Below are positions 1-64,000 of a DNA stretch of 64,000 nucleotides, one piece after another. The stretch lies in IMG/VR virus record IMGVR_UViG_3300022744_000022, positions 62,001 through 126,000 of that record. One strand, given 5' to 3'. The translations under genes and the position numbers were made by a program. The number at the start of each line of letters is the position of its first letter. Position 1 is the first letter of the stretch. The notes under the pieces are model-generated. The model searched no databases and was not told the origin of the DNA. It saw only the letters and a list, made by a program, of their open reading frames with translations.

Positions 1-543
1 ATGTGCCCGGGATCGTACCGTGTAGTGGTGAGTCGAGATCTCTTACGACAGACGGATGAACCGTGGTCTGGTTTGGAGCTTCGCGACACGCTGCTGATCT
101 TGACTTCGAGCAGAGTGCTGTATGGCTTTTTGTTTCGGGTGCCTCTCCGCGAGGACACTGTTGCCGATCAAATCGCAAAGACGGGCAGCGGTGCTTTGGC
201 GATCGATGCTTGTCGCGTGCTGGGGTCGGGACGCTGGCCGCCAAACCTTTTGCTGGTGCATCACACAACTTGTGGGTCTCAACCTGAGCAATGCCACCCG
301 ACTTGTCCGGTTCGTAAGCTTGACGCTCAAAGCGGCGTCATAACGAGCGGAAAGGTCGCACCCCACCATCGCCGTAATAACACTATGAACCCAGCAGACG
401 GCGGGTATCACGGCCACTTTGGGGACTCGCAACTCATCGGGTATGGTGACTCCGGGGGTGCGTCACGGTTTTACCCTCAGTTTAGATCTTTGGTTGAGTG
501 TGTGACCTGGTTGCAAACTTTGGTGGCTACGCCGCGCGTCTAG
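1..543 (+). CDS. DNA methyltransferase-related protein (probably 5'-truncated or degenerate)
   Basis: TGSGALAIDACRV, GRWPPNLLL, CHPTCPV and GDSGGASRFY resemble the insert region of phage N4/N6 DNA methylases; no catalytic DPPY or SAM-binding motif in the window. Confidence 0.5.
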   Translation: MCPGSYRVVVSRDLLRQTDEPWSGLELRDTLLILTSSRVLYGFLFRVPLREDTVADQIAKTGSGALAIDACRVLGSGRWPPNLLLVHHTTCGSQPEQCHPTCPVRKLDAQSGVITSGKVAPHHRRNNTMNPADGGYHGHFGDSQLIGYGDSGGASRFYPQFRSLVECVTWLQTLVATPRV

Positions 544-585
544 GCTTCACTTTCTCCTAATCAAATGTGGTTAGGGAGGTGTCGC

Positions 586-975
586 ATGGACGGTATTGCG
601 GAATTCATCAACACTAACGTACTCCCCCACTGGCCGTTCGTGGCTGCGATGGTGATCTTCATGATCATCGGCGAGGTCACGACGAAGAACATCTTCACGC
701 GAGATGCGCACAAGACCAACAAGCCCGTGTGGCTGTTCTGGTGGGGCCGTAAGACTCTGGCGCTCCACCCAATCATCGCGGGTATGGTTCTCGGGCTCAT
801 GTGGCGGAACCCCGAGGCAGGGGTGGATACGCTCGTGGAGTCCATGGCGTACTTTGCGATGGCGGGCGGCTTTTCAGTTTGGGCCTATGAATTTCTGAAA
901 GGCATGGCCAAGAAGGAAGGGATCGACATCGATCTTCCTGGCGTTGACGACTCAACACCCCCTCCGGCGAACTGA
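586..975 (+). CDS. small multi-pass membrane protein (holin-like)
   Basis: GGAGG at 575-579, ATG 586; three hydrophobic segments and a charged C-terminal tail. Confidence 0.55.
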   Translation: MDGIAEFINTNVLPHWPFVAAMVIFMIIGEVTTKNIFTRDAHKTNKPVWLFWWGRKTLALHPIIAGMVLGLMWRNPEAGVDTLVESMAYFAMAGGFSVWAYEFLKGMAKKEGIDIDLPGVDDSTPPPAN

Positions 976-976
976 G

Positions 977-1552
977 ATGCCCCAAGCGACCCCTCCCCCG
1001 CCAATGCCTCCGGAACCCACGGCTCCCCCCGAGCCTGGGTTCTGGCAGGTTGTGGGTGCCAAGCTAGCGGCATTTGCCAAGTGGGCAGCTCGGGTGCTTG
1101 TGGCCCCGGGGGTCGCGTTGCTCCTGATCGTGGGGGCCGTGATGCTGGTGGCCCTAGGGCTCAAGAACGTTCAGATCGGCGGCCTGCTCGGGATGCTCTT
1201 TGGTAAGAAAAAGCCCGAGCACACGGCGATCGACACCGCCAACTCGGTGCCTAAGGACCGAGTAGACGACAAGGGCAAGATCATTCCCATCGGTGAGCCC
1301 GACTCGAAGGGGATGACGCAAGCGGTCGTGGTGCCGATCCAGAACCCAGGTATTCTCTCCAATCCTGATCACGTTGTGTTCACGCCGCCGGGCGAGACCA
1401 AGCCGATTGAGATTCAGCTACCTGACGGCGTGAAGGCCAAGGATGTTGAGAAGGTGATCGTCGTGAAGCCCACGAAATTCGTTGTGACGGTGAAGGACAA
1501 GTCTGGGATCACCGGCAAGCATGTCGATGACCTCTTGAAGAAGTACGGCTGA
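977..1552 (+). CDS. membrane-anchored protein
   Basis: Pro-rich N-terminus, long hydrophobic stretch (VLVAPGVALLLIVGAVMLVALGL), then a soluble beta-rich domain. Confidence 0.6.
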   Translation: MPQATPPPPMPPEPTAPPEPGFWQVVGAKLAAFAKWAARVLVAPGVALLLIVGAVMLVALGLKNVQIGGLLGMLFGKKKPEHTAIDTANSVPKDRVDDKGKIIPIGEPDSKGMTQAVVVPIQNPGILSNPDHVVFTPPGETKPIEIQLPDGVKAKDVEKVIVVKPTKFVVTVKDKSGITGKHVDDLLKKYG

Positions 1553-1563
1553 TCGGGAGGCCC

Positions 1564-2205
1564 ATGATGCTGCACCTACTGCCTTGGTTGTTCCTGCTCC
1601 CGATGACGCCGATGCAGGCTGCGGGGCCAGATCAGGTCGTGGTGGTCGAGGAAGATCCGGCCCCCGCACAGCTCTGCCCTGAGGGCTTTATTTGCGTTCC
1701 GCCGGAGGACATGGCGGTGTTCGTTCAGCTCTTGCGGGACCAGAAGTGTCGGGCCGAGACAGAGCCTAAGATCATCGCTGACTCCGTGGTGATCATTGTG
1801 GACCGCCAGGGTCGGGTCTACGGATCAGGTACAGGACCCAAGCCCTACAAGCTGCACGTAGACTGGTGCAACTACCAGCTCGACGCCGAGTCCGAAATTC
1901 ATTTGGATGTGGCGCAACGAGTTGAGCCCACGTGGGGTTTTCGGCTGCGGGTCAAGGCCACCGCTGGTGTACTGGCGGTGGACGCCTTCACGGTCAACAA
2001 GCTCTACGAGGCTCTTGATGGGGGCATCCTGGTTGAGCCGTTTTTCATTCAATGGGCAAACCTCAATGCGTTCGTTGGGTTTCGCTCGTTTGGTGCCGGT
2101 GTTGGCGCTGATGTCACCACCAACATGGGGCTGTATCTGGGCTATGCGTTGACGTGGGGAACCTGGCGGTCCAACCCCTACTTGGGCGTATCGTTCGCCT
2201 TCTGA
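1564..2205 (+). CDS. secreted protein with outer-membrane beta-strand C-terminus
   Basis: GGGAGG SD; signal-peptide-like N-terminus; alternating beta-strands ending YLGVSFAF (terminal Phe). Confidence 0.6.
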   Translation: MMLHLLPWLFLLPMTPMQAAGPDQVVVVEEDPAPAQLCPEGFICVPPEDMAVFVQLLRDQKCRAETEPKIIADSVVIIVDRQGRVYGSGTGPKPYKLHVDWCNYQLDAESEIHLDVAQRVEPTWGFRLRVKATAGVLAVDAFTVNKLYEALDGGILVEPFFIQWANLNAFVGFRSFGAGVGADVTTNMGLYLGYALTWGTWRSNPYLGVSFAF

Positions 2206-2217
2206 GGTCTTGGTGAA

Positions 2218-2661
2218 ATGAAGTCATCTGCTGGTCTGCACCTGATCATGGACGGCTATGTGAAGGACCCTGGGGTGTTCACCCGGGAGAATCTGGCGCG
2301 GCTCTTTGCTCAGCTCATACAGGCTCTGGAGATGAAGGCCCTCGACGTGCCCAAGTTCTACGAGGTTGACGTAGACCCGGCGGTCTTGGAGCGCGTGAAG
2401 GCTACCGGCAAGTTCGAGGACGAGGGCGGGACAACTGGTTTCCAGGTGATCAGCACCAGTCACATGGCGCTGCACTCGTGGCCTCTACAGGCCTTCTTCA
2501 GCCTGGATGTTTTTTCCTGCAAGACGTTCAACGCGGACTTGGCAATTTCTCTCGTGAAAGAGTCGCTGGGCGTCTACACGGACAACACGGTTGTGTTGCA
2601 CCGCGAGAAGCCCGCCAATCGGGACGACAGCCTGTCCATAACTCACCACTTCAAATTCTAG
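2218..2661 (+). CDS. speD: S-adenosylmethionine decarboxylase proenzyme family
   Basis: GLHLIMD...GTTGFQVISTSHMALHSWP...LDVFSCK matches the pyruvoyl AdoMetDC signature. Confidence 0.85.
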   Translation: MKSSAGLHLIMDGYVKDPGVFTRENLARLFAQLIQALEMKALDVPKFYEVDVDPAVLERVKATGKFEDEGGTTGFQVISTSHMALHSWPLQAFFSLDVFSCKTFNADLAISLVKESLGVYTDNTVVLHREKPANRDDSLSITHHFKF

Positions 2662-2668
2662 GGTAGCG

Positions 2669-3796
2669 ATGGAACACGCGATACTTCTGCTTGCAATGTC
2701 GCTGGATGAAGCCAAGGCGAAACTTGGCTTTCCGCCCGGTAGCAACCCGAGCCCCCAAGAGGTCAAGGAAGCGTATCGGCGCAAGGCGCTTGAAGCGCAC
2801 CCTGATCGTGGTGGGGACGAGGAAGCCATCAAGGAGATCAACGTCGCGAAGGACATCCTGGACGGCAAGGCTCGGCCGACCTACGACCGTCGCCCTTCGT
2901 CTCCAGGCCCTTCCAGGACCCCCTGGCCCACTGAGGAACAGCAACGCGGCAAGCCGTACGAGCAGCCCAAGAAGAAGGAAGTCTCGTTCGATGCTGCTCA
3001 GGCCAAGGCTGGGATCCCGAGCGGTGTGGAATGGCAGTTTGTGACGCCGCCGCAGCGTGGCGTGGGCTACAGTTCGGACGAGTTCTACCGCAGTGACAAC
3101 TGCTTCGTGGCCTACGGGCGTACGGACAGCAAGCACTGCTTCGTGGCGGCTCGGCATTTCGAGTACCAACAGTCCTTCATTGGGGCGGGTCCTGGCGAGG
3201 ACACTTGGACCCTAAAGTCGTTCGAGTACCCCATCAAGGACGAGTCCAAGGAGAGCCAGAACCCTGCGTGGCTCTACGGGAACGTGGTGCGGGCGCTCAA
3301 GGGCATAGACTTCAAGGGTAAATTCAACTCGAAGGTGCTCGACGCCAAGGGTTGGAAGCTTGGGGACAGGTTGCCAAACGGGGCCGCCACCTCGATCAAG
3401 CACTGGCTTGTGGGTAGCGGTCAAGTTGCGGGAGACGCCCCGTCAGTGGCGGGACGCAAGCAAGTTGTGGAGTTCCAGGTCGATAGCACGTTCATCGAGA
3501 AGCCGGGTTACTACGCAAACCCGAAGGCGACCTACAGCAGCGACTTCTACAAGATGACGCTCATCATCAACGGTCGTCCTTTCGAGTTGAGTGAGCGGGA
3601 CACTTTGAAGTTCTTCACGGAGTTCAAGGGCGGCCTTCGCTGGATCTTCGGCGAGTATGCCTACCAAGGCGGCAAGAAGAACCTGACGCGCATGCCTAAG
3701 GGTAAGGCCACCCTTCAGTGGATGGCCCAGAACTTTAGCCTGCCCCCTGATGCCCTGGCCAGTTTGCAGGCCGCCTCTGATCAGATGAAGGGTTGA
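2669..3796 (+). CDS. J-domain (DnaJ N-terminal) protein with unknown C-terminal domains
   Basis: LG...EVKEAYRRKALEAHPDRGG...INVAKDIL, with HPD motif. Confidence 0.8.
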   Translation: MEHAILLLAMSLDEAKAKLGFPPGSNPSPQEVKEAYRRKALEAHPDRGGDEEAIKEINVAKDILDGKARPTYDRRPSSPGPSRTPWPTEEQQRGKPYEQPKKKEVSFDAAQAKAGIPSGVEWQFVTPPQRGVGYSSDEFYRSDNCFVAYGRTDSKHCFVAARHFEYQQSFIGAGPGEDTWTLKSFEYPIKDESKESQNPAWLYGNVVRALKGIDFKGKFNSKVLDAKGWKLGDRLPNGAATSIKHWLVGSGQVAGDAPSVAGRKQVVEFQVDSTFIEKPGYYANPKATYSSDFYKMTLIINGRPFELSERDTLKFFTEFKGGLRWIFGEYAYQGGKKNLTRMPKGKATLQWMAQNFSLPPDALASLQAASDQMKG

Positions 3797-3801
3797 CCCC
3801 G

Positions 3802-4437
3802 ATGACGAATCCCGCGAAAGCATTTCAAGAAGCTCTGGAGCGTCAGGCGGCCGAAGCGGCCGATCAACGTTGGCAGTACAACTTCATCGGCGGCCAAAAC
3901 CAGGTCACGATGATGGTGTCTGTTACCGCTGCCGAGGCCGACGGTTGGCGGGCAGACCTCGGTATTTCTGAGGGTGGTAAAGTGATCGATCACGGATCGA
4001 TCAAAAGCGAATGGGCTAGGACGTTCGAGGGTGCCGTTTCTCTCGCCAAGAGCATGGCGAAGAAGGCTAAAATTACTTGGTCGCCCAAGCACTATTCGAC
4101 CGCCAAGGATCACAAGCCAGGTGAGCCGCCTCCGGATGGGGTTAAGCGCCAAGCGTTCGAGCGGATCGCCAAGAACCTTGACCCCAAGGTCATCAAGCGT
4201 CTCCGCCGTATGACGCATGAGAACAACGCCTCGGAAGCCTACGTGGTGGGCGCTGAGGCGATTGGTGCGAAACACTTGGCCGAGAAGTTCAAGCTGATCC
4301 AGCAGCTCGTGAAGCTAGAGGGGCACAAGCCCTCAGGACTCAACGACTACCAGTACAGCTTGTACCAAGAGATGATGCACCAGGCGAAGCAGACGCTTGA
4401 CGAGGCGGACTTCCAGGAGTTCTACCAGTCGTTCTGA
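3802..4437 (+). CDS. hypothetical protein
   Basis: ORF tightly packed after the J-domain gene, phage-like codon usage. Confidence 0.65.
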   Translation: MTNPAKAFQEALERQAAEAADQRWQYNFIGGQNQVTMMVSVTAAEADGWRADLGISEGGKVIDHGSIKSEWARTFEGAVSLAKSMAKKAKITWSPKHYSTAKDHKPGEPPPDGVKRQAFERIAKNLDPKVIKRLRRMTHENNASEAYVVGAEAIGAKHLAEKFKLIQQLVKLEGHKPSGLNDYQYSLYQEMMHQAKQTLDEADFQEFYQSF

Positions 4438-4455
4438 GGGCGCACTTCGGAACTT

Positions 4456-4461
4456 GGTGTA
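4456..4461 (+). promoter_or_regulatory. GGTGTA motif (putative phage promoter element, leaderless start)
   Basis: 9 nt before ATG 4471, no SD; one of many equally spaced copies. Confidence 0.6.
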
Positions 4462-4470
4462 GACCGCCCC

Positions 4471-6276
4471 ATGGCGGCCCCCAAAGAAGATGTCGTAAGC
4501 AAGCACGAGAAGGCTTACGAGTTCCTAAAGCAGGTCCGGGCGAGCAAGACCGTTACGCTCAAGCCCACCGCTATGTTGCGGTCCGAGATCGTGGGGCTGG
4601 ACGGGACGAGTCGCCCGCTCAAGATCCGGTATTACCAGGTGCAGGCCATCATGCACCTCTTGACCATGAAGCGCATGGTCCTGGGGGACGCGACGGGCAC
4701 GGGTAAAACGCTCGTCCTGATCGCCTCGCTTTGCTACGCCTGGGACAAGGAGCCCACTAACAAGGGCGTGGTGGTGTGCCCCAAATCGGCGCTCCGGCAG
4801 TGGGAAGCTGAAATCCTGAAGTTCGCGGTGGGCATCAAGACCTTTTTGGTAGACGGCACACCGGCGGAACGCAAGGAAGTGTACGAGGCCTTTCAGGCCC
4901 ACCCCACGACCCCAGGGGGCGAGAAAGCGGTGCTCCTGATCGGATACGCCCCGTTGGTCCGGGACTGGAACCAGGGCTCTACTAGGCCCTTGCTGCCCAG
5001 CGGCCAGCCCAACATGAAGGTGCCCCAGACTCCCGGTTTGCTCTCGGGTATCATGGGGTCCATTCCGAACCTGACCGTTACGTTTGACGAGGCCACGGCG
5101 TTCAAGTCCACCAAGACCAAGACGTGGCAAGTCGCGAGCGAGCTGTCTGCGTACGCGAACCGTTGTTACGGCCTGACCGCGACCCTGTTGAAGAACAACC
5201 TGATCGAGGGCTTCGCGATTTTCAAGGTCATCTACCCGCAGGTCTTCACCACCGTCACGGCGTTCCACCGCGACTACTGCGTGACCAAAATGCAACCCGT
5301 GGGTGGGGGTCGGAAGATCCCCATCGTGGTTGGGTACCGGAATCTCGAAGCGTTCCGAGCCCGCATCGACATGTTCTTCTTGGGCCGGGCCAAACACCTG
5401 ATCTCGGACGAGTTGCCCAAGCTCATCACCAAAGAGGTTCAGGTTGACCTGTCCGAGGCCGAAGACGCCAAGTACGTTGAGGCGCTGACCGGGATCCTCC
5501 AGTTGGGGGACGGGCAGATCAAGGACTATGAGGAACACAAGAAGCTTGTGGCCCTCATTTACTGCCAGCAGACCGTCGATTCGCTTTCGTTGCTCAAGTA
5601 CAAGGAAGGCGACGCTCTTGAGCTAGGCCTCTACCACGACGAAATCGTCGAGGTGGCGGGCGTCGGCTCAAAAGAGCAGGCGTTGCTGGATCTTCTGGCC
5701 GAGGAATTCGATGACGAGAAGGTGATCGTGTACACACGCTTTGCCTCGCTTGTCCCGAGGCTCCAGGAGCTGTGCAAGAAGCAGGGGATTGAGTCGGTGG
5801 CGGTGACGGGCCAGGTGGTGGACACGAAGGCCAATCCGGCGCGTCAGAAGGCCCAGCAGGCCTTCCAGGACCTCAACTCGAAGGTCAGGGTCATCTTCAT
5901 CACGGATGCGGGCTCGGAGGCCATCAACCTTCAAGCCGCTTCGGCCATGATTTTCTACAACGCCCCGTGGAGCTGGGGCAACTACGTGCAGCTTTTGGGT
6001 CGCCCGATCAGGATCGGGTCACCTCACCAGCACGTGGTGGCGGTGCATCTTGTGGCCCAGCGCCCCAAAGCCAAGGGCAAAGAGCGGAAAACCATCGACC
6101 ACTACACGTTGGCGATCCTCCAGAAGAAGAAGGACTTGATCGACAAGGTGCTCGGGGAGTCCGCTGTAGGGGCCCTGGACTTCGATTCTGGCGAGAGTTT
6201 CGCCCATTTGCTCATGGACGAGCTACAGAAGTCGGTCAAGGGTCCGCGTGGTGTAGCTAAGCCCCGTGCCACCTGA
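4471..6276 (+). CDS. SNF2-family SF2 helicase
   Basis: LGDATGTGKT, VVCPKS, FDEAT, TATLLKNN, AGSEAINLQ, QLLGRPIRIG. Confidence 0.9.
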   Translation: MAAPKEDVVSKHEKAYEFLKQVRASKTVTLKPTAMLRSEIVGLDGTSRPLKIRYYQVQAIMHLLTMKRMVLGDATGTGKTLVLIASLCYAWDKEPTNKGVVVCPKSALRQWEAEILKFAVGIKTFLVDGTPAERKEVYEAFQAHPTTPGGEKAVLLIGYAPLVRDWNQGSTRPLLPSGQPNMKVPQTPGLLSGIMGSIPNLTVTFDEATAFKSTKTKTWQVASELSAYANRCYGLTATLLKNNLIEGFAIFKVIYPQVFTTVTAFHRDYCVTKMQPVGGGRKIPIVVGYRNLEAFRARIDMFFLGRAKHLISDELPKLITKEVQVDLSEAEDAKYVEALTGILQLGDGQIKDYEEHKKLVALIYCQQTVDSLSLLKYKEGDALELGLYHDEIVEVAGVGSKEQALLDLLAEEFDDEKVIVYTRFASLVPRLQELCKKQGIESVAVTGQVVDTKANPARQKAQQAFQDLNSKVRVIFITDAGSEAINLQAASAMIFYNAPWSWGNYVQLLGRPIRIGSPHQHVVAVHLVAQRPKAKGKERKTIDHYTLAILQKKKDLIDKVLGESAVGALDFDSGESFAHLLMDELQKSVKGPRGVAKPRAT

Positions 6277-7165
6277 GGTCAACAGTTCAAACTGCCCGCT
6301 CTGTAAAGGGGCCCAATGGTTGTACGAGACCAAGGGCGAGGAAGTGATCCCGACCCGGTGTCGGTGCTTGGAGCGGAAGCTTCTGCACGACTTCCTGGGC
6401 CCGGAAATCTATCGCGCTCCCTGGGTCCCGTCGTCCCTGTACAACATCACGACCAACGAGGCCGGGGAGGTCGCGGGGGACCGGACAGAGGAAAACCTGT
6501 TCCTCAAGGGTTCGTGGGCCGTGGTTTGCCAGCACCTTCATTGGGCGCTCTCAGCTAAGCGTCTGTATAGCCCTAGGTTCAACTTCAAGATCGTGGGCAA
6601 CGACAAGCTCATGACAGTGTGGCTGGGTCTGGAGTCCTACACGCAACGGTCAACGGCGACTCGCAACGAGATCGAGACCAACAACAGCCTGGACGATCTT
6701 CTCGGCAACGCCGCTCTCGTGATCATCCGCCTCGATGGCCTTGAGCACCAGAACAAAGCGGCGGCCAACGTTCTGAAAGAGGCGCTCAAGGTCCGGGAAT
6801 TTGGGTACAAACCTACGTGGCTTGCCGAGTGCGGCCGTCGGTTTGGGCCCGGGCACCCGTCCTACAATGAAGCGGTTGGGGACTACATCGAAGAACGCTT
6901 CGACATTGTGGATCTCAGCGACGAAGATCCTAAGACCAGAGCGCAGCAAGCAGCCCTGGATGCAGCGGCCCAAGACATTATGGAGTCCGGTGAGGTCTCG
7001 ATGGGGGCCGATGTGGAAACGCCGCGTCTCGTGGACCCGCCAACTTCCAAGGAGCGCTTTTTTGCAGACCCCGAACCGGACCCTGAACCTGATTCTAGGC
7101 GTTACGTGCCAGGCGGTAAGGGTAAAAAACGCAACAAGGGCAAAGGCCAAGCGGAGCTTGAATAA
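6266..7165 (+). CDS. helicase-loader (DnaC/IstB-like) related protein, degenerate ATPase
   Basis: N-terminal CPLCKG...CRC Zn motif; directly upstream of DnaB; no recognisable Walker A. Confidence 0.45.
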   Translation: MPPEVNSSNCPLCKGAQWLYETKGEEVIPTRCRCLERKLLHDFLGPEIYRAPWVPSSLYNITTNEAGEVAGDRTEENLFLKGSWAVVCQHLHWALSAKRLYSPRFNFKIVGNDKLMTVWLGLESYTQRSTATRNEIETNNSLDDLLGNAALVIIRLDGLEHQNKAAANVLKEALKVREFGYKPTWLAECGRRFGPGHPSYNEAVGDYIEERFDIVDLSDEDPKTRAQQAALDAAAQDIMESGEVSMGADVETPRLVDPPTSKERFFADPEPDPEPDSRRYVPGGKGKKRNKGKGQAELE

Positions 7166-9936
7166 TGCCTAAGCGTCTACTTCGTTCCATCATCGAGTTC
7201 GATTCTGAGATCTCCTCGGAGAACCTCGTCCGTAACTTCCAACGTCTGCGGAAGGCCGTGGACGTTGGGCAGCTCGATTGGGGTCGTCCCGAAGACGAGA
7301 AGCTCTACAAGTACGCTCTCGGCTTCTTCATCCAGCACTTCGAGCTGCCGTCGGCTCAGACCTGCCTCGACTACTTTCAGAGCGTCAACAACGTTGAAGT
7401 CATCGAGCGTCTCAAGGATGTTCAGGTCGAGAAGCCGTACGCCCGCACGAACTTCGTGCATCTCTTGCGGACCCTGCAAGAGGATCAGGCCCGCCTAAAG
7501 GCCGTCGCGTTGCTCAAAGAGACGCACGAGATCCTGGTCAAGGGGATTGAAGACAAGAAGTCTGGGGTGGTTCAGAAGGGCGTTGAAGACGCCATCCTGC
7601 ACTTCACCAAGCGTTCGCAAGAGATCAGGGTCAACGACCACAACGTTCAGATCCACGGTGACATCCGGCAGGACGCTGAGCGGATGAAAGAGGAATACGC
7701 GACCGCTGAGAACGACAAGGGTAAGGTCATTGGCGTCCTGTCGGGCATCAACGAGCTGGATGAGTCTTGCAAGGGTGCCAAAAAGGGCGAGCTGTGGATG
7801 CACGCTGCATTTCCGGGCGAACTCAAGTGCGTTGCCGGGGATGCTACCCTTTTCGATCACGCAACCGGCAGGCTACGGACAGTTCGTGAGCTATTCGAGT
7901 CCGGAGATCTGCCTATTGTGACTGCGCTTGACCGTGAAGGTGAAACCCACAAACTTGTGCAGGCCCAGACTTCGCACCTTGTTGAAAACGGGATCAGGGA
8001 TGTTTACGAGTTATCGTTATCGTCTGGTCGATCTCTTGGGGCGAGCAACAACCACAAAGTCTTCACCCCCAAGGGGTGGCAACAATTGGATGCGTTGAGT
8101 GTCGGTGATTGGGTGGCTGTGCCGTCCATCATGCGAGCCGAACCGCCCAGAGCCTTCACAGATAGTGAGGTCAAAGCTGTTGGTTACTTAATTGGGGATG
8201 GTGCAGTAGACTACTACATCACCCTCACGAACTCTTGCCAGGCTGTGCGAGAGGACTTCAAAGGCTGCCTTCGTGACTTTGGGCTGCAAGAAGGTGCGGC
8301 GGACTACATCACCCCTAACTTCACTGAGAACTTCCCGGAAGACAGGGCACCTTTCATCCGAGTTAGTCACAGCTCGGGGTTGGGGAGTGCCGCAGTCCCA
8401 ACCTCAAGCCTACGCACGCTTCTGGAAGAGCTGGGGGTTTGGGGTTGCACGTCTCGCACAAAGCAAGTCCCTCAAGCGTTCTTAGGGCTTCCGGATGATC
8501 AGGTGGCGCTCTTTCTAGGTGCCCTTTGGGCAACCGACGGATCGTGCCACACAGGGGATCATGAGCGTGAGGACCGGGAATCCTTGTGTTCGCGTAATGA
8601 CATTTCTTACGCCTCGGTTAGCCGGGCCTTGTGTCTTGGGGTTCAATCTCTACTTCTGCGCCTTGGCATCCAGTCTACGGTTACAACGGTACAGACAACC
8701 TATCGAGGGGAACCCTACACGTTTTATTGTGTTCGTGTGGTAACCAACCCCTCGAAGCGGGTATTCGTAGAGCGGATCCAGGTCGCGGGTAAGGAAGATC
8801 GGTTTGCCGAACTTCAGCGTAGATTGCCCTCGACAGACAACCGTCCTTTCCCAACTGACTTCATCCCGGAGGGTATGAAGATCCGCTGGGTTGGGGTGAA
8901 CGGGGAACGGTGGCGTTACGCCACTAACACCAAAAACCGCCCGTCGGCGCAAGCAGACACACTACGTCTTTTTGCCACTGATCCGACTGTAGCGAAAGCC
9001 TTGGACGGGGACTTGGCATGGGAACAGGTGGCGTCTGTGCGGCTCCGTGGGCAGGAGATGACCTACGACCTTTCGGTCCCAGGGCACCACTCGTTTGTGG
9101 TGAACGACATCGTGACCCATAACACGATGCTTGCCTCGAACTGGTGCTACAACGCGGTCACTCGGTTCAAGAAGAATGTCGTGTATGTCTCGTTCGAGAT
9201 GCCTCGCGATCAGATTCGCCGCAACATCTACACGATCCACACTTCCAACGCCCGCTTCCTCAACCAAGGGTACCAAGGACTCGACTACCGTAACATTCGT
9301 GACGGTAACCTGACGAAGGCCGAGAAGGAGTTCTACTTCGACGGGGTGATCCCGGACTTCACCACAAACCCCACGTACGGCACGTTCGAGGTCGTGACCC
9401 CGGACCGTGAGTGGACCATGGAGGATGTGCGGTCTGAGCTTGAGCTTCTCCACAAGGAATTCGAGGTTGGGCTCGTGGTGCTCGACCACGGTCAGTGGAT
9501 TGAGGCTAAGAAGACCAAGAAGAACAAGGACTACACGATTGAGTTGAATTCCGTAATCACGGACGCTAAGCGGTTGGCTCTGAACTTTGATCACAACTCG
9601 GGCGTTCCTGTCTTGATGTTGTTCCAGATCAACCGTACGGGCAAAACGGACGCGGACAAGAACGAGGGCGTCTACAAGATGAACGCCTTGACTTACGCGA
9701 ACAACGCGGAGAAGACCGCTGACGTGATCACCACCACGTACCTCAACACTGAGATGCGTGCCGCTGGGATGACCAAGTTCACGAACCTCAAGAATCGAGA
9801 CAACCCGCTCTTTGACCCGTTTTCAGCCAACGTGAACTTTGGGTGGCGTCGTATCTCTAGCGGCAAGCGCATGGAGCCCCAGGGTTTTTCGGTGGACCAC
9901 CATTCCTCGTATCTGGGCGCTACGGAACAGGTCTAA
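7165..9936 (+). CDS. dnaB: DnaB-like replicative helicase containing an intein
   Basis: SGINELD...GELWMHAAFPGELK|TML (Walker A), YVSFEM, VVLDH, LFQINR, ADV, KNRD. Confidence 0.85.
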   Translation: MPKRLLRSIIEFDSEISSENLVRNFQRLRKAVDVGQLDWGRPEDEKLYKYALGFFIQHFELPSAQTCLDYFQSVNNVEVIERLKDVQVEKPYARTNFVHLLRTLQEDQARLKAVALLKETHEILVKGIEDKKSGVVQKGVEDAILHFTKRSQEIRVNDHNVQIHGDIRQDAERMKEEYATAENDKGKVIGVLSGINELDESCKGAKKGELWMHAAFPGELKCVAGDATLFDHATGRLRTVRELFESGDLPIVTALDREGETHKLVQAQTSHLVENGIRDVYELSLSSGRSLGASNNHKVFTPKGWQQLDALSVGDWVAVPSIMRAEPPRAFTDSEVKAVGYLIGDGAVDYYITLTNSCQAVREDFKGCLRDFGLQEGAADYITPNFTENFPEDRAPFIRVSHSSGLGSAAVPTSSLRTLLEELGVWGCTSRTKQVPQAFLGLPDDQVALFLGALWATDGSCHTGDHEREDRESLCSRNDISYASVSRALCLGVQSLLLRLGIQSTVTTVQTTYRGEPYTFYCVRVVTNPSKRVFVERIQVAGKEDRFAELQRRLPSTDNRPFPTDFIPEGMKIRWVGVNGERWRYATNTKNRPSAQADTLRLFATDPTVAKALDGDLAWEQVASVRLRGQEMTYDLSVPGHHSFVVNDIVTHNTMLASNWCYNAVTRFKKNVVYVSFEMPRDQIRRNIYTIHTSNARFLNQGYQGLDYRNIRDGNLTKAEKEFYFDGVIPDFTTNPTYGTFEVVTPDREWTMEDVRSELELLHKEFEVGLVVLDHGQWIEAKKTKKNKDYTIELNSVITDAKRLALNFDHNSGVPVLMLFQINRTGKTDADKNEGVYKMNALTYANNAEKTADVITTTYLNTEMRAAGMTKFTNLKNRDNPLFDPFSANVNFGWRRISSGKRMEPQGFSVDHHSSYLGATEQV
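7828..9123 (+). mobile_element. intein (432 aa) with LAGLIDADG homing endonuclease
   Basis: Starts CVAGDA, block B SNNHKVF, VGYLIGDG and FLGALWATDGS, ends TYDLSV...DIVTHN, +1 Thr. Confidence 0.93.
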
Positions 9937-10580
9937 TGGCTCGGGACTATGAGCGTGAAGCGTATGCCGATCACGAGCGTGGTCTAGCGATCCAGGCATG
10001 GTTCAAGGCTCGTGTTGCCAACATCCACAAGCACGTCTCGGCAGCCGACGTGCTGTCCCGTAACGGGGTGTCGCTTCGTAAGAGCGGTGGGCAGGAGGAA
10101 CAGATCTCGTGTCCTTTCCACGGGGCTGACAAGAGGCCCTCGGCCCGCTACTTCCCAGAGCACGGGGACAGTCTCTCGCACGTTTGGTGCTTCGTGTGCC
10201 ACAAGCGGTGGGACGCTGTTGGGCTATGGAAGCAGTTCACGGGCGAGACCAAGTTCTCAACCCTGCTCTTCAACCTAGAGAAGGCGTTTGGGATCACGGC
10301 CCCCGAGTACAACATCGCTCCAAGTCCTGAGGATGAGTACGACCCGCTCAAAGAGGAAGTCGAGAAGTTGTTGGAGGCCTGCGAGAACCGGCTGCGTGAG
10401 TACAAGGATTCCTTTGACATGACCGCCCACTTGAAGGTCGGGTCCATCTTGGACCAGATCAGGTTCGGACTGGATCGGGGCGCAGTTACACTGCCGGAGG
10501 GTCGGGATCGGTTGCAGCAAGTTTTAGCGAAGATTGGTCAAAAAGTACGTGCCGCGAAGACTTCGACTCCCGAGCGTTGA
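9936..10580 (+). CDS. stand-alone CHC2 primase-type zinc-finger protein
   Basis: CPFHGADKRPS...WCFVC; no TOPRIM domain. Confidence 0.75.
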   Translation: MARDYEREAYADHERGLAIQAWFKARVANIHKHVSAADVLSRNGVSLRKSGGQEEQISCPFHGADKRPSARYFPEHGDSLSHVWCFVCHKRWDAVGLWKQFTGETKFSTLLFNLEKAFGITAPEYNIAPSPEDEYDPLKEEVEKLLEACENRLREYKDSFDMTAHLKVGSILDQIRFGLDRGAVTLPEGRDRLQQVLAKIGQKVRAAKTSTPER

Positions 10581-10977
10581 GATGGGTTTTCTGGAGCTGT
10601 ACCTCATTTACGATGAGGGCGGCGTCTGGGAGATGGAGTGGCGCGAGCTTCAAGGGGTGCTGGAGCTTCCGGTGGTGAGCAAGGAGAACATGGACCATGC
10701 ACTGCATGGTTGGACCCGACCCCTGGTAGACGCTTTGGGGCCGCCCCCCAAGGGCATGTTGTTGAAGCTTCCGAAGACTGCCCGGCGATGTGCGCACGAA
10801 GCGACCTGCCCGTTCTACGACAAACGGCGGTGCGAGATTTTCCACGCGAAACTTCCGTGGTGTTTTGAGGCGGCCGGTCTGGCGGCTCCGAAACTTGTGG
10901 CCGAAGTGATCAAGCTGTGGCGGCAAGAGGTGTACGTGATGCTCGTAAGGGAGCCGCCGGATGCCTCAAGTGGATGA
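10549..10977 (+). CDS. hypothetical Cys-containing protein
   Basis: ORF bridging the primase Zn finger and polA; start uncertain (10534/10549/10581). Confidence 0.55.
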   Translation: MPRRLRLPSVEMGFLELYLIYDEGGVWEMEWRELQGVLELPVVSKENMDHALHGWTRPLVDALGPPPKGMLLKLPKTARRCAHEATCPFYDKRRCEIFHAKLPWCFEAAGLAAPKLVAEVIKLWRQEVYVMLVREPPDASSG

Positions 10978-13975
10978 CGATGATGATCTCAGCGCCTTCT
11001 TGGCTTTGGCCATGTCGGACATGCCTGCGCCTAAAGCTGAGACGCCACCCCAAGCGGCCCCCGCTGCACCGGCGGTGGAGGCCTCTCTTGATGAGTTTCT
11101 GACAACCGCAGCGGTCCCTGAGTCCCCCGCAGCGGTTGAAGCGTCGATCGAAGAATTCCTATCCTCTAGAGAACCGGATTCAGAGCCTGAGGCCGTTGAG
11201 GCTGCCCCTACGGCAGAGCCCGAAGGGGATGATGCTCTATCGTTTCTAGCGAACTCTGGGCTCAAACGAGTCCGTGACGTTCCGGACATCATCAAGCCGT
11301 GGATGAAGCACCACACCTTCACTCAGGTGAAGACGCTTGCTGAGGTCAACCAGATCGTTGACGAGTGCATCAAGCGAGGCTTCTGCTCTCTCGATCTAGA
11401 GACGCAGGGTCTAGATAACCGCATCTACTACGACGCTGCTGGGAACCCGCAGACGGTCCACAAGATCGTAGGCTTCTGCATTTCCTACGACGGTATCGAG
11501 GGTTTCTACATCCCGGTCCGGCATCGACCCACAGATGGGGGTCCAGATCTCAACGTCACGCCCGTAGCAAGCGTGGAGCAGGCCATCTCTCGGCTTTGCC
11601 ATGCTGCGATCCCGGTCGGTACCCCCGAGGCTATCGAGAAGGACTTGCTCTCGTACGAGGCTCCGCGTCCACAGGTCGTCATTGCCATGTGGAACGCGCA
11701 GTTCGACCAAGAGTTTCTGTACCCCATCACGGGGATTGACTGGTGGCACCCCAGTTCCTTCGAGGACGGGATGTTGGCCGCTTTCACCAAATGGGCTGGC
11801 GACAAGGCACTCAGCCTCAAGAAGAAGGCGGTACAGCTTCTCAAGGATCCCGACGGCAACCCGTACGAGATGATCGAACTCAAGGAGCTGTTCGATAAGG
11901 GCCGGAAGATCCAGTTCGACACCTTGGCCCCTGATGAGCCCGGTGTGCTTCGTTACGCGGGTTCCGACGCTATCTGCACCTACAAGCTCTGCCAGATCCC
12001 GGATTTGGTACCGCTGTGTTTGGAGAAATACGGGTTCACGTACCGACTTGAGAAGCAGACGACTTGCGCTCTGCGGGTGATGGAGCGTAATCGGGTCTAC
12101 ATCACGCGGGACAGGGTTCGTGAAACGCTGCGTGAGCAAGAGGCTTTGCGTGATGACTTGCTCCAGAAGATCCGTGCGTTCGCTTGGGAGCAGAAGCAGG
12201 TTCGTCTAGATCCGAACTCCCCCAAGCAACTCGGGGAGTTTCTGTTCGGAACGGGCGCTCAGGGCATGGGGATCACTCCCGCTCCTGACAAGAACGAGGC
12301 ATCGGGGCAATACAAGACCGACGGTGACACGCTAGAGGAGCTGGCCAAGGCACCCAACGCTCCGACGATTCTCAAAGAGATCGTCACCTACCGCGAGCTG
12401 GAGAAGTACATCGGTACCTATCTGCTCAACCTTGCGAACAACCCAGACGAGAACTCTGAGTTGCGGTTCTGCTTCAAGCAGACCGGCGCGGCGTCGGGAC
12501 GTTTGTCAGCCCCCTCGGGGGATCCCGAGCAAGGGCAGTCGGGTGTTCCGGTCCACGGTATCCCGGGTGGCTCAGAAGTTCGGCGCAACTTCGAGGCCCG
12601 TAAAGGGTACACGATGGCCAAGTGTGACTACGCAGGCGAGGAGCTGCGTATCGCAACCAACATCACGAACGAGCCTGTTTGGATCAAGGAGTTCACGTAC
12701 GGCACTGGTGACCTGCACACCATCACGGCCCAGGCGTTCTTCAGCAAACAAGAGGTCACCAAGGAAGAACGTAACGCGGGTAAGATCGCTAACTTCTCGC
12801 TGCTCTACGGTGGCGGTCCCAAGGCTATCGTTCGTGCCACGGGCTGCGATGACATGGAGGCCCGTCGTCGTAAGCAGGCGTTCGACAAGTCGGTCCCGGT
12901 CTTTGCGAAGTGGATCAAGACCCAGCATGAGGCGGTCAAGAGGGATTTGGGGGTTTGGACGGCCTTCGGTCGTTGGCTCTCGATTCCAGATGCCCGGCAC
13001 ATGGATCAGGCGATTCGGGCAGCCTGCGAGCGGCACGCGGTCAACTACCAGATTCAGGGTGCTGGCGCTGACATCATGAAGATCTCGATGGTCACGCTGC
13101 ACAAGGCGTTCCATCGTAAGGGTTGGCTCCGGAACGGCGGCGACGATTCGATCCGAATGCTCTTGACCGTACACGACGAAATCGTCTTCGAGATCAAGCA
13201 CGAGCGGGTAGCTGAAGCGATCCCCTTGATTGTCGAGATCATGGAAGCCCCGTGGAGGCGTCCCAAGAAGCCGGAGTGGAAGGTGCCTCTCGTGGTGGAG
13301 CCTCTTGTGGGGTTCAACTGGGCCAGCGGGTACATGGTGGAGCGGGCCAAGCCTGGCCACAAGCTCAGCAATACCGAAGTCTTGATTAACGGTTTCGTGT
13401 ACCACACGACACGCAAGCCTAAGATTAAGAATGACGTGATTGTTGAGTCCCTTGACACCCAAGAGGTCGTGGAGGGTAAGAAGTTCCGGGTCGTGGATCC
13501 CCCGTGGTTGATGGGTCGTGTTCCTGGGGTTGAGGACCCCAACGAAACCACGCCTTCGGCGGCACCTGATCCGGCTCCGACCGCTTCTCCGGCAGCAGTG
13601 GAAATGCCCCCCGCCGACGGGGATCAGGCGGAGTTGGATCAGATGTTGGAGGGTCTTACGGAGTCGGGGCCGCTTGCAGCTCCAGCCCCTTCGGCACCTT
13701 CCCCAGCCCTTTCGGCACCCCCACCGGCGTCGGCTTCTCCAACGACTACCTCGCAATCTGAGGTGCTCAAGATTGCGATCAATCAGCTCAACGAGCAGAC
13801 CGCCGAACAGGTCTGCGACTTCCTTCTGAGCAGTGGCGACAACGACGCCGGGGTGGTGCTTCACCTCACGGATATTGTTGGGGAAACGTTGATCTCCCCT
13901 GACCGTGGCTGGATGGTCCTTAAGGATACGTTCATAGCCAAGCTACGTAAACACAACCTGTTGTGTGCCGAATGA
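10961..13975 (+). CDS. polA: family A DNA polymerase with 3'-5' exonuclease
   Basis: LDLETQG, WNAQFD, YAGSDA (exo); CDYAGEELR (A), RNAGKIANFSLLYG (B), LTVHDEI (C). Confidence 0.95.
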   Translation: MPQVDDDDDLSAFLALAMSDMPAPKAETPPQAAPAAPAVEASLDEFLTTAAVPESPAAVEASIEEFLSSREPDSEPEAVEAAPTAEPEGDDALSFLANSGLKRVRDVPDIIKPWMKHHTFTQVKTLAEVNQIVDECIKRGFCSLDLETQGLDNRIYYDAAGNPQTVHKIVGFCISYDGIEGFYIPVRHRPTDGGPDLNVTPVASVEQAISRLCHAAIPVGTPEAIEKDLLSYEAPRPQVVIAMWNAQFDQEFLYPITGIDWWHPSSFEDGMLAAFTKWAGDKALSLKKKAVQLLKDPDGNPYEMIELKELFDKGRKIQFDTLAPDEPGVLRYAGSDAICTYKLCQIPDLVPLCLEKYGFTYRLEKQTTCALRVMERNRVYITRDRVRETLREQEALRDDLLQKIRAFAWEQKQVRLDPNSPKQLGEFLFGTGAQGMGITPAPDKNEASGQYKTDGDTLEELAKAPNAPTILKEIVTYRELEKYIGTYLLNLANNPDENSELRFCFKQTGAASGRLSAPSGDPEQGQSGVPVHGIPGGSEVRRNFEARKGYTMAKCDYAGEELRIATNITNEPVWIKEFTYGTGDLHTITAQAFFSKQEVTKEERNAGKIANFSLLYGGGPKAIVRATGCDDMEARRRKQAFDKSVPVFAKWIKTQHEAVKRDLGVWTAFGRWLSIPDARHMDQAIRAACERHAVNYQIQGAGADIMKISMVTLHKAFHRKGWLRNGGDDSIRMLLTVHDEIVFEIKHERVAEAIPLIVEIMEAPWRRPKKPEWKVPLVVEPLVGFNWASGYMVERAKPGHKLSNTEVLINGFVYHTTRKPKIKNDVIVESLDTQEVVEGKKFRVVDPPWLMGRVPGVEDPNETTPSAAPDPAPTASPAAVEMPPADGDQAELDQMLEGLTESGPLAAPAPSAPSPALSAPPPASASPTTTSQSEVLKIAINQLNEQTAEQVCDFLLSSGDNDAGVVLHLTDIVGETLISPDRGWMVLKDTFIAKLRKHNLLCAE

Positions 13976-14604
13976 CCCAACGACACGATCTATACGGCGA
14001 ATGCAACACGGTGGGGGCCCCTAACGAGGTCTTTGCCGAGCAGTGCTGCAAACACTGCATCAACCCGGAATGCACCCGCAGCGCTTTTGGTAAGACCAAG
14101 TTCGACCAGAGGGTGAACACTTGGTACGACCGCTTGTTCGCGCATGTTCCGCGTATGGATCGGGGGGATCCGAGGTTCGAGGGCATTGCGGCTCAGCGGT
14201 TCATGCTGATCAATCCGGCGTTGACCGTCAATTCCCAAGCGTCCTGGGTGGATCCTCGTGACTTGTCGGATCAGGTTGCGGTGCCTAACCGGGCTCCAGA
14301 CCCGCCAGAACCCGTTCCTGAGCCGCCGCAAGTTCAGGAAGCCCCACAGGCTCCGGTTGCCGAAAGTCCGCCCGTAGAGGCCCCACAAGCGCCTTCCCTG
14401 CCTGTTGTTCCACCCCAGCAGTCTACGGGGCGTTTATCCCCGAATCTGGTGACCGCCAACACGGCCGTGCAACAGGGGCGAATGCTTCAACCGCCTCCGG
14501 GGGCCCCAAAACCGAGCAATTCCTGGGATGCCCCTGTCCCCACGACCGATACCGCTGGGGTCAAGGTTGTGAAATCGGGGGCTCGTGTAAAACTGGGCGG
14601 CTAA
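13972..14604 (+). CDS. hypothetical protein (Cys cluster, Pro-rich tail)
   Basis: ATGA overlap with the polA stop; CCKHCINPEC. Confidence 0.65.
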   Translation: MTQRHDLYGECNTVGAPNEVFAEQCCKHCINPECTRSAFGKTKFDQRVNTWYDRLFAHVPRMDRGDPRFEGIAAQRFMLINPALTVNSQASWVDPRDLSDQVAVPNRAPDPPEPVPEPPQVQEAPQAPVAESPPVEAPQAPSLPVVPPQQSTGRLSPNLVTANTAVQQGRMLQPPPGAPKPSNSWDAPVPTTDTAGVKVVKSGARVKLGG

Positions 14605-14632
14605 ACGGTGTAGCTAGAGGCCAGGAGGACAC

Positions 14633-14806
14633 ATGAAGGGTAAGACAACTATCAAGCCGGATGGCACGGTCGTCACTGAAGTTCTGGAGCGTGAGGGCCA
14701 GGACTGCAAAGAGGTCATGAAGTTGACCGAGCGGATCGGCCAGCAGATTGGCGAGGAGATCACGGGGCCCGATTGCGATACCAACAACGAAACCACCATC
14801 GGCTAA
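14633..14806 (+). CDS. DUF2997-like small protein (57 aa, absent from ORF track)
   Basis: AGGAGG SD; MKGKTTIKPDGTVVTEVLEREGQDCKEVMKLTERIG...; IxPDGxV and conserved Cys; adjacent to a DUF1257-like gene. Confidence 0.7.
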   Translation: MKGKTTIKPDGTVVTEVLEREGQDCKEVMKLTERIGQQIGEEITGPDCDTNNETTIG

Positions 14807-14830
14807 GTCCGAGAAAGAAGAAAGCACGCC

Positions 14831-15160
14831 ATGTCACGACGCATTTCTACGAAGACTTCGATCACGGACAAAGAGCTGGCTCTGCAAGCGTTGAAGCAGG
14901 CGGGCATTCAGTATCAGGATCAAGGCAACTCCATCCGTTTCACGTCAGGTGAGATGGCCAACGCCACCTTGGACTTGACCACGGGCACCATTTCCGGCGA
15001 TTCCGACTTCGGTCACACGAAGGAACGCTTGGTGGGGTTGCTTCGCCAACACTACTCCGAGGCTCAGATCAAGCGTGAGTACGCAAAGCTGGGCACGGTC
15101 ATCGATGAGCGTCTGACCGACAAGCAGGGCAACGTTGTGCTCATGTGGCACATGGCCTGA
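14831..15160 (+). CDS. DUF1257/Ycf35-like protein
   Basis: MSRRISTKTSITDKELALQAL...LRQHYS...G...G.VVL pattern. Confidence 0.7.
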   Translation: MSRRISTKTSITDKELALQALKQAGIQYQDQGNSIRFTSGEMANATLDLTTGTISGDSDFGHTKERLVGLLRQHYSEAQIKREYAKLGTVIDERLTDKQGNVVLMWHMA

Positions 15161-15162
15161 GT

Positions 15163-15432
15163 GTGACTCGCGACGAGATAGCAGATTTGCTTTCGACTGA
15201 GAACCCATCGGCGCTTTTGGCCGATGGGTTTGAAGACGCCTTTTTAGGTGTGGCACGTCGTTGCGGTCAACCAGCACTTGCCGTGTACGACTACCGTTTG
15301 GGCGTCAAGGTGTTGATGCAACGTGACGCCATGTCCTACGAGGACGCCGTGGAGTGGATGGCGTTCAACGTCTTGGGCGCGTGGGTTGGGGAACACACTC
15401 CAATGTGGCTTGTGACACCTGAGACGGTGTAG
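15163..15432 (+). CDS. conserved phage hypothetical protein
   Basis: DGFEDAFLGV...AVYD...MSYEDAVEW..FNVLGAWVGEHTP. Confidence 0.65.
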   Translation: MTRDEIADLLSTENPSALLADGFEDAFLGVARRCGQPALAVYDYRLGVKVLMQRDAMSYEDAVEWMAFNVLGAWVGEHTPMWLVTPETV

Positions 15433-15442
15433 TGGATCTACG

Positions 15443-16987
15443 ATGCTCCCTGAACTAGCGTTTCACATTAAGACGTTCACACGTCTCATCTACTTCGTCA
15501 CTCCCGAAGAGGACCGCTTCCTCGTCCAGCTCCGGGACGCAATGAAGACACAGGTGCCGCATGTGAAGGTCTACAACGCGGCGTTCGGCCTCGTTCCGTT
15601 GACGCAGCTCATTGGGGATTGGTCGAGCAAGGCTCATGCGTCGGATGGGCCTACGCAGGGCATTCACGACGCCCTCATTGCAATCTATAAAGAGCCGACT
15701 CCGACTGACGCCAAGATCTACATCATCACGGATCCTGATCGTTGGTTGAAGGACGAGCACGTTCAACGCCGCATCCTGAACATCTTGCATCAAGTCCATA
15801 ACGACACCAGCACTGTGAAGGTGCTGATCTGCGTGAGTAGCCGCCGCTTCGTTCCCGAGAAGCTTGCGAGGTACACGGAAGTCGTCCAAGACACCGGGCT
15901 GTCGTCGGATGAAATCCTGGAGATCGTAAGCTCAACGTGCGGCAGGCTCAAGATCGAGCCGCCTGAGGACACCGATCGAGTGTTTAAGGGCATGACGGGC
16001 TTCGAGGTCCAAGCGGCTCTCATTCAGACCAAGCGGAAGGCTCGGTTTGCTGATCCTAAGTTGCTGTCCGAGTATCGGTTCAAGCAGCTCCGCAAGACTG
16101 ACCTGGTGCAGTACATCGACACCTCAGACTACACTTTCGAGTCTGTGGGGGGCGCTGGGCGCTTCAAAAATTGGGTCGGAAAAATGAAATCGGCTTGGAC
16201 CCCTGAGGGCCGGGCGTTTGGTCTTGAGCCGCCCAAGGGGGTGTTGGCCGTCGGGGTTTGGGGCACGGGCAAGTCCCTGTCTATCAAGGCCTTGGGCAAC
16301 GCTTGGGGGCTGCCTGTTGTGCAACTGGACATGGGACGTTTGCGTTCATCGGGCGTGGGTGATTCCGAGTCCAACGTGTATCAGGCGATCAGGATCATCG
16401 AGGCGGTAGCGCCCTGCATCATCTGGATCGATGAGGCAGAAAAGAGCCTGTCCGGTGGGCAGTCCTCTGCTCAAACGGACTCAGGTACCACGAGCCGTAT
16501 GATTGGGGCACTCTCGACTTGGATGCAAGAAACCAAGTCACCCGTGTGCGTAGCGATGACTGCGAACTCGCTCAAGACTCTGCCTGTCGAGTTCGTGAAC
16601 CGCATGGACGAGCGGTGGTTCTTCGACCTGCCGTCCCAAGAGGATCGCATCGACATCCTCAAGATCCACCTGAAAAAGCGTAAGCAGGAGCCCCTCAACT
16701 ACAACCTTGCGTTGTTGGCTGAAAAGGCCGAGTCGATGGTGGGCCGCGAGATCGAGCAGTGCTTGAAGGCAGCGATGACCCTCAGCTTTGTGGAAGGGCA
16801 TTCTCACCTCGATGAAGCTATTTTTGTCAACGAGCTAGAGCATAAGCCTCGAATCGTTCGCACAATGGTGGATGAGATCAAGGAAACCCTCGACTGGGTG
16901 GGCTTTGACCCGAAGGTGGATGACGGGGTTCGGGCACGCTTTGCAGCCGACCCTAAAGGCCCCGACCGCAAGTTCTCGGTAGCGTGA
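15443..16987 (+). CDS. Ycf46-like AAA+ ATPase
   Basis: Degenerate N-terminal AAA (TPEEDR), then GVWGTGKS, IWIDEAEK, MTAN, RMDE. Confidence 0.85.
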   Translation: MLPELAFHIKTFTRLIYFVTPEEDRFLVQLRDAMKTQVPHVKVYNAAFGLVPLTQLIGDWSSKAHASDGPTQGIHDALIAIYKEPTPTDAKIYIITDPDRWLKDEHVQRRILNILHQVHNDTSTVKVLICVSSRRFVPEKLARYTEVVQDTGLSSDEILEIVSSTCGRLKIEPPEDTDRVFKGMTGFEVQAALIQTKRKARFADPKLLSEYRFKQLRKTDLVQYIDTSDYTFESVGGAGRFKNWVGKMKSAWTPEGRAFGLEPPKGVLAVGVWGTGKSLSIKALGNAWGLPVVQLDMGRLRSSGVGDSESNVYQAIRIIEAVAPCIIWIDEAEKSLSGGQSSAQTDSGTTSRMIGALSTWMQETKSPVCVAMTANSLKTLPVEFVNRMDERWFFDLPSQEDRIDILKIHLKKRKQEPLNYNLALLAEKAESMVGREIEQCLKAAMTLSFVEGHSHLDEAIFVNELEHKPRIVRTMVDEIKETLDWVGFDPKVDDGVRARFAADPKGPDRKFSVA

Positions 16988-18153
16988 TGCCCGACATATT
17001 AGCCAAAGTTGATGTATCGGTCTTGACCGTGGCGAACCCGGTTGCCGGGACGCTCTTGGCTGCCCGAACGGTCATCCGAACGGTTCCGGAGATCCAGGTG
17101 CTGTTCCAGGACGCTCGCGAAAAGGGGTGGACCGCTGGGCAGCTCGCCGATGCTCTGTACGTCCAGTTGCCCGAGCACCTTCTGGACCCGCAGGACCTCT
17201 GGGAAACCTGCCTGTACCTCGCGGACGAGTTCTTCCAACTGGGGGAGCACACGTTGCTCGTGTCCTCGGAAACTGGGCTCGCAATCGCCAGGGTCCAGGA
17301 GGACGACATCTACCTGCCTGCGCCCGTTTCCCGTGAAACAGAAGACGGGTCGGTACGGCTGGCTCAACCGCTGCCCCGTCTCCGGCCTGACCTGGAGGGG
17401 TTGATTGTCCAGTGGCAGTTTGACCGCGCCCAGGACCGGAAGGTGGTTCAAGGGCTCGCCGTCAAGCTACCCAGCTCTGCGCTGCTGGCTCAGGAAGGGG
17501 ACAACCGTCTTCTTCAAGTCACCCAAGACGGGCGGCGGCGAATTGTGGATCGTTTACGGGCAGATCTCCCCACGATTCTGCATGGAGACGTGCCGGGGGT
17601 GAGCGGAGCACTGCTCAAGCTGTGCAAGTTTAGTACAATCGGGGAAGTACCGTCCGGCTTCTTGCCTTGTGCCCCTTCGACGGCTCTGGTCCGAGTGACC
17701 CGTCCGGTGATTGACCCGTTGGCAGCCAATCTGAGACAAGATGCCTACACGGCGTTGCTTGGGCAGATCAGGTCGGGGTGGGTCCGAGACATCGCCCGAG
17801 TGTTGTCGGGGCTTGTGCATGGCTTACGGGAGGTCCAGGACGCCTCGGTGCTGGACGCCTTGCCGGGGAGTCTTTGGATCTGCGAGCCCAACACGGCGAT
17901 GGCTCTTCGTGGGAAGGTGGTGTTGCCAGTGCCTGGGGCGGCCACGACGTTAGTCCATGCGTGGCTCGATACCCCGGTGGCGTACATCTGCCCCCGAGAG
18001 GACTCGTACGCCTGCCAGTCCAGAGAGTTCTTGGGCCGCTGGGAGGTGGGGGCGAGCCTAGAGTTTGCGTTGCACCTGAACCCCCAAGCCTTCTCGGCTT
18101 ACCGCCTCAAGGATGTGTTGGAATCAGGGGTTTCGGTAGAGGTGGTGGCGTGA
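16984..18153 (+). CDS. hypothetical protein
   Basis: 389-aa ORF overlapping both neighbours. Confidence 0.65.
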   Translation: MMPDILAKVDVSVLTVANPVAGTLLAARTVIRTVPEIQVLFQDAREKGWTAGQLADALYVQLPEHLLDPQDLWETCLYLADEFFQLGEHTLLVSSETGLAIARVQEDDIYLPAPVSRETEDGSVRLAQPLPRLRPDLEGLIVQWQFDRAQDRKVVQGLAVKLPSSALLAQEGDNRLLQVTQDGRRRIVDRLRADLPTILHGDVPGVSGALLKLCKFSTIGEVPSGFLPCAPSTALVRVTRPVIDPLAANLRQDAYTALLGQIRSGWVRDIARVLSGLVHGLREVQDASVLDALPGSLWICEPNTAMALRGKVVLPVPGAATTLVHAWLDTPVAYICPREDSYACQSREFLGRWEVGASLEFALHLNPQAFSAYRLKDVLESGVSVEVVA

Positions 18154-18365
18154 AGCATTACTACTCTGTAGTGGCCTTCGCGACCACCTCTAGGCAGTAC
18201 CAGGACCCTATGATCTTCATCGAGCCCGGTCTCAACGTCTTCACGGTGACCACCGACGCGATTGATGCTCTTGTGTCTCGCCTAAAGGCAGACGGGCATC
18301 GTATCGATGAGGTGAACCAGCTTGACGGGTCGGAAGCACACGTCGTCAACCGACTTAGCTCGTGA
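18150..18365 (+). CDS. hypothetical protein
   Basis: GTGA overlap start, MKHYYSVVAF... Confidence 0.5.
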   Translation: MKHYYSVVAFATTSRQYQDPMIFIEPGLNVFTVTTDAIDALVSRLKADGHRIDEVNQLDGSEAHVVNRLSS

Positions 18366-18615
18366 GGCGTTACTTCAACACCTCCGACGGGATCCGTCAC
18401 GGATCCTGTACGCTGGCCCTATCACGCTTTGGTTACGGGGTGGGTACAGCTTGGAGCGCGTGGAAGCGCTTCTTGAGAATTTGGTGACCGAGGGTGTCCT
18501 CCGGTACGCCACCCCTCAGGAGCTTGCGACTGCTTCGCTGCGTCACGGGTATTTCTTGACCCCTGAGGGTGTTGCGAAGCTGCCTCCAGAAGATCGATCC
18601 TACGGAGTAACGTGA
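18322..18615 (+). CDS. hypothetical protein (possible winged helix)
   Basis: LENLVTEGVL...YFLTPEG pattern. Confidence 0.45.
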   Translation: MTGRKHTSSTDLAREALLQHLRRDPSRILYAGPITLWLRGGYSLERVEALLENLVTEGVLRYATPQELATASLRHGYFLTPEGVAKLPPEDRSYGVT

Positions 18616-18640
18616 CTCGGAACCTGGTGTATGCCGGGTC

Positions 18641-19021
18641 ATGTCCAAGCTTCGTGTGGTGATCGAGAGTCCCCTGAAAGGCGACTTTGAACGGAACAAG
18701 CGATATGCCCTGTGGTGTGGCTATCACTGTTTCACCCTGGGTGAGGCCGCCTACGCGAGCCACCTGTTCTACCCGCAGTTTTTGAACGACCTTGATCCTG
18801 AGCACAGGAAGTTCGGGATCGAAGCCGGGTACTGCTGGGCCCAAACAGCGGATCAGTTCGCTTTCTATACCGACCTTGGTTGGAGCGACGGGATGCTGCG
18901 GGCCAAGGACCGTTGGGCAGGCCGCGTAACGGTTGAGCGTCAGCTCCCTGCGGACATGCTGAGCGCTTTTGAGCGTGGTGAGCTTCCGGGTCAGACCCCT
19001 GGATTCGAGGCCACCCTATGA
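18641..19021 (+). CDS. nucleoside deoxyribosyltransferase-fold phage protein (DUF4406/DUF7768-like)
   Basis: VVIESPLKGD..RN..YA, ASHLFYPQFLND..PEHR..GI, DLGWSDGM; GGTGTA at 18626. Confidence 0.65.
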   Translation: MSKLRVVIESPLKGDFERNKRYALWCGYHCFTLGEAAYASHLFYPQFLNDLDPEHRKFGIEAGYCWAQTADQFAFYTDLGWSDGMLRAKDRWAGRVTVERQLPADMLSAFERGELPGQTPGFEATL

Positions 19022-19572
19022 GACGCAAACGCCTGCTAGTCGATGTTGATGAAGTTCTGGCGGACTTCCATACCCCCGTGTTTGATCTTGCCGCGAAGTT
19101 GTTCGGCAAGAAACTGACCTCAGAGGACTTCGACACTTGGGATCTCTTTGATCACTTCCCAAAGGCGGAGCGTAAGGCCCTCTTCAATGCGATGGAGCAG
19201 CCTGGCTACTGCACGTCTTTGCCGCCTCTGCCGGGAGCCCTTGAAGCGATCCAAGAGCTGCGGAACTACGTGGACGTGTACGTGGTGACGAGTCCGTTCC
19301 CGAGTCCCACTTGGGTCTCAGAGCGTTATGCCTGGTTGCATGAGCACTTCAACTTCAAGCCGAGTGAGGTGATCACTACCAGCTCCAAGTTCGTGGTCGC
19401 GGGGGACGCATTCTTGGATGACCGCCCCGACAACGTGGTGGATTGGCTGGAAGCCCACCCGCAGAAGACCGGGATGCTCTGGCACACACCCAACACGAAG
19501 ACGTTGGTCGAGCACGACTCTCTGCGGGTGTACTCGTGGGAACAGGTTATTCAGAAAGTGAAAGCACTATGA
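19018..19572 (+). CDS. 5'(3')-deoxyribonucleotidase (NT5C, HAD)
   Basis: LLVDVDEVLADF, VVTSP, WLHEHF, FLDDRP. Confidence 0.85.
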   Translation: MRRKRLLVDVDEVLADFHTPVFDLAAKLFGKKLTSEDFDTWDLFDHFPKAERKALFNAMEQPGYCTSLPPLPGALEAIQELRNYVDVYVVTSPFPSPTWVSERYAWLHEHFNFKPSEVITTSSKFVVAGDAFLDDRPDNVVDWLEAHPQKTGMLWHTPNTKTLVEHDSLRVYSWEQVIQKVKAL

Positions 19573-20852
19573 GCGACATCTACGTCAACGATGAACTGCA
19601 CCCCGAAGATAACGCGATGCTGCAAGCGTTGTACTCCCGTAGCCCGCAGTCAGTGACCAAGCACCTGGAAAAGGTGAAGCTCGCGGGTTCGGGCAACTTC
19701 ATGGGTCAATACTACGTTGGGTATGGGCACCAATCGATCGGGGACTGCGGCACTACCACGCTCTACGTGGAGTACGTTTCGATGCTTGCCGCCAAGGCCA
19801 TCCAAGACTCCCCGCTCTACAACGGTCAGGAAGCCTCGACGCGCTATCTAGACATGTCCAAGCAGCCCGTCTTGAATCCTATCGGGACACCCCGAGGGAA
19901 GGTGATTCAAGACCTCTGGATGGAGTTCTACACATCGTCGATGGCCCCGACCATCGAGCACTTGTACGCGACTTACCCGCTCAAGGAAGGCGAGGACGCC
20001 AAGCAGTACGAGAAGGCCATCAAGGCGCGGGCGTTCGATATTCTGCGAAGCTTCTTGCCTGCGGGGTGTACCACGCTTGTGTCTTGGCATACGACGCTTC
20101 GGCACGCCGCTGATCACCTGAGCAACCTCAGGCACTACCCGTTGGCTGAGGTCCGGGGGTTGGCGGATTCGATGTTGTCGAGCCTCCAAGAACGGTACCC
20201 GCACAGCTTCGGGCAGAAGCGCTACGAAGACACTGAACAGTACCTGGCTACGGTCGGGACTCAGTATCTGTATAATCCAAAGGGGTGTTCAACGCACGTT
20301 ACGTGCAAGGCTAATTTGGATGTCAGGCAACTGAATCAGCCGGTGATTCAAGGCCGACCTCCGAAGACACGTTTGCCTCATTACCTGGATGAACTCGGGC
20401 AAGTCACCTACGAGTTCCTTTTGGACTTTGGAAGTTTTCGCGACCTCCAGCGGCACCGCAACGGCGTTTGTCGAATGCCCTTGCTTTCTACTCAGTGGGG
20501 GTTCAACCCGTGGTACCTAGAGCAACTGCCCCCGAGTCTTCGGGATAGGGCCGAGATCTTGATTGGTCACCAAGCCTTAGCAATCGACCGTCTAGAGACT
20601 TCCCCTGAAGAAAAGCAGCACTATGTTGCGATGGGCTTCAACGTCCCGTGTAAGGTAACCCGGGGTTTGCCAGGGACACTCTACCTGATCGAGCTTCGCA
20701 CGAGCAAAACGGTTCACCCTACGATGCGTCGTGTGTCGCAGGAGATGGCACAGACACTCCAAGCCAAGTACCCTACGCTACCCGTTCACGCGGACATGAG
20801 CCCGGATGATTGGGATATCCGGCGTGGTGCTCAAGACATCGTGGCTCGGTAA
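19569..20852 (+). CDS. thyX: flavin-dependent thymidylate synthase, tandem-domain type
   Basis: YVGYGHQSIGD, QEASTRY, FDILRSFLP, DFGSFRDLQRHR, IELRT. Confidence 0.8.
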   Translation: MSDIYVNDELHPEDNAMLQALYSRSPQSVTKHLEKVKLAGSGNFMGQYYVGYGHQSIGDCGTTTLYVEYVSMLAAKAIQDSPLYNGQEASTRYLDMSKQPVLNPIGTPRGKVIQDLWMEFYTSSMAPTIEHLYATYPLKEGEDAKQYEKAIKARAFDILRSFLPAGCTTLVSWHTTLRHAADHLSNLRHYPLAEVRGLADSMLSSLQERYPHSFGQKRYEDTEQYLATVGTQYLYNPKGCSTHVTCKANLDVRQLNQPVIQGRPPKTRLPHYLDELGQVTYEFLLDFGSFRDLQRHRNGVCRMPLLSTQWGFNPWYLEQLPPSLRDRAEILIGHQALAIDRLETSPEEKQHYVAMGFNVPCKVTRGLPGTLYLIELRTSKTVHPTMRRVSQEMAQTLQAKYPTLPVHADMSPDDWDIRRGAQDIVAR

Positions 20853-20899
20853 GCAAGTGGTTTTTCTTCGATAGGCCCTCAAGGCTCGAATTCACAAGG

Positions 20900-21652
20900 A
20901 TGAACGTGGACAGCAAAGTGATTGCACCGCTCTCAGACGAGCGTCGTACCGAACTCTTGGCCAGACTCGCAACTGAGCCGTCTGACACCAAGCTATCGTT
21001 GGAATTCGGGATTTCACGCAAGGCTCTCTGGCGTATGCGCCAGAACTTGAAAAAGGATGCTGCACCTGTAGTGCCCGTACCTGTGATGACGCCCCCTGCC
21101 CCCGAGGCATCGAAGCCGTTGCCACCTGTAGTGATCCCGCCTGCTCCTGTTCCCAAGGTAGTGGTGCCCAAGGTTTTGAAAGCACCCCCACAGGCAGTCA
21201 CGACACCGACGTTAGTGCAACCGCCCCCAGCCCCGTTTCCTGAGGACCCGCGACCCAAGGTGGACGTAGAGCCCGTGCATTTGAGCACGTACTTTGCGGT
21301 CCAGCTCCTTCGAGGGGAGTCCCATAAGCAAGTGGCGAACGTCATTTTGACGGAGGCCGAAGCCAAGGGCATTCTGTTCCGCAAACTTCAAGTCTTGGAC
21401 ATCGTGTCGGTGGGCACTACGTCCTTCGTGCGGTTCCGTGGGGATCTGCCGGACGCTTTTGCGGTTTTGAAAGCCTTGCGGGATCGAGCGCTTATTGTGC
21501 CCGATTCCGTAGGGGCCTACACGGTGACCTTTCCGAACGGGCGAAGCGGTAAGTTCCCTGGGTCGTCCATGTGCAGCTCGCCCAAGATGGGGTTCGGGCA
21601 CACGTACGCGGGGACCAGAATCAAGAAGTGGAAGCAGCAATTCGCGGCGTGA
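20900..21652 (+). CDS. HTH protein with Pro/Val-rich linker
   Basis: SDTKLSLEFGISRKALWRMR HTH-like segment; start uncertain. Confidence 0.5.
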   Translation: MNVDSKVIAPLSDERRTELLARLATEPSDTKLSLEFGISRKALWRMRQNLKKDAAPVVPVPVMTPPAPEASKPLPPVVIPPAPVPKVVVPKVLKAPPQAVTTPTLVQPPPAPFPEDPRPKVDVEPVHLSTYFAVQLLRGESHKQVANVILTEAEAKGILFRKLQVLDIVSVGTTSFVRFRGDLPDAFAVLKALRDRALIVPDSVGAYTVTFPNGRSGKFPGSSMCSSPKMGFGHTYAGTRIKKWKQQFAA

Positions 21653-21696
21653 ACCATAGGTGAACACCGCTAAACTGTTTATCTGTGGGCTGTAGC

Positions 21697-22560
21697 GTGA
21701 TCGCAGAACGTCTACATGGTCTGAGGGCAACAGATGAGTACAGCATCTGGGCCACGATTAAAGATAAGTGCTCAAACCCGAGCAGTAAAGCCTACCCTCG
21801 TTTCGGTGGACGTGGGCTTACGATGTATGGCCCTTGGGCGAATGACTTTAGAGTTTTCATTCGGGATTTAGGGCACCGCCCGGCCCCCGGGTATCGGTTG
21901 GTACGAGCAGATAAAAACGGTAACTTTGAGCCGGGTAACCTTAGTTGGAGCCCCGGGTCATACGTGGAAGCCGCCCCCTCCAATAGGGGGCCCGACGCTA
22001 AAACGCTTGCTCTGGTAGGACAAGAGTTCAACAAGCTAACTGTAGTTGGGGTGGTGCGTTACATTCGTGGGGATACGACGCAGACTTGCTACAAAGCAAG
22101 GGTGCAGTGTTCTTGTGGTAGCGCCCCCTTCACTCTTTTCGTGCAGGCCTTAGGTAAAACCCAATCTTGCGGGTGCTCCGTTGACTACGGATCACGGACA
22201 GGTGCAAAGAGTTACAAGTTTAGTGGCTACCGTGAAATACGCGGTAGCTATTGGGCGCACGTTCAGCACGGTGCTGAGACACGCGGCTTGCCTTTCGAGA
22301 TTTCCATAGAGTACGTATGGGGGTTGTTCGAGCAGCAAGACCGCAAGTGTGCTCTTTCGGGTGTCCCGCTTTCCTTTGGCCCTTACCAATCTAGACGAAG
22401 AGGGCAGACAGCCTCCTTAGACCGTATTGATGCTTCGCTAGGGTACGTGATCGGCAACGTGCAGTGGGTACACAAGTCGATCAACCTCATGCGTATGGAT
22501 CTCTCAGTCGAGGAATTCGTGAGGCAGTGCCGTCTGGTGGCCGCTAATTGTCCTTTGTGA
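21697..22560 (+). CDS. HNH-type homing endonuclease
   Basis: RFGGRGL..W..F...DLG.RP module and CALSG...SLDRIDASLGYVIGNVQWV module; lower GC. Confidence 0.8.
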   Translation: MIAERLHGLRATDEYSIWATIKDKCSNPSSKAYPRFGGRGLTMYGPWANDFRVFIRDLGHRPAPGYRLVRADKNGNFEPGNLSWSPGSYVEAAPSNRGPDAKTLALVGQEFNKLTVVGVVRYIRGDTTQTCYKARVQCSCGSAPFTLFVQALGKTQSCGCSVDYGSRTGAKSYKFSGYREIRGSYWAHVQHGAETRGLPFEISIEYVWGLFEQQDRKCALSGVPLSFGPYQSRRRGQTASLDRIDASLGYVIGNVQWVHKSINLMRMDLSVEEFVRQCRLVAANCPL

Positions 22561-22571
22561 ACACGTTAGGT

Positions 22572-23336
22572 ATGCGCACTGCCGTGATCCAGTTTCGCCC
22601 GCTACTCAAGGACGTACAGGGCAACCTTCATCGTTTAGCGCTGCTTGCTATGAAAGCGGCGCAGGCGAACGCAAAGTTGATTGTGCTTCCGGAGCTTGCC
22701 CTCACTGGTTACAGCTTCATGTCTGCGGCTGAGGTTGAACCCCTGGCGGAGGTCATCACAGCTTTCAAACCCGGCAGTGGGGACAGGACATCTAGTATGG
22801 GCGTCTTCCATGCTATTGCGAAGAAGTATGGTACGCATATCGCATGGGGGTTGATTGAAAAAGATGCGGGTACAGGCAAGCTTTTCAATGCCCAAGTCCT
22901 AATGTGTCCTGACGGGACCTTTGAATCGTATCGTAAAATAAATCACTTTTCTGCGGATTTCCTATGGGCTGCTGAGGGCCGTGCCAACCCTCCTATCCGT
23001 AAGATTGAAGTCGGGGGTAAAACCTACAAGGTTGGGCTTCTGATTTGCCGCGACGTTCGGGACAAGAAAGACGACTCCTGGAAGTCCTTCTATGAGAAGG
23101 GGGATGCGGATGTGGTGGTCCTGTCCGCTAACTGGGGTAAGGGCGGCTTCCCCGCAACTGCTTGGATGGATTTCGTTAAAGACAACGACACCATCTTGGC
23201 TGTAAGCAACAGGTACGGCGCAGAGATCCCTAACGACTTCGGTGAGGGTGGGGTCTGCATCATCTACCCGGACGGCACCGTGCAGTGCGACGGCCTCGTG
23301 TGGGGGCAGGACTGCATCGTCTACGGGGAAGTCTAG
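22572..23336 (+). CDS. carbon-nitrogen hydrolase (nitrilase superfamily)
   Basis: Catalytic triad motifs LPELALTG, YRKINH, LICRD. Confidence 0.85.
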   Translation: MRTAVIQFRPLLKDVQGNLHRLALLAMKAAQANAKLIVLPELALTGYSFMSAAEVEPLAEVITAFKPGSGDRTSSMGVFHAIAKKYGTHIAWGLIEKDAGTGKLFNAQVLMCPDGTFESYRKINHFSADFLWAAEGRANPPIRKIEVGGKTYKVGLLICRDVRDKKDDSWKSFYEKGDADVVVLSANWGKGGFPATAWMDFVKDNDTILAVSNRYGAEIPNDFGEGGVCIIYPDGTVQCDGLVWGQDCIVYGEV

Positions 23337-24232
23337 TGCTTTCATCCCGAGTAGCGCGCCGCTTCCAAGCCGCCTTGTCCGATCAGCTTGAGGACAAGAT
23401 GCGGGCGCTGCTGGCTAAGCCTTTGGATGCCGCTGAGGGTAAAGAGATCGCCCGGTGGTTACAGGACAACTTCTTTTTCTTGGGGACTAAGACCCCCAAG
23501 GGGCAGAAAGACCTCAAGGAGTCGATCAACAAGCTGCACTGGTTTCTTGCGCACGGAATCAGTCAGTCTGTAGATCCCGAGCGCTTGCGGGACACCATTG
23601 AGGCTGAGTGGCAGGTGGTGCAAAAGCGCCTGGGCGACCTTGCCAAATACTTCTCCGAAGAAGGCGGCAAGTCGGTCCCGAAAGAGATCAAGCAGGGCGG
23701 CAACACGTACCTGAACGTCTCAGGCTTCTACGAGGCCGACCTGATGAAGTTCGTCAAGCGTCTTGAGGCCGTGTTCGACATGCTCAAGGGTTGGCGTAAG
23801 AAAGCGTTGAGCGGGGGTGTCACGGTCGCCTTGGCGGGTCCCAAGGATTTCCGGGGTACCTCTGGGGGTAAGTACAAATCCGCCGACGACGTGCTGTACG
23901 TGCGTGCCACCCCGGATGTGTTGAAGCGCTCCAGTGGGAACTACGGAAGCTTCGAGTACATCATTGTGCATGAACTGGGCCACCGTTACGATTACAAGGT
24001 TCACCGGCCTTCTGTGGACTTTGACAAGGCTGAGTGGTGGACCAGCCGCTACAGCCGCAATGAGGGTGAGTCGTTTGCCGAGTTGTTCGCCCTCAGCAAC
24101 TTCGGGATTACGGGCCAAGGGGATCCCTTGAAACTGGACCGTTTTGAGGCGTTGATGGCAGGCCGGGATGAGCAGCCGAAGCCTGAGATCCCTGAGCACT
24201 TGAAGAAGTACCGGACACAGCCGACTTTTTGA
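23336..24232 (+). CDS. zincin-like metallopeptidase-domain protein with N-terminal RVARRF tag
   Basis: IIVHELGHRY...SRYS...ESFAELF. Confidence 0.65.
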   Translation: MLSSRVARRFQAALSDQLEDKMRALLAKPLDAAEGKEIARWLQDNFFFLGTKTPKGQKDLKESINKLHWFLAHGISQSVDPERLRDTIEAEWQVVQKRLGDLAKYFSEEGGKSVPKEIKQGGNTYLNVSGFYEADLMKFVKRLEAVFDMLKGWRKKALSGGVTVALAGPKDFRGTSGGKYKSADDVLYVRATPDVLKRSSGNYGSFEYIIVHELGHRYDYKVHRPSVDFDKAEWWTSRYSRNEGESFAELFALSNFGITGQGDPLKLDRFEALMAGRDEQPKPEIPEHLKKYRTQPTF

Positions 24233-24277
24233 GGCGTTCTGGAAAGTCCCTCTTTGCCGGTGTAGTGTACCCGGGCC

Positions 24278-25552
24278 ATGCCGAGAGAGCCCCAGGTACC
24301 CCGCTGCAACTTCTGTGGTCGTCCCCGCAATGAGGTCAAGCACCTCATTGGAGCGCCGGATGGGGCGAACATCTGCAACGGCTGTATCACCGCGACCTCT
24401 CAGGCTATCGATGAGGCTGAGCGCAAGTCCCCCGGGGCCAAGAAGGCTCAGGGCCCGCTCAAGAAGCCCAAGGAAATCACGGCGTTCGTGGACGAGCACG
24501 TGATCGGCCAGGATGCGGCCAAGCGGGAAATCGCCATCGCGGTCTACGAGCACTACCGCCGCCGGGAAGTAGACAAGAGCAAGAACGGCGTGATCATGCT
24601 CGACGGGGAAGCGGTCGAGATTGAGAAGTCCAACATCTTGCTGCTCGGGCCTTCGGGATCGGGCAAGACGCACATTGCCAGGACGATTGCCCGGTTGCTG
24701 GATGTTCCGTTCTACGTCGGGGATGCCACGAAGCTCACGAGTGCAGGCTACGTCGGGGAGGACGTGGAGTCGTTGCTTCAGGGGCTCTTGGCGGACGCTC
24801 AGAACGACATCGAGAAGGCACAGTGGGGCATCATCTTCCTGGACGAGTTTGACAAGCTGGCCCGCAAGGCTGGCTACGGGGCTTCCGGGATGCGGGATGT
24901 GACCGGCGAGGGTGTCCAGCAGGCCTTGCTCAAGCTTATTGAGGGTGGGCAGGTCGCGGTCCCCCGGGGCATGGGTTCCCGAGCGGTGTCCGGGATGATG
25001 CCTTCTGACGTGGTGGACACCCGGAACATCCTGTTCATCTGTGCCGGGTCCTTCGCAGGGATCGAGCCCGTGATCGAACGCAGGCTCAACAAGTCCACGG
25101 GCCTCGGGTTCGGCAAAGAGCACCGGAAGCAGCACGCCAAGTCCGACCTGTATCGAGAGGTCACGGTCGAGGACATTGAGGAATTCGGGTTGATTCCGGA
25201 GATCGTGGGCCGTCTGCCTGTGATCACCAGCACCTTGGAGTTGACCGAGGACGAGCTGATCCGCATCCTGACCGAGCCCAAGAATGCGATCTGCAAGCAG
25301 TTCCGGGCCTTGTTCTCGTTGGATGGGATTGACCTCCAGTTCGACCCTGAGGCATTGCGGGCGGTGGCTCAAAAGGCTCGGAAGCGGTCCACGGGTGCCC
25401 GAGCATTGCGAGCAATTCTCAAGGAAGTGCTCAAGCCTTACTCCTACGAGGCCCCGGATAACCTGGACATCTCGGCCATCCGCATTACCCCGGAGGCTGT
25501 CGAGACTCCTGGAAAGGCCCTCGTGATGCGAAAAGGCGTTGGGACGGCTTAG
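24278..25552 (+). CDS. clpX: ATP-dependent Clp protease ATP-binding subunit ClpX
   Basis: CNFC...ICNGC Zn domain, GPSGSGKT, GYVGEDVE, LDEFDK, RDVTGEGVQQALLK, LGF loop, TGARAL. Confidence 0.95.
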   Translation: MPREPQVPRCNFCGRPRNEVKHLIGAPDGANICNGCITATSQAIDEAERKSPGAKKAQGPLKKPKEITAFVDEHVIGQDAAKREIAIAVYEHYRRREVDKSKNGVIMLDGEAVEIEKSNILLLGPSGSGKTHIARTIARLLDVPFYVGDATKLTSAGYVGEDVESLLQGLLADAQNDIEKAQWGIIFLDEFDKLARKAGYGASGMRDVTGEGVQQALLKLIEGGQVAVPRGMGSRAVSGMMPSDVVDTRNILFICAGSFAGIEPVIERRLNKSTGLGFGKEHRKQHAKSDLYREVTVEDIEEFGLIPEIVGRLPVITSTLELTEDELIRILTEPKNAICKQFRALFSLDGIDLQFDPEALRAVAQKARKRSTGARALRAILKEVLKPYSYEAPDNLDISAIRITPEAVETPGKALVMRKGVGTA

Positions 25553-25576
25553 AGTTTTTGTGCTTTCTCGTAAGGC

Positions 25577-26257
25577 ATGGATGCTCTTTCGTTGCGTGTC
25601 GCCGCCCGGTTCGGGAGGATCGCTTTTGGCCAAGAAGGTAAGTTCTTGGGTCGAGACTGCCGCCTGACTTGGAGCAGGCACGGCTGGACCCTGGAAGAGC
25701 TGCCGGTCAAGGGCAAGAAAAAGTGCAAGGTGGCGGAGTTGCAGAACCCCGGGACTAGGGGTTGGGCAAACTTTGACGCTTACATCGACGGGAACATCCT
25801 GCGAGATGCGAAGCTGAGCGCTTCGGATTCGTACGAGACTATCAAGCAGAAGATGCTTGACGCTTACGAGTTGGCAGCGGAGCTGACCATCAACAAGATG
25901 ACGCCCGACGAAGCCAAGCATGCCTTGTGGCTCCGTGATCTCAAGTGGTACGAGAACGAGGTCCATTACCTCAAGATCACCCCTGAGAACACGGAACCCT
26001 TCGAGGCTGAGGGCAAGGACTACACGATCAAGGTCACGTGGACCAAGTTCTCAGTCTACTCCCCCGACTCGGACTTTCAGCAAAGTGACCCGTACTACAC
26101 GCAGTACGCGGAGTCCTCGGCCCAAGGGGCACGTAAGCTGTACCAGACTTTGAAAGCGGATCCGAACGCGCTCAAGAGCGTTCCTTGGTCCAAGCTGGGC
26201 GATTGGTTCATCAAGAACAAGATCCCCTACAAGACCAACTTCTCCCAGTGGACCTGA
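25577..26257 (+). CDS. hypothetical protein with N-terminal RVAARF tag
   Basis: MDALSLRVAARFGRIA... Confidence 0.7.
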   Translation: MDALSLRVAARFGRIAFGQEGKFLGRDCRLTWSRHGWTLEELPVKGKKKCKVAELQNPGTRGWANFDAYIDGNILRDAKLSASDSYETIKQKMLDAYELAAELTINKMTPDEAKHALWLRDLKWYENEVHYLKITPENTEPFEAEGKDYTIKVTWTKFSVYSPDSDFQQSDPYYTQYAESSAQGARKLYQTLKADPNALKSVPWSKLGDWFIKNKIPYKTNFSQWT

Positions 26258-26267
26258 GGCTAAACCG

Positions 26268-29147
26268 ATGACAAATCAAATTAGGACTGCGGGCCAGCTC
26301 AGGGCTGCTAGGTACCGCCTTCAGTGGCAAGGGGTTTTGGGCGATGGCCCTGTAACAGCTAAGCACCCAGAGCAGGAAGGTGTTTACGAAGTTACCGAGT
26401 ACGCTAATGGCGGCGCGGGGTGGCTGCTTAAAAAGAAGGCTACTGATCCCTCCGGTATTAGTGGCGGCCGTTTTCGTAGTCTAGAGTCCGCTATCAAGGA
26501 CGCTGAAGATCACGCTTTTGGAACTGGGCGTTGGCGGCACAAGACGGCTACAACAGCCGAACGAGTCCTGTCCCGCTTTGAGGAAGGCAAACCTGCCGAC
26601 CCCACGGAGAACATGAGTCCTGAGGACGCCAAGAAGTGGCGTGAGCAGACGGACGAGCACAAGGACGAGTTCAAGTCTGCGGCTGACAAGACGGCCACCA
26701 AGGTCGAGATCAAGCTACAGTACGACAGCCCTACGAGTGTCGGTAAGATCGTGTCGCCTTCGGGGCGAGCTGAATACTACTACACCCTCGGGAACGGCGC
26801 GAAGATGAGCTATTCCGACCGGGAGAAATTCCGGTACCAACTACGCAACCAAGCAAACGTGCGTGAAGCTGAGAAGTTGGTGAAGGAATTGGATCAGAAG
26901 GTGCCGTCCAAGACGGCCGCTGCAAAGAAGCCCTCGCGTCCCTCGGTTGAGGAAACCCCTGAGGAAAAGCGTTTCACGCAGGAACGTGAGAAGGTCGAGA
27001 AGGCGCTTGAGGACTTGCGGGAAGAGATCGCGGATCGCTTCCCTATCCCAGAGGATCGTCGGCATCCGCCGGAAGCACGCGAAGTCCTCAACCACTACCT
27101 TCTTGCGGATCGCCTGCAACACAAGGCGTTCATGCAGTCCGTGGGTGGTAACTCGGACGAGCCCTCAGTTCTCCGAGAAATGTTTGGGCTCTTGGCCAAG
27201 TCGGAAGCAGAGATCAAGAAGGCCAAGCGCTTGCTGGCTGAGGCGGCTGCTATGGAAAAGCGGAAGTCTGCTTCATCGGTTAGTGTGTTGACCCGCTTCC
27301 TGACAGCGGATCAGGACAAAGCGGCCCCCGAGCAGGTGGACAAGTATTTCAAGCAGGTCAAGAAGGACAACCCGTCCTACAGTGACTCGCAGGCCTACGC
27401 GACCGCGTGGTCCATCTACTGCAAGCACAAGAATCCTGGCTCGGAGTCGTGCCACCAGGACGAGTACCTGACGGGCAAGACGGCCGCTTGGAAGGCTCCC
27501 GCGATCAATCAGGCTCTCGCCAAGTTGATCGCCAAGAAGGTAGACCGCCATTTCGTCACGGACCTCTTGAACGAAAAGCTGTCGGGGCGTAGCTGGGAAG
27601 CCAAGCTGAAAGAGGCCATTGGGAAAGCCGTGGCCCCCACGCAAATGCGTGATCAGGTTGAAGCACAGCCCGCGATCAAGAAGTGGCTGGCGGACCTTTC
27701 GGATTCGGAGCTTTCCAAGATCCGTGACTTGCTAGAGGAAACCCTCAACCACGGCAAGAGTGAGCAGTACAAGGCCAAGCCCGACGCTTGGAAGACGGCC
27801 TCAAGCCCTCAAGAGCTGCATGAGATGCGCAAGATGTTGGAGCGTTCCGGGTACGACCCCGATGACGCCCAGGTCTTGCAAGAAGAGGGTATGGGCCCCG
27901 ATGAGCTGGCGGAGCGTCTTCGGGTTCGCCCCGGGGCCCCCGGCAGCCTTGGCTACTCGCACCGGCTCAAGTTGATGCTGGAGAAGAAGGCGCTGCAAGC
28001 CATCGCGTGGATGGAGCGCAACGGCTATCGTGAGGACCCCCTGCTGCGTGAGCTGCAACAGCAGCTTCGGCGCGGGACGCCGAGTGCCCTGGCAGGTGCC
28101 CAAGAGATCTTGGAATCCGCGATCGAGGCGTACGACATCCCGATCAAGTTGGCCTCGGATGTGACGGCGGCTCGTAAGCCCAAGAGCATCGCCGAGAAGA
28201 AGGACCTTCAACTGCTCATCGATCAGTTGAAGCGCAACCCGAAGGACGGGGACGCAGAGCGTGCTCTGCGTGGGGATTGGGAGTACCGAGACGCGGACAT
28301 CGCGAAGGTCAAGGCGCAGACCAAGACAGCGGGTGCTGGGGAGGACATGATCCCGCAGATCATTCAAGATCTATCCCGGATTCATGGCTTGGGTGCGGTC
28401 GAGGTCAACGATTTCTCCCGCCCCGGCGCATCTACAGTAGATTTTTCGGTGTTCGCTGATCTCAAAGTCACGGCTTCGGGGAGTGTTCAAACACGGCGTA
28501 ACGGACCTTACGAGAAGAAACCGTTGGAGTTTCAGGCTGATCTACGCAGTGTCAAAAACACGATCTTAAGTCTGTTGAAGAAGCACCGAGCATACGACGT
28601 GATGGTGGTGATGCCTCTGCGTAAGAATTCAGCGCAAGATCGCCTTTCTGAGCCGGGGCCAAAGTTTTATGACGATTCGATCGTGCGAATTTCATTTTCA
28701 CTCGCTTTACAAGCAAAGACCGCTGGGCACAGCTATGCCGTAGATAGCATGTCGGTCTTGTTCGTTGAGGGCCGTCGCATGACCCCGTTCAACCGCGACA
28801 CGATTGACGATATCAACCACACTTCGATCGAGGTTGTGGCTGACGATGGGGAGCTGCACGAGGCTAACCTGAAGTTTCTAGGCTACCAGTCTTCTGGGAT
28901 TTTGACGCGCATTGATGAGCAGAACGGTCTACGTCGTGAGACTCGCGTGGATGTCCAGTACCCGGTAGACGAGGGTGGGTCGTCCCAGACTTCGGCACGT
29001 ACGGCACTCTCGGCTTTGGTCCGCCTGGGTAAGAAACTCGACTTCCTCGTAGAGCCCGTAGCCCGTGGGTACCAACCCCAGCACCGTCAAACCAGCTTCG
29101 TAGCCAAACCGAAGGGACCTAAGAGCCCCTTCGGTAGGTTCCGGTGA
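26268..29147 (+). CDS. modular polyprotein-like protein with repeated KTA junctions
   Basis: 959 aa; seven KTA motifs separate short unrelated segments. Confidence 0.75.
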   Translation: MTNQIRTAGQLRAARYRLQWQGVLGDGPVTAKHPEQEGVYEVTEYANGGAGWLLKKKATDPSGISGGRFRSLESAIKDAEDHAFGTGRWRHKTATTAERVLSRFEEGKPADPTENMSPEDAKKWREQTDEHKDEFKSAADKTATKVEIKLQYDSPTSVGKIVSPSGRAEYYYTLGNGAKMSYSDREKFRYQLRNQANVREAEKLVKELDQKVPSKTAAAKKPSRPSVEETPEEKRFTQEREKVEKALEDLREEIADRFPIPEDRRHPPEAREVLNHYLLADRLQHKAFMQSVGGNSDEPSVLREMFGLLAKSEAEIKKAKRLLAEAAAMEKRKSASSVSVLTRFLTADQDKAAPEQVDKYFKQVKKDNPSYSDSQAYATAWSIYCKHKNPGSESCHQDEYLTGKTAAWKAPAINQALAKLIAKKVDRHFVTDLLNEKLSGRSWEAKLKEAIGKAVAPTQMRDQVEAQPAIKKWLADLSDSELSKIRDLLEETLNHGKSEQYKAKPDAWKTASSPQELHEMRKMLERSGYDPDDAQVLQEEGMGPDELAERLRVRPGAPGSLGYSHRLKLMLEKKALQAIAWMERNGYREDPLLRELQQQLRRGTPSALAGAQEILESAIEAYDIPIKLASDVTAARKPKSIAEKKDLQLLIDQLKRNPKDGDAERALRGDWEYRDADIAKVKAQTKTAGAGEDMIPQIIQDLSRIHGLGAVEVNDFSRPGASTVDFSVFADLKVTASGSVQTRRNGPYEKKPLEFQADLRSVKNTILSLLKKHRAYDVMVVMPLRKNSAQDRLSEPGPKFYDDSIVRISFSLALQAKTAGHSYAVDSMSVLFVEGRRMTPFNRDTIDDINHTSIEVVADDGELHEANLKFLGYQSSGILTRIDEQNGLRRETRVDVQYPVDEGGSSQTSARTALSALVRLGKKLDFLVEPVARGYQPQHRQTSFVAKPKGPKSPFGRFR

Positions 29148-29204
29148 AGGCAAACTGCGTTTTTTCTAGCCCAAAGTCTTGGCCAAATGGTGTAGTCTGC
29201 GTTC

Positions 29205-30026
29205 ATGCCTTTCAGTGGTGTCGCAGAACGCATCCCCTACAGTCTGTCTCGTTGGACTGACGTTCCAAGCTCGAAGTGGTCTTGGTTCGAGGCGTGCCTC
29301 GATTCCAAGAAGATGGTGGCGTTTGACCCCCGGACCAGTGCCCCGGGGGTCTGGTCCCTGTCCCCTGAGGACACGTTGGGCCTCGTCTTCTGGACTAAGA
29401 ACCCGACTGCTTTGCTCCAAAGCCGGGCTCGCCTCGCTCCCTACGATGTGACGGTCCATGTGACGGCCACGGGTTGGCATGAAGTCGAGAAGGGTACCCC
29501 ATCTCTGGATGAAGCGGGCCGCTTGCTCGTACGGACAGCCAGGGTCTTCCCCAAGACCTACTGGCGATTCAGCCCCATTCCGATCCTACCCGATGCTGAG
29601 CTGTTCCGCCGGTTCCAGAGGCTTCTCGGGTTTGCGGCTATCGCGGGCATCCAACAATGCTTCGTCTCGTTCCTGCAAGAGAACGACAAGGTGCCGGAAT
29701 CTCGGACTCCGAAGTCCAGGTTCGCTCTCCTGAACACCTTGGCGGACGAGGCTCATGCTTTCGGGGTGCAGGTGGTGCTGTGTAAGGACGACCACACTTT
29801 TGATGGGTGGCCTGGCGCACGATTCACTACCGAAGCATGTGTACAGCCTGTGGACTTCGGTGGCCAAGATCGTGTACACCTGGAAGATTGTGGCTGCGTC
29901 CTGATGGTGGACCCTTTTACCATGAATGAGTCCTGCCATTTTGGCTGCCACTACTGCTACGCCTCAGACAAGAGTCTGTCCCCCAAGAAGCGGAACACGA
30001 CCCGCAGCTTGAACGTGGTGCGATGA
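29205..30026 (+). CDS. DUF1848-family (radical-SAM-like, C-terminal Cys cluster) protein
   Basis: SLSRWTDVP, VFWTKNP, WRFSPI, CGC...SCHFGCHYCYA. Confidence 0.75.
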   Translation: MPFSGVAERIPYSLSRWTDVPSSKWSWFEACLDSKKMVAFDPRTSAPGVWSLSPEDTLGLVFWTKNPTALLQSRARLAPYDVTVHVTATGWHEVEKGTPSLDEAGRLLVRTARVFPKTYWRFSPIPILPDAELFRRFQRLLGFAAIAGIQQCFVSFLQENDKVPESRTPKSRFALLNTLADEAHAFGVQVVLCKDDHTFDGWPGARFTTEACVQPVDFGGQDRVHLEDCGCVLMVDPFTMNESCHFGCHYCYASDKSLSPKKRNTTRSLNVVR

Positions 30027-30295
30027 TCGAGATTCCCGCAGAGCTTGGTGACGACTCCGAGGACTTCTCTGATGAAGAAGTTGCTCTCGCGGTGGCGTTG
30101 CCCTCTGTGGATCGCGTGATTGCTCATCTGCGTGACCTTCGTTGTCCGCAGTGCGAGCAAGGCATGGCTGCGATTGAGCATGCGTTACGTCGGCGAGTTC
30201 CTTCACTGTACTGGCGAATGCGTGTGCAGTGTGCGGCCCATCACGATCCCGTGCTGGTGATCATTCGTGCCGATTGGCTGCACGAATCCTCTTGA
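30023..30295 (+). CDS. small Zn-ribbon protein
   Basis: CPQC...CAAH; ATGA overlap. Confidence 0.55.
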   Translation: MIEIPAELGDDSEDFSDEEVALAVALPSVDRVIAHLRDLRCPQCEQGMAAIEHALRRRVPSLYWRMRVQCAAHHDPVLVIIRADWLHESS

Positions 30296-30321
30296 GCTTC
30301 CGCTACAGGTGAGGTGTCCCG

Positions 30322-30714
30322 ATGTCTTGCGGTTGCCAAAGTTCTCCGTGTTCATGCGCTGGTGAGTGTCCGACGCCGCCAACCACGAAGTGTGATCGCT
30401 ACGTCCCGGGCTCGAAGAACGTCTGGGTGGAACGTGGCAACAGCCCGAACGATGTGAACGCCCCAGGGGTCTGCATGCTCGATACGATGACCGAGGAACA
30501 AGTCATCTACAGCCTTGAGCGAGATGAGCAGGCTCGTGCGGATCTGCTGCAAATCACGTCTGATCCGCATCTGCTGGAGTTGGCCAAGACGATCCCACGC
30601 TTGCCCACCGTGGAACAGACCGACGTGGAGCAGGCGGAACTCAACCAGCCGAACAACTCGGGCTCGATCCCCTTCTACTCCATCTTCCGGGGTCAGCCTC
30701 CGTTCGCTCAATGA
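30322..30714 (+). CDS. hypothetical protein, Cys-rich N-terminus
   Basis: GAGGTG SD; MSCGCQSSPCSC. Confidence 0.65.
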   Translation: MSCGCQSSPCSCAGECPTPPTTKCDRYVPGSKNVWVERGNSPNDVNAPGVCMLDTMTEEQVIYSLERDEQARADLLQITSDPHLLELAKTIPRLPTVEQTDVEQAELNQPNNSGSIPFYSIFRGQPPFAQ

Positions 30715-30742
30715 TTGATTGCGCACTGAGGTGCGACGCTCC

Positions 30743-31138
30743 ATGAACCGTCACGCACGTCGAAGCCAAGCAGCACAAGCTCCGAAACTACCGGCGGCTG
30801 TGGACGTGTCGAAAGCTCTGTCAACGATCCAGTCGTTGCAAGAGCTTTCGTCCGTTGTGGAGAGGCTCAACCTGTTTCTCTCTGAGGCCGACAAACTCGA
30901 AGTGCGGCTTGCAGACGCGCAGTCGGCAGTACAGGCGGCTCAAACCGAAAACACGCTGCTTCGTGGCGCATTGGAAACACAGCGCCAAACGTTCTTGCGT
31001 ATGTTCGCTCAGGGCATGGGTATCTCTCTGGAGGATGTTCTTTCGATGGAACAGGCCATACAGGGACAGCTCGCCGATGCCAATACGTCTTCTGAATCAG
31101 TCGAACCCGTCATCCGCGAAACGGATCCAGGCACCTGA
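30743..31138 (+). CDS. coiled-coil hypothetical protein
   Basis: GAGG SD; heptad pattern. Confidence 0.6.
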   Translation: MNRHARRSQAAQAPKLPAAVDVSKALSTIQSLQELSSVVERLNLFLSEADKLEVRLADAQSAVQAAQTENTLLRGALETQRQTFLRMFAQGMGISLEDVLSMEQAIQGQLADANTSSESVEPVIRETDPGT

Positions 31139-31322
31139 TCGCCGCGAGGACTGGAAACAGCTCCTCGTCAAGGCAATCCAGCGGGCCGAAGCCACCGGGG
31201 ACCGGAGACTCGAAGGGTTGAAACGCGCCCTTGTGGATGGTCAAGCCGAACGACATCTGCGCCGTTTGGGGATCATTCATGACGTGGACTTGAGTCGTGA
31301 ATTCCCCGTCTTGACTCCATAA
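31077..31322 (+). CDS. hypothetical protein
   Basis: MPIRLLNQ... 81 aa; start inferred. Confidence 0.5.
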   Translation: MPIRLLNQSNPSSAKRIQAPDRREDWKQLLVKAIQRAEATGDRRLEGLKRALVDGQAERHLRRLGIIHDVDLSREFPVLTP

Positions 31323-31348
31323 CGTAATGTTTTCGATAGTTTACGCTA

Positions 31349-31553
31349 ACCTGATCTGACCCTACGCCAGTGGTCAAAGTGATCAGGTCCGTAAAAATCG
31401 ACATTAGGTCAGGGGTCTTGTGTTGATTTTGACCTAATGTCGGTTGCAGCCCCTAACCTAAAGAGTTAGGTTGGGCTCGTTAGTCAAAGAAACGGCCCGG
31501 AGGTGACTACCGGCCTTTGAGGCACTCGCCTCAAAACATCGGATGTTGAGGAG
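31349..31553 (+). ncRNA. candidate structured 5' leader RNA
   Basis: Consecutive stem-loops including a perfect 13-bp stem 31399-31411/31430-31442, and competing pairings over the SD. Confidence 0.5.
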
Positions 31554-31559
31554 AAAACT

Positions 31560-32378
31560 ATGCAAATCGAATTGAACAAGCTTCGTACGGCTGTGACGGC
31601 CAACCTGAGCAAGACCCAGAAGGCCAAGCAGGCTGCTGAGGCTGCCTTCCTGAAGGCCAAGGCGGCGTACGATGCTGCTCACGCTGAGCATGCCAAGGCG
31701 ACGGAGGACCACGCGAAGATCGCGCAGCTTTTCCCCGTCGAGACCGCTGCGAAGGTCAAGAGCAAGCCGGGTCCCAAGGCCAAGGTGAAGGCGGCTGCTG
31801 TGGCGGCGGCCCCCAAGGGCAAGCCGGGTCCCAAGGCGAAGGCGAAGCCGGGTCCCAAGGCGAAGGCGGCCCCCAAGGCAGTGGCAGCCCCGAAGGCGAA
31901 GGCGGCCCCCAAGGCAAAGACGGGCCCGAAGAAGACCCGCAAGAAGGCCGACGGCAGCATGACCATGGTCGAGCGCCTCGTGGCCGTGATCGGCAACAAG
32001 ATCCTGACCGCTGGTGAGATGGCTCAAGGCCTCATCGCCGCCGGTAACCCCCCGACCAGCAAGAACCTGCCCGCGTACATCAGCTCGGTGCTGTCGAGCA
32101 CGGTGGACGAACAGGGCAACAAGGTCTTCGAGGCCGTGGAGCGCGGTAAGTATTGCGTGGCTGCCAACCGCAAGACCGCAACGGCAACGACCAAGACGGC
32201 AGCGGCCCCGAAGGCTGCTCCGAAGGCCGCTGCTCCGAAGGCCGTGGCGGCTGCTGTCGCTGCCCCGACCCCAGCTCCGGAGGCCGCATCCGACGGCCAG
32301 AGCCCGGCGGACAAGCTCTTGGCGGATATGGGCCTGGGCGATCAGTTCGGCGGTTCCGCTGCGGCTCCGCTGTCCTGA
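31560..32378 (+). CDS. histone H1-like Lys/Ala/Pro-rich protein with winged-helix domain
   Basis: KPGPKAK and AAPKA repeats; VERLVAVI...YISSVLSS...FEAVERGKY wHTH-like segment; strong codon bias; GAGGAG SD. Confidence 0.75.
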   Translation: MQIELNKLRTAVTANLSKTQKAKQAAEAAFLKAKAAYDAAHAEHAKATEDHAKIAQLFPVETAAKVKSKPGPKAKVKAAAVAAAPKGKPGPKAKAKPGPKAKAAPKAVAAPKAKAAPKAKTGPKKTRKKADGSMTMVERLVAVIGNKILTAGEMAQGLIAAGNPPTSKNLPAYISSVLSSTVDEQGNKVFEAVERGKYCVAANRKTATATTKTAAAPKAAPKAAAPKAVAAAVAAPTPAPEAASDGQSPADKLLADMGLGDQFGGSAAAPLS

Positions 32379-32424
32379 AGAAAAGCTTGCACCTAGCAAG
32401 CTAGACAGTCTACATACGCTGCCC

Positions 32425-32490
32425 GGCGACGGCAGAACGCGGAAACGGACCCTCCTGAAATCCTTTCGCGTTCTGCCGCTCGCCTTTAAA
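32425..32490 (+). terminator. long stem-loop downstream of the histone-like gene
   Basis: CGGCAGAACGCG 32430-32441 pairs with CGCGTTCTGCCG 32467-32478, extended by GGCGA/TCGCC, followed by TTTAAA. Confidence 0.5.
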
Positions 32491-32544
32491 CTGCTCGGGA
32501 CTGCCGATAAAGACCCTACGAGCCGCCTGGTGTAGAGCCAAGCA

Positions 32545-33054
32545 ATGGACGTAGGCGACTTACTTGAGGGTCAGGGCAAGTTCTGGTTGGTGCGCAAGGT
32601 CGAACCGGCTTTGCGCACGGCCTTTGTTGAAGATCAGGCTACCCACGTCCAGCAGTTGAGTTTTGATACCTTGGAGGGGTTCACGCGACTGTGTAACCCA
32701 ACGCTGGATTGGCCTACCGCAACATTGCCCCAGGTGCGGCACGGGCGTCTGGTGACTGTCATCCGAGCCGATCTGGCCGACCCTCAACTTCTAGCCCGCT
32801 TCAAGGATTGGGTCCGGATGGACGAGTTTCAGATTGGGGGCGCGTTGTACCTGAATCCAGAGTTGCGGCTAGGGTTCCGTGACCGCCTCTTGGTGACTTA
32901 CCAGGATGGTACTTGTGCCTCCGTCGATATCCCGAGGGATTTCCACCCCCTCAAGGAAAAAGCGGCCCGCTTGACCCCCACTGCCCCGGTTGCCCCGAAA
33001 CCGCCTCCAGTATCGTTGCTTGATCGGTTGCTGGACGAAGGGGATGACGAATGA
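32545..33054 (+). CDS. hypothetical protein
   Basis: GGTGTA at 32529, 10 nt before ATG. Confidence 0.65.
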   Translation: MDVGDLLEGQGKFWLVRKVEPALRTAFVEDQATHVQQLSFDTLEGFTRLCNPTLDWPTATLPQVRHGRLVTVIRADLADPQLLARFKDWVRMDEFQIGGALYLNPELRLGFRDRLLVTYQDGTCASVDIPRDFHPLKEKAARLTPTAPVAPKPPPVSLLDRLLDEGDDE

Positions 33055-33662
33055 AGCGACAACTCCCCATCATGGTTGAGCGAGCGGTCGCTGAGGTGAA
33101 AGCGCTCCAAACCGAAGTCGGGGCCGACTTCGAGGGCCGCGTCAGGCAGGAACGTGCTGTCTCTTGCAAAATCGGCTGCTCGAACTGCTGTCATCACCCG
33201 TTCCTGATCACACTCCCCGAAGGGCTGTTGTTATACCGCTGGCTTGCAGCCCACGGGCGTTGGACCCCTTCTCTACGTAAGAGGGTTGAGCAGACCCGCG
33301 ACAAGACCTTGGGGCTGGCGTTTCGGGTCTGGTTGTTGAGCAACATCCCGTGCCCTCTCTTGGAGGATCGTAAGTGCGTGGCGTACGATGCTCGACCTCT
33401 GCATTGCAGGGCGACCTTCTCAAGGGGTGCTCCCGAGATGTGCCACCCGCATGAACTCGGATCCGGAACGGGCCTTGTGCCCAACACAGAGGTCATCGTG
33501 GGGTACAACAGCCAAGTGCGGGCGCTGTTCAAACGCATCGGCATCCCAGGCGCTCTCATGCCCCTTGCTGAGGCCGTCTTGTTGGGGGAGGCCATCGATT
33601 CCGGTCAAATCGAAATCGAGGACTCTGCGCTCCAGCATGCGAAGGATCTGTTCAGTGCCTAA
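33051..33662 (+). CDS. YkgJ-family Zn/Fe cysteine-cluster protein
   Basis: CKIGCSNCC, CPLL, CVAYDARPLHCR. Confidence 0.8.
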   Translation: MKRQLPIMVERAVAEVKALQTEVGADFEGRVRQERAVSCKIGCSNCCHHPFLITLPEGLLLYRWLAAHGRWTPSLRKRVEQTRDKTLGLAFRVWLLSNIPCPLLEDRKCVAYDARPLHCRATFSRGAPEMCHPHELGSGTGLVPNTEVIVGYNSQVRALFKRIGIPGALMPLAEAVLLGEAIDSGQIEIEDSALQHAKDLFSA

Positions 33663-33945
33663 CACATGTTGCATCTGCGAGAACGCCTTTGTGGGTGGCA
33701 AGTCCTTCACGCTGACTCCCGAGGAATTGGCGGTAGCGGGTCCCGACGCCCCTCAAGAAGTCCACTATTGCAAGCACTGCATCAAGGTGATGGAGGACCG
33801 CGAGTCTGGGGCTCAGTTGCTCAAGGGGCTCTACGAGATGCAGTTGACGGCCCGTGGTGTACCTAACGCCAGAGCGATCTCAGAACGCTTTCACGCTCAA
33901 CTGCTCGCCAAGGCGAAACAGGGCACGGTAAGGAAGATGCACTGA
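33655..33945 (+). CDS. small Zn-finger protein
   Basis: CCIC...YCKHC; GTG start inferred. Confidence 0.55.
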   Translation: MPNTCCICENAFVGGKSFTLTPEELAVAGPDAPQEVHYCKHCIKVMEDRESGAQLLKGLYEMQLTARGVPNARAISERFHAQLLAKAKQGTVRKMH

Positions 33946-34629
33946 ATGGAAACGACCGTTGAACACCACTTGAAGACCTTTCGTGAGCTACACGGCGAAG
34001 AAGCGTGGCGCAGTGAAGTGCAGCGCCTAGCCTTGGCGGGGATCTGTACCAGCCCCAAGCACGAAGCTTTTTGGCAAGAGTTCACCAAGGACTTCGAGTG
34101 GCTCGATTGGGCGGCCTTGAAGCAACAGGCGGTGGGGCAGGCTTCTCCCAGGAGTCCCGGCTCCGGTCCTATGCGCCCCGATCAGATGATGGCGGAGATG
34201 CTCCGCAAACAAATGCCGGGGATCAAGACGCAAGCCCAGTACGATGCGGTGGTGGGCTCTCTCGACGCCGTACGGCTCGTGGTCAATGCCATCCTGGAGG
34301 GCGGGGGCACCAAAGAGGCAGAGGCTCGCCGGGCTCTTGAGATGACCTTCACGGTGCTGGCGAAAGCCACCGAGGTCACCGACAAGCTCCAGGACAGCCC
34401 CGAGGCCGCCTCAAGCCCCGAGGCTGAGAAGTTCAAGACCCCGCCCGCACAGTTTCACGAGCATGACGTGCATGCCAAGCTCATGGGTGAGCTTGCAACG
34501 CTAGGAACGCTGGACGCCTTGAACACTTGGTACGCACAGACCAAGCCTGAACGTGATCGTGTGGTGACCCAGAGTCTCCGGAACTCCCTCTTGGACTCGA
34601 TCCGGGCGAAGCGGAACGGTCTGGTGTGA
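33946..34629 (+). CDS. hypothetical protein
   Basis: 227-aa helical ORF abutting its neighbours. Confidence 0.65.
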   Translation: METTVEHHLKTFRELHGEEAWRSEVQRLALAGICTSPKHEAFWQEFTKDFEWLDWAALKQQAVGQASPRSPGSGPMRPDQMMAEMLRKQMPGIKTQAQYDAVVGSLDAVRLVVNAILEGGGTKEAEARRALEMTFTVLAKATEVTDKLQDSPEAASSPEAEKFKTPPAQFHEHDVHAKLMGELATLGTLDALNTWYAQTKPERDRVVTQSLRNSLLDSIRAKRNGLV

Positions 34630-34997
34630 AGGTTCTGGTTTTCGGATCCCGTGAGTGGGTCTGGGATGGCATCATCTTCCGCGTGCTTTCCCGGCTCCCC
34701 AAAGACACCATCTTGGTGAACGGGTACGCCCCTGGGGCGGACAAGATCGCCGACACCATCGGTCGCCAGCTCGGATTCGAGGTCAGGCCCTACCCGGCTG
34801 ACTGGACCAAGTTGGGACCAGCAGCGGGCCCGATCCGAAACGCAGAAATGCTCGCCAAAGAGCACCCGGACCCGCAGGGCATTCGGATCGACAAGGGGTT
34901 CGGTTTCTCAACGGGGCGGCAGAACAAGGGCACCCACGACATGGCCGAGAAGCTGTGGGGTGCCCGGATCAGGTTTGAGATCATCTTTCCGCCATGA
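34626..34997 (+). CDS. YspA-like SLOG family protein (DUF2493)
   Basis: KVLVFGSR, GYAPGAD, AAGPIRNAEM, KGTHDM. Confidence 0.85.
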   Translation: MKVLVFGSREWVWDGIIFRVLSRLPKDTILVNGYAPGADKIADTIGRQLGFEVRPYPADWTKLGPAAGPIRNAEMLAKEHPDPQGIRIDKGFGFSTGRQNKGTHDMAEKLWGARIRFEIIFPP

Positions 34998-35191
34998 GTC
35001 TGAAAATGAACACACGTGATCAAGTCTTCGAGAGCCTCGACAACGCTGTGGCGAACGGTTACGCCATGTCTCAGATGACGGCGGAGCAGATCGTCCTCGA
35101 CCTCTGCACGTACGACGCTGACCTGGAGAAGTTAGAGCCCGAGGTCTTGGTGCCGCACGTCAAAGAATGGTTGGGTCAAGCAGCACTCTAA
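34994..35191 (+). CDS. hypothetical protein
   Basis: 65-aa ORF, ATGA overlap. Confidence 0.55.
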   Translation: MSLKMNTRDQVFESLDNAVANGYAMSQMTAEQIVLDLCTYDADLEKLEPEVLVPHVKEWLGQAAL

Positions 35192-35201
35192 CGACACCGA
35201 C

Positions 35202-35486
35202 TCAGGGCCGTCGGTACGTGGGTGGATTTTCTCGTAGGAAGCGGTCTACGATCCGCTGACTCATTCGGTCCGCGATGGTCTGCTCGATGTGCCGCTGCCG
35301 GGCCTTTTCGCTCGTGAAGGCGAGATGCCACAGGGGTTTGTCCCCCTTCTTGGCGAACACGATGGCGTAAGGTCGGCCCCCGGCCTCGTACTCCCAGACC
35401 AGCAGGTCAGAGCCCTTGGGCGTGTAGGGCTTCATGCCCCGCGTCTTGGGCGGCAGGTAACTCCGGTCGAGGCTCAGCACGTTCAC
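35202..35486 (-). CDS. hypothetical protein with C-terminal RIVDRF tag
   Basis: Lone minus-strand ORF; ...MSQRIVDRFLREN. Confidence 0.6.
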   Translation of the reverse strand: MNVLSLDRSYLPPKTRGMKPYTPKGSDLLVWEYEAGGRPYAIVFAKKGDKPLWHLAFTSEKARQRHIEQTIADRMSQRIVDRFLRENPPTYRRP

Positions 35487-35532
35487 ATCCTACCGTGGTA
35501 CAAATAGTCTCGCCGATGGTGTACTAAGGTAG

Positions 35533-35784
35533 ATGGTCGAGCCTTTACGCCGAGGGAATCTTCCGCACGGTCGTGTTCACTTGCAAAAAGAGTCCCTGGC
35601 TCCTGTCACCGCGTGCGGTAAGCCTCACCAAGGGACTGGGCTTGTGGTGGTCACACGGTTAGACCTCGTGACCTGTGGCCGGTGTCGTCAAACCTTGGAC
35701 TTCACCAAAAGCTCGCGCACTAACTCAATGCAAGTGGGCTTCGAGACGGCATACGGGATTCAACGTCCCATTGAGTCAGAATGA
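35533..35784 (+). CDS. small Cys/His protein
   Basis: VH...TACG...VTCGRC; GGTGTA at 35518. Confidence 0.55.
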   Translation: MVEPLRRGNLPHGRVHLQKESLAPVTACGKPHQGTGLVVVTRLDLVTCGRCRQTLDFTKSSRTNSMQVGFETAYGIQRPIESE

Positions 35785-36296
35785 TCCAGTACCTCAAAGG
35801 CGATGCCACCCTCCCCCAAGGCGCAGGCCCTAAGCTGATCGTCCATGTTTGCAACTCGTTGGGTGGTTGGGGTCGCGGGTTCGTCCTCGCGATCTCGAAC
35901 CGTTGGCCATACCCCGAGCGGGAGTACCGGCGTTGGCACCGAGAAGGCCACGACTTGTTGGCTGGGAAGTTCCAGCTCGGGGCCATTCAGGTTGTCCCAG
36001 TGCAGGGTGATCCGCCGCTCTCTGTGGTCAACATGATCGCCCAAGAGGGCTACGGGAAGGGCAACCTGAATCGGCACCGCACCAGTGAGCCGGACTCCCG
36101 ACCCCCGATCAGGTATGACGCTTTGGAGCAGTGCTTGACTGAGGTCGGGTACCTGGTCAAGAGTGGTCCGGCCCAGGGGGCGAGCATTCACATGCCCCGG
36201 ATCGCAACGGGCCTTGCGGGTGGGACCTGGGGTGAAGTCGAGCCCATCATTGAGCGAACCCTGAGTCACGCTCAGGTGACCGTGTACGATTTATGA
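35781..36296 (+). CDS. macrodomain protein (Poa1p/TARG1-like ADP-ribose processing)
   Basis: YLKGDAT, IVHVCNSLGGWGRGFVLAI, HMPRIATGLAGGTW. Confidence 0.85.
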   Translation: MIQYLKGDATLPQGAGPKLIVHVCNSLGGWGRGFVLAISNRWPYPEREYRRWHREGHDLLAGKFQLGAIQVVPVQGDPPLSVVNMIAQEGYGKGNLNRHRTSEPDSRPPIRYDALEQCLTEVGYLVKSGPAQGASIHMPRIATGLAGGTWGEVEPIIERTLSHAQVTVYDL

Positions 36297-36835
36297 GTGC
36301 CCCGCACAACAAGCAACGGTACGGTGAGACTTGGGATCAGCAGCACATCAATCTGTGCCGTGGGATCCTGGAGGCTATACGCACTCAAGTTGTACTCTCC
36401 GGCGGTTGGGCATGGCATTTCATGTCGCCCAAGGGCCACGTGGAGTTGAAGCACGCTCACGACCACAAGGACATTGACCTCTTCGTGCCCCCGCAGGAGG
36501 TACCAGAAGTGGTGGCGTTTTTGAAGCGCGCAGGGTTCGAGCGAACGTGGACTAAGTATGATCGGCTGGAGAGCAAAGAAGACTTCCGACGCTATGAGAA
36601 GACCAGCCAACTCCCGGGGCTAAAGACCCGTCGAGTCACCATCGACTTCTTTGTCCGAGCTGTGCCCGAGCGGTTGGTGCAGGGGTTCCGCGTTGTGGAG
36701 CCCGCAACCTTACTCACGTTCTACTCGAACATTCACACGAGCGACAAGTGCTTCGCGGTGAAGGCTGCTTCACGTTTACTGGCCCAGGGTATTGACCCTG
36801 AGGGGCATCCTGATCTCGTGGCGATCCCCGCCTAA
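36293..36835 (+). CDS. nucleotidyltransferase-fold protein
   Basis: VLSGGWAWH, HDHKDIDLFV, TIDFF. Confidence 0.7.
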   Translation: MSAPHNKQRYGETWDQQHINLCRGILEAIRTQVVLSGGWAWHFMSPKGHVELKHAHDHKDIDLFVPPQEVPEVVAFLKRAGFERTWTKYDRLESKEDFRRYEKTSQLPGLKTRRVTIDFFVRAVPERLVQGFRVVEPATLLTFYSNIHTSDKCFAVKAASRLLAQGIDPEGHPDLVAIPA

Positions 36836-36866
36836 ACAGGGCCGGGAGAATCCCGGCCCTGTTTAG
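36832..36866. terminator. bidirectional terminator-like hairpin
   Basis: Perfect 16-bp inverted repeat CTAAACAGGGCCGGGA-GAA-TCCCGGCCCTGTTTAG between convergent genes. Confidence 0.75.
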
Positions 36867-36876
36867 CACAACACTC

Positions 36877-37629
36877 TTACTCAGCGGCGACCGCCATTTG
36901 AGCAGTACCCAACGGAGAGGGGTTGGCCAACTGCTCAGTGGGCAATCGCATGAAGTCGTAGTCCTTAGCGGAAGGCACAAGCGTCCCTACGATCTTGCGA
37001 ATGTGCGCCATGGTCAGATCTGCTTGATCAAAGGACAACTGGACGGTCACCGTTTGTTGTGGACCGACGGCAATCACCAGGGTGTTGGGCTTGGGCATGT
37101 CATCCTCTGCTTGGGTTTCTGAGTTAGACGGCTCTGCGTTCAACTCATTGGGGACCACCGGAGTGCCCTCTGAGACGGCCACCGAATTCGCTGTGGTGAC
37201 AGCCGGGGCCGCTGTACGGGTCGTTCGCAGCGAGTCAGCTTGGTACTTTGCCCACCTCTTGGTCGGAACGAAGGTCGTAATGTTCACACAGCGATCCGTG
37301 TAGTCCGCCGCCAGATCCCTGACCTTCTTGGCATAGTTGTCAGCGGATCGAGCGTCGCCGTGTTCTTTGTTGATCCACCGCTTCTGGAATTCCTCCACGA
37401 GGGCTCCGATCCCCTGGACCGAGATATCCTCGCCTTCTTGAGCGACACGCACTAGAGAACGGACGGCTGTAACGACCTGCTTGGCACGCTTCTGCGTTAA
37501 GTTGCCAGCGTCAGCCTCGCGTAAGATCCAACGACACGCCGCCCAGATAGGGTCCGTCACCTGATAGGTGATCGGGGTGTTCGCAACAAGATCCTTGGCA
37601 GTTGGTGGAGTTTCGAGTATAGTGGTCAT
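36877..37629 (-). CDS. hypothetical protein (possible DNA-binding), atypical composition
   Basis: AAGGAGG SD; lower GC; long structured upstream region. Confidence 0.7.
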   Translation of the reverse strand: MTTILETPPTAKDLVANTPITYQVTDPIWAACRWILREADAGNLTQKRAKQVVTAVRSLVRVAQEGEDISVQGIGALVEEFQKRWINKEHGDARSADNYAKKVRDLAADYTDRCVNITTFVPTKRWAKYQADSLRTTRTAAPAVTTANSVAVSEGTPVVPNELNAEPSNSETQAEDDMPKPNTLVIAVGPQQTVTVQLSFDQADLTMAHIRKIVGTLVPSAKDYDFMRLPTEQLANPSPLGTAQMAVAAE

Positions 37630-37686
37630 AGTTGCCCCTCCTTAAGGGGTAGCTGAGCGCCCGAGGTTTCGAGTCGAGGACGCTTT

Positions 37687-37722
37687 GAAAGAGGGGCTGG
37701 CTTGATCGCCAGCCCCTCTTTC
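37687..37722. terminator. 15-bp hairpin in the leader of the 36877-37629 gene
   Basis: GAAAGAGGGGCTGGC-TTGATC-GCCAGCCCCTCTTTC. Confidence 0.6.
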
Positions 37723-37766
37723 GCTTTTCTAGCTACGTAGATCCGGCACCGCAACCAAATAAAGGA

Positions 37767-37802
37767 TCGTGGCTATCGAATTCTGATTTCGTGGCTGTCG
37801 AA
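37767..37802. repeat. 14-bp direct repeat pair, 22-bp period
   Basis: TCGTGGCTATCGAA (37767) and TCGTGGCTGTCGAA (37789). Confidence 0.65.
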
Positions 37803-38033
37803 CTGCGCGGCGGATACTTCGCTTATACTGGATCTAGCCTGGAAACTCTTTTAGAACCAAGGACTTAGGCATCACTGGTGGGGCCAGCCGCACGATAAGG
37901 GCACTCGGATGCTCTCCCGGTGCGAAGGGTTGCGCGATAGGGCGCACTTACCTCGACGGTCCACAGGGCTTCACGATGCATCATGAAGTTTCCAATGCCA
38001 TTCGGCGTTCGTTCGCTGGTGTAGGCGTGCAGA

Positions 38034-38222
38034 ATGCCGTCTGACCTTGACTGTCCCCGCTGCCATCACCCGATGACCCAGCACTACGTGGGTGAGGGGT
38101 GAGGTGACAAGTGCTGGGAGCGTGATCACCCGCATGACAGCGGGCGCTGCGGGTGTCGGTACAAGCCCCCTGAAAAACCGAGTCCCGTGAGGGACCTGTG
38201 GGATCACCTGCTCAAAGACTAA
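38034..38222 (+). pseudogene. Cys/His Zn-binding mini-gene with internal in-frame TGA
   Basis: GGTGTA 10 nt upstream; MPSDLDCPRCHHPMTQHYVGEG*GDKCWE...RCGCRY...LWDHLLKD; TGA at 38100-38102. Confidence 0.55.
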
Positions 38223-38250
38223 CTGTTTTGTGCGGCCCGTAAGTAAACCC

Positions 38251-38763
38251 ATGTACGCCTACCGCCGGACAGCAGCAACGCGACCCTCGCAACCGGAGTT
38301 GACCGCGTTGCTTGAGAAAGCCGTCGATGTTCACTCTCAGTTACAGAGGTGGATCGATCGTTTTCCCGCCATCCTGAAAGAGGCGCGGAAAGAAGCCCAA
38401 GACCTCCCTGAGGGTCTTGTGTGGCAGGACCGTTTTGTCCCGTACTGGAGCGAACTAGACGCCTGGGAAAAAGAGCTGTCGGAACTCTCGTACCAGGCTG
38501 AGGGTCTAGAGTACCCCAAGGGTTCCGCCAACGTGGCGTTACGCCGGACGATTGAGAACACCCTTAGCAAGCACTCTACCCCCGATAAGGCCAGGCTTAC
38601 GTATGCCATCGATAGGGTGCATTTCGAGTTCTCCACGAAGCTGAACCGAAAAGACCACATTGCCTACGAGATCTCTCGCTTGGAGACATGGGCCAGGGCC
38701 TTTGAAGCGTGGACCCACGAAGCCAAACGCACTCTCCTGGCCTCAATCAAGTTCACTCGTTAG
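38251..38763 (+). CDS. hypothetical protein with N-terminal YRRTA motif
   Basis: MYAYRRTAA... Confidence 0.6.
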   Translation: MYAYRRTAATRPSQPELTALLEKAVDVHSQLQRWIDRFPAILKEARKEAQDLPEGLVWQDRFVPYWSELDAWEKELSELSYQAEGLEYPKGSANVALRRTIENTLSKHSTPDKARLTYAIDRVHFEFSTKLNRKDHIAYEISRLETWARAFEAWTHEAKRTLLASIKFTR

Positions 38764-38788
38764 CTCCGAGTTGGTGTAGCCGCCTTTC

Positions 38789-39772
38789 ATGGCGCTACCC
38801 CTCGAAAAACTCCTGGCAGTCAAAATCATCATCTCGCATCAGAACTGTGCTGATGGCACGGCGGCTGCGATGTTCCTGCACGACGTTCTCCCTGACGCCC
38901 AGATCCGGTTCTTGCAGTATGGGACCGAAGCGTATCGGACGTTGCAGGCGGAGCCCGGAATGCTCTTTCTGGACTTCTCGCCTTCCCCCGAGACATACCA
39001 GCAGTTCATCGCCCAGGGGGCGCTCATCCTGGACCACCACAAGGGTGCTCAAGCCATCGTAGAGGCGTTCGGGGAGTCCGGGGTATTCGGAGATGAGGTC
39101 AAGGACCCGGGGGTCTGCGGGGCCTTCCTGGCGTACCGTGAGGCCTGGTTTAGGCTCAAGCACACGGACGGCAAGCCCGGGCCCTCTCCGGAAGAAGCAG
39201 GGTTTGGCGGCCAGATTGCTCGTTTGGCTGGGATCCGGGATACCTGGCAGCGCCAGGACCCCACGTGGGACGAGGCTTGCGTGCTCGCTGAGGCGATGCG
39301 GTTTTACCCTGCCGAGTCCTGGCTGATTGACCGACCATTTGCCCCGGAGAATCGAGCTTGGTGGGACGCTCGCCTGGCTACCGGCCGTATCTTGGTTGAG
39401 CGCAACGTCAGGTCCGTGAAGAAGGCAGTTGATGGGGCGTACCGCTTCACGACTTCGCGAGGCACCCGTGTCTGCCTGTTTTCGGGGGTCCCATTGTCGA
39501 GCGACGCCGCCGAGTTGGTGGACCATGATGCGGACCTTGTGGTCGGGTTCGACTACTACGCGATGGAGCAGGGTGTGGCACCCTTGGTCTTCTCAACCCG
39601 CTCCCACACAACCTTCAACTGCCTGGAATTCTGCAAAGCGCACGGCGGGGGCGGCCACACCAAAGCGGCAGGCTTCTCGGTCAAGTTCGATCCGAAGGTG
39701 GGGGCACAGGATCCCTACTCGGTGTTCGAGGGCTTGTTGGAACGCTACGAAGCGTCGGTTCAACCGGGCTGA
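38789..39772 (+). CDS. DHH/DHHA1 phosphoesterase (oligoribonuclease NrnB-like)
   Basis: SHQNCADG, FLDFS, LDHH, STRS, GGGGHTKAAG. Confidence 0.85.
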   Translation: MALPLEKLLAVKIIISHQNCADGTAAAMFLHDVLPDAQIRFLQYGTEAYRTLQAEPGMLFLDFSPSPETYQQFIAQGALILDHHKGAQAIVEAFGESGVFGDEVKDPGVCGAFLAYREAWFRLKHTDGKPGPSPEEAGFGGQIARLAGIRDTWQRQDPTWDEACVLAEAMRFYPAESWLIDRPFAPENRAWWDARLATGRILVERNVRSVKKAVDGAYRFTTSRGTRVCLFSGVPLSSDAAELVDHDADLVVGFDYYAMEQGVAPLVFSTRSHTTFNCLEFCKAHGGGGHTKAAGFSVKFDPKVGAQDPYSVFEGLLERYEASVQPG

Positions 39773-39830
39773 TAATTCATGCGTGACGGGGGTTTAACGA
39801 ACCGCTCACTCTGAGCGCCGTGGAGCCCCT

Positions 39831-40796
39831 TTGGACCAAGCCCTGCACTCTGAGCGTGTAGCTCACCGCTTCCTGATCGCCTCGTTCAAGCCGGGCGACT
39901 ACATCTTGTTCGGCAAGTTCCGGAACAAGCGTGGGCGCGTGGTCCGCATCTTCAACGATGAGCGGGACATCCCGTACATCGAGATTCAGCCGGTGCCCAA
40001 GGGCCGCAAGAAGAACAGGATTTTTGGGCTCTACACGATCCGCCAGATGACCCCTGAGGCCATCCAGGAAGCGCAGCAGTTGGAGGCGGCGGAACGGGCT
40101 CTCGTCCACAAGGTGGCGGCCCGTTACCTGGAAGCCACTCAGATGCCGCCTGGGTGGGTTGAGCACAAAGGGTCTGCGGGGCGTTCCTTTTGGATCAGCC
40201 CCGACGGTAAGGCGGAGATCAGCGACACGGGTCGTAAAGGCAGCCCGCAGCGCTTCCAGGTCTTCTTTCTTCAGGACGGGAAACGGCACGAGGACATCGG
40301 CTGGCCGTCCCTCAAGAAGGCGCTCCAGTACCTGAGTGGCGAAGTGGGGTTGAGTGCCCACCCAATGGCCAAGCGGGAGGGCGGCAACCTGGAGAACTTC
40401 CTGGACGGCTTCGCACGACGGCACTCTAGGCTTGGGCGGCTTCTCCCTAAGGTCGTGGAGAAAGCTCAAGGATCCAGCTCGGGGCACGGAGAAGCTCGCC
40501 AACACGGTAACGAGATCTGGCTGTTCCCGAAGTTCTGGGACCTCGATCTCAAGACCCAAGATTTCGTACTGGCTCACGAGATCGGGCACTATGCGTTGAG
40601 TCGGAAACCCGGCACCTGGTTGATGGACCTCGGGAAAGAGCTGGGCGTTGACGTGTGGGACACGGGCAGCCTACCCTTCGGACAGTTCAATCAAGACGAG
40701 GCGTTCGCGGATTCCTTTGCTAGTTACTTCTTAGAGCCGGGTGAACTGCGGAGACGCTACCCTGCTTGGGTTACTTTCGTTGAGGCCGTCCTGTGA
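39831..40796 (+). CDS. multi-module protein: KOW-like, unknown and zincin HExxH modules, two RVAxRF-type tags
   Basis: RVAHRFLIA, FKPGDYILFGKFRNKRGRV, KVAARYLEA, LAHEIGH...EAFADSFA. Confidence 0.7.
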   Translation: MDQALHSERVAHRFLIASFKPGDYILFGKFRNKRGRVVRIFNDERDIPYIEIQPVPKGRKKNRIFGLYTIRQMTPEAIQEAQQLEAAERALVHKVAARYLEATQMPPGWVEHKGSAGRSFWISPDGKAEISDTGRKGSPQRFQVFFLQDGKRHEDIGWPSLKKALQYLSGEVGLSAHPMAKREGGNLENFLDGFARRHSRLGRLLPKVVEKAQGSSSGHGEARQHGNEIWLFPKFWDLDLKTQDFVLAHEIGHYALSRKPGTWLMDLGKELGVDVWDTGSLPFGQFNQDEAFADSFASYFLEPGELRRRYPAWVTFVEAVL

Positions 40797-43700
40797 ACAC
40801 CATGCAAACACGATTGGTCGAACGCTTCACACGGGTAGGGGCCTACTCCGAGGACACCCTAGAGATTGTTGCGGCCGGTCTTGCTCTACTGATCGCGCAG
40901 AACTACATCGTCACCAACCCCTTCTTCGATGAGAAGGAGATCCGAAACTACCTGCTGTTGCGCAAGCAGTTTCACGGGGACTTCGTTCAAGCGTGCCTGG
41001 ACTTGGCAGACGCCTTTGAAGAGGGGCAGTTCGGTCAGGCGGTTCTACCCGCTGTCCCAGCCTTGCGGGCCATCGGGCATCTCGGGGTCAAGCAGGATCA
41101 GCAAGCAATCCGCCAACTCGCAAGAGCGTTCCGAGGGCTCAAGCACCTCAAGTACCGGGATGTCGAAAACCCGAAGCTCATGCGTCTCATCATGATGGCG
41201 CGTAAACTTGATGTCACCACCGGGGCAGATGGTAGGGACATCAAGGACTTCTTGGAGAATCTTGTTAAGATCCAGGCGGTGCCGACAAGACTCCGGACCC
41301 TTCTTCGCAAAGTCATCAAGTTGCCCGTCCCGGGCAGGACGCTCACCGAGAATGCCGATCCAGGCGCTTGGTTCGAGATGCCCGAGGACAAGAAACAAAG
41401 CCTTCGCGAGCTGACCGAGAAGGTTGAGCAAGAGCAGCTTGGGATCTGGGAGAAGTACAAAGACGCCAGTGACGATGAGCGGATGGCGGCTTACCAGAGT
41501 GCTGCCCGTCGCCTACAGAAGATTCAGAGCATCGCAGGCGTGAACCTGGGTGTTATCAAGCGTGACGATGAGGTCCCGCTTGACACGCTTTTGAAGAAGG
41601 AAACGCGACTCGAATCCGACGGACCGACGGAGTACACACGACTCAAAATTGAGGACTACCTCAAAAAGACAGGGGCGTACCGCTTCCAGCGCAAGGAAGG
41701 TGATCCGCTACCTCGTGAGGTCAGCAAGCTGCTCACATTGTTGCGCAAGGCCAAGACCTTCTCGACAATGCAGCGCGTGATCAAGGATGCTGTGGATCGT
41801 CAGGTGTTGGGCAGGGCGTCCACCGAAGATGTCGATCACATCATCACGCAAGCGAACAAGAACCGGGCGTTGAAAGAGGGGAAACCTCTCACGCCTCTAC
41901 AGTTCGAGCCTAAGAGCGTAGAGCAGTTTCAGGTGGACCACGATACGGGCCCCGTGGCGTTCGACCCTGAGTACACGGATGACGAAAAGAAGCAGTTGCT
42001 GGGTCGTGTCTCCCGTGCTTTGAGTGATCTAGAGAGTGTCTACGGAAAAGGCTTCTGTGGTAAGCATGCCAAGAAGCTCGCGTTCCGTTTCAACAAGGGG
42101 TACAGCGGGACCGCTTCCGCTCACTACTTCGTTTGGGATGACCGTCGGACGTGGCAACCCAGGGTAACGTTTGGTCCGGAGTTCGAGGGCCTCTTGGCTC
42201 ACGAACTCTCGCACTACCTGGAAGACTTGCTGGCGTACCAGATTCAGAAGCAGGACGAACCAGAGCGCATCGAGGCCCTCCTGGGTAAAGGGATCGAGGG
42301 AGGACCAGGCGTCCTGTTCTCCAACACGGGGGTGTCCCTGAGGCTCTTCGCTGAGGGTGGTGCCCTGGAGAGTTACCGAGGACACCTAAGTAAGTCGGTC
42401 CCGGAGTTCGTTGAGTTCATCGACGCCGTGCTTGCAACCCCGGACTACAAGCGCTGGGAGGACAAGCTTGGATCAGCGTACGACACCGCACTGCCCATGG
42501 CCATCAAGGCGCTGACAGGGATGAGCTACTACGACTTGCCCAAAGAGCACCCGTACTACGGTTTGATCGACAAGGCGCAATACCGCTCGGACCTGCCCCC
42601 GGAAGTGAACGACGAGACTCAGAAGCAGTTCAAGAACCTGATGGATGGGGATGGGCGCAAGCTCAACTACTACAACAGCTCCACCGAGGTCTGGGCCCGG
42701 ATGTGCGAGCAGTACGTGTACAACCGGCTGATCGATGCGGGGATCTCGAACCCCTGGCTCACACAGATGAACTACGAGGAAGATGTCTTCATGAACGAGA
42801 AGACCTTCGATACGCAGTTACGTCCGATTATGGACAAGATCTTCGCCAAGCTGAAAGGCCGCAAACTCATTGCCAGTGTGCCCATGAGCCCCTTGCGTGA
42901 ACGTCTGGCAGACCGCTTCTTGCTCATCAATCGGGTAGCTGCTCGTTACAAAGAGAAGAAGCAGGTAAAGTCGGAGGACGGCGGCAAGACTACCGTCTAC
43001 GTCTACTCTGAGCGGCAGATCGCCAATCGGAACAAGGCGAAGGCTGAGCGAGTCCAAAAGCTCAGCGGCGCTATCAAGAAGCTGAGGGCCAAGGTCAAGA
43101 AGGACTTGGGGTCCAAGGATCCTGAGACGGCTCGTACAGCACTCGCGGTGGCCCTCATGGATCATACCTATGAGCGAGTTGGCAACGAGAGTTCTGCCAA
43201 GGACGGGCACTTCGGGGTCACGGGGTGGCAGCGTAAGCACGTGAGCTTCGGCAAGGACGGGGCGTTCATCAAGTACGTGGGCAAGTCCGGGGTCAAGCAC
43301 GAGAAGAAGGTCACGGACTCGGCGATCCGTAGTGCGTTGAAGGCTGCTTACGACTCCCTGGAAGGTGATGACACGGGCGTTCTGGAGTGGGACGGGGGCA
43401 AGGTCACGGCCGAGAAGGTGAACCAGTACCTGGAGCCCTTTGACGTTACGGCCAAGGACATCCGTGGCTTCCACGCCAACGACCAGATGCGGGTCAACCT
43501 CAAGAGCGTGCGCTCGAAGGGCGGCTCGCTTCCTGAGGACAAGAAGAAGCGTGAGGACAAGCTCAAGAAGGAGTTCGCGGAAGCTCTTGAAGCGACCGCA
43601 GAGTGCGTGGGGCACGAGGCCGCTACACTCAAGAATCAGTACCTTGTCCCCGGCCTAGAGGACTCGTTTCTCAAGGATGGGACGGTCATCGACAAGCTCG

Positions 43701-43906
43701 GGAGCCAACACGAAGACGAGATCCCCGGCGGCTTGGCGGACAAGAAAAAGCCAAGCGACTTTGACCCCAAGCAACTCGCCAAGGGAATCAAGGTCGAGCT
43801 GGAGCACACCGATGATCGAAATCTCGCGCAAGAGATCTCGATGGATCACTTGACCGAAGATCCGGATTACTACAGCAAGCTTGAGAAGATGGAGTCGGAA
43901 AAATGA
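40793..43906 (+). CDS. large polyvalent protein: HExxH/LPD1-like, type IB DNA topoisomerase and DUF5661-like domains
   Basis: HELSH; STEVWARMCEQYV; RVGNE, YVGKSG, TAKDIR, VGH...NQY; GIKVELEHT...DHLTEDPDYYSKL. Confidence 0.85.
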   Translation: MNTMQTRLVERFTRVGAYSEDTLEIVAAGLALLIAQNYIVTNPFFDEKEIRNYLLLRKQFHGDFVQACLDLADAFEEGQFGQAVLPAVPALRAIGHLGVKQDQQAIRQLARAFRGLKHLKYRDVENPKLMRLIMMARKLDVTTGADGRDIKDFLENLVKIQAVPTRLRTLLRKVIKLPVPGRTLTENADPGAWFEMPEDKKQSLRELTEKVEQEQLGIWEKYKDASDDERMAAYQSAARRLQKIQSIAGVNLGVIKRDDEVPLDTLLKKETRLESDGPTEYTRLKIEDYLKKTGAYRFQRKEGDPLPREVSKLLTLLRKAKTFSTMQRVIKDAVDRQVLGRASTEDVDHIITQANKNRALKEGKPLTPLQFEPKSVEQFQVDHDTGPVAFDPEYTDDEKKQLLGRVSRALSDLESVYGKGFCGKHAKKLAFRFNKGYSGTASAHYFVWDDRRTWQPRVTFGPEFEGLLAHELSHYLEDLLAYQIQKQDEPERIEALLGKGIEGGPGVLFSNTGVSLRLFAEGGALESYRGHLSKSVPEFVEFIDAVLATPDYKRWEDKLGSAYDTALPMAIKALTGMSYYDLPKEHPYYGLIDKAQYRSDLPPEVNDETQKQFKNLMDGDGRKLNYYNSSTEVWARMCEQYVYNRLIDAGISNPWLTQMNYEEDVFMNEKTFDTQLRPIMDKIFAKLKGRKLIASVPMSPLRERLADRFLLINRVAARYKEKKQVKSEDGGKTTVYVYSERQIANRNKAKAERVQKLSGAIKKLRAKVKKDLGSKDPETARTALAVALMDHTYERVGNESSAKDGHFGVTGWQRKHVSFGKDGAFIKYVGKSGVKHEKKVTDSAIRSALKAAYDSLEGDDTGVLEWDGGKVTAEKVNQYLEPFDVTAKDIRGFHANDQMRVNLKSVRSKGGSLPEDKKKREDKLKKEFAEALEATAECVGHEAATLKNQYLVPGLEDSFLKDGTVIDKLGSQHEDEIPGGLADKKKPSDFDPKQLAKGIKVELEHTDDRNLAQEISMDHLTEDPDYYSKLEKMESEK

Positions 43907-44160
43907 GCTACGATCGTCGCACAGCCAGCTTATTCGATCAGAAGCTGGCTCGCGCTGTCTCTAGGGCTAAAGCTCATTGGGGGTCGGGCTGGGCGAACCT
44001 CACACCCAACATGCAAAACGCTTATGTTTGTCAAGGCGTGGTTGCGGAGCTTGGTTCCATGGATTGGGATCACCTGGACTCCGCTGATCCTGAGGTCCAG
44101 AAGGTCGTAGATCGGCTGAAAGCAATTTCTGAGTTGTGTTTGGATGCGACTCGAAGTTGA
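43903..44160 (+). CDS. hypothetical protein with N-terminal YDRRTA motif
   Basis: MSYDRRTASLF... Confidence 0.6.
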   Translation: MSYDRRTASLFDQKLARAVSRAKAHWGSGWANLTPNMQNAYVCQGVVAELGSMDWDHLDSADPEVQKVVDRLKAISELCLDATRS

Positions 44161-44165
44161 GGCGA

Positions 44166-44483
44166 TCAAACTTCATCGCACTTGACGGGACAGCTCGGGC
44201 CTCGCGGTGAAGATCCGCAAGTAGGACACGGGGACGTGGGCTTGACGTAATCAGGGATCGTGTGGACTGGGGCGGTGGCTTCGACCCACACGACTCGGGT
44301 CCTGTTGTCGTGCCCGTGGATCGCCACCACGTCATCGATGGTGGCGTACATACCCATGGAGGAACGCTTGGCGAGCCAGTGAATCACGCATTCACGGTTC
44401 GTGAACTCCACTCCTTCGGCTACGACACCTGTACCACTGACACCCGAGGAATCTTCGTCACGATGAAGCTGAAAGAGGCGCAT
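44166..44483 (-). CDS. conserved phage hypothetical protein
   Basis: FQLHRDEDSSGVSGTGVVAEGVEF...IHGHD; GGAG SD. Confidence 0.7.
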   Translation of the reverse strand: MRLFQLHRDEDSSGVSGTGVVAEGVEFTNRECVIHWLAKRSSMGMYATIDDVVAIHGHDNRTRVVWVEATAPVHTIPDYVKPTSPCPTCGSSPRGPSCPVKCDEV

Positions 44484-44488
44484 TGGAT

Positions 44489-45448
44489 TTACTCCTGGAT
44501 ACGGGTCGAACCGCACCCGCACACAATCTCAGCGGAACTATAGAAGGCTCCGCAATCGGCACATTCAAGTGGGAACATGTCCGGCATATAGGTGTGGACC
44601 GGGACATCGATCTTTAGGTGCTTGGGTTGCCCAACTATGACTAGCTCGTTGACCTTACCCCGCTTGTCGCCCTTCGAGTTGACGTTCCGCTTAGCGCCCA
44701 CGGTGTGCAGATCGAAGCCCTCGTACAGCTCATGAACCAAGGGGGCGTCCGAGTTGGACTGCACGCACATGACACCGCGATCCACAAGTTTGCGAAACAG
44801 CTCGGCAAGTTCCCGTTGTTCCTCGGGCCCGAACTGCCCTGCGTAGGCTGTAAAGCTGGCGGTTTCTGAGACAGGGACGTAGGGCGGATCGAAGTACACG
44901 AGGTCGCCCGCTTGGGCGTCGTGGACCGCCTCAGCAAAGCCGCCGACCCGTAGGGTAGCGAAGCGTTGAAGGGTTTCTTGACACGCCTCGATGTTGTGGC
45001 GGTCATAGAGGCTGGGGTTGTCGTACTTGCCGTAGGGGGCGTTGAACTTCCCCGAGCGGTTGACCCGGTAGAGGCCATTGAAGCAGGTGCGGTTCAGGTA
45101 GAGGGTGCGGGCCGCCTTCTCAACAGGCCCCTCGTGCTCCGCCGCTCGAACGCGCTTGAATTGGGCTTCCGTGTTCCAGTCCTCGTCTAGTTTGTATTGG
45201 TCCAGACGGCGCAGTAGCTCGGGAAGTTGATCGCGGACCACCTGGTAGCAGTTGATCAGCTCGGGGTTGAAATCGTTAAGGACGGCTTGGCGGAAACGCC
45301 GCCGGTCAGCGAAGTAGAAGAACGTGGCTCCGCCGCCGATGAAGGGCTCGTAGTACGTCAAGCTCTTGTGGGTGATGAGTCGGGATAGGACGCGGAGCAA
45401 CTGGCTCTTGCCTCCGACCCACTTGAGAAACGGCGCTGTCCTTGTCAC
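44489..45448 (-). CDS. dam: Dam-family DNA adenine methyltransferase with C-terminal Cys tail
   Basis: KWVGGK, EPFIGGGA, FNGLYRVN, DPPY. Confidence 0.92.
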   Translation of the reverse strand: MTRTAPFLKWVGGKSQLLRVLSRLITHKSLTYYEPFIGGGATFFYFADRRRFRQAVLNDFNPELINCYQVVRDQLPELLRRLDQYKLDEDWNTEAQFKRVRAAEHEGPVEKAARTLYLNRTCFNGLYRVNRSGKFNAPYGKYDNPSLYDRHNIEACQETLQRFATLRVGGFAEAVHDAQAGDLVYFDPPYVPVSETASFTAYAGQFGPEEQRELAELFRKLVDRGVMCVQSNSDAPLVHELYEGFDLHTVGAKRNVNSKGDKRGKVNELVIVGQPKHLKIDVPVHTYMPDMFPLECADCGAFYSSAEIVCGCGSTRIQE

Positions 45449-45822
45449 TCGTCCTCAGCATCGGCCAACGTCTCGGCCTCAGCGGTCACTGCTTGGATGA
45501 AGTCTTGGAAGAAAGCCTGCCAGGCACGTACCGTAGGGATTTCCCCACGCTCTTTAGCCCAGGCTTCGTAGGCAGTGATGACCTCGGGACCCACCGCTTG
45601 AAAGAACAAGGCACGCAAAGGGTTGTCGGAAGCAAGGGACCGTTTCAGGACAGTTTGGGCAGCCTCAAGGAACAACGCGGTAGACTCGCCACCGACTTCG
45701 CAACCCTTCTCGAAGGCATCCTTCGCGAGAGCCAACAGGGCCTCTTGGGCCTGTGCCGGGGGGATGTGGGCTCCCACCATGAGCTGGTACGCGGGATCGA
45801 AAGCAGGTAGGTCGGTGGTCAT
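45445..45822 (-). CDS. hypothetical protein
   Basis: Overlaps both neighbours by 4 nt. Confidence 0.6.
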   Translation of the reverse strand: MTTDLPAFDPAYQLMVGAHIPPAQAQEALLALAKDAFEKGCEVGGESTALFLEAAQTVLKRSLASDNPLRALFFQAVGPEVITAYEAWAKERGEIPTVRAWQAFFQDFIQAVTAEAETLADAEDE

Positions 45823-46490
45823 GAATCGATGGCCTCGAAAAGGGCGAATAGGTCTTGCGGGGCTGCGTCCCTGGGCTTCATGTCGGACATCGGGGAATAG
45901 CTCAGGCGATGCACGGGGGATACACCGAGCCGGTCCAAGGCTTCCCGGTGTTTGGGTGTGCCGTACCCCGAGTTCTTGGTGAGCCCGTAACCCGGGTGCA
46001 GGCGGTCCAGCTCCGCCATGATGCGGTCGTGGAACACCTTGCCGATGACCGAGGCAGCGGAAACCGCCGGAATCAGAGCATCGGCTTTGGGTAACGCCAC
46101 GGCCCCCTGGACGCCCCGGCTGCCGTCGATGATGACCAAGGGTGTCTGCGTGTGCCCTTTGGCCCGGTGAGCACCCAAGGCCCCCTGAATGGCCCTGGAG
46201 TGAGCCTCAAGCAATACCTCACCAACGCCCCGTCGGTCGATCTCGTCCGGGTCCACCCGGATGATGCAGTGCGAGAGCACCGTCAGGCTCTCGTAGAGCC
46301 GCTCCCGAACCGCTCCCGTGAGCTTCTTGGAATCCTGGACCCTGGGATCCGACCACCCTCTTGGCGCTACAGCAGCACAGACGATCAACGGCCCGGCCCA
46401 GCTCCCGTACCCGCACTCATCCGAACCACATACGAAGTCGTATGTGGGCAGATCTCGGGCCAACGCAGGGGGAATTTCACCGGAGGCCAT
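45819..46490 (-). CDS. rnhB: ribonuclease HII
   Basis: GSDECGYGSWAGP, DSKKL, IIDG, KAD...AASV.GKV..D, GYGT..H. Confidence 0.9.
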   Translation of the reverse strand: MASGEIPPALARDLPTYDFVCGSDECGYGSWAGPLIVCAAVAPRGWSDPRVQDSKKLTGAVRERLYESLTVLSHCIIRVDPDEIDRRGVGEVLLEAHSRAIQGALGAHRAKGHTQTPLVIIDGSRGVQGAVALPKADALIPAVSAASVIGKVFHDRIMAELDRLHPGYGLTKNSGYGTPKHREALDRLGVSPVHRLSYSPMSDMKPRDAAPQDLFALFEAIDS

Positions 46491-46806
46491 GGAGGATCCT
46501 TTCCGCTCGGTTGGGTTCTCGTTTGCGGAGTTCGGCCTCGACTCGGTTGTAGAACGCGGCTCGATTCAGCATTCGGTATCGCACGGTGGAAACCATGCCG
46601 CCGCCCATCCGGAGGGCACTGAACGTAATGGTCAGGAACGAAACCATGGCCAGCGTGCTCAGGCGTTCGACCTGGAGCTTGGCGAGGATCAGGTCCGCAT
46701 CGGGGGCGAGTTCCCCAAGCTCGGGGCTCATCCGTTCGTAGATGGCATCGACCAACGAGTCGTCGGACCCTTGCCACGTGTAGATCGTTTCGAGCCACGA
46801 CTCCAT
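46477..46806 (-). CDS. hypothetical protein
   Basis: GGTGTA (46822-46817) 10 nt before ATG. Confidence 0.6.
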   Translation of the reverse strand: MESWLETIYTWQGSDDSLVDAIYERMSPELGELAPDADLILAKLQVERLSTLAMVSFLTITFSALRMGGGMVSTVRYRMLNRAAFYNRVEAELRKREPNRAERILHGLR

Positions 46807-46832
46807 GTGGGGTGATTACACCACGCGGAGGA

Positions 46833-48422
46833 TCAACCGCTCAATGTGTGATTGTGCCCGTTTTGCGTATGATTGTGCCCGGAATCGGTCGTGCCATGGG
46901 TGTGCCCGGAGTCAGTTACTGAGATCCCTGTGGCGCTGGACCCTAAGGTATGGGTGTGCGAGGTCTGGTTTAGGTTCAACGTGTAGGTGTACCACACATC
47001 AACTCCGTGGTTACCATGATGAAGACCTACGACATCAAAGGTACCGTTCACGAGGTCCGTTGCCGAGAAGGTCCTGACTGCCCCGTCAACACTGACCTTT
47101 AGAAATGCCGTAACGTTGTCGTTAGGTACGCCATAGAGCGACCCCAAAGCGATAGTTACGCTAGCGCCCCCACCCACAGGGGCACTGTTCACGTAGTCGG
47201 TGACGAAAAAGAAGGGTTTGGCACCTGGCACGACTCCACCGCCGATTGGTTTGGTGAAGACCTCAGACAAAGCGCTACCGTTGCGGCCTGTGCCGTTGAT
47301 TGTGATTGTGCCACCTATCCAACCCGCTGGGAACGTCACGTCCATGGTGCGGGGCACCCCGGGCTGTGCAGTGGGGACGCTACTGGCGGCAGGTTGCGCG
47401 ATAGAACCCTGAGCCAAGCCGTCTATCTCTAGAGAATCCAGGGCATACCAGCCCGTCAATGTGATCGCGGTGTTTACAGCAGTCGTTGCCCCCACCGTAT
47501 GAGCGTGTCCGGGGTCTGAAACAGTGGTGTTAGCCGTACCACTGTTGACTGCGAGGCCTGTGGTACTTGAGTTGTTCGTGGGTGTGGTTGAGTCAACCGT
47601 GAGAGGGTCCGCGCCGCCTGCGTGCGTTGCAGCATGGTTGGTGGGGGTACGGGCGTCAGAAAGTCGGGGATCATTTCCTGCCGTAACCGTGTTGGCCGCT
47701 GCGCCGTATGGGACTTCTTCCCACGCTGTGTTCGTAGCGTTCCGTTTGAGAAAGCCGTTCGCGAGCTTGGCAGGAAGCGCGTCTGCTTGCAGACCAGCTA
47801 CTGACGGGGCCGGGTAAACGCCTGCCAAGTCGCCACTGGCTGGACCTACGGGTGGCCCCCCACCGAAGACGATGGGAGCATGCGTCCACTGGTTCAGGAA
47901 GGAATCAAAAATGAGAGTGTCCCCGTTACTCGGGGGCGGGACTTCAATCGGGATCCCCTCAAGGCCTACAACCGTGGGATTCGGGTATGTCCCCGAGAGG
48001 TCGCCACCTGCGGGGCCAGTTGGGGGGCTCCCTGAGATCCAGTTGGTGCCGTCGGACCAGTTGGGTCCATTTTCCGTTGTGTTCCAGACTACGGTCCCTG
48101 AGGGGTATCCCGCAGCATCCGGAAGGGTCAACGTCGTGTACACCTCTGGGGTGACAAACATCTGGGCGATGATGACGCCCACTTGATGGAACTTCCGAAT
48201 CGTGCCTGCCTCAAACGAGAGCAACGAACGGCTAGATCCCGCGATGTCGATGAAGCCGCCCACCGGGACATAGCAGGCGACTTTACGATTCTGGTTCTCG
48301 TACCCCACGTCCAGATCGTTGATCAGGACCGGATTCGTGTTGGGACGCCCATCGGCCAGCAAGCCCGTGTGGGTCAGCCGGATCAGAAGGACCGGGCGGG
48401 GGGCTGGGTTCGGCGTGGGCAT
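46833..48422 (-). CDS. virion fibre-like protein
   Basis: Two GPAxGDLxGxYPxPxV repeats, GNDPRLSDAR, HAATH, and DPGHAH/HTH/HNH repeats typical of trimeric fibres. Confidence 0.65.
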   Translation of the reverse strand: MPTPNPAPRPVLLIRLTHTGLLADGRPNTNPVLINDLDVGYENQNRKVACYVPVGGFIDIAGSSRSLLSFEAGTIRKFHQVGVIIAQMFVTPEVYTTLTLPDAAGYPSGTVVWNTTENGPNWSDGTNWISGSPPTGPAGGDLSGTYPNPTVVGLEGIPIEVPPPSNGDTLIFDSFLNQWTHAPIVFGGGPPVGPASGDLAGVYPAPSVAGLQADALPAKLANGFLKRNATNTAWEEVPYGAAANTVTAGNDPRLSDARTPTNHAATHAGGADPLTVDSTTPTNNSSTTGLAVNSGTANTTVSDPGHAHTVGATTAVNTAITLTGWYALDSLEIDGLAQGSIAQPAASSVPTAQPGVPRTMDVTFPAGWIGGTITINGTGRNGSALSEVFTKPIGGGVVPGAKPFFFVTDYVNSAPVGGGASVTIALGSLYGVPNDNVTAFLKVSVDGAVRTFSATDLVNGTFDVVGLHHGNHGVDVWYTYTLNLNQTSHTHTLGSSATGISVTDSGHTHGTTDSGHNHTQNGHNHTLSG

Positions 48423-48468
48423 ACCAAGAGCCCCGCACTAAAGGATCCCCTAATCGTTCTCGTAGGGC

Positions 48469-48831
48469 ATGGCGCTCAATGACCTGGACCGTTGGAACCG
48501 CAAGCAAGCGGCATACATTCGCCGGAAAGCCCTGCAAGAGCGGGCCATCAACCATCTGGGCGGTAAGTGCCGGATTTGCGGCTACGACAAATGCATGGCG
48601 GCCCTGGACTTCCACCACACCGATCCTCAAGGCAAAGACTTCAACATCTCGTCGGGCCTGACTTCGTGGGAACGGATCAAACCTGAGCTTGAGAAGTGCG
48701 TGCTCTTGTGCTCGAACTGCCACCGTGAAGTTCACGACGGGTTGCACCCGGGGTACCTCGAACTCGATGGCGCTTGGGGCTCACAGTACGACACGGGTGT
48801 AGAGGATGAGCTGGAGTTGATGGACTCATGA
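48469..48831 (+). CDS. HNH endonuclease-like protein
   Basis: LGGKCRICGY...LDFHH...LCSNCHREVH. Confidence 0.8.
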   Translation: MALNDLDRWNRKQAAYIRRKALQERAINHLGGKCRICGYDKCMAALDFHHTDPQGKDFNISSGLTSWERIKPELEKCVLLCSNCHREVHDGLHPGYLELDGAWGSQYDTGVEDELELMDS

Positions 48832-49262
48832 GAGCCTATTGGTTAGACGCAAAAGAGTGCCTGGATCTCCCTCTTGAGGAGTTGCAACGGCACGGGGTTC
48901 TGTACGAATTGATCCCAGTTAACGACCCTTGGCCCCACCTGAATCGAATCAAGGCGGAGCGAGGGTACGTTGCTGAGGACTTGGTGGACCTGAACGCAAC
49001 GCGGCCGGATTTCGAGAAGCTGGGCCAGGCGTTCAAGCGTGAGCATTCTCACGATGAGGACGAGGTTCGCTTCATCCTCTCGGGCGGCGGGACCTTCGAC
49101 ATCCGGTCAAACGATGACTGCTGGATGCGCGTCTGGGTTGAGCCCGGGGACCTGATCATCATCCCGGCGGGTCGCCACCACCTGTTCCACTTGACCAGCG
49201 AAGGCATCGAGGCCATCCGGCTGTTCAAGAACGAGGCGGGCTGGGTGCCTAGCTACCGTTAG
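48828..49262 (+). CDS. mtnD: acireductone dioxygenase (ARD, cupin)
   Basis: EHSHDEDEVRFILSGGGTFDIR...PGDLIIIPAGRHHLF. Confidence 0.88.
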   Translation: MRAYWLDAKECLDLPLEELQRHGVLYELIPVNDPWPHLNRIKAERGYVAEDLVDLNATRPDFEKLGQAFKREHSHDEDEVRFILSGGGTFDIRSNDDCWMRVWVEPGDLIIIPAGRHHLFHLTSEGIEAIRLFKNEAGWVPSYR

Positions 49263-49263
49263 A

Positions 49264-50106
49264 TCAACGGGGAACAGCACCGACCATCGCCAGGGGCTCG
49301 TTTGAAAGCTCGAACCGCATCACCTGCTCAAACCCGACAGGGACCCGAAGGAAGGGCCCGTCGAGATACAGGGTGGCATCGGTCGTGAGGCTGGTGAATA
49401 TGAACTCGTCCCCCAGCCAGACCAAGGAGCCCGTCTCGGTTTCAGAGCAGACCTCACGCACAACGGTTTGAAGCCGCTTCGAGCGAAGGGGCAGCACTGT
49501 TCCGCCCGAAGACCTGATGGCCCCCGTGGAGCCCGCTCCAGTGCCCACCCAAAGCCCTGAGCAGGCATAACGAATCTTCCCTGGGGGTGCCACGCGGGTC
49601 ATGGCTGCCGGGCACGTGTGGCTGAACAGGGCCTCGTTGAGCACTCGGCGGCTCACCACCTGTTTGTCCACCGTCACGGACATCCGGGGGATCAGGGTGA
49701 CCTTACGTTCGTCTGAGAGCGCTTTCTTGAGCGCCTTGGTCAACAGGTGCTTTCTCTCGAAGATCTGGCAGAAGCGGCCCTTACTGAGCACTGGGTCACT
49801 GTTGATCGCGAACAGGAAAGCCTTAGGGCCGATGTTGTGGCTCGCCGACAAGACCGTGCCATCCCCGCCCACGGTGATCACGAGGTCCCCGTGCCCCGCC
49901 TTGAAGCTCTGCCCCGCACCTTCCACGACCCACGGCTTCACCTTGAGTTCGTGCAAGACGGTCGAGACGAGATTCACGGTACGCATGTGACGCTCGTGAG
50001 AGCCCTCCATGCGGAGCCTCGATACAGGGCTGAGCTTACCGAACTGATCGGGGCTCATGAGGTACTGCTCCCAAGTGGATTGCTTTTTGACGAGGATCAC
50101 CCTCAT
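49264..50106 (-). CDS. nadK: NAD kinase
   Basis: VGGDGT, LNEA, SGLWVGTGAGSTG, YLDG. Confidence 0.88.
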   Translation of the reverse strand: MRVILVKKQSTWEQYLMSPDQFGKLSPVSRLRMEGSHERHMRTVNLVSTVLHELKVKPWVVEGAGQSFKAGHGDLVITVGGDGTVLSASHNIGPKAFLFAINSDPVLSKGRFCQIFERKHLLTKALKKALSDERKVTLIPRMSVTVDKQVVSRRVLNEALFSHTCPAAMTRVAPPGKIRYACSGLWVGTGAGSTGAIRSSGGTVLPLRSKRLQTVVREVCSETETGSLVWLGDEFIFTSLTTDATLYLDGPFLRVPVGFEQVMRFELSNEPLAMVGAVPR

Positions 50107-50351
50107 CGGATGTCCATTTTGGTGTTGTCCCCAAACTTGATGGCCTTACCCACGGCCTTAGAGAGAGGGATCTCCAGCATCACCGCCAGCATCCCGAAGA
50201 TACGGGATGCATTGTAGAGGGAGCATTCGATGGTTTGGCAGGTCTCCCCCTCCCCACACACGATCATGAGTCGTTCACGTCCCTGATCGTCGGTCACACG
50301 GCGGACCGCAACTTGACCATCATCTGGTTCTCGGAGAGCTTGCTTGAACAT
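50103..50351 (-). CDS. hypothetical protein
   Basis: Tightly packed minus-strand ORF. Confidence 0.55.
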   Translation of the reverse strand: MFKQALREPDDGQVAVRRVTDDQGRERLMIVCGEGETCQTIECSLYNASRIFGMLAVMLEIPLSKAVGKAIKFGDNTKMDIR

Positions 50352-50361
50352 TGTGTCACCT

Positions 50362-50604
50362 CTACCAAGTTGCCCGCTCGGAAGGTTTCCCCACCGGCAT
50401 TACCGTCAACTGTACATCGTCATCGAGGTTCCAGTCGCGTAGCGCTTCGAGCGGGGAGAACTCATCGGACTCTTTGATCGCTGCAATCACATCGGCGGCT
50501 GTCGGGTTCTCAGGGGCATCCCCGTCAGGCCAGATCTGCTGGATCGAAAGAGTAACGCTCAGGTTCATGTCCAAGATGAACCGCTTCTCGTTGTCTGCCA
50601 TCAC
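50362..50604 (-). CDS. hypothetical protein
   Basis: IWPDGDAPENPTAADV...DWNL. Confidence 0.6.
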   Translation of the reverse strand: MMADNEKRFILDMNLSVTLSIQQIWPDGDAPENPTAADVIAAIKESDEFSPLEALRDWNLDDDVQLTVMPVGKPSERATW

Positions 50605-51068
50605 TTCACCGCGTCCCTTGCATCCCCTACGATTTGATCGAGACTCACGAGCACGTCACTCGCCTCCCCCAGGGGGTACGTGGGGCGGAACTTAGGCAGC
50701 ACTTCCAACGTGTACCCCAGACCCCCTGCGGAGCCATCCACGATGTACTCGGTGGGCCCCCGTTTGGACGCCTCAGCGGCGGCTTTCTGGGAAGCTGCGC
50801 TTGTGCGACAACCGTTGGGGCACTCGAAACGCTTGTAGAGCGCCTTGCCGACCCCATTCGCGCCTTCGTTGAAGACCAAGCCCTCACAGCACTCGCTGCA
50901 CAGAGCGGTGCCCCGAGATGCGGAGGGACCTAAGTTCAAGGGTTGATCCGTCACGAGCATCCCGACGATGGCGTAGCGGTAGACGGGCTTGCCGTCCTTG
51001 TCCTTGGCTTCGGTGGGGTGGTCTTCTGTCTGCCGTGGCCAGATGACGGCCCGTAGGTGTTCACGCAT
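50601..51068 (-). CDS. hypothetical protein with Cys pairs
   Basis: Start inferred at MREHLRAV; CSECC, CPNGC. Confidence 0.55.
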   Translation of the reverse strand: MREHLRAVIWPRQTEDHPTEAKDKDGKPVYRYAIVGMLVTDQPLNLGPSASRGTALCSECCEGLVFNEGANGVGKALYKRFECPNGCRTSAASQKAAAEASKRGPTEYIVDGSAGGLGYTLEVLPKFRPTYPLGEASDVLVSLDQIVGDARDAVK

Positions 51069-51255
51069 TGCTAGCTCCAGGTTTCCGAGGCCAGTGGATT
51101 GACAAGATCCAATACACCTCAGTGTCACGCTTCTCTCGGGAGAACGTGAGCACCCAAGCCAAAGGGTTAATAGGGTGGTTCCACTTAGGGGCGAGCCACA
51201 CCGTCAAAAAGATGCCTGCCCACAAGGCAGCGAACGCCCAAACCAAAGTCACCAC
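51061..51255 (-). CDS. small membrane protein
   Basis: N-terminal hydrophobic helix. Confidence 0.45.
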   Translation of the reverse strand: MVTLVWAFAALWAGIFLTVWLAPKWNHPINPLAWVLTFSREKRDTEVYWILSIHWPRKPGASNA

Positions 51256-51257
51256 TT

Positions 51258-51749
51258 TCAGCTCCTGCGTGCCGAACCTTGGAAATGTGCGTTGGGGTGC
51301 AGCCGGGCACCATCGAGCAAGATAGGCTTTTCGTCGGGCATGACCTTGTAAAGAGGAAGCCCGAGATGAGCGCTGTCATGGATTGCGTGGGCACCATCTC
51401 GGAACGGGAGATCCTCAGCGCCCTCTGGCCGTCGGCCCGAACCGCCCTGTGTGACCGTTTGACCCAAGGGGTAACCCAAGAGCTGCCCCAACAGGTGCCG
51501 CACGACCAAACGGTACACGACCTTGAACTCCCGCCACTCGTTGATCGAAACGTAGGCTAGCTCCAACCGAGGGACCGGAAGCTCGGGGTCGTCTTGCAGC
51601 TCTTGGGCACACCGCCAACCATCCTTGGACCCCTCCAAAGCCTGCTGGAGTTCCTCGATGGTTTCACGAGCTTCCTCCAGCTCCTGATCCTTGGCTTCAA
51701 GGAGGTCTTCGAGACGCTCTAGAGCTGCTTCGACTTTTTCAGAAGACAT
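51258..51749 (-). CDS. hypothetical protein, N-terminal coiled coil
   Basis: Heptad acidic N-terminus. Confidence 0.6.
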   Translation of the reverse strand: MSSEKVEAALERLEDLLEAKDQELEEARETIEELQQALEGSKDGWRCAQELQDDPELPVPRLELAYVSINEWREFKVVYRLVVRHLLGQLLGYPLGQTVTQGGSGRRPEGAEDLPFRDGAHAIHDSAHLGLPLYKVMPDEKPILLDGARLHPNAHFQGSARRS

Positions 51750-51750
51750 G

Positions 51751-52848
51751 TCAGCCCATCCCCAGGATGATGCTCATGCAGACCTGATCGAGTTTCTTGC
51801 GGTCCGGCTGCTTGGGCAACCCCGAGGTCTTGACCAACTCGTTCAGCTCTGCGTCTTGCTTGTCCGAGTACGCCACGAGTTCTTCGTAGGTCCACTTGCC
51901 GTGACGGATCTCCAGAAGCTCTTGAGCATCGGGACGACGCACGCGGATCACGCCGTCGGTCAAGATCTCACGGCACATGCGAGAGAGCCGGACGAGGTGC
52001 ATCGCATGCTTGGTGTCGTAACCCCACTTGGCCTCAAGCTCAGCACGAGCCGGGTTGCGGGTCTTGACCCAGGTCTGATAGTTCTGCCACTCCCTGAGAC
52101 GGCCCGTGTAACGACGCTCCAGGTCCAGCAGGTGGATGAAGTTGGTATCGAACCCGACGGCCCGAGAGGCGGCGGTCCAAACCCGCTCATCCACCTGATC
52201 TTCACCCCACTGCGTGATCTCAAGCAAGCGACGGCTGAACTCGTCCTGCATCGCTTGACGCAACGCGGGATCCAAGTGCTCCATCTCGTGCCACGACCAC
52301 TGGTCGATCTGCTTCTGGATGGCCGCCTGAGCCGCCGCAAGCTGATCTGCGGGGATCACGGTCCGCTCGGGCAGGTCGAACTCAGCCCGGGTGGGCGGAG
52401 CCTTGGGAGGGTCCTTGAGCCAGCGGTAGTGGGCGTTGATACGCTTCATCTGGGCACGGCTGTACCCAGAGAAAGTGTGCTTGGCCTTCTGGCTGATGAA
52501 AGCCTGACGGGCCTCAAACAGCTTCTCCATGAGCGGGTGGACCAGCAGGTGGTCACTGGGGTCCGTGAAGATGATCTCTAGAGCGTTCGGGTTGGCGTCA
52601 GCCGCCAAGTGCATGAACTTCCGGAGGTCGAAAATCGTGAGATCCACCGGCTGGCTTTGGACCGCCTGCTCGAAGACCTCGGAGATCCCGAGGTAGTAGT
52701 GGATGGGCGCTACCGCGATACCCCGGATGTCCATGTCGCTGGTGGGCAACGATGTTCCGTACGCATGACTGCCGTGGCGAGTCATAAAGAGCGTGCGCTC
52801 GGGGAGCCACTTGAGATTGCCTGTGTACTGCGTCCAGTCGAAAGTCAT
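51751..52848 (-). CDS. Pol-beta superfamily nucleotidyltransferase (YcgL/T4 NrdC.11-like)
   Basis: HGSHAYGTSLPTSDMDIRG, NPNALE, FSGY, YDTKHAMHLVRL. Confidence 0.85.
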   Translation of the reverse strand: MTFDWTQYTGNLKWLPERTLFMTRHGSHAYGTSLPTSDMDIRGIAVAPIHYYLGISEVFEQAVQSQPVDLTIFDLRKFMHLAADANPNALEIIFTDPSDHLLVHPLMEKLFEARQAFISQKAKHTFSGYSRAQMKRINAHYRWLKDPPKAPPTRAEFDLPERTVIPADQLAAAQAAIQKQIDQWSWHEMEHLDPALRQAMQDEFSRRLLEITQWGEDQVDERVWTAASRAVGFDTNFIHLLDLERRYTGRLREWQNYQTWVKTRNPARAELEAKWGYDTKHAMHLVRLSRMCREILTDGVIRVRRPDAQELLEIRHGKWTYEELVAYSDKQDAELNELVKTSGLPKQPDRKKLDQVCMSIILGMG

Positions 52849-52878
52849 AGGGTTCTTTCTACACTACTACACCGAAAC

Positions 52879-53502
52879 TCACCAGCCGTAGCGGCTGTCC
52901 TGACGCTTTTCACGACGCTTCTGGCTCTTGAGCTGATCCCGGCACCACGAGTCCATCCAACCGCCTTGGACAAGGCTGGAGCGGAACCGGCGGTGAAGCG
53001 TGGTCATCTCGGGCAGGTTGTCCGTGGTGATGTTGGGCCAGATATCGAAGTAGATGCAGTCGAACTTGGTGCCCTTCGCGGGCTTGTACTCGAAGATGTC
53101 CCCCTGGATCACCTCCACCTTGGCCGGGAGCGTGCCCTTCACGAGATCGATGACGCCTTGGCTCTTTTCGAGCACGGTGATCTTGGTCACCTCGGGCTTG
53201 GCCGCGATGGGGTGCAAGATCATTCCGATCCCGAGGCCCGCGATGAATACATGGCCGTGAGCGTTCCAGACCACTGCACGGTTGGTCCGCTTCTCGTTCT
53301 GGGTGTCGGTCATCATGAGGGTCCGACCGACCGTCAGTTGAGCGTAGGAGCCTTCGGGGACATAGGATCCAGGGTGCTGGAAAGCCCGCATCGCGGTGAA
53401 CTTGGAGTCCGCTTCGCTCACGGTGAAGTGCGTGATTTCAGCGTCCCCGCTCTTACCCGGCGGGAGGATTTCGACCATCTTGGGGAACGTCAGAGTTGTC
53501 AT
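52879..53502 (-). CDS. class I SAM-dependent methyltransferase, spermidine-synthase-like fold
   Basis: MMTDT..E, FIAGLGIG, VLEKS, IQGD, YFDIW. Confidence 0.75.
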   Translation of the reverse strand: MTTLTFPKMVEILPPGKSGDAEITHFTVSEADSKFTAMRAFQHPGSYVPEGSYAQLTVGRTLMMTDTQNEKRTNRAVVWNAHGHVFIAGLGIGMILHPIAAKPEVTKITVLEKSQGVIDLVKGTLPAKVEVIQGDIFEYKPAKGTKFDCIYFDIWPNITTDNLPEMTTLHRRFRSSLVQGGWMDSWCRDQLKSQKRREKRQDSRYGW

Positions 53503-53536
53503 GCCGGTACTACAACCAGGGTCCGGGAAACTCTAG
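53503..53536 (-). promoter_or_regulatory. bipartite promoter-like motif CTAGAGTTT-N15-TA
   Basis: CTAGAGTTTCCCGGACCCTGGTTGTAGTACCGGC-ATG; same spacing as copies at 54475, 59203 and 37851. Confidence 0.6.
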
Positions 53537-53971
53537 CTATCTAGTGACGATTTCACCTGACGACACTAGGGTTGCCTTGCTCATCAGGGTCTTGTTGGAC
53601 ACTACCCAACGATCAGCGTTGGCCGGGATGTCGGAGAAGTAACTGTTGGCTTCCCAACTGTCCTTGAACATGTCGTACACGATGCGTGGTGTGTCTTTCC
53701 CGCACCCAAAGGCTTCTGCTACCTGCTGGATCAAGTCCGGAGTCGAGGGCTGGAGCACCGATTTGCGTTCCTCCAGGCAGAAGAACCACTCGTGTGGGTC
53801 GCTCTTTACCCTGAAGCAGTACATGATCTCGTAGAGCTGCTTCTCAACCCTAACCAAGGAGCCGGGCTGCCACCGTAGCTTGGGCGGCTTGCCTGCCTGC
53901 ACGACCATGCGGCCCCTAGCTTCGGGGCCGCGAAGCCCCGTCATAGGGGGCACCTGAATGCTCTTTTTCAC
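53537..53971 (-). CDS. hypothetical protein
   Basis: 144-aa ORF in the minus-strand array. Confidence 0.6.
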   Translation of the reverse strand: MKKSIQVPPMTGLRGPEARGRMVVQAGKPPKLRWQPGSLVRVEKQLYEIMYCFRVKSDPHEWFFCLEERKSVLQPSTPDLIQQVAEAFGCGKDTPRIVYDMFKDSWEANSYFSDIPANADRWVVSNKTLMSKATLVSSGEIVTR

Positions 53972-54216
53972 TGAGTCGCTCCGGGGCCTCGAAAGAGCTT
54001 CTTGGCCGCTTGGTTCTTGGCCGCCGCAACGAGACTGGCTTGCGTGGCCTCGGAACGGAACGCGATCTGGGGGTAGCGCCCCTCCAGCTTCTCGAAATGC
54101 TGCATGTAGGTCTGGTACGCCCGTTCCTGAACTCGGATGTGGGATCCGTCCGTGAGGATGTAGCGAGCCAGCAGGCTCACGAGCTTGCGCTTGTCCGCCG
54201 ACTTTACTTTAGGCAT
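53968..54216 (-). CDS. hypothetical basic protein
   Basis: GGAG SD; 82 aa. Confidence 0.55.
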   Translation of the reverse strand: MPKVKSADKRKLVSLLARYILTDGSHIRVQERAYQTYMQHFEKLEGRYPQIAFRSEATQASLVAAAKNQAAKKLFRGPGATQ

Positions 54217-54219
54217 GAC

Positions 54220-54441
54220 CTACTCCCTTTCGCCTCTGGTCAGCACCTCGATCTGCGAAGCCAGTGGGTCCAGGGGCCACGGCTTGCCATTGAAGTGGGT
54301 TACCACAAGCCGTAGTGATCCCGTGTCGGCATCGTGGTAGCAGTCGCGTACGTCACCCAGCAGGCGCATGGTGCCGATGTCGCAGACGATCTGCGCATGG
54401 ATGTAGTTGGGCTCAGATGCCTGGAACTTGGTATTTGGCAT
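54220..54441 (-). CDS. hypothetical protein
   Basis: Preceded by the bipartite motif at 54475-54442. Confidence 0.6.
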   Translation of the reverse strand: MPNTKFQASEPNYIHAQIVCDIGTMRLLGDVRDCYHDADTGSLRLVVTHFNGKPWPLDPLASQIEVLTRGERE

Positions 54442-54475
54442 GCCGGTACAACACCTGAGCCCGGAGAAACTCTAG
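54442..54475 (-). promoter_or_regulatory. bipartite promoter-like motif
   Basis: CTAGAGTTTCTCCGGGCTCAGGTGTTGTACCGGC-ATG, near-copy of the 53536 site. Confidence 0.6.
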
Positions 54476-54516
54476 GGATGGTACTTCGAGCGGCACTCGT
54501 TGCACTGCGGCTGGTT
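54472..54516 (-). pseudogene. C-terminal fragment of split Zn-finger gene (NQPQCNECRSKYHP*)
   Basis: Supplies the second CxxC pair missing from the 55878 ORF. Confidence 0.7.
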
Positions 54517-54539
54517 CGCATTCGTTGCTTTGCACGAAC

Positions 54540-54830
54540 TCACGATTCGTCCCCCGGAAACGCGAGCCTGCACAGGACACCCACGCCAAAGGCATTTGCC
54601 CGCTCCTCGTTAGCGAGTCGAACGCGGAGGGCCTCGCGGCCTGCTCGCTCGGAGGCGAGGCATCGGCGCGCCCGACGCAGATCGCGCTCCAGTGCGGCGA
54701 CCAGCTCACGCAACCTGGAAACCTCGTCTTTTCGGGCCTGCCTGTCCGCATGGGACAAAGCCGCCGGCATGCGCTCATCTGCCTCGCTGGACAAGAGGCG
54801 CGAGCCTCGTCTGTACGCCGCCGCGCTCAC
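54540..54830 (-). CDS. hypothetical coiled-coil protein (element cargo)
   Basis: GGAG SD; 4-nt overlap with the upstream cargo gene. Confidence 0.5.
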   Translation of the reverse strand: MSAAAYRRGSRLLSSEADERMPAALSHADRQARKDEVSRLRELVAALERDLRRARRCLASERAGREALRVRLANEERANAFGVGVLCRLAFPGDES

Positions 54831-55471
54831 GACTTCTCCTCTTGGTCGTAGAACCAGATTGCAGTGCTCAGCTCTCTCGAATCGTGCTTCGCGGCGTCGC
54901 TGACCTCGCAGTCTTCCAGGCGATCCTCCCAGCTGTAGGCTGTCAACTGACGGGCCAGCATCACGACCTCTTCGGCCTTTTTGAGTCTCCGTTCGGCAGC
55001 GCCGGCCCTAGCGATCCACTCGTCCATCTCGTCGAGCAAGTGCGTCACACGCACCCCCAGGCCGTCGAAGATGACTGCGCGCCCGTCGAGCGCATCGAGC
55101 ACCTCGCGCAGCCTCACGTCCTCCGGCTTGGCCAGCTCCTCAGCGAGACTCTCGATGCGCATCGCCATCGACTCGACCTGTCTGGCTAGCGAGGCGTTTT
55201 CGGAACTGAGGTGATCGCTGTTCGAGCGCAGGACTTCGTTTTCACGAAGCAACTCACGGTTCCGCTCCTCCCAGTGCCGATTACAGCCCGGAGAAAGCTT
55301 GCACACGCCATCCTGGCCGCAGTCCTCGATCTCGCTGCGCTGCCGGATCTTCGGCAACGCGCCGCTGCATGTCATCGTCTCGCGGTCGTAGTTGCGCACC
55401 ATGCCGCAATGCGAGCAGACAGACCAACCCTCGCGCTCGTGTTTCGTCCACTCGTGCCCGGGGCTGCTCAC
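54827..55471 (-). CDS. Zn-ribbon and coiled-coil hypothetical protein (element cargo)
   Basis: GGAGG SD; HEW...CSHCG...C, CKLSPGC..HWEERN, heptads. Confidence 0.6.
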   Translation of the reverse strand: MSSPGHEWTKHEREGWSVCSHCGMVRNYDRETMTCSGALPKIRQRSEIEDCGQDGVCKLSPGCNRHWEERNRELLRENEVLRSNSDHLSSENASLARQVESMAMRIESLAEELAKPEDVRLREVLDALDGRAVIFDGLGVRVTHLLDEMDEWIARAGAAERRLKKAEEVVMLARQLTAYSWEDRLEDCEVSDAAKHDSRELSTAIWFYDQEEKS

Positions 55472-55677
55472 GACACACCTCCGCTGTTAACCGCGCGCTT
55501 CGTTCGCGCGGTGTAAAATTTCGGGTCGCGGAGTTTGTGAGCCAGCCTGTGAGCCTCAGCCTTGCTCAAAGGGCTCTCTCCGAGGTGGGTTTTGGTCCAA
55601 GCGCGGCGTCCGTCGAACACGTCAACGGCCCAGCCTTGCTTGTCATCTCGCGGTCTTACGTGGATACAGAGTTTCAT
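55468..55677 (-). CDS. hypothetical protein (element cargo)
   Basis: 69-aa ORF inside the insertion. Confidence 0.5.
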   Translation of the reverse strand: MKLCIHVRPRDDKQGWAVDVFDGRRAWTKTHLGESPLSKAEAHRLAHKLRDPKFYTARTKRAVNSGGVS

Positions 55678-55713
55678 GGCTCGTTAAATTCTCCGGCTGT
55701 TAACTTCGCGGAT

Positions 55714-55878
55714 TCAAACGAATCCCTTCCTGATCTCGCCGCCCTTCATGCGGCGGAGCCCGAAGTGCTTGGCACCCTTCCACTCCCCGCAATCGGTGCA
55801 GTGAAACTTGGCATTGGTCAGCACGACCTTGCCGGTGCGGTGGCGTACCGTTGTGTTTGCATCTTCATCTTTGCCCAT
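55714..55878 (-). pseudogene. N-terminal fragment of split Zn-finger gene
   Basis: AGGAG SD; MGKDED...FHCTDCGEWKGAKHFGLRRMKGGEIR, then runs into the element and stops after 4 codons. Confidence 0.7.
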
Positions 55879-55885
55879 AAGTCTC

Positions 55886-56524
55886 CTACAGTTCGGTGAT
55901 CAACCTCCGGATGTTCCGACGGGCCTGCGCCTCGAAGCGGTCCTGGAAGTACGGAGTCAGGAAGATGCTCTGCTTGGCCAGCAGGCCCCCAAGGAACGCC
56001 TTGCGGCCGACCTTGATTTGCTCTGGGGTGAACTTCTGGAGCAGCTCCAGGGTGATGTTCTGATCGTTCCAGACCGCGATCTCCCAGCGGGGTTCACCGA
56101 AGCTGGCGATGTCGCAATCCATGAACAGAGCGGTCTCGAAGGGCACGTCGGTAGCCTCCAGCTTGCCGTGCTGTGCCGTCGCGAGGATGATCTTCTCTGC
56201 CTTGTAGTACCGCCCAATGTACGAACACTGGTCCGCCAAGAAAGCGACGCTGGCTTCTTCGTTTTTGGGGGAACCCTGCGTCGTGTAAACCACGTCGTGG
56301 AACAAGGCCGCGATCCCCAGCTCGTGCTTTGTCGAAGGTGAGATGCTGTCCTGGTACACGTCGCAGCAGTGGTTGACCCAGCTCAGAACCGACAAGGCAT
56401 GGTTCCAGTCATGGTAGTGCCGGTGGGGCTCCTGGTACTTGGCCTTGACCTGTTCAAGACACGGGAGGTCCTGGAGCCCAGCACGAGTCAAGATGTGGGT
56501 TTCTTCTGAGGGTGTGAAGTGCAT
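55886..56524 (-). CDS. HD-superfamily metal-dependent phosphohydrolase
   Basis: RHYHDWNH, ALFHDVVY, NEEAS, ILAT..H, DCDIA. Confidence 0.85.
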   Translation of the reverse strand: MHFTPSEETHILTRAGLQDLPCLEQVKAKYQEPHRHYHDWNHALSVLSWVNHCCDVYQDSISPSTKHELGIAALFHDVVYTTQGSPKNEEASVAFLADQCSYIGRYYKAEKIILATAQHGKLEATDVPFETALFMDCDIASFGEPRWEIAVWNDQNITLELLQKFTPEQIKVGRKAFLGGLLAKQSIFLTPYFQDRFEAQARRNIRRLITEL

Positions 56525-56525
56525 G

Positions 56526-56897
56526 CTATTCTCCGAACAGAGCCTTCTTGAGGGCGGCTCGGGCCTCGGGGTTGCTGTCGATCACCGGCCCGAAGATACA
56601 CCTGAGCTTCTCCCCAAGATAGGCCATGTCGTGACCCTCGCAGGGCAACGCCACCCCGGAGTGCTCGTTGATCAGGTGCGGGTCGATCCCTTGCTCCGCA
56701 GCTCTGGCCAACAAATCCACGTACTTGCTCATGAGTCCGTTGAACTCGATGAAGGCGTGTGCCTCGCTTCCGACCTTGGCCACGAAGCACATCCAGTAGA
56801 ACTTCTCGTTCAGGGCCCGAAGGGTCCTGATGATCTCCGGCTTGTGCCGGACCACCTCATCGTCAGGACCCACGAGTTCGAGATCAGCGTTTTGCAT
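56526..56897 (-). CDS. hypothetical protein
   Basis: HAFIEFNGLMSKYVD...YLGEKLRCIFG. Confidence 0.65.
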   Translation of the reverse strand: MQNADLELVGPDDEVVRHKPEIIRTLRALNEKFYWMCFVAKVGSEAHAFIEFNGLMSKYVDLLARAAEQGIDPHLINEHSGVALPCEGHDMAYLGEKLRCIFGPVIDSNPEARAALKKALFGE

Positions 56898-56937
56898 AGG
56901 GCTCCAGGTTACACCGAAAGTCAGCGGTCAGCGTCCA

Positions 56938-57387
56938 CTACGGAACAATAGGGGCTTCAAACGTGTAACCCTCGTACTCGTAGTCACGCCGGGCCTCCAG
57001 AATCAAGAAGGCCAGGTTACCATCCTTGGCTTTGACGGCTTTCTTCGCGTTCTCGAAAAGCTCGACAGCTTCAGCCCACTCGGCTCGACGCTTGGCGTTC
57101 TCTTTGATGACGTTGAGGGCCTGCTTGCGGTAGGGCTCAGGAAGCGCCTCGGCAGCTTCCTTGGTCAGCTCCTCTTGGAGCCCGTAAATCTCGCTTTCGG
57201 ATCCCGGGTGTTGGATGTAGCCGCAGCGCGGATCAAGCCGTTCCTTAAGGACCATGAGGCAAGCTCGCCCCAGCGCGTCCTGGTCCGCACACAGGTAGTG
57301 GCTGGTGGAGTGCTTGTCTTTGAAGATCATGAGTTGGGGCCAACTCATGCGTTGGAGGTACTTGGGCAACTGCTTTTGAGTGTCCAT
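56938..57387 (-). CDS. hypothetical protein
   Basis: 149-aa ORF ending RRDYEYEG. Confidence 0.65.
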   Translation of the reverse strand: MDTQKQLPKYLQRMSWPQLMIFKDKHSTSHYLCADQDALGRACLMVLKERLDPRCGYIQHPGSESEIYGLQEELTKEAAEALPEPYRKQALNVIKENAKRRAEWAEAVELFENAKKAVKAKDGNLAFLILEARRDYEYEGYTFEAPIVP

Positions 57388-57391
57388 AAGG

Positions 57392-58063
57392 TTACACCGA
57401 ACCGTCGTTGATCGCCGCGTCGTAGGCCTCGCTCTCCAATTTCGTGATACGGGCCCGGTTGATACTGTGGCTGATCCCGCCGCCGTAGTAGGTGTCGAGG
57501 TACTTGTAGAGATGGTTGAACCCGTCGTCGTCCCGGGAGTGGGGCTTGAGGCCCTTGGCCCGCTTGCGTAGGATCTCGTCGAGCTTGGCGATGCGTTCTT
57601 CGAGTGGGGCGTCGCCTTTCAAGAAGGCTGCCACCTCGGTACGCTCGTCCTTGGCTTTCTGCACCCGTGCTTTATGGTCAGCTTCGGCTTGCTCGCGAGC
57701 CCTGCGCTTCTCGTGGATCTTCTGGTTGATCTCGTCGGGATCGATGTCGCAGGCCCGGATCAACCCGTGGAGGTAGGCAAAGAACGAACGAGCCGTGTCC
57801 TTCGAGCCGAACAGCGGGTAGACCCAGGACTGCGATCCGAAAAACGGCCGTTGGAAGATCTGTTCGAGCGTTTCGTCGTCGTCGATCCAGCCTTCCTTAC
57901 GTCCGGCGGCCTCGAAGGCTTTGTCGAGTTCCTCGCTCGCAAAGCCGTGGGTCTCGGGCACCCAGCTCAGGAGGCTGATCACCGCCTGCTTGATGGAGCC
58001 GTGGCAGTGGTGGCGAACCGTGTCGCCGCAGTCGGGGCATAGAACTCGTACTCCGTTGCTCAT
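57392..58063 (-). CDS. hypothetical protein
   Basis: GGAGG SD; N-terminal CPDC..HHC. Confidence 0.65.
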   Translation of the reverse strand: MSNGVRVLCPDCGDTVRHHCHGSIKQAVISLLSWVPETHGFASEELDKAFEAAGRKEGWIDDDETLEQIFQRPFFGSQSWVYPLFGSKDTARSFFAYLHGLIRACDIDPDEINQKIHEKRRAREQAEADHKARVQKAKDERTEVAAFLKGDAPLEERIAKLDEILRKRAKGLKPHSRDDDGFNHLYKYLDTYYGGGISHSINRARITKLESEAYDAAINDGSV

Positions 58064-58353
58064 TGGGGGCCTCCGATGATGCTTTGCATGATGTGGTTGA
58101 AGCCCGCGATACAGCGAGCCCGCGTGGCCAACACCTTCTCAACCAGCGTGGGGCTCTCGGTCCGGGCGATCTCCATGAGCCGCTTACCCGCGAGGTAGCT
58201 GATGATCGAGGGGTGTTGCGCCCCGGTGTGGGGCAGGGCCGCCCGGACAAGAGTCTCGACCACCAGCTCGTCCGCCTGGGCTTGCCAATAGCTCAGGGGC
58301 TTGCCGTTGAAGTTCTTGCGCTTGCGAATGATCTCGTCAAATTGGTGGGTCAT
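58060..58353 (-). CDS. hypothetical protein
   Basis: Start inferred at MTHQFDE. Confidence 0.5.
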   Translation of the reverse strand: MTHQFDEIIRKRKNFNGKPLSYWQAQADELVVETLVRAALPHTGAQHPSIISYLAGKRLMEIARTESPTLVEKVLATRARCIAGFNHIMQSIIGGPQ

Positions 58354-58408
58354 GGGGATCCCAAAACGGGGGAGGCCGGAAGGGCCGACCCTCCCCGTTG
58401 GTTGAGGT

Positions 58409-59131
58409 TCAGTTGGAGAGCGCCACGAAGTAGTCGTGGGCCTTGGCGTGGCGGTCGATGACCGTGGCCGGGCTGCCCTTCTTGAGACCCTCGGTGACGG
58501 CGTTGTAGAGGCCCCAGATGTTGCGATCCGCGAACTCCTCGTGACGGGGCGTCTCCCAGTCACCGAAGGCCACCGAAGCCTGGTGGGGCGTCAGGAGGCC
58601 CCGGCCGATCGCGACACCCAGGAGGGCGAAGCCGCGATCCTTGTGGCAGGGCTTGGCCTTCATGGCCTCGACCTCGTGCTGGACCTTCTCGAAGCTCTGC
58701 ATCGCCGTGCCGACCTGCTCGATCACGAGGCGCTGGAAGTCCTCCCAGACGTTCGCGGTGTTGCGGCGAACCACGCGGAAGGCGTCGCCCGAGAAGCAGA
58801 GGTTGTCGCACACGAAGACGTTGGCACCACCGACCAGACCGAGCGCAAGGCTCTTGTCGTAGGACTGGCGCATACCGATCGAGAGGCCCTTCTCGGAGTC
58901 GCCGGTGTCCAGGGTGATGCGGCCGAACAACTGGTGCCCCGACTTGTTGAGGCCGTACGACTCGCTCTTGACCTCCAGGCCCAGGCGTTCCCGTGCCGTG
59001 TCCTTCAGGAAGTTGATGGCGTCGCCGTACGAGACGGGCTTCCAGGTGTCGGTCGCCTCGGGAGGCGTCACGGCCAAAACCTGAGCCAAGGTCGTCTGTT
59101 CCGAACCGCAGTGAAGAATGAGGCCGTTCAT
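58409..59131 (-). CDS. DUF932-like phage/plasmid protein
   Basis: RQSYDKS...VFVCDNL, IWGLYNAVTE; GGAG SD. Confidence 0.7.
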   Translation of the reverse strand: MNGLILHCGSEQTTLAQVLAVTPPEATDTWKPVSYGDAINFLKDTARERLGLEVKSESYGLNKSGHQLFGRITLDTGDSEKGLSIGMRQSYDKSLALGLVGGANVFVCDNLCFSGDAFRVVRRNTANVWEDFQRLVIEQVGTAMQSFEKVQHEVEAMKAKPCHKDRGFALLGVAIGRGLLTPHQASVAFGDWETPRHEEFADRNIWGLYNAVTEGLKKGSPATVIDRHAKAHDYFVALSN

Positions 59132-59170
59132 GTGTTGCTCCGTTTCGAGGGGGTGTTGTTTCGAGGTCCC

Positions 59171-59203
59171 TAACTACTACACCGACGAGAACGAAAACTC
59201 TAG
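59171..59203 (-). promoter_or_regulatory. bipartite promoter-like motif driving the minus-strand array
   Basis: CTAGAGTTTTCGTTCTCGTCGGTGTAGTAGTTA; divergent from GGTGTA at 59288. Confidence 0.6.
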
Positions 59204-59302
59204 ACCTAATTGCAAAAAAGAGCGTCGCGATTACGTGGGCCCAAACCAAACCCGCAGAAACTCAGGCAAATTGCCGGAGAAAAAGTTGGTGTAGGGGGTT
59301 GC

Positions 59303-60469
59303 ATGATCCCCATCTATGCCCGTGAGCCCCTGCCGACCAAGATGGTCAAGTCGATTTTTCTGGCCGGTCCGACCCCTCGAAGCCCTGAGGTTGAGAGCTG
59401 GCGTCGGGACGCCCTAGGGATTCTTGAGTCCCTAGGGTACGATGGACACGTTTTCATCCCCGAGCCCGCCGACGGGGTTTGGGCCTCGGATTACGACGGC
59501 CAGATCGAATGGGAGGAACAGGCGCTCAATCAAGCGGACCTGATCGTGTTCTGGCTGCCTCGGAATCTAGAAACGCTTCCGGGATTCACAACGAACGATG
59601 AGTGGGGCGTGTGGAAGGCTTCTGGGAAGGTCCTATTTGGGGCTCCCGAGGGGGCGGCCAAGGTCAGGTACCAGCAACACTACGCGGAGAAGCACAGGGT
59701 TCCGCAACACGACACCCTGCGGGGGCTGCTGCGGGCCGCAGTGACCCGCCTGGGTCCAGGGCGTCTCCGACAAGGGGGCGAGGTCAAGGTGCCGCTCTAC
59801 GTCTGGGAACAGCCGTCTTTTCAGAGCTGGTACAGCTACCAGCAGCACGCGGGTAACGTGCTCAAGGCCGCAGAGGTTTTGTGGACCTTCCGGGTTGGTC
59901 CGAAGCTCGACAAGATGTTCTGCTGGGTGCTCAGGGTGTCCGTGTACGTCACGTCCGAGGACAGAGTTAAAAAGGCTGAATTCGTATTAGGCCGCCCCGA
60001 TACCTCATCGGTGATCTTGTGGCACCGAGCCCCGACGCTCGCAGAGACCCGAGTCGTCCTGATTAAGGAGTTTAGGAGTCCTGCAAGAACTCTTGACGGC
60101 TTCCTGCGTGAAGCCCCCGGTGGCTCTGCAAAACTTGGTACTGTGTCTACGGATCCTATGCAGACGGCACTGTCCGAACTCAAGGAAGAAACAGGGTTCG
60201 CAATTGCTCGTGAACGTCTTCGCGATCATTCCTTGCGACAAGTTTTTGGCACACTGACCTCAGTCGGGTCTTTCGTATATTCGGCGGAGATTACGGACGA
60301 GGAACTTGGCTTCTTCGAGGAACAAAAGGGTCAAGTTCACGGAATCGAAGAAGACTCTGAGCGTACCTTTGTCGAAGTCCACAAGGTTGGGGACTTACTG
60401 GCACAACCGTTGACAGACTGGGTAACGCTCGGGATGATCTTTGTCGCGTTAGCTGATGCGATGCGGTAG
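59303..60469 (+). CDS. nucleoside 2-deoxyribosyltransferase-like / NUDIX fusion
   Basis: SIFLAGPTPR...QIEWE...TTNDEWG; EAPGGS...ALSELKEETG; start set by GGTGTA at 59288. Confidence 0.8.
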   Translation: MIPIYAREPLPTKMVKSIFLAGPTPRSPEVESWRRDALGILESLGYDGHVFIPEPADGVWASDYDGQIEWEEQALNQADLIVFWLPRNLETLPGFTTNDEWGVWKASGKVLFGAPEGAAKVRYQQHYAEKHRVPQHDTLRGLLRAAVTRLGPGRLRQGGEVKVPLYVWEQPSFQSWYSYQQHAGNVLKAAEVLWTFRVGPKLDKMFCWVLRVSVYVTSEDRVKKAEFVLGRPDTSSVILWHRAPTLAETRVVLIKEFRSPARTLDGFLREAPGGSAKLGTVSTDPMQTALSELKEETGFAIARERLRDHSLRQVFGTLTSVGSFVYSAEITDEELGFFEEQKGQVHGIEEDSERTFVEVHKVGDLLAQPLTDWVTLGMIFVALADAMR

Positions 60470-61268
60470 TGACCCTACATCCGACCTACCCAATACTCGC
60501 TTTGTGTTTTTGGCAGATATGACCAAAACGACGACTTGTGCTTGTGGTAGCCCTGCGAAGGTTGGCCGCACCCTCTGTAGGTCTTGTACGAATGCACGAA
60601 GACGGGAACGGTACGCTACTGACGATGAGTTTCGTAAGGATCTGATCAATAGGGCCAAAGAAAACTACGACATTGAGCACAAGAAAAAGCTGTACCATCA
60701 CCACAGACGAAAAGCGTTTGAAGTTCTTGGTGGGTACCTTTGTAAGAAGTGCGGCTTTGACGATCCCAGAGCCTTGCAGATTGACCATTTGGGGGATGAT
60801 GGGTACCTAAAGCGCAAAGGTGGGGAGTTAGGTCAAACGCTATACCGTAGAGTCCTTAAGATGGGTGGGGTGGGTTTTCAAGTGTTGTGCGCTAACTGTA
60901 ACTGGATTAAGAAAGCTGAGTCTGAGGGGCGCACCATCGAATACTACTGGGAAGAAGCGTCAGAAGGTTTTCGCCCTCGCCAACCAAATCAGCAGTGTGT
61001 CGTTAGCCCAGAAGACGCCTTCGCCGCGTTCGCTACAGGGGAGTCTGCCAGCTCTGTAAGGTCAAGACTTCATGTGTCCGCTGTTACTTTACGCAACTGG
61101 TGGGTTGGCAAGTTTGGGGAGGAGGCCGTGAGGCTCCGTGCTCGAACAATTCAGGCTAAGGCAGTGACTCAGACGGGGCACCAAAACAGGGGTAGAGTCG
61201 TAACCCCAGAGGTCCGGGCCAGAATTTCAGCTACCCAAACGGGGAAACCTAAGCCACGACGCTCGTAA
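60456..61268 (+). CDS. HNH-like homing endonuclease with NUMOD3-like tail
   Basis: CKKCG...LQIDH...QVLCANCNWIK; TPEVRARISATQTGK; lower GC; start may be 60519. Confidence 0.75.
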   Translation: MRCGSDPTSDLPNTRFVFLADMTKTTTCACGSPAKVGRTLCRSCTNARRRERYATDDEFRKDLINRAKENYDIEHKKKLYHHHRRKAFEVLGGYLCKKCGFDDPRALQIDHLGDDGYLKRKGGELGQTLYRRVLKMGGVGFQVLCANCNWIKKAESEGRTIEYYWEEASEGFRPRQPNQQCVVSPEDAFAAFATGESASSVRSRLHVSAVTLRNWWVGKFGEEAVRLRARTIQAKAVTQTGHQNRGRVVTPEVRARISATQTGKPKPRRS

Positions 61269-61286
61269 GTGGTGTAGCCGCCAGGT

Positions 61287-62003
61287 ATGTTGCTCGGAAT
61301 TTCTGGTTTCGCGGGTTCAGGAAAAGACGCGGCGGCGAACTTCCTGGTTGAGGATCACGGCTTCACCAAGGTTGCGCTCGCAGACCCCTTGAAGCGCATA
61401 GCCCGCGACGTGTATGCCTTCACAGACGAACAGCTCTGGGGGCCGAGTCAGTTCCGCAACACTCCCGACAAACGGTATCCGAGGCCCTGCAAGACTTGCC
61501 GTGGGCAAGGGGACCGCGTAGATGCCGATGGGGCGTTCGAGCCCTGCCTGGGGTGCCACGGGGCTCGGGTCACGCACCTGACGCCTCGTGAGGCTCTCCA
61601 GAAGCTCGGGACCGAGTGGGGCCGCGAGTGCTACCCAGACACGTGGGTTGACCTTTGCATCCGAACCTCAGCCCACTTGCTGGACAACATCTACGCCCGT
61701 TACGATCAACAACGCGGGGCGTACCAAGCGATGGTGGATACCCAGAGCGCCCTCAACTACCGGATCAAGGGTGTCGCAGTCCCAGATGTACGGTTCCTCA
61801 ACGAGATCCGAGCCATCAAACAAGCGGGCGGTAAGGTGATCAGGATCTCGCGTCCTGGGGCTGGGCTCGACGGTGCGGGTGCTCTCCATGTGTCCGAGAC
61901 AGAGCAGGCCGGGTTACCCGACTCGATGTTCGATGCTGTGATCCAGAACACGGGGACCCTCGAAGACCTGAGGGCTGCGGTTCAAGCGTTCCTCAGCGAT
62001 TAA
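61287..62003 (+). CDS. deoxynucleoside monophosphate kinase
   Basis: GISGFAGSGKD, ADPLK, TPREALQKLGTEWGR, DVRFLNE, HVSE. Confidence 0.88.
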   Translation: MLLGISGFAGSGKDAAANFLVEDHGFTKVALADPLKRIARDVYAFTDEQLWGPSQFRNTPDKRYPRPCKTCRGQGDRVDADGAFEPCLGCHGARVTHLTPREALQKLGTEWGRECYPDTWVDLCIRTSAHLLDNIYARYDQQRGAYQAMVDTQSALNYRIKGVAVPDVRFLNEIRAIKQAGGKVIRISRPGAGLDGAGALHVSETEQAGLPDSMFDAVIQNTGTLEDLRAAVQAFLSD

Positions 62004-62041
62004 AAAGCAAGAGGCTGTGGGACGGATCCCACAGCCTCTTG
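62002..62041 (-). terminator. intrinsic terminator between convergent genes
   Basis: 15-bp stem CAAGAGGCTGTGGGA/TCCCACAGCCTCTTG with a U-tract on the minus strand. Confidence 0.8.
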
Positions 62042-62060
62042 GCTCAACCGTTGAGACGTT

Positions 62061-62399
62061 TCAATCGTCGCTGGGCTCGTCCTCGTCATCACCGGCGTCA
62101 TCGGAATCGTCGTCCTTCTTGGACTTCTTTTTCCGAGACTTCGGCGCTTCTTTGACGACCGGCGGAGCAACGGCGACCGGGGCAGCCTTCGCTTCGCCCG
62201 AACGCACACGCAGCACCTTGTCCACGAGAGCGATCAGGTGATCCGTCGAGTGCTTGGCAGCACCCTCCGGAATAGCAACGGGGCCTGCTTCTGCTTCCAG
62301 CTCAGCACAATACCCTGCCGCATTGGCGATCTGTCTGCCGTACTGCTTGGCAGTCTGGCATCGGGCCCGGAACTCAGTCAACGCTTGTGGTGTCATCAT
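62061..62399 (-). CDS. hypothetical protein with basic/acidic tail
   Basis: GAGG SD before MMTPQAL; ends KKKSKKDDDSDD. Confidence 0.55.
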   Translation of the reverse strand: MMTPQALTEFRARCQTAKQYGRQIANAAGYCAELEAEAGPVAIPEGAAKHSTDHLIALVDKVLRVRSGEAKAAPVAVAPPVVKEAPKSRKKKSKKDDDSDDAGDDEDEPSDD

Positions 62400-63252
62400 C
62401 CGCCTCTTGCTTCTGTTGGGGGATAAGAGAATTCTCGCCCAAGAGCTGCGGGATCCTGTGACGGCGCTGAGCCCTACCCCCTGCAATTGCAGCAGAGAGC
62501 AACTTGCTCTTGGTGACCTTCGTCTCGTCAATGGGAAGACACGCCCCTGCGTTAGCGAGATCCCGGGGATCCGCCCAGTATGTGTTTCGCATAGGGCCGC
62601 CCACGTTCAGAGGACAGAAGTTACGAGCCTCACCACGCCAGTAATCCATGTCCCCGCCCCACTGGATCGGTTTGCCTGGAAGGGTCTGAGGGACAACACC
62701 ACTAAAGTAGAGTTCGCGAGCTTGACTGCGAAAGGCCGTCCACCCCTTGACCGTGGATGCCCAGTTGCCTGTGCAACCCTCTGGCGTCGGCCTCTTAGTT
62801 GTCGGGTCTTTACCCGTACACTCTACCCAACCCTTCTCAGGCGGCTCTGTGCCTTGCATAGGCAGGTAGCTGACCCAGATTTGGCGGGTGTCCGTGAAGG
62901 GTTCACGTCGCGTAATCTTCGAGGACTGCGCGTACATGGCATTGAGCAGAGACTTGTCGCTCCGCATCTCTCGCATGTTCTCCAACGTCTGGAGCAACTT
63001 CTGGGCTTCTTCAATACTGAATCCGCCCTCGCTCACGCAGATCTTGGTGAACCACTCACTCTCAAGGCGGCTTGTCCGAATAGCCTTCCTAGGTTCGGGA
63101 ACCTTGGGCTGCGCTTCGGCTACCACTACCGTGCTAATGGTCTGAACGACCGCTTGAGGGGCAGCCGTCAAATTAGGTACGCTATCTTGCGCCACCGAAG
63201 TTGAGCAGGCCACCATCGCGAAAGAGATGCTTACGAGCTTCAAACTTTTCAT
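62374..63252 (-). CDS. putative lipoprotein (possible cell-wall hydrolase-like)
   Basis: MKSLKLVSISFAMVA-C lipobox-like; AGGAG SD; KICVSE loosely recalls SleB-type catalytic Glu context. Confidence 0.6.
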   Translation of the reverse strand: MKSLKLVSISFAMVACSTSVAQDSVPNLTAAPQAVVQTISTVVVAEAQPKVPEPRKAIRTSRLESEWFTKICVSEGGFSIEEAQKLLQTLENMREMRSDKSLLNAMYAQSSKITRREPFTDTRQIWVSYLPMQGTEPPEKGWVECTGKDPTTKRPTPEGCTGNWASTVKGWTAFRSQARELYFSGVVPQTLPGKPIQWGGDMDYWRGEARNFCPLNVGGPMRNTYWADPRDLANAGACLPIDETKVTKSKLLSAAIAGGRAQRRHRIPQLLGENSLIPQQKQEADDDTTSVD

Positions 63253-63571
63253 TTCCTGTCTCCTAGTTAGATCGCATCACTCTGAGTGCATGAGCCGTGG
63301 GCATGCCTTTCTTCGGACTCAGATCAGCCACGCTGGTTGGCGTTGTGATTAACGCCTGGACCTGTTGACTACGTTTCTGAGTTCATTGGCTCAAGTTAGA
63401 GATCTTTACACTCATCTGGATGCTGTGAAGTTGACCTTGTAACACTGTGACAAGAGAACTATCGTTTAGGGGTTGAAGTTGGCACAGCATTTGCAAGACA
63501 GCACTTAGAAGTGCGCCCACTCTATTACACCAGCCGCACAGGTTTTTGTTGGGCCCGGTGTATGTACCCCC

Positions 63572-64000
63572 ATGGCATCGACTCCCACGATTTCTACTTC
63601 ACAGAATGTTGAGCGTCACCGGACCTTGTTGGGCAAGGAGCCCACTGGGATTCAGGTCCGCCTGTACGAAAACTTCCCTACGTTCCGAGGCTTCTCGGAT
63701 AAGACCCTAAACCCCGAGGTCTTGGAGGCCGTGATCGTTTTGGGTCTGACCTTCGGTACGGCGCAGGATCGAGTCTTTGTGCTAGCCCCTGTAGCGCATG
63801 AGGACTGGGTGCTCGAAGAGTTCAACAAGGTCACGGACCTTGTGTTCAACGAGTGCAAGAAGCACCCGCACCGAGCCCGAGTCGCCAAAGCTTACGGCAC
63901 GCTGTTCAAGAAGATGGCCATCATGGGTCGGCTGTTGCAGTTCAAGGAGGAGCCTGTTCGTTGGGTTTCGTTCGGTTTCTCCGCAGAAGATCCGATCCCT
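63572..64000 (+). CDS. hypothetical protein, 3'-truncated by window end
   Basis: GGTGTA at 63557, 9 nt before ATG; open to the end (MASTPTISTSQNVERH...). Confidence 0.6.
   Translation, partial: MASTPTISTSQNVERHRTLLGKEPTGIQVRLYENFPTFRGFSDKTLNPEVLEAVIVLGLTFGTAQDRVFVLAPVAHEDWVLEEFNKVTDLVFNECKKHPHRARVAKAYGTLFKKMAIMGRLLQFKEEPVRWVSFGFSAEDPIP

What the first reader, a model, noticed from the sequence alone, without database searches (positions are those of the whole stretch)
4456..63562. GGTGTA about 10 nt upstream of SD-less start codons: candidate phage promoter for leaderless mRNAs
Seen (motif start, spacer to start codon): 4456 (9), 6250 (10), 15426 (11), 18626 (9), 24259 (13), 29189 (10), 32529 (10), 35518 (9), 38018 (10), 38773 (10), 59288 (9), 61271 (10), 63557 (9); minus strand 46822 (10) and 56915 (12). 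Most have no SD in the spacer. At 14607 the motif is followed about 10 nt later by AGGAGG and a short leader, as expected if it fixes a transcription start. Copies at 4456 and 18626 extend to TCGGAACYTGGTGTA. The TA sits where the TA of a -10 box would if +1 is the A of ATG. Inference: a phage-specific sigma/RNAP or activator site giving widespread leaderless translation. It also corrects gene starts (59303) and reveals unannotated ORFs (38034, 63572).
Basis: partly seen in the sequence, partly recalled or inferred. Interest (0 to 1): 0.7.

Follow-up and report, generated by a model that had tools for sequence, protein, structure and literature searches.

The report
Huge-phage promoter making leaderless mRNAs
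A seven-base signal (Y-GGTGTA-R) sits 9-10 bases before the start codons of about a quarter of the genes of this huge freshwater phage and its relatives, and most likely is a phage-specific promoter whose transcripts begin at, or within a few bases of, the start codon and so need no ribosome-binding site.

Summary
All 15 listed sites check out. GGTGTA occurs 34 times in the window (15 expected). In the 208-kb record, ATG or GTG follows at spacer 9-10 in 47 of 117 copies (background 1-2 per spacer).

The window belongs to an incomplete huge phage (CheckV 44%). At least 15 related records of 112-529 kb keep the same arrangement (20-78 hits against 0-8 controls in 14 of them; one has only 2 against 0). 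Two outgroups lack it.

It behaves as a promoter, not a ribosome-binding site:
- Motif genes lack SD, while other genes carry canonical SD 5-8 nt upstream.
- The base before GGTG is never A.
- Orthologues keep GGTGTA while the flanks diverge. Where it lies 27-50 nt upstream, an SD-like purine run usually appears.
- Terminator-like hairpins abut it in several relatives.
- A subset has an upstream box (CTAGAGTTy) at fixed spacing.
- It is rare in the structural-gene block.

Read as GGTG plus a TA-led -10 hexamer, the geometry puts +1 on the A or G of the start codon.

Relatives encode a conserved, divergent sigma-like protein. It is not on this fragment.

No transcription start data could be obtained, so the leaderless claim remains inferred.

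The parts
4456..4461 (+). GGTGTA, 9 nt before the ATG at 4471 (SNF2-family helicase, 601 aa); no SD
   Evidence: Motif kept in 5 of 5 orthologues whose upstream sequence was available, with unrelated flanks.
6250..6255 (+). GGTGTA, 10 nt before the GTG at 6266 (299 aa); lies inside the end of the upstream gene
   Evidence: Exact GGTGTA at 9-11 nt is kept in 7 of 14 orthologues (L019, L078, L020, L026, L030, L035, L032); L027, L029 and L031 have other upstream sequence.
14607..14632 (+). GGTGTA-N10-AGGAGG-ACAC before the ATG at 14633 (57 aa): the motif followed by a short leader that carries a canonical SD
   Evidence: L018 keeps GGTGTAGCTAG upstream of the orthologue.
15426..15431 (+). GGTGTA, 11 nt before the ATG at 15443 (AAA ATPase, phrog_8638, 514 aa)
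   Evidence: GGTGTA lies upstream of the orthologue in 17 of the 22 relatives with at least 51% identity, at 9-50 nt from the start.
18626..18631 (+). GGTGTA, 9 nt before the ATG at 18641 (126 aa)
24259..24264 (+). GGTGTAGTGTAC, 13 nt (second GTGTA: 8 nt) before the ATG at 24278 (ClpX-like ATPase, 424 aa)
   Evidence: GGTGTA is kept in 14 of 14 orthologues across GC 42-64%.
29189..29194 (+). GGTGTA, 10 nt before the ATG at 29205 (273 aa); a T-run lies just upstream
32529..32534 (+). GGTGTA, 10 nt before the ATG at 32545 (169 aa)
   Evidence: An identical site is in G001.
35518..35523 (+). GGTGTA, 9 nt before the ATG at 35533 (83 aa)
38018..38023 (+). GGTGTA, 10 nt before the ATG at 38034; the ORF is only 22 aa (has a CxxC)
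38773..38778 (+). GGTGTA, 10 nt before the ATG at 38789 (DHH phosphoesterase-like, 327 aa)
46817..46822 (-). GGTGTA, 10 nt before the ATG at 46806 (109 aa)
52868..52873 (-). GGTGTAGTAGTGTAG, 19 nt (second GTGTA: about 11 nt) before the ATG at 52848 (365 aa)
53506..53536 (-). Two-box (class I) site: CTAGAGTTT-N12-TTGTAGTAC-N4, then the ATG at 53502 (207 aa)
54445..54475 (-). Two-box site: CTAGAGTTT-N12-GTGTTGTAC-N4, then an ATG at about 54441 (ORF not verified; under 80 aa, absent from the ORF list)
   Evidence: genome 116475, - strand
56910..56915 (-). GGTGTA, 12 nt before the ATG at 56897 (123 aa)
59178..59203 (-). Two-box site CTAGAGTTT-N11-GGTGTAGTAG, followed by a leader of about 40 nt with GGAG before the ATG at 59131 (240 aa)
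59288..59293 (+). GGTGTA, 9 nt before the ATG at 59303 (nucleoside 2-deoxyribosyltransferase-like, 388 aa); moves the start down from the TTG at 59210
61271..61276 (+). GGTGTA, 10 nt before the ATG at 61287 (238 aa)
63526..63562 (.). Back-to-back pair. The - strand GGTGTA (63531-63526) faces the gene that starts at 63252. The + strand GGTGTA (63557-63562) lies 9 nt before the ATG at 63572 (152 aa, runs past the window's end).

Best explanation
Y-GGTGTA-R is the core of a phage promoter of the sigma-70 family type. GGTG acts as an upstream extension, directly followed by the T(-12) A(-11) of a -10 hexamer whose downstream half is degenerate here: TAGTAC in the strongest copies of this phage, and mostly TA(A/G)TA(T/C) in the sites listed for a lower-GC relative.

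RNA polymerase then starts 6-7 nt after the hexamer, which is the A or G of the start codon. The mRNA therefore has no leader, or at most a few bases, and is translated without an SD.

A subset of sites (class I) adds a -35-like box: CTAGAGTTy, that is TAGAGT 17 bp before TAGTAC.

The signal drives replication, nucleotide-metabolism and small-gene modules, but not the structural block.

Most likely it is read by host core polymerase carrying a phage-encoded, divergent sigma factor that is itself expressed from a host-type TTGACN-N17-TA promoter.

Shown: the motif, its spacing, its conservation across the clade, its mutual exclusion with SD, and its promoter-like contexts. Inferred: the transcription start position, leaderless translation, and which factor reads the motif.
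For: (1) Spacing peak: ATG or GTG follows at 9-10 nt in 47 of 117 copies, against 1-2 per other spacer.

(2) No SD at motif genes: 4 of 47 carry an SD k-mer, against a background of 11%. Other genes show AGGAG 10-fold and GGAGG 8-fold enriched, ending 5-8 nt before the start.

(3) Base -1 is never A (0 of 53 here, 4 of 63 in relatives), although A would extend SD pairing.

(4) Clade-wide: GGTGTAN{9,10}ATG against the reversed-pattern control gives G000 33/2, G001 20/0, G005 72/4, G006 60/0, G009 78/5, G012 65/2, G010 47/3; outgroups G016 8/6 and G017 2/6.

(5) Orthologous sites keep GGTGTA while flanks and GC content (42-64%) change: ClpX 14 of 14, SNF2 5 of 5, AAA 17 of 22. DnaB orthologues (17) never have the motif and mostly carry G-rich, SD-like runs.

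(6) Where the motif lies 27-50 nt from the start, an SD-like run usually appears (L027 GAGGAG, L030 GGAG, L024 GAGGA; ClpX of L021 AAGGA; L020 shows none). The same holds in this window at 14607 and 59178.

(7) Terminator-like hairpin plus T-run sits directly upstream of the motif in L025, L034, L031 and L020, leaving no room for another promoter.

(8) Class I sites have a second box at a fixed span, AGAGTT-N14-TGTA: 9 in G000, 18 in G010, 2 in G001.

(9) Context: 35% of genes after a strand switch and 42% with a 15-60 nt gap carry the motif, but only 6% of genes abutting their upstream neighbour. Back-to-back pairs have 36-56 bp between their start codons.

(10) Module bias: 4 of 34 crude gene calls in the first 60 kb (tail and baseplate genes) carry the motif, against 43 of 179 in the rest.

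(11) No sigma-70 consensus promoters in the record (4 against 9 control; 3 against 4.4 expected in window 20-40 kb).

(12) No Pfam RNA polymerase beta or beta' in four complete and one 87%-complete relative, and no T7-type polymerase in the four complete ones.

(13) A conserved family of about 320 aa occurs in 10 clade members, including all 4 that are at least 90% complete, and is absent from both outgroups. It has weak Sigma70_r2 hits in 3 members. JGI names two members sigma-24 family, one with a precomputed PF04542 hit. In the structure search, about 20 of the top 50 matches are sigma domain 2, with Z 5.2-6.9 (SigB, pro-sigK, SigI, ECF sigmas, T4 gp55, sigma-28, sigma-70).

(14) Upstream of that gene, 6 of 6 close members have TTGACN followed after about 17 nt by a TA-led hexamer (TAGTCC, TACGAA, TACGTA; GTACTC in L087).
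Against: No transcription start data: the only RNA run found holds unrelated ClpX fragments.

The sigma-like gene is not on this 44%-complete record. Its fold matches are below the level the tool calls safe for helical proteins (Z under 8), and Foldseek gave no significant hit.

GGTG abuts TA without the spacer base of the classical TGn extended -10.

Class I sites leave only 4-5 nt between the hexamer and the ATG, which is short for +1 on the A.

In some high-GC relatives the 9-11 nt spacer is purine-rich (for example AGAGGGGATT). That could be an SD in a very short leader if transcription began right after GGTGTA.

The host is unknown, so its 16S tail and its capacity for leaderless translation are inferred only from the SDs in the phage.
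Confidence: 0.72

Rival explanations
1. An atypical ribosome-binding or translation-enhancer signal in the RNA. GGUGUA, transcribed as part of a leader of 16 nt or more, recruits the ribosome by pairing with rRNA or through a phage-encoded protein, in place of an SD.
For: The distance to the start codon is fixed and the motif excludes SD. GGUG can pair with CACC of the 16S tail. Huge phages are known to encode translation-initiation proteins, and some lack identifiable SDs (PMC7162821).
Against: Only 4 nt are complementary, and the base that would extend the pairing (A at -1) is avoided: 0 of 53. GGTG ends 11-12 nt before the start, whereas true SDs in the same genome end 5-8 nt before it and include AGGTG and GAGGT at normal spacing. 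Orthologues place the motif 27-50 nt from the start, usually with an SD-like run in between. Terminator-like hairpins directly upstream, and back-to-back pairs 36-56 bp apart, leave no room for a separate promoter. The second box at a fixed 14-nt span is a DNA-type architecture. The motif is rare where genes abut (4 of 67).
Confidence: 0.1
2. The same promoter element, but read by the host's own sigma factor (housekeeping or alternative, for example a group-3 sigma of the sigma-28 or sigB type) rather than by a phage-encoded factor.
For: The -10-like geometry fits the sigma-70 family. The class I layout TAGAGTTT-N11-GGTGTAGT resembles the sigma-28 consensus TAAAGTTT-N11-GCCGATAA (recalled from memory, not tested). 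The sigma-like gene is not on this record.
Against: The hexamer is invariant across phages of GC 42-64% from different habitats, which suggests a factor that travels with the phage. A conserved sigma-like gene tracks the motif across the clade and is absent from both outgroups. That gene itself has a different, host-type TTGACN-N17 promoter.
Confidence: 0.13
3. Transcription starts immediately after GGTGTA (as with short promoters of non-canonical phage polymerases such as phiKZ TATG or AR9 AACA-N6-TA/G), giving 9-10 nt leaders. Alternatively, the site directs RNA cleavage that creates short or leaderless 5' ends.
For: The conserved block is very short, as in AR9 and phiKZ late promoters (PMC5312081). 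Spacers are purine-rich in some relatives.
Against: No recognisable phage RNA polymerase in four complete and one 87%-complete relative. Spacers in this phage hold no SD (4 of 47), so a 9-10 nt leader would have no known way to recruit ribosomes. The class I -35-like box at 17 bp fits a sigma-type polymerase.
Confidence: 0.05

Closest known systems
Extended -10 promoters of Thermus phage P23-45 middle and late genes
   Same: Phage promoters that do without a -35 box and rely on an upstream extension of the -10 hexamer, used for a temporal class of genes (PMC7403470, citing Berdygulova 2011). My recollection that many of those transcripts are leaderless is from memory; the paper could not be read.
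   Different: Those promoters are read by host sigma-A, with phage gp39 and gp76 modifying the polymerase. Here GGTG abuts TA with no spacer base, the downstream half of the hexamer is degenerate, and a phage sigma-like protein is the likelier reader.
Leaderless genes of Actinobacteria and Deinococcus (TANNNT about 7 nt before the start codon)
   Same: A -10 element at a fixed short distance from ATG or GTG, no SD, and both ATG and GTG used (from established knowledge; the Cortes 2013 reference appears).
   Different: Here no T is enriched at the last hexamer position; specificity lies in GGTG upstream of TA. The scale is a phage regulon of roughly 45-80 exact GGTGTA-N9/10-ATG sites per complete genome, and other genes in the same phage use strong SDs.
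T4 late promoters (TATAAATA, gp55) and other phage-sigma promoters
   Same: A short -10-only element read by a small, divergent phage sigma. T4 gp55 is among the fold matches of the candidate sigma (7d7d_F, Z 6.1).
   Different: T4 late mRNAs have leaders with SDs. The sequence is different, and the candidate here carries an insertion of roughly 100 aa in domain 2 and a C-terminal helical domain.
AR9 and phiKZ late promoters (AACA-N6-TA/G; TATG)
   Same: Very short conserved promoter words in giant phages (PMC5312081).
   Different: Those are read by phage multisubunit polymerases, and AR9 leaders are 26-491 nt long. No such polymerase was found in this clade.

Membership tests
Sigma-70-family promoter (-10 element, with or without -35) | T(-12) A(-11) of a hexamer 6-7 nt upstream of a purine start site | tested here: inconclusive
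   The geometry fits if +1 is the A or G of the start codon: spacer 9-10 equals 4 nt of hexamer plus 5-6 nt. In the sites listed for the lower-GC relative G010 the hexamer mostly reads TA(A/G)TA(T/C). No start site was mapped.
Sigma-70-family promoter (-10 element, with or without -35) | A -35 element 17 +/- 1 bp upstream | tested here: inconclusive
   Present only in the class I subset: TAGAGT-N17-TAGTAC, with a fixed span in 9 sites here and 18 in G010. Absent from the bulk of sites.
Sigma-70-family promoter (-10 element, with or without -35) | Recognition by a sigma factor bound to core polymerase | not testable with these tools
   There is only a candidate: a sigma-like family in relatives.
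Classical extended -10 (TGnTATAAT) | TG at -15/-14, separated from the hexamer by one base | tested here: not met
   TG sits at -14/-13, directly abutting TA; the GG before it is invariant.
Leaderless mRNA | No SD upstream of the start codon | tested here: met
   4 of 47 motif genes have an SD k-mer, against a background of 11% and strong SD use elsewhere in the genome.
Leaderless mRNA | The start codon at the 5' end is AUG or GUG | tested here: met
   At spacer 9-10 there is an excess of about 31 ATG and 10 GTG, with no clear excess of TTG (5 against about 3) or CTG. TTG is 13 of 86 in SD-led gene calls.
Leaderless mRNA | The primary 5' end lies at, or within a few nt of, the start codon | not testable with these tools
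   No RNA run holds this phage.
Shine-Dalgarno or shifted SD | Complementarity to the 16S 3' tail, at 5-9 nt from the start | tested here: not met
   Only GGUG:CACC can pair. A at -1 is avoided. GGTG ends 11-12 nt from the start, against 5-8 nt for real SDs in this genome. The host 16S itself is unknown.
Promoter of a phage-encoded RNA polymerase (T7-like, or phiKZ/AR9-like) | A phage RNA polymerase gene in the genome | tested here: not met
   PF00562 and PF00623 gave no hit in four complete and one 87%-complete relative; PF00940 gave none in the four complete relatives and G000. The PF00940 control rang nowhere, and very divergent polymerases could escape Pfam.
Sigma-70 family protein (for the ~320-aa candidate in relatives) | Domain 2 (regions 2.1-2.4) and domain 4 folds | tested here: inconclusive
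   Pfam Sigma70_r2 E = 7e-4 to 0.015, below the cut-off. One family member has a precomputed PF04542 hit, and JGI names two members sigma-24 family. The AF2 model (pLDDT 74) aligns to sigma domain 2 of many sigmas at Z 5.2-6.9 and rmsd 2.4-3.6. Foldseek E is 0.7 or worse. The profile found nothing in the sequences of solved structures.

The most novel reading that the evidence does not exclude
A whole clade of 250-530 kb phages carries its own divergent sigma factor, with domain 2 split by a large insertion. It redirects host core polymerase to a GGTG-TA promoter word placed so that dozens of early and middle transcripts per genome (45-80 exact sites in complete relatives) are born leaderless. 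This couples phage-specific transcription to SD-independent translation, and could let phage genes be expressed while SD-dependent host translation is shut down.
Probability: 0.4. Interest if true: 0.75.

Novelty: new variant of a known kind. Interest (0 to 1): 0.6.

Why it matters
If confirmed, this gives a simple sequence rule that does three things.

First, it fixes gene starts in a large group of uncultured huge phages, where standard gene callers that rely on SD will misplace them or miss small genes.

Second, it defines a temporal regulon without any culture work.

Third, it points to a testable pair: a divergent sigma-like protein and a 7-bp promoter word.

Leaderless expression on this scale in a phage whose other genes use strong SDs would also make it possible to test whether huge phages separate their own translation from that of the host.

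Tried and rejected
RNA evidence: two searches for sequencing runs found only the source DNA run, plus one wastewater RNA-labelled run. When laid on the window, that run held only short pieces of other organisms' ClpX at under 90% likeness. No start sites could be read.

Host: a scan of species genomes with the AAA-ATPase alignment found no relative. The only tRNA on the record is an amber-suppressor type, which gives no host clue.

Phage database: blastn of 7.6 kb found only a 167-bp weak match.

Terminators: my own hairpin plus T-run screen was too noisy at 58% GC to test for association. The tool's scan found no excess either: 19 against 19.8.

Sigma-70 consensus promoters: none in excess.

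Foldseek against PDB for the sigma candidate: no significant hit, although sigma chains crowd the top of the list. A profile search of solved-structure sequences gave nothing relevant.

A second recurring word, TCGTA(A/G)G, seen before a few start codons, turned out to be common inside genes (89 copies against 46 expected) and was dropped.

A suspected GATCT(A/G)A junction signal in the structural operons showed no positional peak.

The TCGGAACY extension is not conserved in relatives.

Full report
**What the window is.** The window is bases 62001-126000 of a 208,486-bp IMG/VR virus record that CheckV rates 44% complete. It comes from a freshwater metagenome and has 56-61% GC. It carries a replication and nucleotide-metabolism module:
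- SNF2 helicase
- DnaB with an intein
- family A DNA polymerase
- two AAA ATPases, one of them ClpX-like
- a protein with a topoisomerase IB-like domain
- a DHH phosphoesterase
- a deoxyribosyltransferase-like protein

The first 60 kb of the record holds large tail and baseplate genes.

**The observation.** The 14607 site is followed by AGGAGG and an ATG, as described.

GGTGTA occurs 34 times in the window against 15.3 +/- 3.4 expected. In the whole record there are 117 copies. Forty-seven of them are followed by ATG (33) or GTG (14) at spacer 9 or 10, against one or two at any other spacer. A dozen control hexamers show no such peak.

Fifty-three sites open ORFs of at least 40 aa. Aligned on the motif they give Y-GGTGTA-R-t. 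The base before GGTG is never A, and nothing is conserved further upstream in the bulk of sites.

**A second layer.** About a dozen sites add an upstream box at fixed spacing: CTAGAGTTy-N11-GGTGTAGTAC-N4/5-ATG. Read in sigma-70 terms this is TAGAGT, 17 bp, TAGTAC. Two of these sites are followed by real leaders that carry an SD (genome 168410; window 59178-59203). The fixed span AGAGTT-N14-TGTA recurs 9 times here, 18 times in relative G010 and twice in G001.

**The family.** Using the AAA ATPase as a marker, I found 22 IMG/VR loci with at least 51% identity (21 distinct contigs). They include records with terminal repeats of 398, 412 and 435 kb, and one record of 529 kb. Seventeen of the records were searched whole.

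The arrangement GGTGTA-N9/10-ATG is strongly over-represented in 14 of the 15 clade records searched, compared with the same pattern read backwards. Examples are 72/4, 60/0, 78/5, 65/2, 55/3, 47/3 and 20/0. The fifteenth, G003 (23% complete), has 2/0. It is not over-represented in two distant outgroups, at 8/6 and 2/6.

At orthologous genes the hexamer is kept while everything around it changes and GC content runs from 42 to 64%:
- ClpX: 14 of 14 orthologues keep it.
- SNF2: 5 of 5 keep it.
- AAA ATPase: 17 of 22 keep it.
- DnaB: none of 17 orthologues has it; most carry G-rich SD-like runs instead.

**Promoter or ribosome-binding site?** Several independent observations favour a DNA-level promoter.

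(a) Motif genes lack SD: 4 of 47, against a background of 11%. The other genes show AGGAG and GGAGG enriched 8-10-fold, ending 5-8 nt before the start. AGGTG and GAGGT are also enriched, so the host anti-SD is the usual CACCUCC. My start-picking rule favours SD words, so the share of SD-led genes is biased. The spacing peak is not.

(b) As a shifted SD the motif fails. Only GGUG could pair. The A that would extend the pairing is avoided. GGTG ends 11-12 nt from the start codon.

(c) In relatives the motif upstream of the same gene can lie 27-50 nt from the start. An SD-like run then usually appears next to the ATG: L027 GAGGAG, L030 GGAG, L024 GAGGA, and ClpX of L021 AAGGA. L020, at 27 nt, shows none. 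The window's 14607 and 59178 sites behave the same way.

(d) In L025, L034, L031 and L020 a terminator-like hairpin with a T-run ends a few bases before the motif. The gene's promoter must therefore lie in the roughly 30 nt that contain it.

(e) Back-to-back motif pairs sit between divergent start codons only 36-56 bp apart.

(f) The motif marks 35% of genes after a strand switch and 42% of genes with a 15-60 nt gap, but only 6% of genes that abut their upstream neighbour.

(g) It is rare in the structural block. Four of 34 crude gene calls in the first 60 kb carry it, against 43 of 179 in the rest. G010 likewise has a gap of about 75 kb without it. This fits a promoter class for a temporal group of genes, not a general translation signal.

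**Geometry.** In the sites listed for the lower-GC relative G010 the motif mostly continues as GGTGTA(A/G)TA(T/C). The natural reading is GGTG plus a -10 hexamer TA(A/G)TA(T/C). With spacers of 9-10 nt, the start codon's A or G is then the 6th or 7th base after the hexamer. That is the usual start position for sigma-70-family holoenzymes, and a purine (established knowledge).

It is not the classical TGn extension, because TG abuts TA. Class I sites leave only 4-5 nt after the hexamer. Some orthologous sites have spacers of 11-14 nt, so leaders of zero to a few bases are the realistic claim.

**Who reads it?**
- Sigma-70 consensus promoters are not enriched in this record.
- No Pfam RNA polymerase beta or beta' domain was found in four complete and one 87%-complete relative, and no T7-type polymerase in the four complete ones.
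- A weak Sigma70_r2 hit in three relatives led to a conserved protein family of about 320 aa. It is present in 10 clade members, including all four that are at least 90% complete. It is absent from both outgroups and from the fragmentary records, this one included.
- JGI annotates two members as sigma-24 family, and one member has a precomputed PF04542 hit.
- An AlphaFold model (pLDDT 74) aligns through residues 9-210, skipping an insertion of roughly 100 residues, to domain 2 of SigB, pro-sigK, SigI, several ECF sigmas, T4 gp55, sigma-28 and sigma-70. Z is 5.2-6.9. These scores are below the tool's safe level for helical proteins, and Foldseek gave no significant hit. I therefore call it a candidate.
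- Upstream of this gene, six of six close members have TTGACN followed after about 17 nt by a TA-led hexamer (GTACTC in L087), and then a leader with GGGGA. This fits a cascade: host sigma first, then the phage sigma, then GGTGTA promoters.
- Complete relatives also encode a protein of about 210 aa with two sigma region 4-like domains. It could read the CTAGAGTTy box. This was not tested.

**What remains open.** There are no transcription start data. The purine-rich spacers in some high-GC relatives could be G-rich discriminators, or SDs in very short leaders. The host is unknown.

**Literature.** I found no description of this motif. The huge-phage survey reports only Prodigal RBS predictions and sigma genes in general (PMC7162821). 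One family member lies on an NCBI record, GCA_902725915.1. I think it belongs to that survey's deposit, but I did not verify this.

The closest known cases are these:
- Extended -10 middle and late promoters of Thermus phage P23-45 (PMC7403470).
- Leaderless genes of Actinobacteria.
- -10-only promoters read by phage sigmas, such as T4 gp55.
- The short promoter words of AR9 and phiKZ, which however give long leaders and need phage polymerases (PMC5312081).

**Verdict.** The promoter-for-leaderless-mRNA reading is the best-supported explanation (about 0.7). The phage-sigma part is plausible (about 0.4-0.5) but rests on relatives. I rate it a new variant of a known kind.

Noticed in passing
L013:8711-8783 (genome 134711-134783, outside the window): The only tRNA on the record has anticodon CTA, so it is an amber-suppressor type. 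TAG nevertheless ends 48 of 213 crude ORFs, and long ORFs stay open under code 11, so there is no sign of general recoding.
   Followed up: partly
window 7165-9936 (+): The DnaB-like helicase is interrupted by an intein with a LAGLIDADG homing endonuclease domain.
   Followed up: no
window 40793-43906 (+): A 1037-aa protein combines a eukaryotic-type topoisomerase IB catalytic core, an LPD1 domain and DUF5661. It had no PHROG match.
   Followed up: no
window 38018-38260 (+): The motif at 38018 opens only a 22-aa ORF (MPSDLDCPRCHH...). Cys- and His-rich coding-looking sequence continues in another frame, so this may be a small zinc-ribbon gene with a frameshift or an assembly error.
   Followed up: partly
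window 37686-37733 (+): The strongest terminator-like hairpin of the record: a 16-bp stem (about -33 kcal/mol) followed by CTTTTCT, at the end of a convergent gene pair.
   Followed up: no
whole record (G000): The palindrome GCTAGC is under-represented: 44 copies against about 130 in mononucleotide shuffles. This may be restriction-site avoidance.
   Followed up: no
L100:1177-1818 (-), L101:1177-1800 (-), L099, L098 (relatives G010, G008, G006, G005): A conserved protein of about 210 aa has two tandem Sigma70 region 4-like helix-turn-helix domains and no region 2. It is not on the G000 fragment.
   Followed up: partly
genome 153026-153406 (+), outside the window: A small Cys-rich protein (127 aa) has a C-terminal region 4-like helix-turn-helix (Pfam PF04545, E = 5e-5, below the cut-off). 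It lies in a 977-bp gap between two divergent motif genes.
   Followed up: no
window 25545-25579 (+): TTAGAGTTT-N10-TCGTAAGGC directly before the ATG at 25577 is kept in L018, and in L021 as TTAGAGTTT-N10-GTGTAGAGC-ATG. This is a class I-like site in which the -10 part has drifted and the box-to-ATG distance is 6 nt shorter. The true start codon may lie further downstream.
   Followed up: partly

What the first reader, a model, noticed from the sequence alone, without database searches (positions are those of the whole stretch)
23336..44160. Shared peptide code on unrelated proteins: R-[VIL]-[AV]-x-R-[FY] tag plus [KR]TA junctions (candidate capsid-loading and maturation system)
Seen: otherwise unrelated ORFs carry the same short basic amphipathic motif at termini or domain boundaries: RVARRFQAA (23336), RVAARFGRIA (25577), RVLSRF and VLTRFLTA (26268 ORF), RIVDRF (35202-35486, C-terminal), RVAHRFLIA and KVAARYLEA (39831), RLVERF, RLADRF and RVAARY (40793 ORF, the last directly before the topoisomerase domain). 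A second motif, [KR]TA followed mostly by a small residue, opens 26268 (IRTAG), 38251 (YRRTAA) and 43903 (YDRRTAS). I did not notice the tag in the replication or metabolic enzymes. Established: T4 internal proteins use a short N-terminal capsid-targeting sequence, and T4 and phiKZ prohead proteases cut head proteins at short Glu-ending motifs. Inference: this is an analogous but different system, with a packaging tag and an Ala-P1 cleavage site marking cargo (zincins, TopoIB, unknown modules) injected with the DNA.
Basis: partly seen in the sequence, partly recalled or inferred. Interest (0 to 1): 0.88.

Follow-up and report, generated by a model that had tools for sequence, protein, structure and literature searches.

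The report
Shared leader and cleavage motifs on phage cargo
An uncultured huge phage marks a set of unrelated accessory proteins with the same short helix and a Lys/Arg-Thr-Ala junction that, in its relatives, also sits on the capsid protein and its scaffold-like neighbour, so the junction is most likely where the head-maturation protease cuts and the marked proteins are most likely capsid cargo.

Summary
R-[VIL]-[AV]-x-R-[FY] occurs 7 times in 78 window proteins against 0.18 expected. All seven lie between 23.3 and 43.9 kb. Four are within 10 residues of an N-terminus, and orthologues keep them. The 959-aa protein at 26268 has eight [KR]TA[AGST] sites (0.24 expected) and reads as beads on a string, with modules that are split and fused differently in relatives.

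The main new evidence is comparative. In 81 head-gene loci of this uncultured huge-phage clade, [KR]TA[AGS] sits about 20 residues into the major capsid protein (53 of 54). It is also 40-fold enriched in the scaffold-like protein next to the maturation protease (120 observed, 2.7 expected), and absent from portal and other head proteins. A syntenic relative of the window carries that capsid protein.

I read KTA as the prohead-protease site (about 0.7). I read the helix as a prohead-docking leader (about 0.45, inferred only). The tagged zincins, TopoIB polyvalent protein and polyprotein would then be capsid cargo. No cleavage or packaging has been shown, and the window phage's own head genes were not located. 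This is a new variant of the T4 and phiKZ/SPN3US principle.

The parts
23336..24232 (+). Zincin-like protein (HELGH at 23969-23983) with an N-terminal tag RVARRF at 23348-23365. The start is probably GTG 23336, overlapping the stop of the preceding gene.
   Evidence: No Pfam or PHROG hit.
24278..25552 (+). Phage ClpX with a zinc-finger N-domain. It has no tag. It is context for the tagged genes and a candidate partner in a rival reading.
   Evidence: Pfam zf-C4_ClpX, AAA_2 and ClpB_D2-small. Its position next to tagged genes is conserved in relatives.
25577..26257 (+). 226-aa protein of unknown fold. Its N-terminal leader carries the tag RVAARF (25595-25612), followed by ...RIA just before the globular core.
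   Evidence: AlphaFold gives residues 3-17 as a helix with pLDDT below 50 and a confident core from about residue 21. No PDB fold match.
26268..29147 (+). 959-aa beads-on-a-string polyprotein. [KR]TA[AGST] starts at nt 26283, 26541, 26688, 26910, 27477, 27792, 28323 and 28716. The conserved ~40-aa spacer element lies at 26556-26690 and starts with RVLSRF (26562-26579). A tag-like VLTRFLTA lies at about 27285-27308, before a small Cys module.
   Evidence: Its modules are found separately or in other combinations in L002, P0002, P0018, P0033 and head-module proteins.
35202..35486 (-). 94-aa protein with a C-terminal RIVDRF (35238-35255). It is homologous to the first domain of a 207-240-aa family that is encoded just downstream of the capsid gene in relatives and carries N-terminal tags there.
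38251..38763 (+). 170-aa protein (177-aa ORF from GTG 38230) with the short N-terminal leader M-Y-A-Y-R-R-T-A-A (RTAA at 38266-38277).
   Evidence: The same leader type (Y-x-Y-D-R-(R)-T-A-S) replaces the helix tag in some homologues of the 25577 protein.
39831..40796 (+). Zincin (HEIGH at 40575-40589). It has an N-terminal tag RVAHRF (39855-39872) before a small beta domain, and a second tag KVAARY (40110-40127) at the next module boundary.
   Evidence: Orthologues in L002 and L003 keep the tags while the modules are split or fused differently.
40793..43906 (+). Polyvalent protein of 1037 aa. In order: N-terminal tag RLVERF (40811-40828), zincin HELSH (42200-42214), LPD1 (~42656-42856), tandem tags RLADRF (42902-42919) and RVAARY (42932-42949), topoisomerase IB (~43022-43636), DUF5661 (~43769-43897).
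   Evidence: Pfam, tags. TopoIB stands alone with the tag at its own N-terminus in two relatives.
43903..44160 (+). 85-aa protein with the N-terminal leader M-S-Y-D-R-R-T-A-S (RTAS at 43918-43929).

Best explanation
The window is the replication and accessory region of an uncultured huge phage, represented by 208-kb and 291-kb contigs. A subset of its accessory proteins carries a two-part peptide code that belongs to the head-assembly machinery of its clade.

**Part 1: the cleavage site.** [KR]-T-A followed by a small residue is the recognition and cleavage site of the clade's head-maturation protease, cutting most likely after the Ala. The protease would do three things:
- trim about 20 residues from the major capsid protein;
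- cut the scaffold-like core protein at 2-4 sites;
- cut cargo polyproteins such as the 26268 protein into separate modules, and remove short N-terminal leaders.

**Part 2: the docking helix.** The basic amphipathic helix ...L-[AS]-x-R-V-A-x-R-[FY]-L-x-A would dock a protein or module to the acidic interior of the prohead (scaffold core, capsid inner face or protease). The protein is then enclosed during assembly. The helix is often bracketed by Ala-ending sites and would then be clipped off.

**The cargo.** It comprises three zincins, a topoisomerase IB with LPD1 and DUF5661 (a polyvalent protein), the 25577 family and the polyprotein modules. It would travel in the capsid and enter the host with the DNA.

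**What is shown:**
- the motifs, their non-random distribution and their conservation;
- their location at N-termini and module junctions;
- their presence on capsid, scaffold-like and head-module proteins of relatives.

**What is inferred:** the cleavage itself, the cutting position, the docking, the packaging and the injection.
For: **In the window**
1. Both motifs are far above chance and vary at synonymous codon positions.
2. Homologues of the 25577 protein (41 proteins, 34-88% identity) nearly all begin with the helix. It is sometimes in tandem. An Ala-ending tripeptide (KTA, RTA, xIA, LxA) follows directly before the conserved core. Some homologues have the Y-x-Y-D-R-R-T-A-S leader instead. 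AlphaFold places the leader as a low-confidence helix detached from a confident core.

**KTA as a module junction**
3. KTA marks junctions between modules that occur separately or in other orders elsewhere.
4. When a junction decays to KSA, a fresh KTA follows within 2-5 residues in several copies.
5. In 141 independent cluster representatives, [KR]TA[AGS] is 219 observed against 18.7 expected.

**In head modules of relatives**
6. A KTA polyprotein lies in a head module together with a head maturation protease (phrog_18299, E 9e-14) and a major head protein (phrog_2522, E 2e-53).
7. Across 81 head loci, the capsid protein has [KR]TA[AGS] in its first 45 residues in 53 of 54 copies.
8. The Q/D/E-rich protein between protease and capsid gene has 120 sites against 2.7 expected. 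One site is conserved in 57 of 58 copies, although the family averages only 49% identity.
9. Portal and six other families have none. The protease has 5 against 3.1 expected.
10. The strict tag is 42 observed against 2.9 expected in head loci. About half of these are near the N-terminus of the large protein encoded between portal and protease, and C-terminal parts of some members share modules with window 26268.

**Link to the window phage**
11. Contig IMGVR_UViG_3300033489_000001 is syntenic with the window (AAA 69%, ClpX 68%, the 25577 homologue 58%, TopoIB 57%). It carries the KTA-type capsid protein, a scaffold-like protein with four sites, and the protease.
12. In a 448-kb phage from the same sample, tagged proteins, including a stand-alone tagged TopoIB, lie 2-6 kb upstream of portal-protease-scaffold-capsid.

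**Against zincin processing**
13. KTA polyproteins lack zincin motifs (4 of 164, which is the chance level), so cutting by a zincin in the same chain is unlikely.

**Precedent**
14. T4 and SPN3US use propeptides and a shared protease motif on head and ejected proteins (PMC10052503). Polyvalent proteins are predicted to be packaged and injected (PMC5512222).
Against: - No protein-level data exist. The clade is uncultured.
- The nearest cultured phages with a related capsid protein are Tunturi_5 (46% identity) and phage G (39%). Neither has the tag. Tunturi_5 is not clearly enriched in KTA, and only the head region of phage G was inspected.
- The capsid family is 86-97% identical throughout. Conservation of KTA there says little by itself, and in Tunturi_5 the same position reads K-S-A, so it could be structural.
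- The protease class is unknown: the AlphaFold model is poor and there is no Pfam or PDB match.
- The 'scaffold' identity of the Q/D/E-rich protein rests on position and composition only.
- The window phage's own head genes were not found in contig positions 5-126 kb.
- The tagged genes of the window sit among replication and metabolism genes, not late genes.
- The tag is rare in KTA polyproteins outside this subclade (3 observed, 1 expected), so it cannot be a general requirement for loading.
- TopoIB has no Ala-ending site after its tag.
Confidence: 0.55

Rival explanations
1. Linker grammar without processing. KTA and the helix are helix-capping or hinge elements that travel with modules as they are shuffled. 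They are kept because they give well-behaved domain boundaries or mediate oligomerisation. Nothing is cut or targeted.
For: - The helix shows a regular small and hydrophobic stripe (positions -3, -2, 1, 2, 5, 6, 8), typical of a packing helix.
- Thr followed by Ala is a common helix N-cap.
- The capsid KTA aligns with K-S-A in Tunturi_5, which suggests a structural role.
- No cleavage has been shown.
Against: - A mere linker does not explain why stand-alone proteins keep 5-20-residue leaders ending in KTA.
- It does not explain why a decayed site is replaced by a new one a few residues on.
- It does not explain why enrichment is confined to capsid, scaffold-like and cargo-like proteins and is absent from portal, tail and replication proteins.
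Confidence: 0.15
2. Cytoplasmic polyprotein processing unrelated to the capsid. KTA is cut by a phage zincin acting in trans, or by a host protease, to release accessory enzymes inside the infected cell. The helix is a recognition element for that protease.
For: - Three zincins are encoded among the tagged genes.
- Zincins of polyvalent proteins have been proposed to process them (PMC5512222).
- The window genes are far from any head gene.
Against: - KTA polyproteins almost never contain a zincin (4 of 164, the chance level).
- Only 5 of 81 head loci have a zincin-like ORF nearby.
- The same motif sits on the capsid protein and is 40-fold enriched in the scaffold-like protein beside the head protease.
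- The zincins themselves carry the tag, as substrates would.
Confidence: 0.12
3. The helix is a recognition or adaptor peptide for the phage ClpX, or for another chaperone. It marks proteins for unfolding, timed turnover or remodelling rather than for packaging. KTA may still be the head-protease site.
For: - A ClpX with its substrate- and adaptor-binding zinc-finger domain is encoded between tagged genes, and this neighbourhood is conserved in all four relatives examined.
- ClpX is known to read short N-terminal and C-terminal peptides. I recall a resemblance of L-R-V-[AV] to the ClpX-binding tail of the adaptor SspB. This rests on my own knowledge and was not tested.
- Tandem duplication of the tag suits an avidity-type binding motif.
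- A review suggests that jumbo-phage ClpX proteins may translocate unfolded proteins or aid virion assembly (PMC7824862).
Against: - The whole region is syntenic, so adjacency is not specific evidence.
- The tag also occurs in head-module proteins, far from ClpX.
- No test of binding was possible with these tools.
Confidence: 0.12
4. Chance, or a compositional artefact of Arg/Ala-rich proteins in a GC-rich genome.
For: The motif was defined after looking at the data. Arg, Ala and Val are common at 59% GC.
Against: - Composition-preserving shuffles give 0.18 against 7 observed, 2.9 against 42 and 18.7 against 219.
- The position at N-termini and junctions is conserved in orthologues at 45-80% identity.
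- The motifs are also present in a relative with 48% GC (L002).
Confidence: 0.01

Closest known systems
Phage T4 capsid targeting sequence of internal proteins, with the gp21 prohead protease
   Same: Unrelated proteins share a short N-terminal leader. The leader ends at a protease motif that is also used on the major capsid and scaffold proteins. The cargo is injected with the DNA. (PMC10052503 cites these roles. The rest is established knowledge.)
   Different: - Here the site ends in Ala after Lys/Arg-Thr, not in Glu.
- The leader is a basic amphipathic helix with a different sequence.
- Sites also lie between many modules of one chain.
- The protease cannot be assigned to the gp21 family.
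phiKZ-like giant phages (phiKZ gp175, SPN3US gp245) and their ejection proteins
   Same: A head protease cuts a three-residue motif on many head and ejected proteins. Propeptides can carry several sites and are cut into fragments. Some propeptides are only 20-24 residues long (PMC10052503).
   Different: - Their motif has Glu at P1.
- No shared helix tag has been described.
- The phages are unrelated. The capsid protein here is a 292-aa HK97-type protein, closest to Tunturi_5 and phage G.
Polyvalent proteins of phages and conjugative elements (Iyer et al. 2017, PMC5512222)
   Same: The 40793 protein combines a zincin, LPD1, TopoIB and DUF5661 in one chain. Such proteins are predicted to be packaged and delivered with the DNA.
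   Different: That work proposes processing by the protein's own zincin and, in the passages read, describes no shared junction peptide or leader. Here the junction motif is shared with capsid and scaffold-like proteins, and most KTA polyproteins have no zincin.
Phage P1 Dar antirestriction proteins
   Same: Large multidomain effectors are loaded into the head and injected, and some are proteolytically processed first (PMC5512222; PMC9024508 was listed but not read).
   Different: I know of no common linear motif for P1. Loading there depends on an ordered set of partner proteins (my own knowledge).
Staphylococcal phage 80alpha capsid and scaffold proteins cut by the host protease Prp; herpesvirus assemblin sites with Ala at P1
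   Same: In 80alpha, a short N-terminal peptide ending in a conserved motif is removed from both capsid and scaffold proteins. Assemblin cuts after Ala before a small residue. Both statements rest on my own knowledge and were not tested here.
   Different: The sequence motifs are different. The 80alpha protease is a host enzyme. No fold-level relationship of this clade's protease to assemblin could be shown.

Membership tests
T4-type capsid-targeting plus prohead-protease maturation system (functional class) | One short motif shared by the major capsid protein, the scaffold or core protein, and internal or cargo proteins | tested here: met
   At sequence level only. [KR]TA[AGS] is in the capsid N-terminus in 53 of 54 copies. 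The scaffold-like protein has 120 sites against 2.7 expected. Polyproteins have 219 against 18.7.
T4-type capsid-targeting plus prohead-protease maturation system (functional class) | N-terminal leader on otherwise unrelated cargo proteins, ending at the protease motif | tested here: met
   There are helix or Y-x-Y-D-R-R-T-A leaders on unrelated window proteins and their orthologues. The leader is detached from the core in the model.
T4-type capsid-targeting plus prohead-protease maturation system (functional class) | Cleavage after Glu (the T4 and phiKZ type of motif) | tested here: not met
   The conserved junction is Lys/Arg-Thr-Ala followed by Ala, Gly or Ser.
T4-type capsid-targeting plus prohead-protease maturation system (functional class) | Protease of the gp21 / assemblin-like family | tested here: inconclusive
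   There is only a PHROG match to 'head maturation protease' (phrog_18299, E 1e-12 to 1e-14). No Pfam or PDB match was found. The AlphaFold model is too poor for a fold search.
T4-type capsid-targeting plus prohead-protease maturation system (functional class) | Tagged proteins are present in virions in cleaved form | not testable with these tools
   The clade is uncultured. No proteomics were reported for the nearest isolate (PMC11924767).
Polyvalent proteins (Iyer et al. 2017) | Several effector or LPD domains in one polypeptide of a portal- and terminase-type phage | tested here: met
   The 40793 protein has LPD1, Topoisom_I and DUF5661, plus a HExxH zincin. Relatives encode portal, protease and an HK97-type capsid protein.
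Polyvalent proteins (Iyer et al. 2017) | Delivery into the host together with the DNA | not testable with these tools
   This is a prediction in the literature. There are no data for this phage.
ClpX recognition or adaptor peptides | Peptide binds the ClpX N-domain or pore and confers ClpX dependence | not tested
   Only gene neighbourhood is available. The tools do not predict complexes.
Twin-arginine (Tat) signal peptides | Consecutive Arg-Arg followed by a hydrophobic stretch and a signal-peptidase site | tested here: not met
   In the tag the two Arg are four residues apart. The tag is followed by polar sequence or directly by the globular core.

The most novel reading that the evidence does not exclude
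The helix is read by the phage's own ClpX, which would act as a loading motor rather than a degradation machine. ClpX would unfold tagged cargo and beads-on-a-string polyproteins and feed them into the assembling prohead. The head protease would then cut them at KTA into modules that refold inside. This would be an ATP-driven protein-packaging pathway, which no phage is known to have. The evidence neither supports it beyond conserved gene neighbourhood nor excludes it.
Probability: 0.07. Interest if true: 0.9.

Novelty: new variant of a known kind. Interest (0 to 1): 0.62.

Why it matters
- **Reading cargo from sequence.** If the reading is right, the motifs let one read from sequence alone which proteins a very large, wholly uncultured clade of huge phages carries in its capsid and injects. 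The capsid family has more than 2000 protein clusters on contigs of up to 620 kb. The spacer-bearing polyproteins fall in 481 clusters.
- **How multidomain cargo is made.** It points to a mechanism: a chain of modules separated by protease sites.
- **Connecting two literatures.** It links the predicted 'polyvalent protein' effectors to a concrete loading and processing signal.
- **A possible tool.** It offers a compact tag-plus-site pair for loading foreign proteins into capsids, as the T4 targeting sequence has been used.
- **Testability.** The proposal can be tested with recombinant proteins, without culturing the phage.

Tried and rejected
**Searches that found nothing useful**
- No near or protein-level relative of the window among deposited phages, apart from generic DNA polymerase hits.
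- I walked 57 kb upstream of the window with exact-protein look-ups and found only tail and baseplate genes.
- A 26,037-bp contig that seemed to link a close relative to a capsid gene was a coincidence of contig length.
- The head protease has no Pfam or PDB match, even with a profile. Its AlphaFold model (mean pLDDT 54) is too poor for a fold search, so none was run.
- The 25577 domain has no PDB fold match.

**Explanations considered and rejected**
- A DNA-level repeat or recombination site: rejected, because codons differ between copies.
- A Tat signal: rejected on anatomy.
- Self-processing by a zincin in the same chain: rejected for KTA, because polyproteins lack zincins.

**Candidate laboratory model**
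- Tunturi_5 was examined and rejected. It has no tags and only weak KTA enrichment in 173 of 309 kb.


Full report
**What the window is.** The 64-kb window is positions 62,001-126,000 of IMGVR_UViG_3300022744_000022, a 208-kb contig. The same genome is also assembled as a 291-kb ENA contig. The window encodes:
- an SNF2 helicase;
- an intein-bearing DnaB;
- a primase and a family A DNA polymerase;
- an AAA ATPase, ThyX and a C-N hydrolase;
- ClpX, a DHH phosphoesterase and a Dam methylase;
- RNase HII and a dNMP kinase.

Pfam (all long window ORFs) and PHROGs (ten ORFs of the 23-44 kb region) identified no structural gene in the window. No deposited phage is a close relative. Upstream of the window lie about 57 kb of giant tail and baseplate genes.

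**Check of the observation.**

*The tag.*
- The strict tag R[VIL][AV].R[FY] occurs 7 times in 78 predicted proteins. Residue shuffles give 0.18, and none of 2000 reaches the observed number.
- All seven hits lie between 23,348 and 42,949.
- With the first gene's start placed at GTG 23336, four copies start at residues 5-9 of their proteins.
- The other three are a C-terminal copy in the 94-aa protein at 35202-35486 and a tandem pair between LPD1 and the topoisomerase IB domain of the 1037-aa polyvalent protein.
- About 18,000 residues of tail proteins have none.

*The junction motif.*
- [KR]TA[AGST] occurs 13 times against 3.4 expected.
- Eight copies are in the 959-aa protein at 26268, where 0.24 is expected.
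- Codons differ between copies of both motifs, so the peptide is what is conserved.

**Anatomy of the leader.** Forty-one homologues of the 25577 protein (34-88% identity) almost all start with Met, a few variable residues and the helix. In five the helix is duplicated in tandem. An Ala-ending tripeptide follows, directly before the conserved core. A few homologues instead have the short leader Y-x-Y-D-R-(R)-T-A-S, which also opens window genes 38251 and 43903.

Over 63 distinct copies the consensus extends to L-[AS]-x-R-V-A-x-R-[FY]-[LQ]-x-A. In one L002 protein the unit reads Met-KTA, helix, KTA-Gly, and then the module begins. AlphaFold with a 33-sequence alignment gives a confident globular core from residue ~21. 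Residues 3-17 form a helix of low confidence that is not packed on the core.

**KTA marks module boundaries.** Pieces of the 26268 protein recur in other arrangements:
- In L002, residues 93-147 are fused in front of the 25577 homologue, and residues 817-949 form a separate ORF.
- Other proteins fuse the Cys module or the C-terminal module to the 25577 family.
- Homologous polyproteins carry up to 11 sites.

A ~40-aa element (window 26556-26690) recurs two to five times per protein. It is found in 481 cluster representatives out of 1.84 billion. It ends in Phe-Lys-x-Ala. In the 141 representatives analysed, [KR]TA[AGS] is 219 observed against 18.7 expected, but the strict helix tag is only 3 against 1. 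So KTA is general in these proteins, and the helix belongs to a subclade.

**Link to head assembly.** One KTA polyprotein (P0057) lies in a head module that contains:
- a head maturation protease (phrog_18299);
- a Q/D/E-rich 447-aa protein;
- a major head protein (phrog_2522) whose N-terminus is an amphipathic stretch ending in Y-I-K-T-A, followed by A-G.

That capsid family has more than 2000 members. The 120 best matches to the query are 86-97% identical to it, and the family sits on contigs of up to 620 kb. Eighty further head loci were fetched. The gene order there is portal, a ~1100-aa protein, a ~240-aa protein, protease, the scaffold-like protein, a ~210-aa protein, and the capsid protein.

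Counts of [KR]TA[AGS] against shuffles:

| Protein family | Observed | Expected | Note |
|---|---|---|---|
| Scaffold-like | 120 | 2.7 | One site conserved in 57 of 58 copies, at 49% mean identity |
| Capsid | 54 | 2.5 | Within the first 45 residues in 53 of 54 copies |
| Polyprotein family 17 | 13 | 1.8 | |
| Polyprotein family 15 | 8 | 1.0 | |
| Portal | 0 | 0.9 | |
| Six other families | 0 | | |
| Protease | 5 | 3.1 | |

The strict helix tag is 42 observed against 2.9 expected in these loci. About half of these are near the N-terminus of the large protein between portal and protease. The C-terminal parts of some members of that family share modules with window 26268.

**Link to the window's own lineage.** The window phage's head genes were not found. 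Two relatives stand in for them:
- IMGVR_UViG_3300033489_000001 (412 kb) is collinear with the window from the AAA ATPase to TopoIB, at 53-72% identity for most shared proteins (37-50% for three). It has the orthologous polyprotein and N-terminal tags on five proteins. It carries the KTA-type capsid protein, a scaffold-like protein with four sites, and the protease.
- In a 448-kb phage from the same sample, a tagged small protein and a stand-alone TopoIB that begins with the tag lie 2-6 kb upstream of the portal-to-capsid block.

**Interpretation.** A motif found on the capsid N-terminus, on the scaffold-like protein and at cargo junctions, and absent elsewhere, is the signature of prohead-protease substrates in T4 and in phiKZ-like phages (PMC10052503). 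I therefore read KTA as that protease's site, with probability about 0.7.

I read the helix as a docking leader for the acidic prohead interior, with probability about 0.45. It could instead be an extended recognition element of the same protease. Cargo status of the window proteins fits the polyvalent-protein concept (PMC5512222). All of this is inference from sequence.

**Rivals.**
- *A zincin in the same chain.* This is unlikely for KTA. Only 4 of 164 polyproteins contain HExxH, which is the chance level.
- *ClpX.* It is encoded among the tagged genes in every relative examined, but the whole region is syntenic, and tags also occur in head modules. A ClpX-recognition role for the helix remains open.
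- *A pure linker.* This does not explain leaders on stand-alone proteins, or the restriction of the motifs to head-associated proteins.

**Limits.**
- There are no proteomics for any member of the clade.
- The protease class is unknown.
- The scaffold assignment rests on position and composition.
- The capsid family is too uniform for its KTA to count as independent conservation. At 46% identity, Tunturi_5 has K-S-A at that position and no tag system.

Noticed in passing
window 26556-26690 (aa 97-141 of the 26268 protein): A ~40-aa element recurs 2-5 times per protein between other modules. Its core F-E-E-G-K-P-A-D-P-T...M-S-P-E-D-A..W is almost invariant, and it ends in F-K-x-A. It is found in 481 cluster representatives of 1.84 billion, and no Pfam family covers it. 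Such strong conservation suggests a fixed binding partner.
   Followed up: partly
L012:11514-12980 and L010:4965-5468 (contig positions ~33.3 kb and ~39.8 kb, upstream of the window): Two proteins in the tail/baseplate region begin with Y-T-Y-R-R-A-A-A-S and S-T-Y-T-Y-K-R-A-G. These resemble the Y-x-Y-D-R-R-T-A-S leader of window genes 38251 and 43903. Their meaning is unknown.
   Followed up: no
window 31560-32378 (+): A 272-aa protein has a coiled-coil N-terminus and long Ala/Lys/Pro repeats like a linker histone. A small globular domain follows, and then two KTA sites 7 residues apart. It may be a DNA-condensing head protein.
   Followed up: no
window 7165-9936 (+); L211:7655-9976: DnaB carries an intein with a LAGLIDADG endonuclease. 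In a close relative the ClpX gene carries an intein instead (773 aa, Hom_end_hint), whereas the window's ClpX is intact.
   Followed up: no
L016-L095 head loci: The 292-aa HK97-type capsid protein is extremely uniform: the 120 best matches are 86-97% identical to the query, on contigs of 200-620 kb from many environments. The adjacent scaffold-like protein averages only 49% identity.
   Followed up: partly
window 25577-26257 (+): The globular domain of this family is modelled with high confidence (pLDDT 86) but has no Foldseek match in the PDB (best E 0.1). It may be a new fold.
   Followed up: partly
window 53968-54216 (-): An 82-aa protein carries S-L-L-A-R-Y-I-L-T at residues 13-21.
   Followed up: no
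window 2218-2661 (+) and L008:7051-7521: There are two copies of an S-adenosylmethionine decarboxylase-like gene (PF02675) about 11 kb apart. One sits among the tail-fibre genes.
   Followed up: no
JGI contig position 1 / ENA contig k141_631761 position ~291,219: The two independent assemblies end within a few bases of each other on the tail-gene side. This suggests a real genome end or a repeat. The ENA contig extends ~83 kb further on the other side.
   Followed up: no

What the first reader, a model, noticed from the sequence alone, without database searches (positions are those of the whole stretch)
26268..29147. 959-aa beads-on-a-string protein punctuated by seven KTA sites
Seen: KTA codons start at 26541, 26688, 26910, 27477, 27792, 28323 and 28716, with variants IRTA, KSA (twice), KLA and FLTA. 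A rough composition estimate predicts under one KTA by chance. Segments between sites are about 50-190 aa and mutually unrelated. Codon style also shifts at the boundaries (26280-26540 and 28380-28720 look richer in A/T than their neighbours). Inference: a polyprotein assembled by accreting small modules between protease sites and cut into many effectors, a strategy rarely described for dsDNA phages.
Basis: partly seen in the sequence, partly recalled or inferred. Interest (0 to 1): 0.78.

Follow-up and report, generated by a model that had tools for sequence, protein, structure and literature searches.

The report
Huge-phage modular protein with KTA junctions
A 959-residue protein of an uncultured huge phage is built from about ten unrelated small modules joined by a conserved Lys-Thr-Ala motif. 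The motif recurs at module junctions in hundreds of related phage proteins and travels with a papain-like peptidase, so it is probably a cut site that releases many small proteins from one gene.

Summary
ORF 26268-29147 (+) encodes 959 aa with KTA at the seven stated positions, against 0.41 expected (P about 2.5e-7). Only one other KTA occurs in about 19,800 aa of other window ORFs.

The motif is not a quirk of this gene.
- Of 756 related cluster representatives, nearly all from metagenomes, the 162 proteins fetched hold 376 KTA against 54 expected, usually followed by A, G or S.
- Homology blocks start and end at the KTA positions, and the modules occur in other orders, in tandem, and as stand-alone small genes.
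- KTA codons vary synonymously, so selection acts on the protein.
- The two A/T-richer segments are real (GC3 0.51 and 0.54 against 0.68-0.79) and are the modules with few or no relatives.
- An AlphaFold model shows separate confident domains, with five of seven KTA in low-confidence linkers.

Cleavage is inferred, not shown. In another huge-phage clade a C39-like cysteine peptidase with an intact Q/C/H/D set is fused to, or overlaps the start of, KTA-rich proteins. KTA is about five times denser there than in neighbouring genes. No such peptidase lies in this window. Its conserved neighbours are a ClpX-like ATPase and a 226-aa unknown protein.

Verdict: an undescribed, peptidase-linked variant of phage polyvalent proteins. 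Module functions are mostly unknown; Tad3 occurs in two homologues.

The parts
26268..29147 (+). ORF of the 959-aa modular protein (P0001), including the stop codon
   Evidence: No Pfam or PHROG family matches. 756 related cluster representatives.
26268..26540 (+). Module A (aa 1-91). It starts with a short leader, MTNQ-IRTA-G. GC3 is low (0.505), it has few relatives, and the model confidence is low.
   Evidence: N-terminal leaders of the form MTN...KTA occur in P0012, P0014 and P0016.
26541..26549 (+). KTA site 1 (aa 92-94)
   Evidence: Lies in a pLDDT<50 segment.
26550..26687 (+). Module B (aa 95-140), a 45-aa helical unit (VLSRFEEGKPADPTxNMSPEDAxxW...HKDxF). It is the commonest module of the family and is often tandem in homologues.
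   Evidence: About 300 HSPs. Tripeptide enrichment. pLDDT 87-93.
26688..26696 (+). KTA site 2 (aa 141-143), at the junction between the helical module B and the beta-rich module C
   Evidence: HSPs end at aa 139-141.
26697..26909 (+). Module C (aa 144-214), beta sheet plus helices. In P0052 and P0066 it follows module E instead.
26910..26918 (+). KTA site 3 (aa 215-217)
   Evidence: Abuts the low-confidence segment 217-227. HSPs end at 218-224 and start at 217.
26919..27272 (+). Module D (aa 218-335), long helical hairpins
   Evidence: Shared with P0002, P0024 and P0053.
27315..27323 (+). Degenerate junction KAA (aa 350-352) inside the linker aa 336-352. The orthologous position in P0007 reads KTA.
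27324..27476 (+). Module E (aa 353-403; VDKYF...AWSIYCKH...SCHQDEYL). It also exists as stand-alone genes of 74-180 aa that begin MPSPVDKYF.
27477..27485 (+). KTA site 4 (aa 404-406)
   Evidence: Lies in low-confidence segment 397-405. Many HSPs end at 404-408 and start at 404-408.
27486..27791 (+). Module F (aa 407-508), a helical domain with pLDDT above 90. It is duplicated in tandem in P0002 and stands alone in P0083.
27792..27800 (+). KTA site 5 (aa 509-511)
   Evidence: Moderate pLDDT dip. About 20 HSPs start at 509-516.
27801..28322 (+). Modules G and H (aa 512-600 and 601-685), helical, with a low-confidence stretch at 629-675
28323..28331 (+). KTA site 6 (aa 686-688)
   Evidence: Lies in low-confidence segment 684-691. 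HSPs end at 685-689.
28332..28715 (+). Module I (aa 689-816), alpha/beta. GC3 is low (0.542) and it has essentially no relatives among the homologues, so it looks like a recent or foreign insert.
28716..28724 (+). KTA site 7 (aa 817-819), immediately before the conserved C-terminal domain. The Ala-Gly that follows K and T is at least 90% conserved in 29 homologues.
28725..29102 (+). Module J (aa 820-945), the constant C-terminal alpha/beta domain of the syntenic orthologues. Its fold matches nothing known.
   Evidence: Alignment A2. Model pLDDT 86.6. No fold match with TM of 0.5 or more.
29103..29144 (+). Basic C-terminal tail ending in F-G-R-F-R. The F-P-F-R type ending recurs in homologues.
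24278..25552 (+). ClpX-like ATPase with a zinc finger, Walker A motif, GYVG pore loop and LGF loop. It is a conserved upstream neighbour in all syntenic relatives.
25577..26257 (+). 226-aa protein of unknown function. It lies directly upstream in five of six syntenic loci and has an N-terminal R-V-A-A-R-F leader.
   Evidence: No family or atlas match.
23336..24232 (+). HExxH (HELGH) zincin-like metallopeptidase candidate. It is present next to ClpX only here and in L007.
29205..30026 (+). DUF1848 protein, a conserved downstream neighbour

Best explanation
The gene encodes a hyper-modular polyvalent protein of an uncultured huge phage (contig 291 kb). About ten unrelated, separately folding modules have been strung in front of a constant C-terminal domain. 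Each joint carries the short motif K-T-A followed by a small residue.

The most likely role of that motif is as the recognition and cut site of a phage-encoded peptidase, probably cutting after the Ala. On this reading one translation product is chopped into many small proteins. New modules can then be added or swapped at any KTA joint without disturbing the others.

What is shown:
- the motif, its enrichment and its conservation at the protein level;
- the modular architecture;
- shuffling of modules at the joints;
- compositional heterogeneity between segments;
- the genomic linkage of KTA-rich proteins with an active-looking C39-like cysteine peptidase in related huge phages.

What is inferred:
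- that cleavage occurs at all;
- the scissile bond;
- which enzyme acts in this particular phage, since no C39-like gene lies in the window (candidates are a peptidase elsewhere in the genome, or the nearby HExxH protein);
- that the released modules act on the host (anti-defence or takeover);
- whether they are virion-delivered or made early in the cell.
For: 1. Enrichment: 7 KTA against 0.41 expected in the window protein. There are 376 against 54 expected in 162 family members, and 132 of the 162 have at least one.
2. Context: 344 distinct KTA contexts show no extended conservation except A, G or S at the next position (221 of 344). That is the signature of a short linear motif rather than part of a domain.
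3. Synonymous codons vary freely at KTA: 12 different 9-mers at 15 sites.
4. Homology blocks begin and end at the seven KTA positions. Module order differs among homologues, with K-x-A at the joints. Syntenic orthologues range from about 160 to 1033 aa. The minimal form reads M-KTA-8 aa-KTA-G-J domain.
5. Module E exists as separate genes that begin exactly where the residue after KTA lies in the fused forms. Other stand-alone copies carry a 15-20 aa leader ending in K-S/A-A.
6. In the structure model, five of seven KTA lie in or abut pLDDT<50 linkers between confident domains, and pTM is 0.32. The J domain model starts at KTA817.
7. Four family members have an N-terminal C39-like peptidase fused to KTA-punctuated modules. 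In L001 and L004 the peptidase ORF overlaps the start of the KTA protein by 4 nt.
8. The peptidase keeps an invariant Gln, Cys, His and Asp, and its domain ends in ...Q-V-[VM]-A-[SG].
9. In 55 non-redundant IMG/VR loci chosen only by the peptidase motif, KTA occurs 90 times against 15.8 expected in the peptidase-linked ORFs, and 59 against 45 in the other ORFs. Only tripeptides of the neighbouring GLYGF motif are more enriched.
10. Two homologues carry a Tad3 anti-Thoeris domain as one module.
11. In relatives the locus sits beside VgrG-like, peptidoglycan-binding and TopoIB genes. A bona fide LPD1 polyvalent protein lies 11.6 kb downstream in the window.
Against: - There is no direct evidence of cleavage for any member. 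The phages are uncultured, and no paper describing the motif was found.
- No C39-like peptidase lies in the 64-kb window or in the 20-kb syntenic loci of its closest relatives. Their contigs were not among the 80 listed C39 loci.
- The HExxH neighbour is present in only two of the syntenic loci.
- KTA is not depleted in other proteins of these genomes: 5 against 8.7 expected in the syntenic loci, and 39 against 40 in the 485-kb genome LR745208.1. A promiscuous KTA-specific protease is therefore not indicated.
- KTA141 and KTA509 are not in clearly disordered linkers.
- In the J-domain model the KTA sits in a short strand next to the domain and could be structural.
- A general test of gene starts against internal K-x-A gave only modest enrichment: 7.5% against 3.3%.
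Confidence: 0.58

Rival explanations
1. KTA is a conserved joint that is not cut. It would be a short docking or hinge motif, for example recognised by the adjacent ClpX-like unfoldase, a chaperonin or a packaging factor. The protein would then work as one long beads-on-a-string scaffold that presents many binding modules at once.
For: - The ClpX-like gene is the invariant neighbour in all syntenic loci. It keeps its pore loop and ClpP-docking-like LGF loop.
- Cpn60 genes lie near the C39-type loci.
- No peptidase is linked in this clade.
- KTA is not avoided elsewhere in the proteome.
- Some KTA sites lie only 10-14 aa apart, as in KTA-x-GLYGF-x-KTA, which would release tiny peptides if cut.
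Against: - Fusion or translational coupling of an active-looking cysteine peptidase with KTA-rich proteins across 55 loci.
- Stand-alone modules occur both with and without removable-looking leaders that end in K-x-A.
- Small residues are required at and after the Ala, which is typical of papain-like and C39 sites.
Confidence: 0.25
2. The protein is an internal head or ejection protein. KTA would be the site of the capsid maturation (prohead) protease, as with T4 internal proteins or phiKZ and SPN3US inner-body and ejection proteins. The dedicated C39-like enzyme would then be irrelevant to it.
For: - Short N-terminal leaders ending in KTA resemble capsid-targeting propeptides.
- Giant-phage head proteins are cut at several short motifs (PMC10052503).
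- Relatives sit near VgrG-like and cell-wall-binding genes.
Against: - The gene lies among replication and nucleotide-metabolism genes, not head genes.
- In the complete 485-kb relative, KTA is not over-represented overall (39 against 40 expected). The other ORFs with KTA showed no virion domains.
- The major capsid protein and the prohead protease of these phages were not identified, so this rival was not properly tested.
Confidence: 0.12
3. The motif reflects DNA-level events. It would be a 9-bp recombination or cassette-exchange site, or simply chance and low-complexity composition, with no role in the protein.
For: Four of the seven sites in the window read AAGACGGCC. The modules clearly move by recombination.
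Against: - Across five loci, 15 sites use 12 different 9-mers while the peptide is conserved.
- Amino-acid variants K-S/R/K/E-A keep the K and A.
- Shuffles never reach 7.
- Enrichment holds in an independent data set chosen through the peptidase.
Confidence: 0.03

Closest known systems
Polyvalent proteins of phages and conjugative elements (Iyer, Burroughs, Anand, de Souza, Aravind 2017; PMC5512222)
   Same: - Many unrelated domains sit in one phage polypeptide.
- Domain shuffling between relatives is rampant.
- The proteins are predicted to act early against the host.
- Embedded peptidase domains are predicted to autoprocess the protein.
- A classical member (HExxH + LPD1 + TopoIB + DUF5661) lies in the same window.
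   Different: - The window protein has none of the hallmark domains (LPD, MuF, MPTase, ART, etc.).
- Its modules are small (45-190 aa) and almost all unknown.
- The joints carry a conserved tripeptide. A search of that paper for cleavage-related terms found no such joint motif.
- The linked peptidase is a C39-like cysteine peptidase rather than the zincin MPTase.
Double-glycine leader peptides cut by C39 peptidase domains (bacteriocin/PCAT systems). This comparison rests on my own knowledge of the family.
   Same: - A papain-like peptidase with Gln/Cys/His/Asp.
- Small residues at the cut.
- Short leaders precede the cargo.
- The peptidase is encoded next to, or fused with, what it processes.
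   Different: - The motif here is K-T-A then A/G/S, not G-G/A/S.
- Sites are internal and multiple rather than a single leader.
- There is no ABC transporter.
- The substrates are folded protein modules of phages.
Prohead-protease processing of head, internal and ejection proteins: T4 gp21 (L/I-x-E) from my own knowledge; SPN3US gp245 (A-x-E), with phiKZ homologues also cleaved (PMC10052503)
   Same: A short three-residue motif, multiple cuts per protein, removable N-terminal propeptides, and giant phages.
   Different: The motif is different. The gene is not in a head module. The linked enzyme is a cysteine peptidase. The products appear to be the modules themselves rather than one mature protein plus discarded propeptide.
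MARTX toxins and viral polyproteins (for example ASFV pp220/pp62 cut at G-G-X). This comparison rests on my own knowledge.
   Same: A mosaic of effector modules, or mature proteins, released from one chain by a cysteine protease at short linker sites. The module repertoire varies by recombination.
   Different: The organisms, folds and delivery routes are unrelated. No homology was detected.

Membership tests
Polyvalent proteins (PMC5512222) | Several (2-15) unrelated domains in one polypeptide of a phage or plasmid | tested here: met
   About ten mutually unrelated modules. The genome is a huge phage.
Polyvalent proteins (PMC5512222) | Presence of hallmark domains (LPD1-n, MuF, MPTase, ART, ArdC-N, etc.) | tested here: not met
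   No Pfam family reaches threshold in the window protein. Among 152 homologues only Tad3, DUF7007 and C39 were found.
Polyvalent proteins (PMC5512222) | Extensive domain shuffling between homologues | tested here: met
Polyvalent proteins (PMC5512222) | Packaged in the virion and delivered with the DNA | not testable with these tools
   Only context is available: VgrG-like, PG-binding and TopoIB neighbours in relatives, but replication-gene neighbours in the window.
Proteolytically processed polyprotein | Conserved short site at every junction between mature products | tested here: met
   KTA or K-x-A at module joints in the window protein and its homologues
Proteolytically processed polyprotein | A cognate protease encoded in cis or nearby | tested here: inconclusive
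   A C39-like peptidase is fused or adjacent in the other clade. None is in this window or its syntenic relatives. An HExxH protein lies two genes upstream, but only in 2 loci.
Proteolytically processed polyprotein | Cleavage products observed | not testable with these tools
   No proteomic data. The phages are uncultured.
Peptidase C39 (for the linked enzyme of the relatives) | Papain-like catalytic Cys and His with oxyanion Gln and Asp/Asn | tested here: met
   Q13, C16, H99 and D119 are invariant in 15 sequences. Pfam C39 and C39_2 hits.
Peptidase C39 substrates (double-glycine leaders) | G-G, G-A or G-S at the cut, preceded by an amphipathic leader | tested here: not met
   The motif is K-T-A followed by A/G/S. 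Gly at the position before Ala is not seen.
T4-type internal proteins / capsid targeting sequence | N-terminal targeting peptide ending in L/I-x-E, with the gene in the head module | tested here: not met
   There is no such motif at the joints. The gene lies between ClpX and DUF1848 among replication genes.
Tad3 Thoeris inhibitor | PF25185 domain | tested here: not met
   Absent from the window protein. Present only in homologue P0005 and one other.

The most novel reading that the evidence does not exclude
Huge phages possess a widespread, undescribed plug-and-play effector polyprotein system. A dedicated C39-like cysteine peptidase cuts at K-T-A before a small residue. Any small gene, including anti-defence proteins such as Tad3, can then be spliced into one translation unit and still be released as a free protein. 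In the clade of this window the peptidase gene has moved or been replaced, and a phage ClpX with a 226-aa partner is the constant companion. The shared N-terminal R-V-A-x-R-F leader may mark a set of proteins handled by the same route.
Probability: 0.4. Interest if true: 0.85.

Novelty: new variant of a known kind. Interest (0 to 1): 0.72.

Why it matters
If the joints are cut, this is a polyprotein strategy in double-stranded DNA phages that is defined by a simple, recognisable site. It would explain how huge phages accrete and exchange many small host-directed proteins at one hypervariable locus.

It would give a practical rule, split at K-T-A, for finding the real functional units in hundreds of large 'hypothetical' proteins. 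That opens a large pool of unknown small modules, at least one of them a known anti-defence protein, to screening. It would also add a new specificity and a new biological role to the C39 peptidase family.

Even if the joints are not cut, a three-residue motif conserved at domain joints across more than 700 protein clusters still needs an explanation.

Tried and rejected
- Pfam and PHROG scans of the protein: nothing.
- Nucleotide and protein BLAST against 50,697 phage records: a single 64-aa match to the uncultured phage LR745208.1.
- Fold searches of the C-terminal domain model and of the full-length model against PDB, ESM Atlas, AFDB clusters and BFVD: no match with TM of 0.5 or more.
- Atlas feature searches of aa 404-686 and of the 226-aa neighbour: uninformative.
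- A first MAFFT alignment of 141 module fragments was misaligned and discarded. Alignment A4 was checked before folding.
- Genome-wide avoidance of KTA as evidence for a free protease: not found.
- Whether other KTA-bearing ORFs of LR745208.1 are virion proteins: no domains except a UvrD helicase with an intein.
- Search for the C39-like peptidase in the window and, through contig lengths, in the window's genome: negative but not exhaustive.
- The R-V-x-x-R-F element is not generally adjacent to KTA (9 of 344 sites), so it was dropped as part of the site.
- The 226-aa neighbour shows no similarity to the peptidase.
- The DNA-level recombination-site idea was rejected on synonymous variation.
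- Literature searches found no description of the motif.
Full report
**Observation.** The window holds an ATG-initiated ORF at 26268-29147 on the + strand that encodes 959 residues. From the protein's own composition 0.41 are expected (Poisson P = 2.5e-7), and none of 10,000 shuffles exceeded four. The rest of the window, about 19,800 residues of ORFs, holds a single KTA. The eight inter-KTA segments are unrelated to each other. GC3 is 0.505 for residues 1-91 and 0.542 for residues 686-816, against 0.68-0.79 elsewhere in the gene and 0.74 +/- 0.08 in other long genes. Those two segments are the ones with few or no relatives.

**Setting.** The window is the replication and nucleotide-metabolism region of an uncultured huge phage. 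The protein's own record sits on a 291-kb contig, and a 208-kb IMG/VR version also exists. Genes in the window include:
- an SNF2 helicase;
- DnaB with an intein;
- a family A polymerase;
- ThyX;
- an HNH endonuclease;
- a C-N hydrolase;
- a 1037-aa protein combining an HExxH motif, LPD1, a type IB topoisomerase and DUF5661, that is, a classical polyvalent protein.

Genes on the + strand from about 22.5 to 30 kb are tightly packed. No promoter-like or terminator-like signal exceeds chance. Directly upstream lie an HExxH protein (23336-24232), a ClpX-like ATPase (24278-25552) and a 226-aa unknown protein (25577-26257). A DUF1848 gene lies downstream.

**The family.** The protein matches no Pfam or PHROG family, and only one record among 50,697 phage genomes. 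An exhaustive profile-free search found 756 cluster representatives at E of 1e-3 or better. The matches are piecewise. The best-matching stretches begin and end at the query's KTA positions, for example 217-512, 404-508, 509-600 and 817-941. I call the pieces A to J.
- B is a 45-aa helical unit that is very common and often tandem.
- E and J also exist as stand-alone small genes.
- Architectures differ freely: B-D-E-F-F-...-J, B-E-J, B-B-E-J, E-C, B-C-B and F-B-B, with K-x-A at the joints.

Five syntenic loci share ClpX, the 226-aa gene, the variable protein and DUF1848. The variable protein ranges from about 160 to 959 aa in these loci, and to 1033 aa in a further syntenic fragment (P0005). 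The shortest is essentially M-KTA-eight residues-KTA-G-J domain. So this is a hypervariable locus in which modules accrete in front of a constant C-terminal domain.

**The motif.** In the 162 proteins fetched, KTA occurs 376 times against 54 expected, and 132 of the proteins have at least one. There are 344 distinct contexts. Only about 18% follow module B, and the only other conserved position is the next residue (A, G or S in 221 of 344). At orthologous joints K and A are kept while T may be S, R, K or E. Before the J domain the Ala-Gly is at least 90% conserved while K and T vary. Codons vary synonymously, with 12 different 9-mers at 15 sites, so selection is on the peptide and a DNA recombination site is excluded.

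**Structure.** An AlphaFold model of the J domain (29-sequence alignment, mean pLDDT 86.6) begins at KTA817. A full-length model (44 rows, alignment checked) has mean pLDDT 70.6 and pTM 0.32. It shows confident blocks separated by low-confidence stretches at 217-227, 336-352, 397-405, 684-691 and 812-819. Five of the seven KTA lie in or abut such stretches. One of the five (KTA92) lies in the long poorly modelled N-terminal stretch 12-108. The decayed site KAA350 lies in another low-confidence stretch. KTA141 and KTA509 sit at transitions between secondary-structure blocks. No predicted domain spans a KTA. No module found a convincing structural relative.

**A linked peptidase.**
- In LR745208.1 and in a 210-kb contig, a Peptidase_C39_2 gene overlaps the start of the family member by 4 nt.
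- Four family members carry the same peptidase fused at their N-terminus, followed by KTA-punctuated modules.
- The domain keeps invariant Gln, Cys, His and Asp, and ends in ...Q-V-[VM]-A-[SG], which resembles the joint motif.
- I took 80 IMG/VR loci found only through the peptidase. KTA density was 1.8-2.0 per 1000 aa in the peptidase ORF and the next ORF, against 0.36 in the other ORFs.
- After removing redundancy (55 loci), KTA was 90 observed against 15.8 expected in the linked ORFs, and 59 against 45 elsewhere. Only tripeptides of the flanking GLYGF motif were more enriched.

This independent data set ties the motif to the peptidase.

**What remains open.**
- Cleavage has not been observed anywhere.
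- The window and its syntenic relatives show no C39-like gene nearby. Their contigs were not among the listed peptidase loci. One 497-kb contig has both a J-domain gene and the peptidase, far apart.
- The HExxH neighbour (HELGH, with zincin-like features in the atlas search) accompanies ClpX only here and in one relative.
- ClpX, with an intact pore loop and an LGF loop, and the 226-aa protein are the constant companions. Their role is unknown.
- KTA is not avoided in other proteins. If a protease acts, it needs context or co-localisation.

**Function of the products.** Two homologues carry Tad3, a Thoeris inhibitor, as one module. Relatives sit beside VgrG-like, peptidoglycan-binding and TopoIB genes. 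These fit host-directed, possibly injected proteins, as proposed for polyvalent proteins (PMC5512222; PMC9503650). This is inference.

**Comparison with the known.** The closest concept is the polyvalent protein with an embedded autoprocessing peptidase (PMC5512222). The differences are the absence of hallmark domains, the small size and obscurity of the modules, the conserved tripeptide at each joint and the C39-like enzyme. Giant-phage prohead proteases cut at A-x-E at several places per protein (PMC10052503), but the motif, the enzyme class and the gene location all differ here. Double-glycine leaders cut by C39 domains share the enzyme class and small residues at the cut, but not the motif or the multi-site layout (my own knowledge). 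I found no paper describing the motif.

**Verdict.** I rate it a new variant of a known kind and of high interest.

Noticed in passing
window 23336-23380, 25577-25640, 39831-39880, 40802-40850: Four ORFs start with the same short signature M-x(2-8)-R-[VL]-[AV]-x-R-F. They are the HExxH protein, the 226-aa protein, ORF 39831-40796 and the TopoIB/LPD1 protein. The signature is invariant in five orthologues of the 226-aa protein. It recurs in leaders of stand-alone E and J modules of the KTA family. It may be a targeting or propeptide signal.
   Followed up: partly
window 40793-43906: A 1037-aa polyvalent protein combining an HExxH motif (LAHELSH), LPD1, a type IB topoisomerase core and a C-terminal DUF5661. 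In relatives TopoIB is a separate gene, once directly after a C39-polyprotein (L108).
   Followed up: partly
window 24278-25552; L101 5389-7707: The phage ClpX-like ATPase has a zinc finger, Walker A motif, GYVG pore loop and an LGF tripeptide where ClpX docks ClpP. In the close relative L101 the orthologue is interrupted by about 1 kb between residues 127 and 128, which may be an intein or a homing element.
   Followed up: no
window 7165-9936: The DnaB-like helicase carries an intein with a LAGLIDADG domain. A UvrD-like helicase of LR745208.1 (300620-305863) also carries an intein and ends in a repeated KTADDDLIA.
   Followed up: no
window 26550-26687 and homologues: Pfam OAS1_C scores above its gathering cut-off (26-28 bits against 19.9) on the 45-aa module B in 16 homologues. 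The match is to a short P-A-D-P-T...W stretch and is probably a motif resemblance, not homology.
   Followed up: partly
window 29103-29144; alignment A2: A basic C-terminal tail ending in F-P-F-R or F-G-R-F-R is conserved after the J domain in several homologues. It could be a docking peptide.
   Followed up: no
window 23720-25966 (- strand): A 748-aa antisense ORF lies opposite the ClpX and 226-aa genes. It has no support and looks like a G+C-rich open-frame artefact. It misleads greedy ORF pickers.
   Followed up: partly
P0002 residues 244-486; L001 10691-12076; P0160, P0134, P0124: P0002 has a tandem duplication of module F with a doubled joint (KTA-DA-KTA). The C39-linked clade has a recurrent block KTA-x-GLYGF...KTA-K-LGL-x-AC and a conserved C-terminal ...DFLAS...SKC ending.
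   Followed up: no
L002 1-746: A Cas12f1-like TNB (TnpB-type) gene lies 9 kb upstream of the orthologous locus in the 411-kb relative.
   Followed up: no
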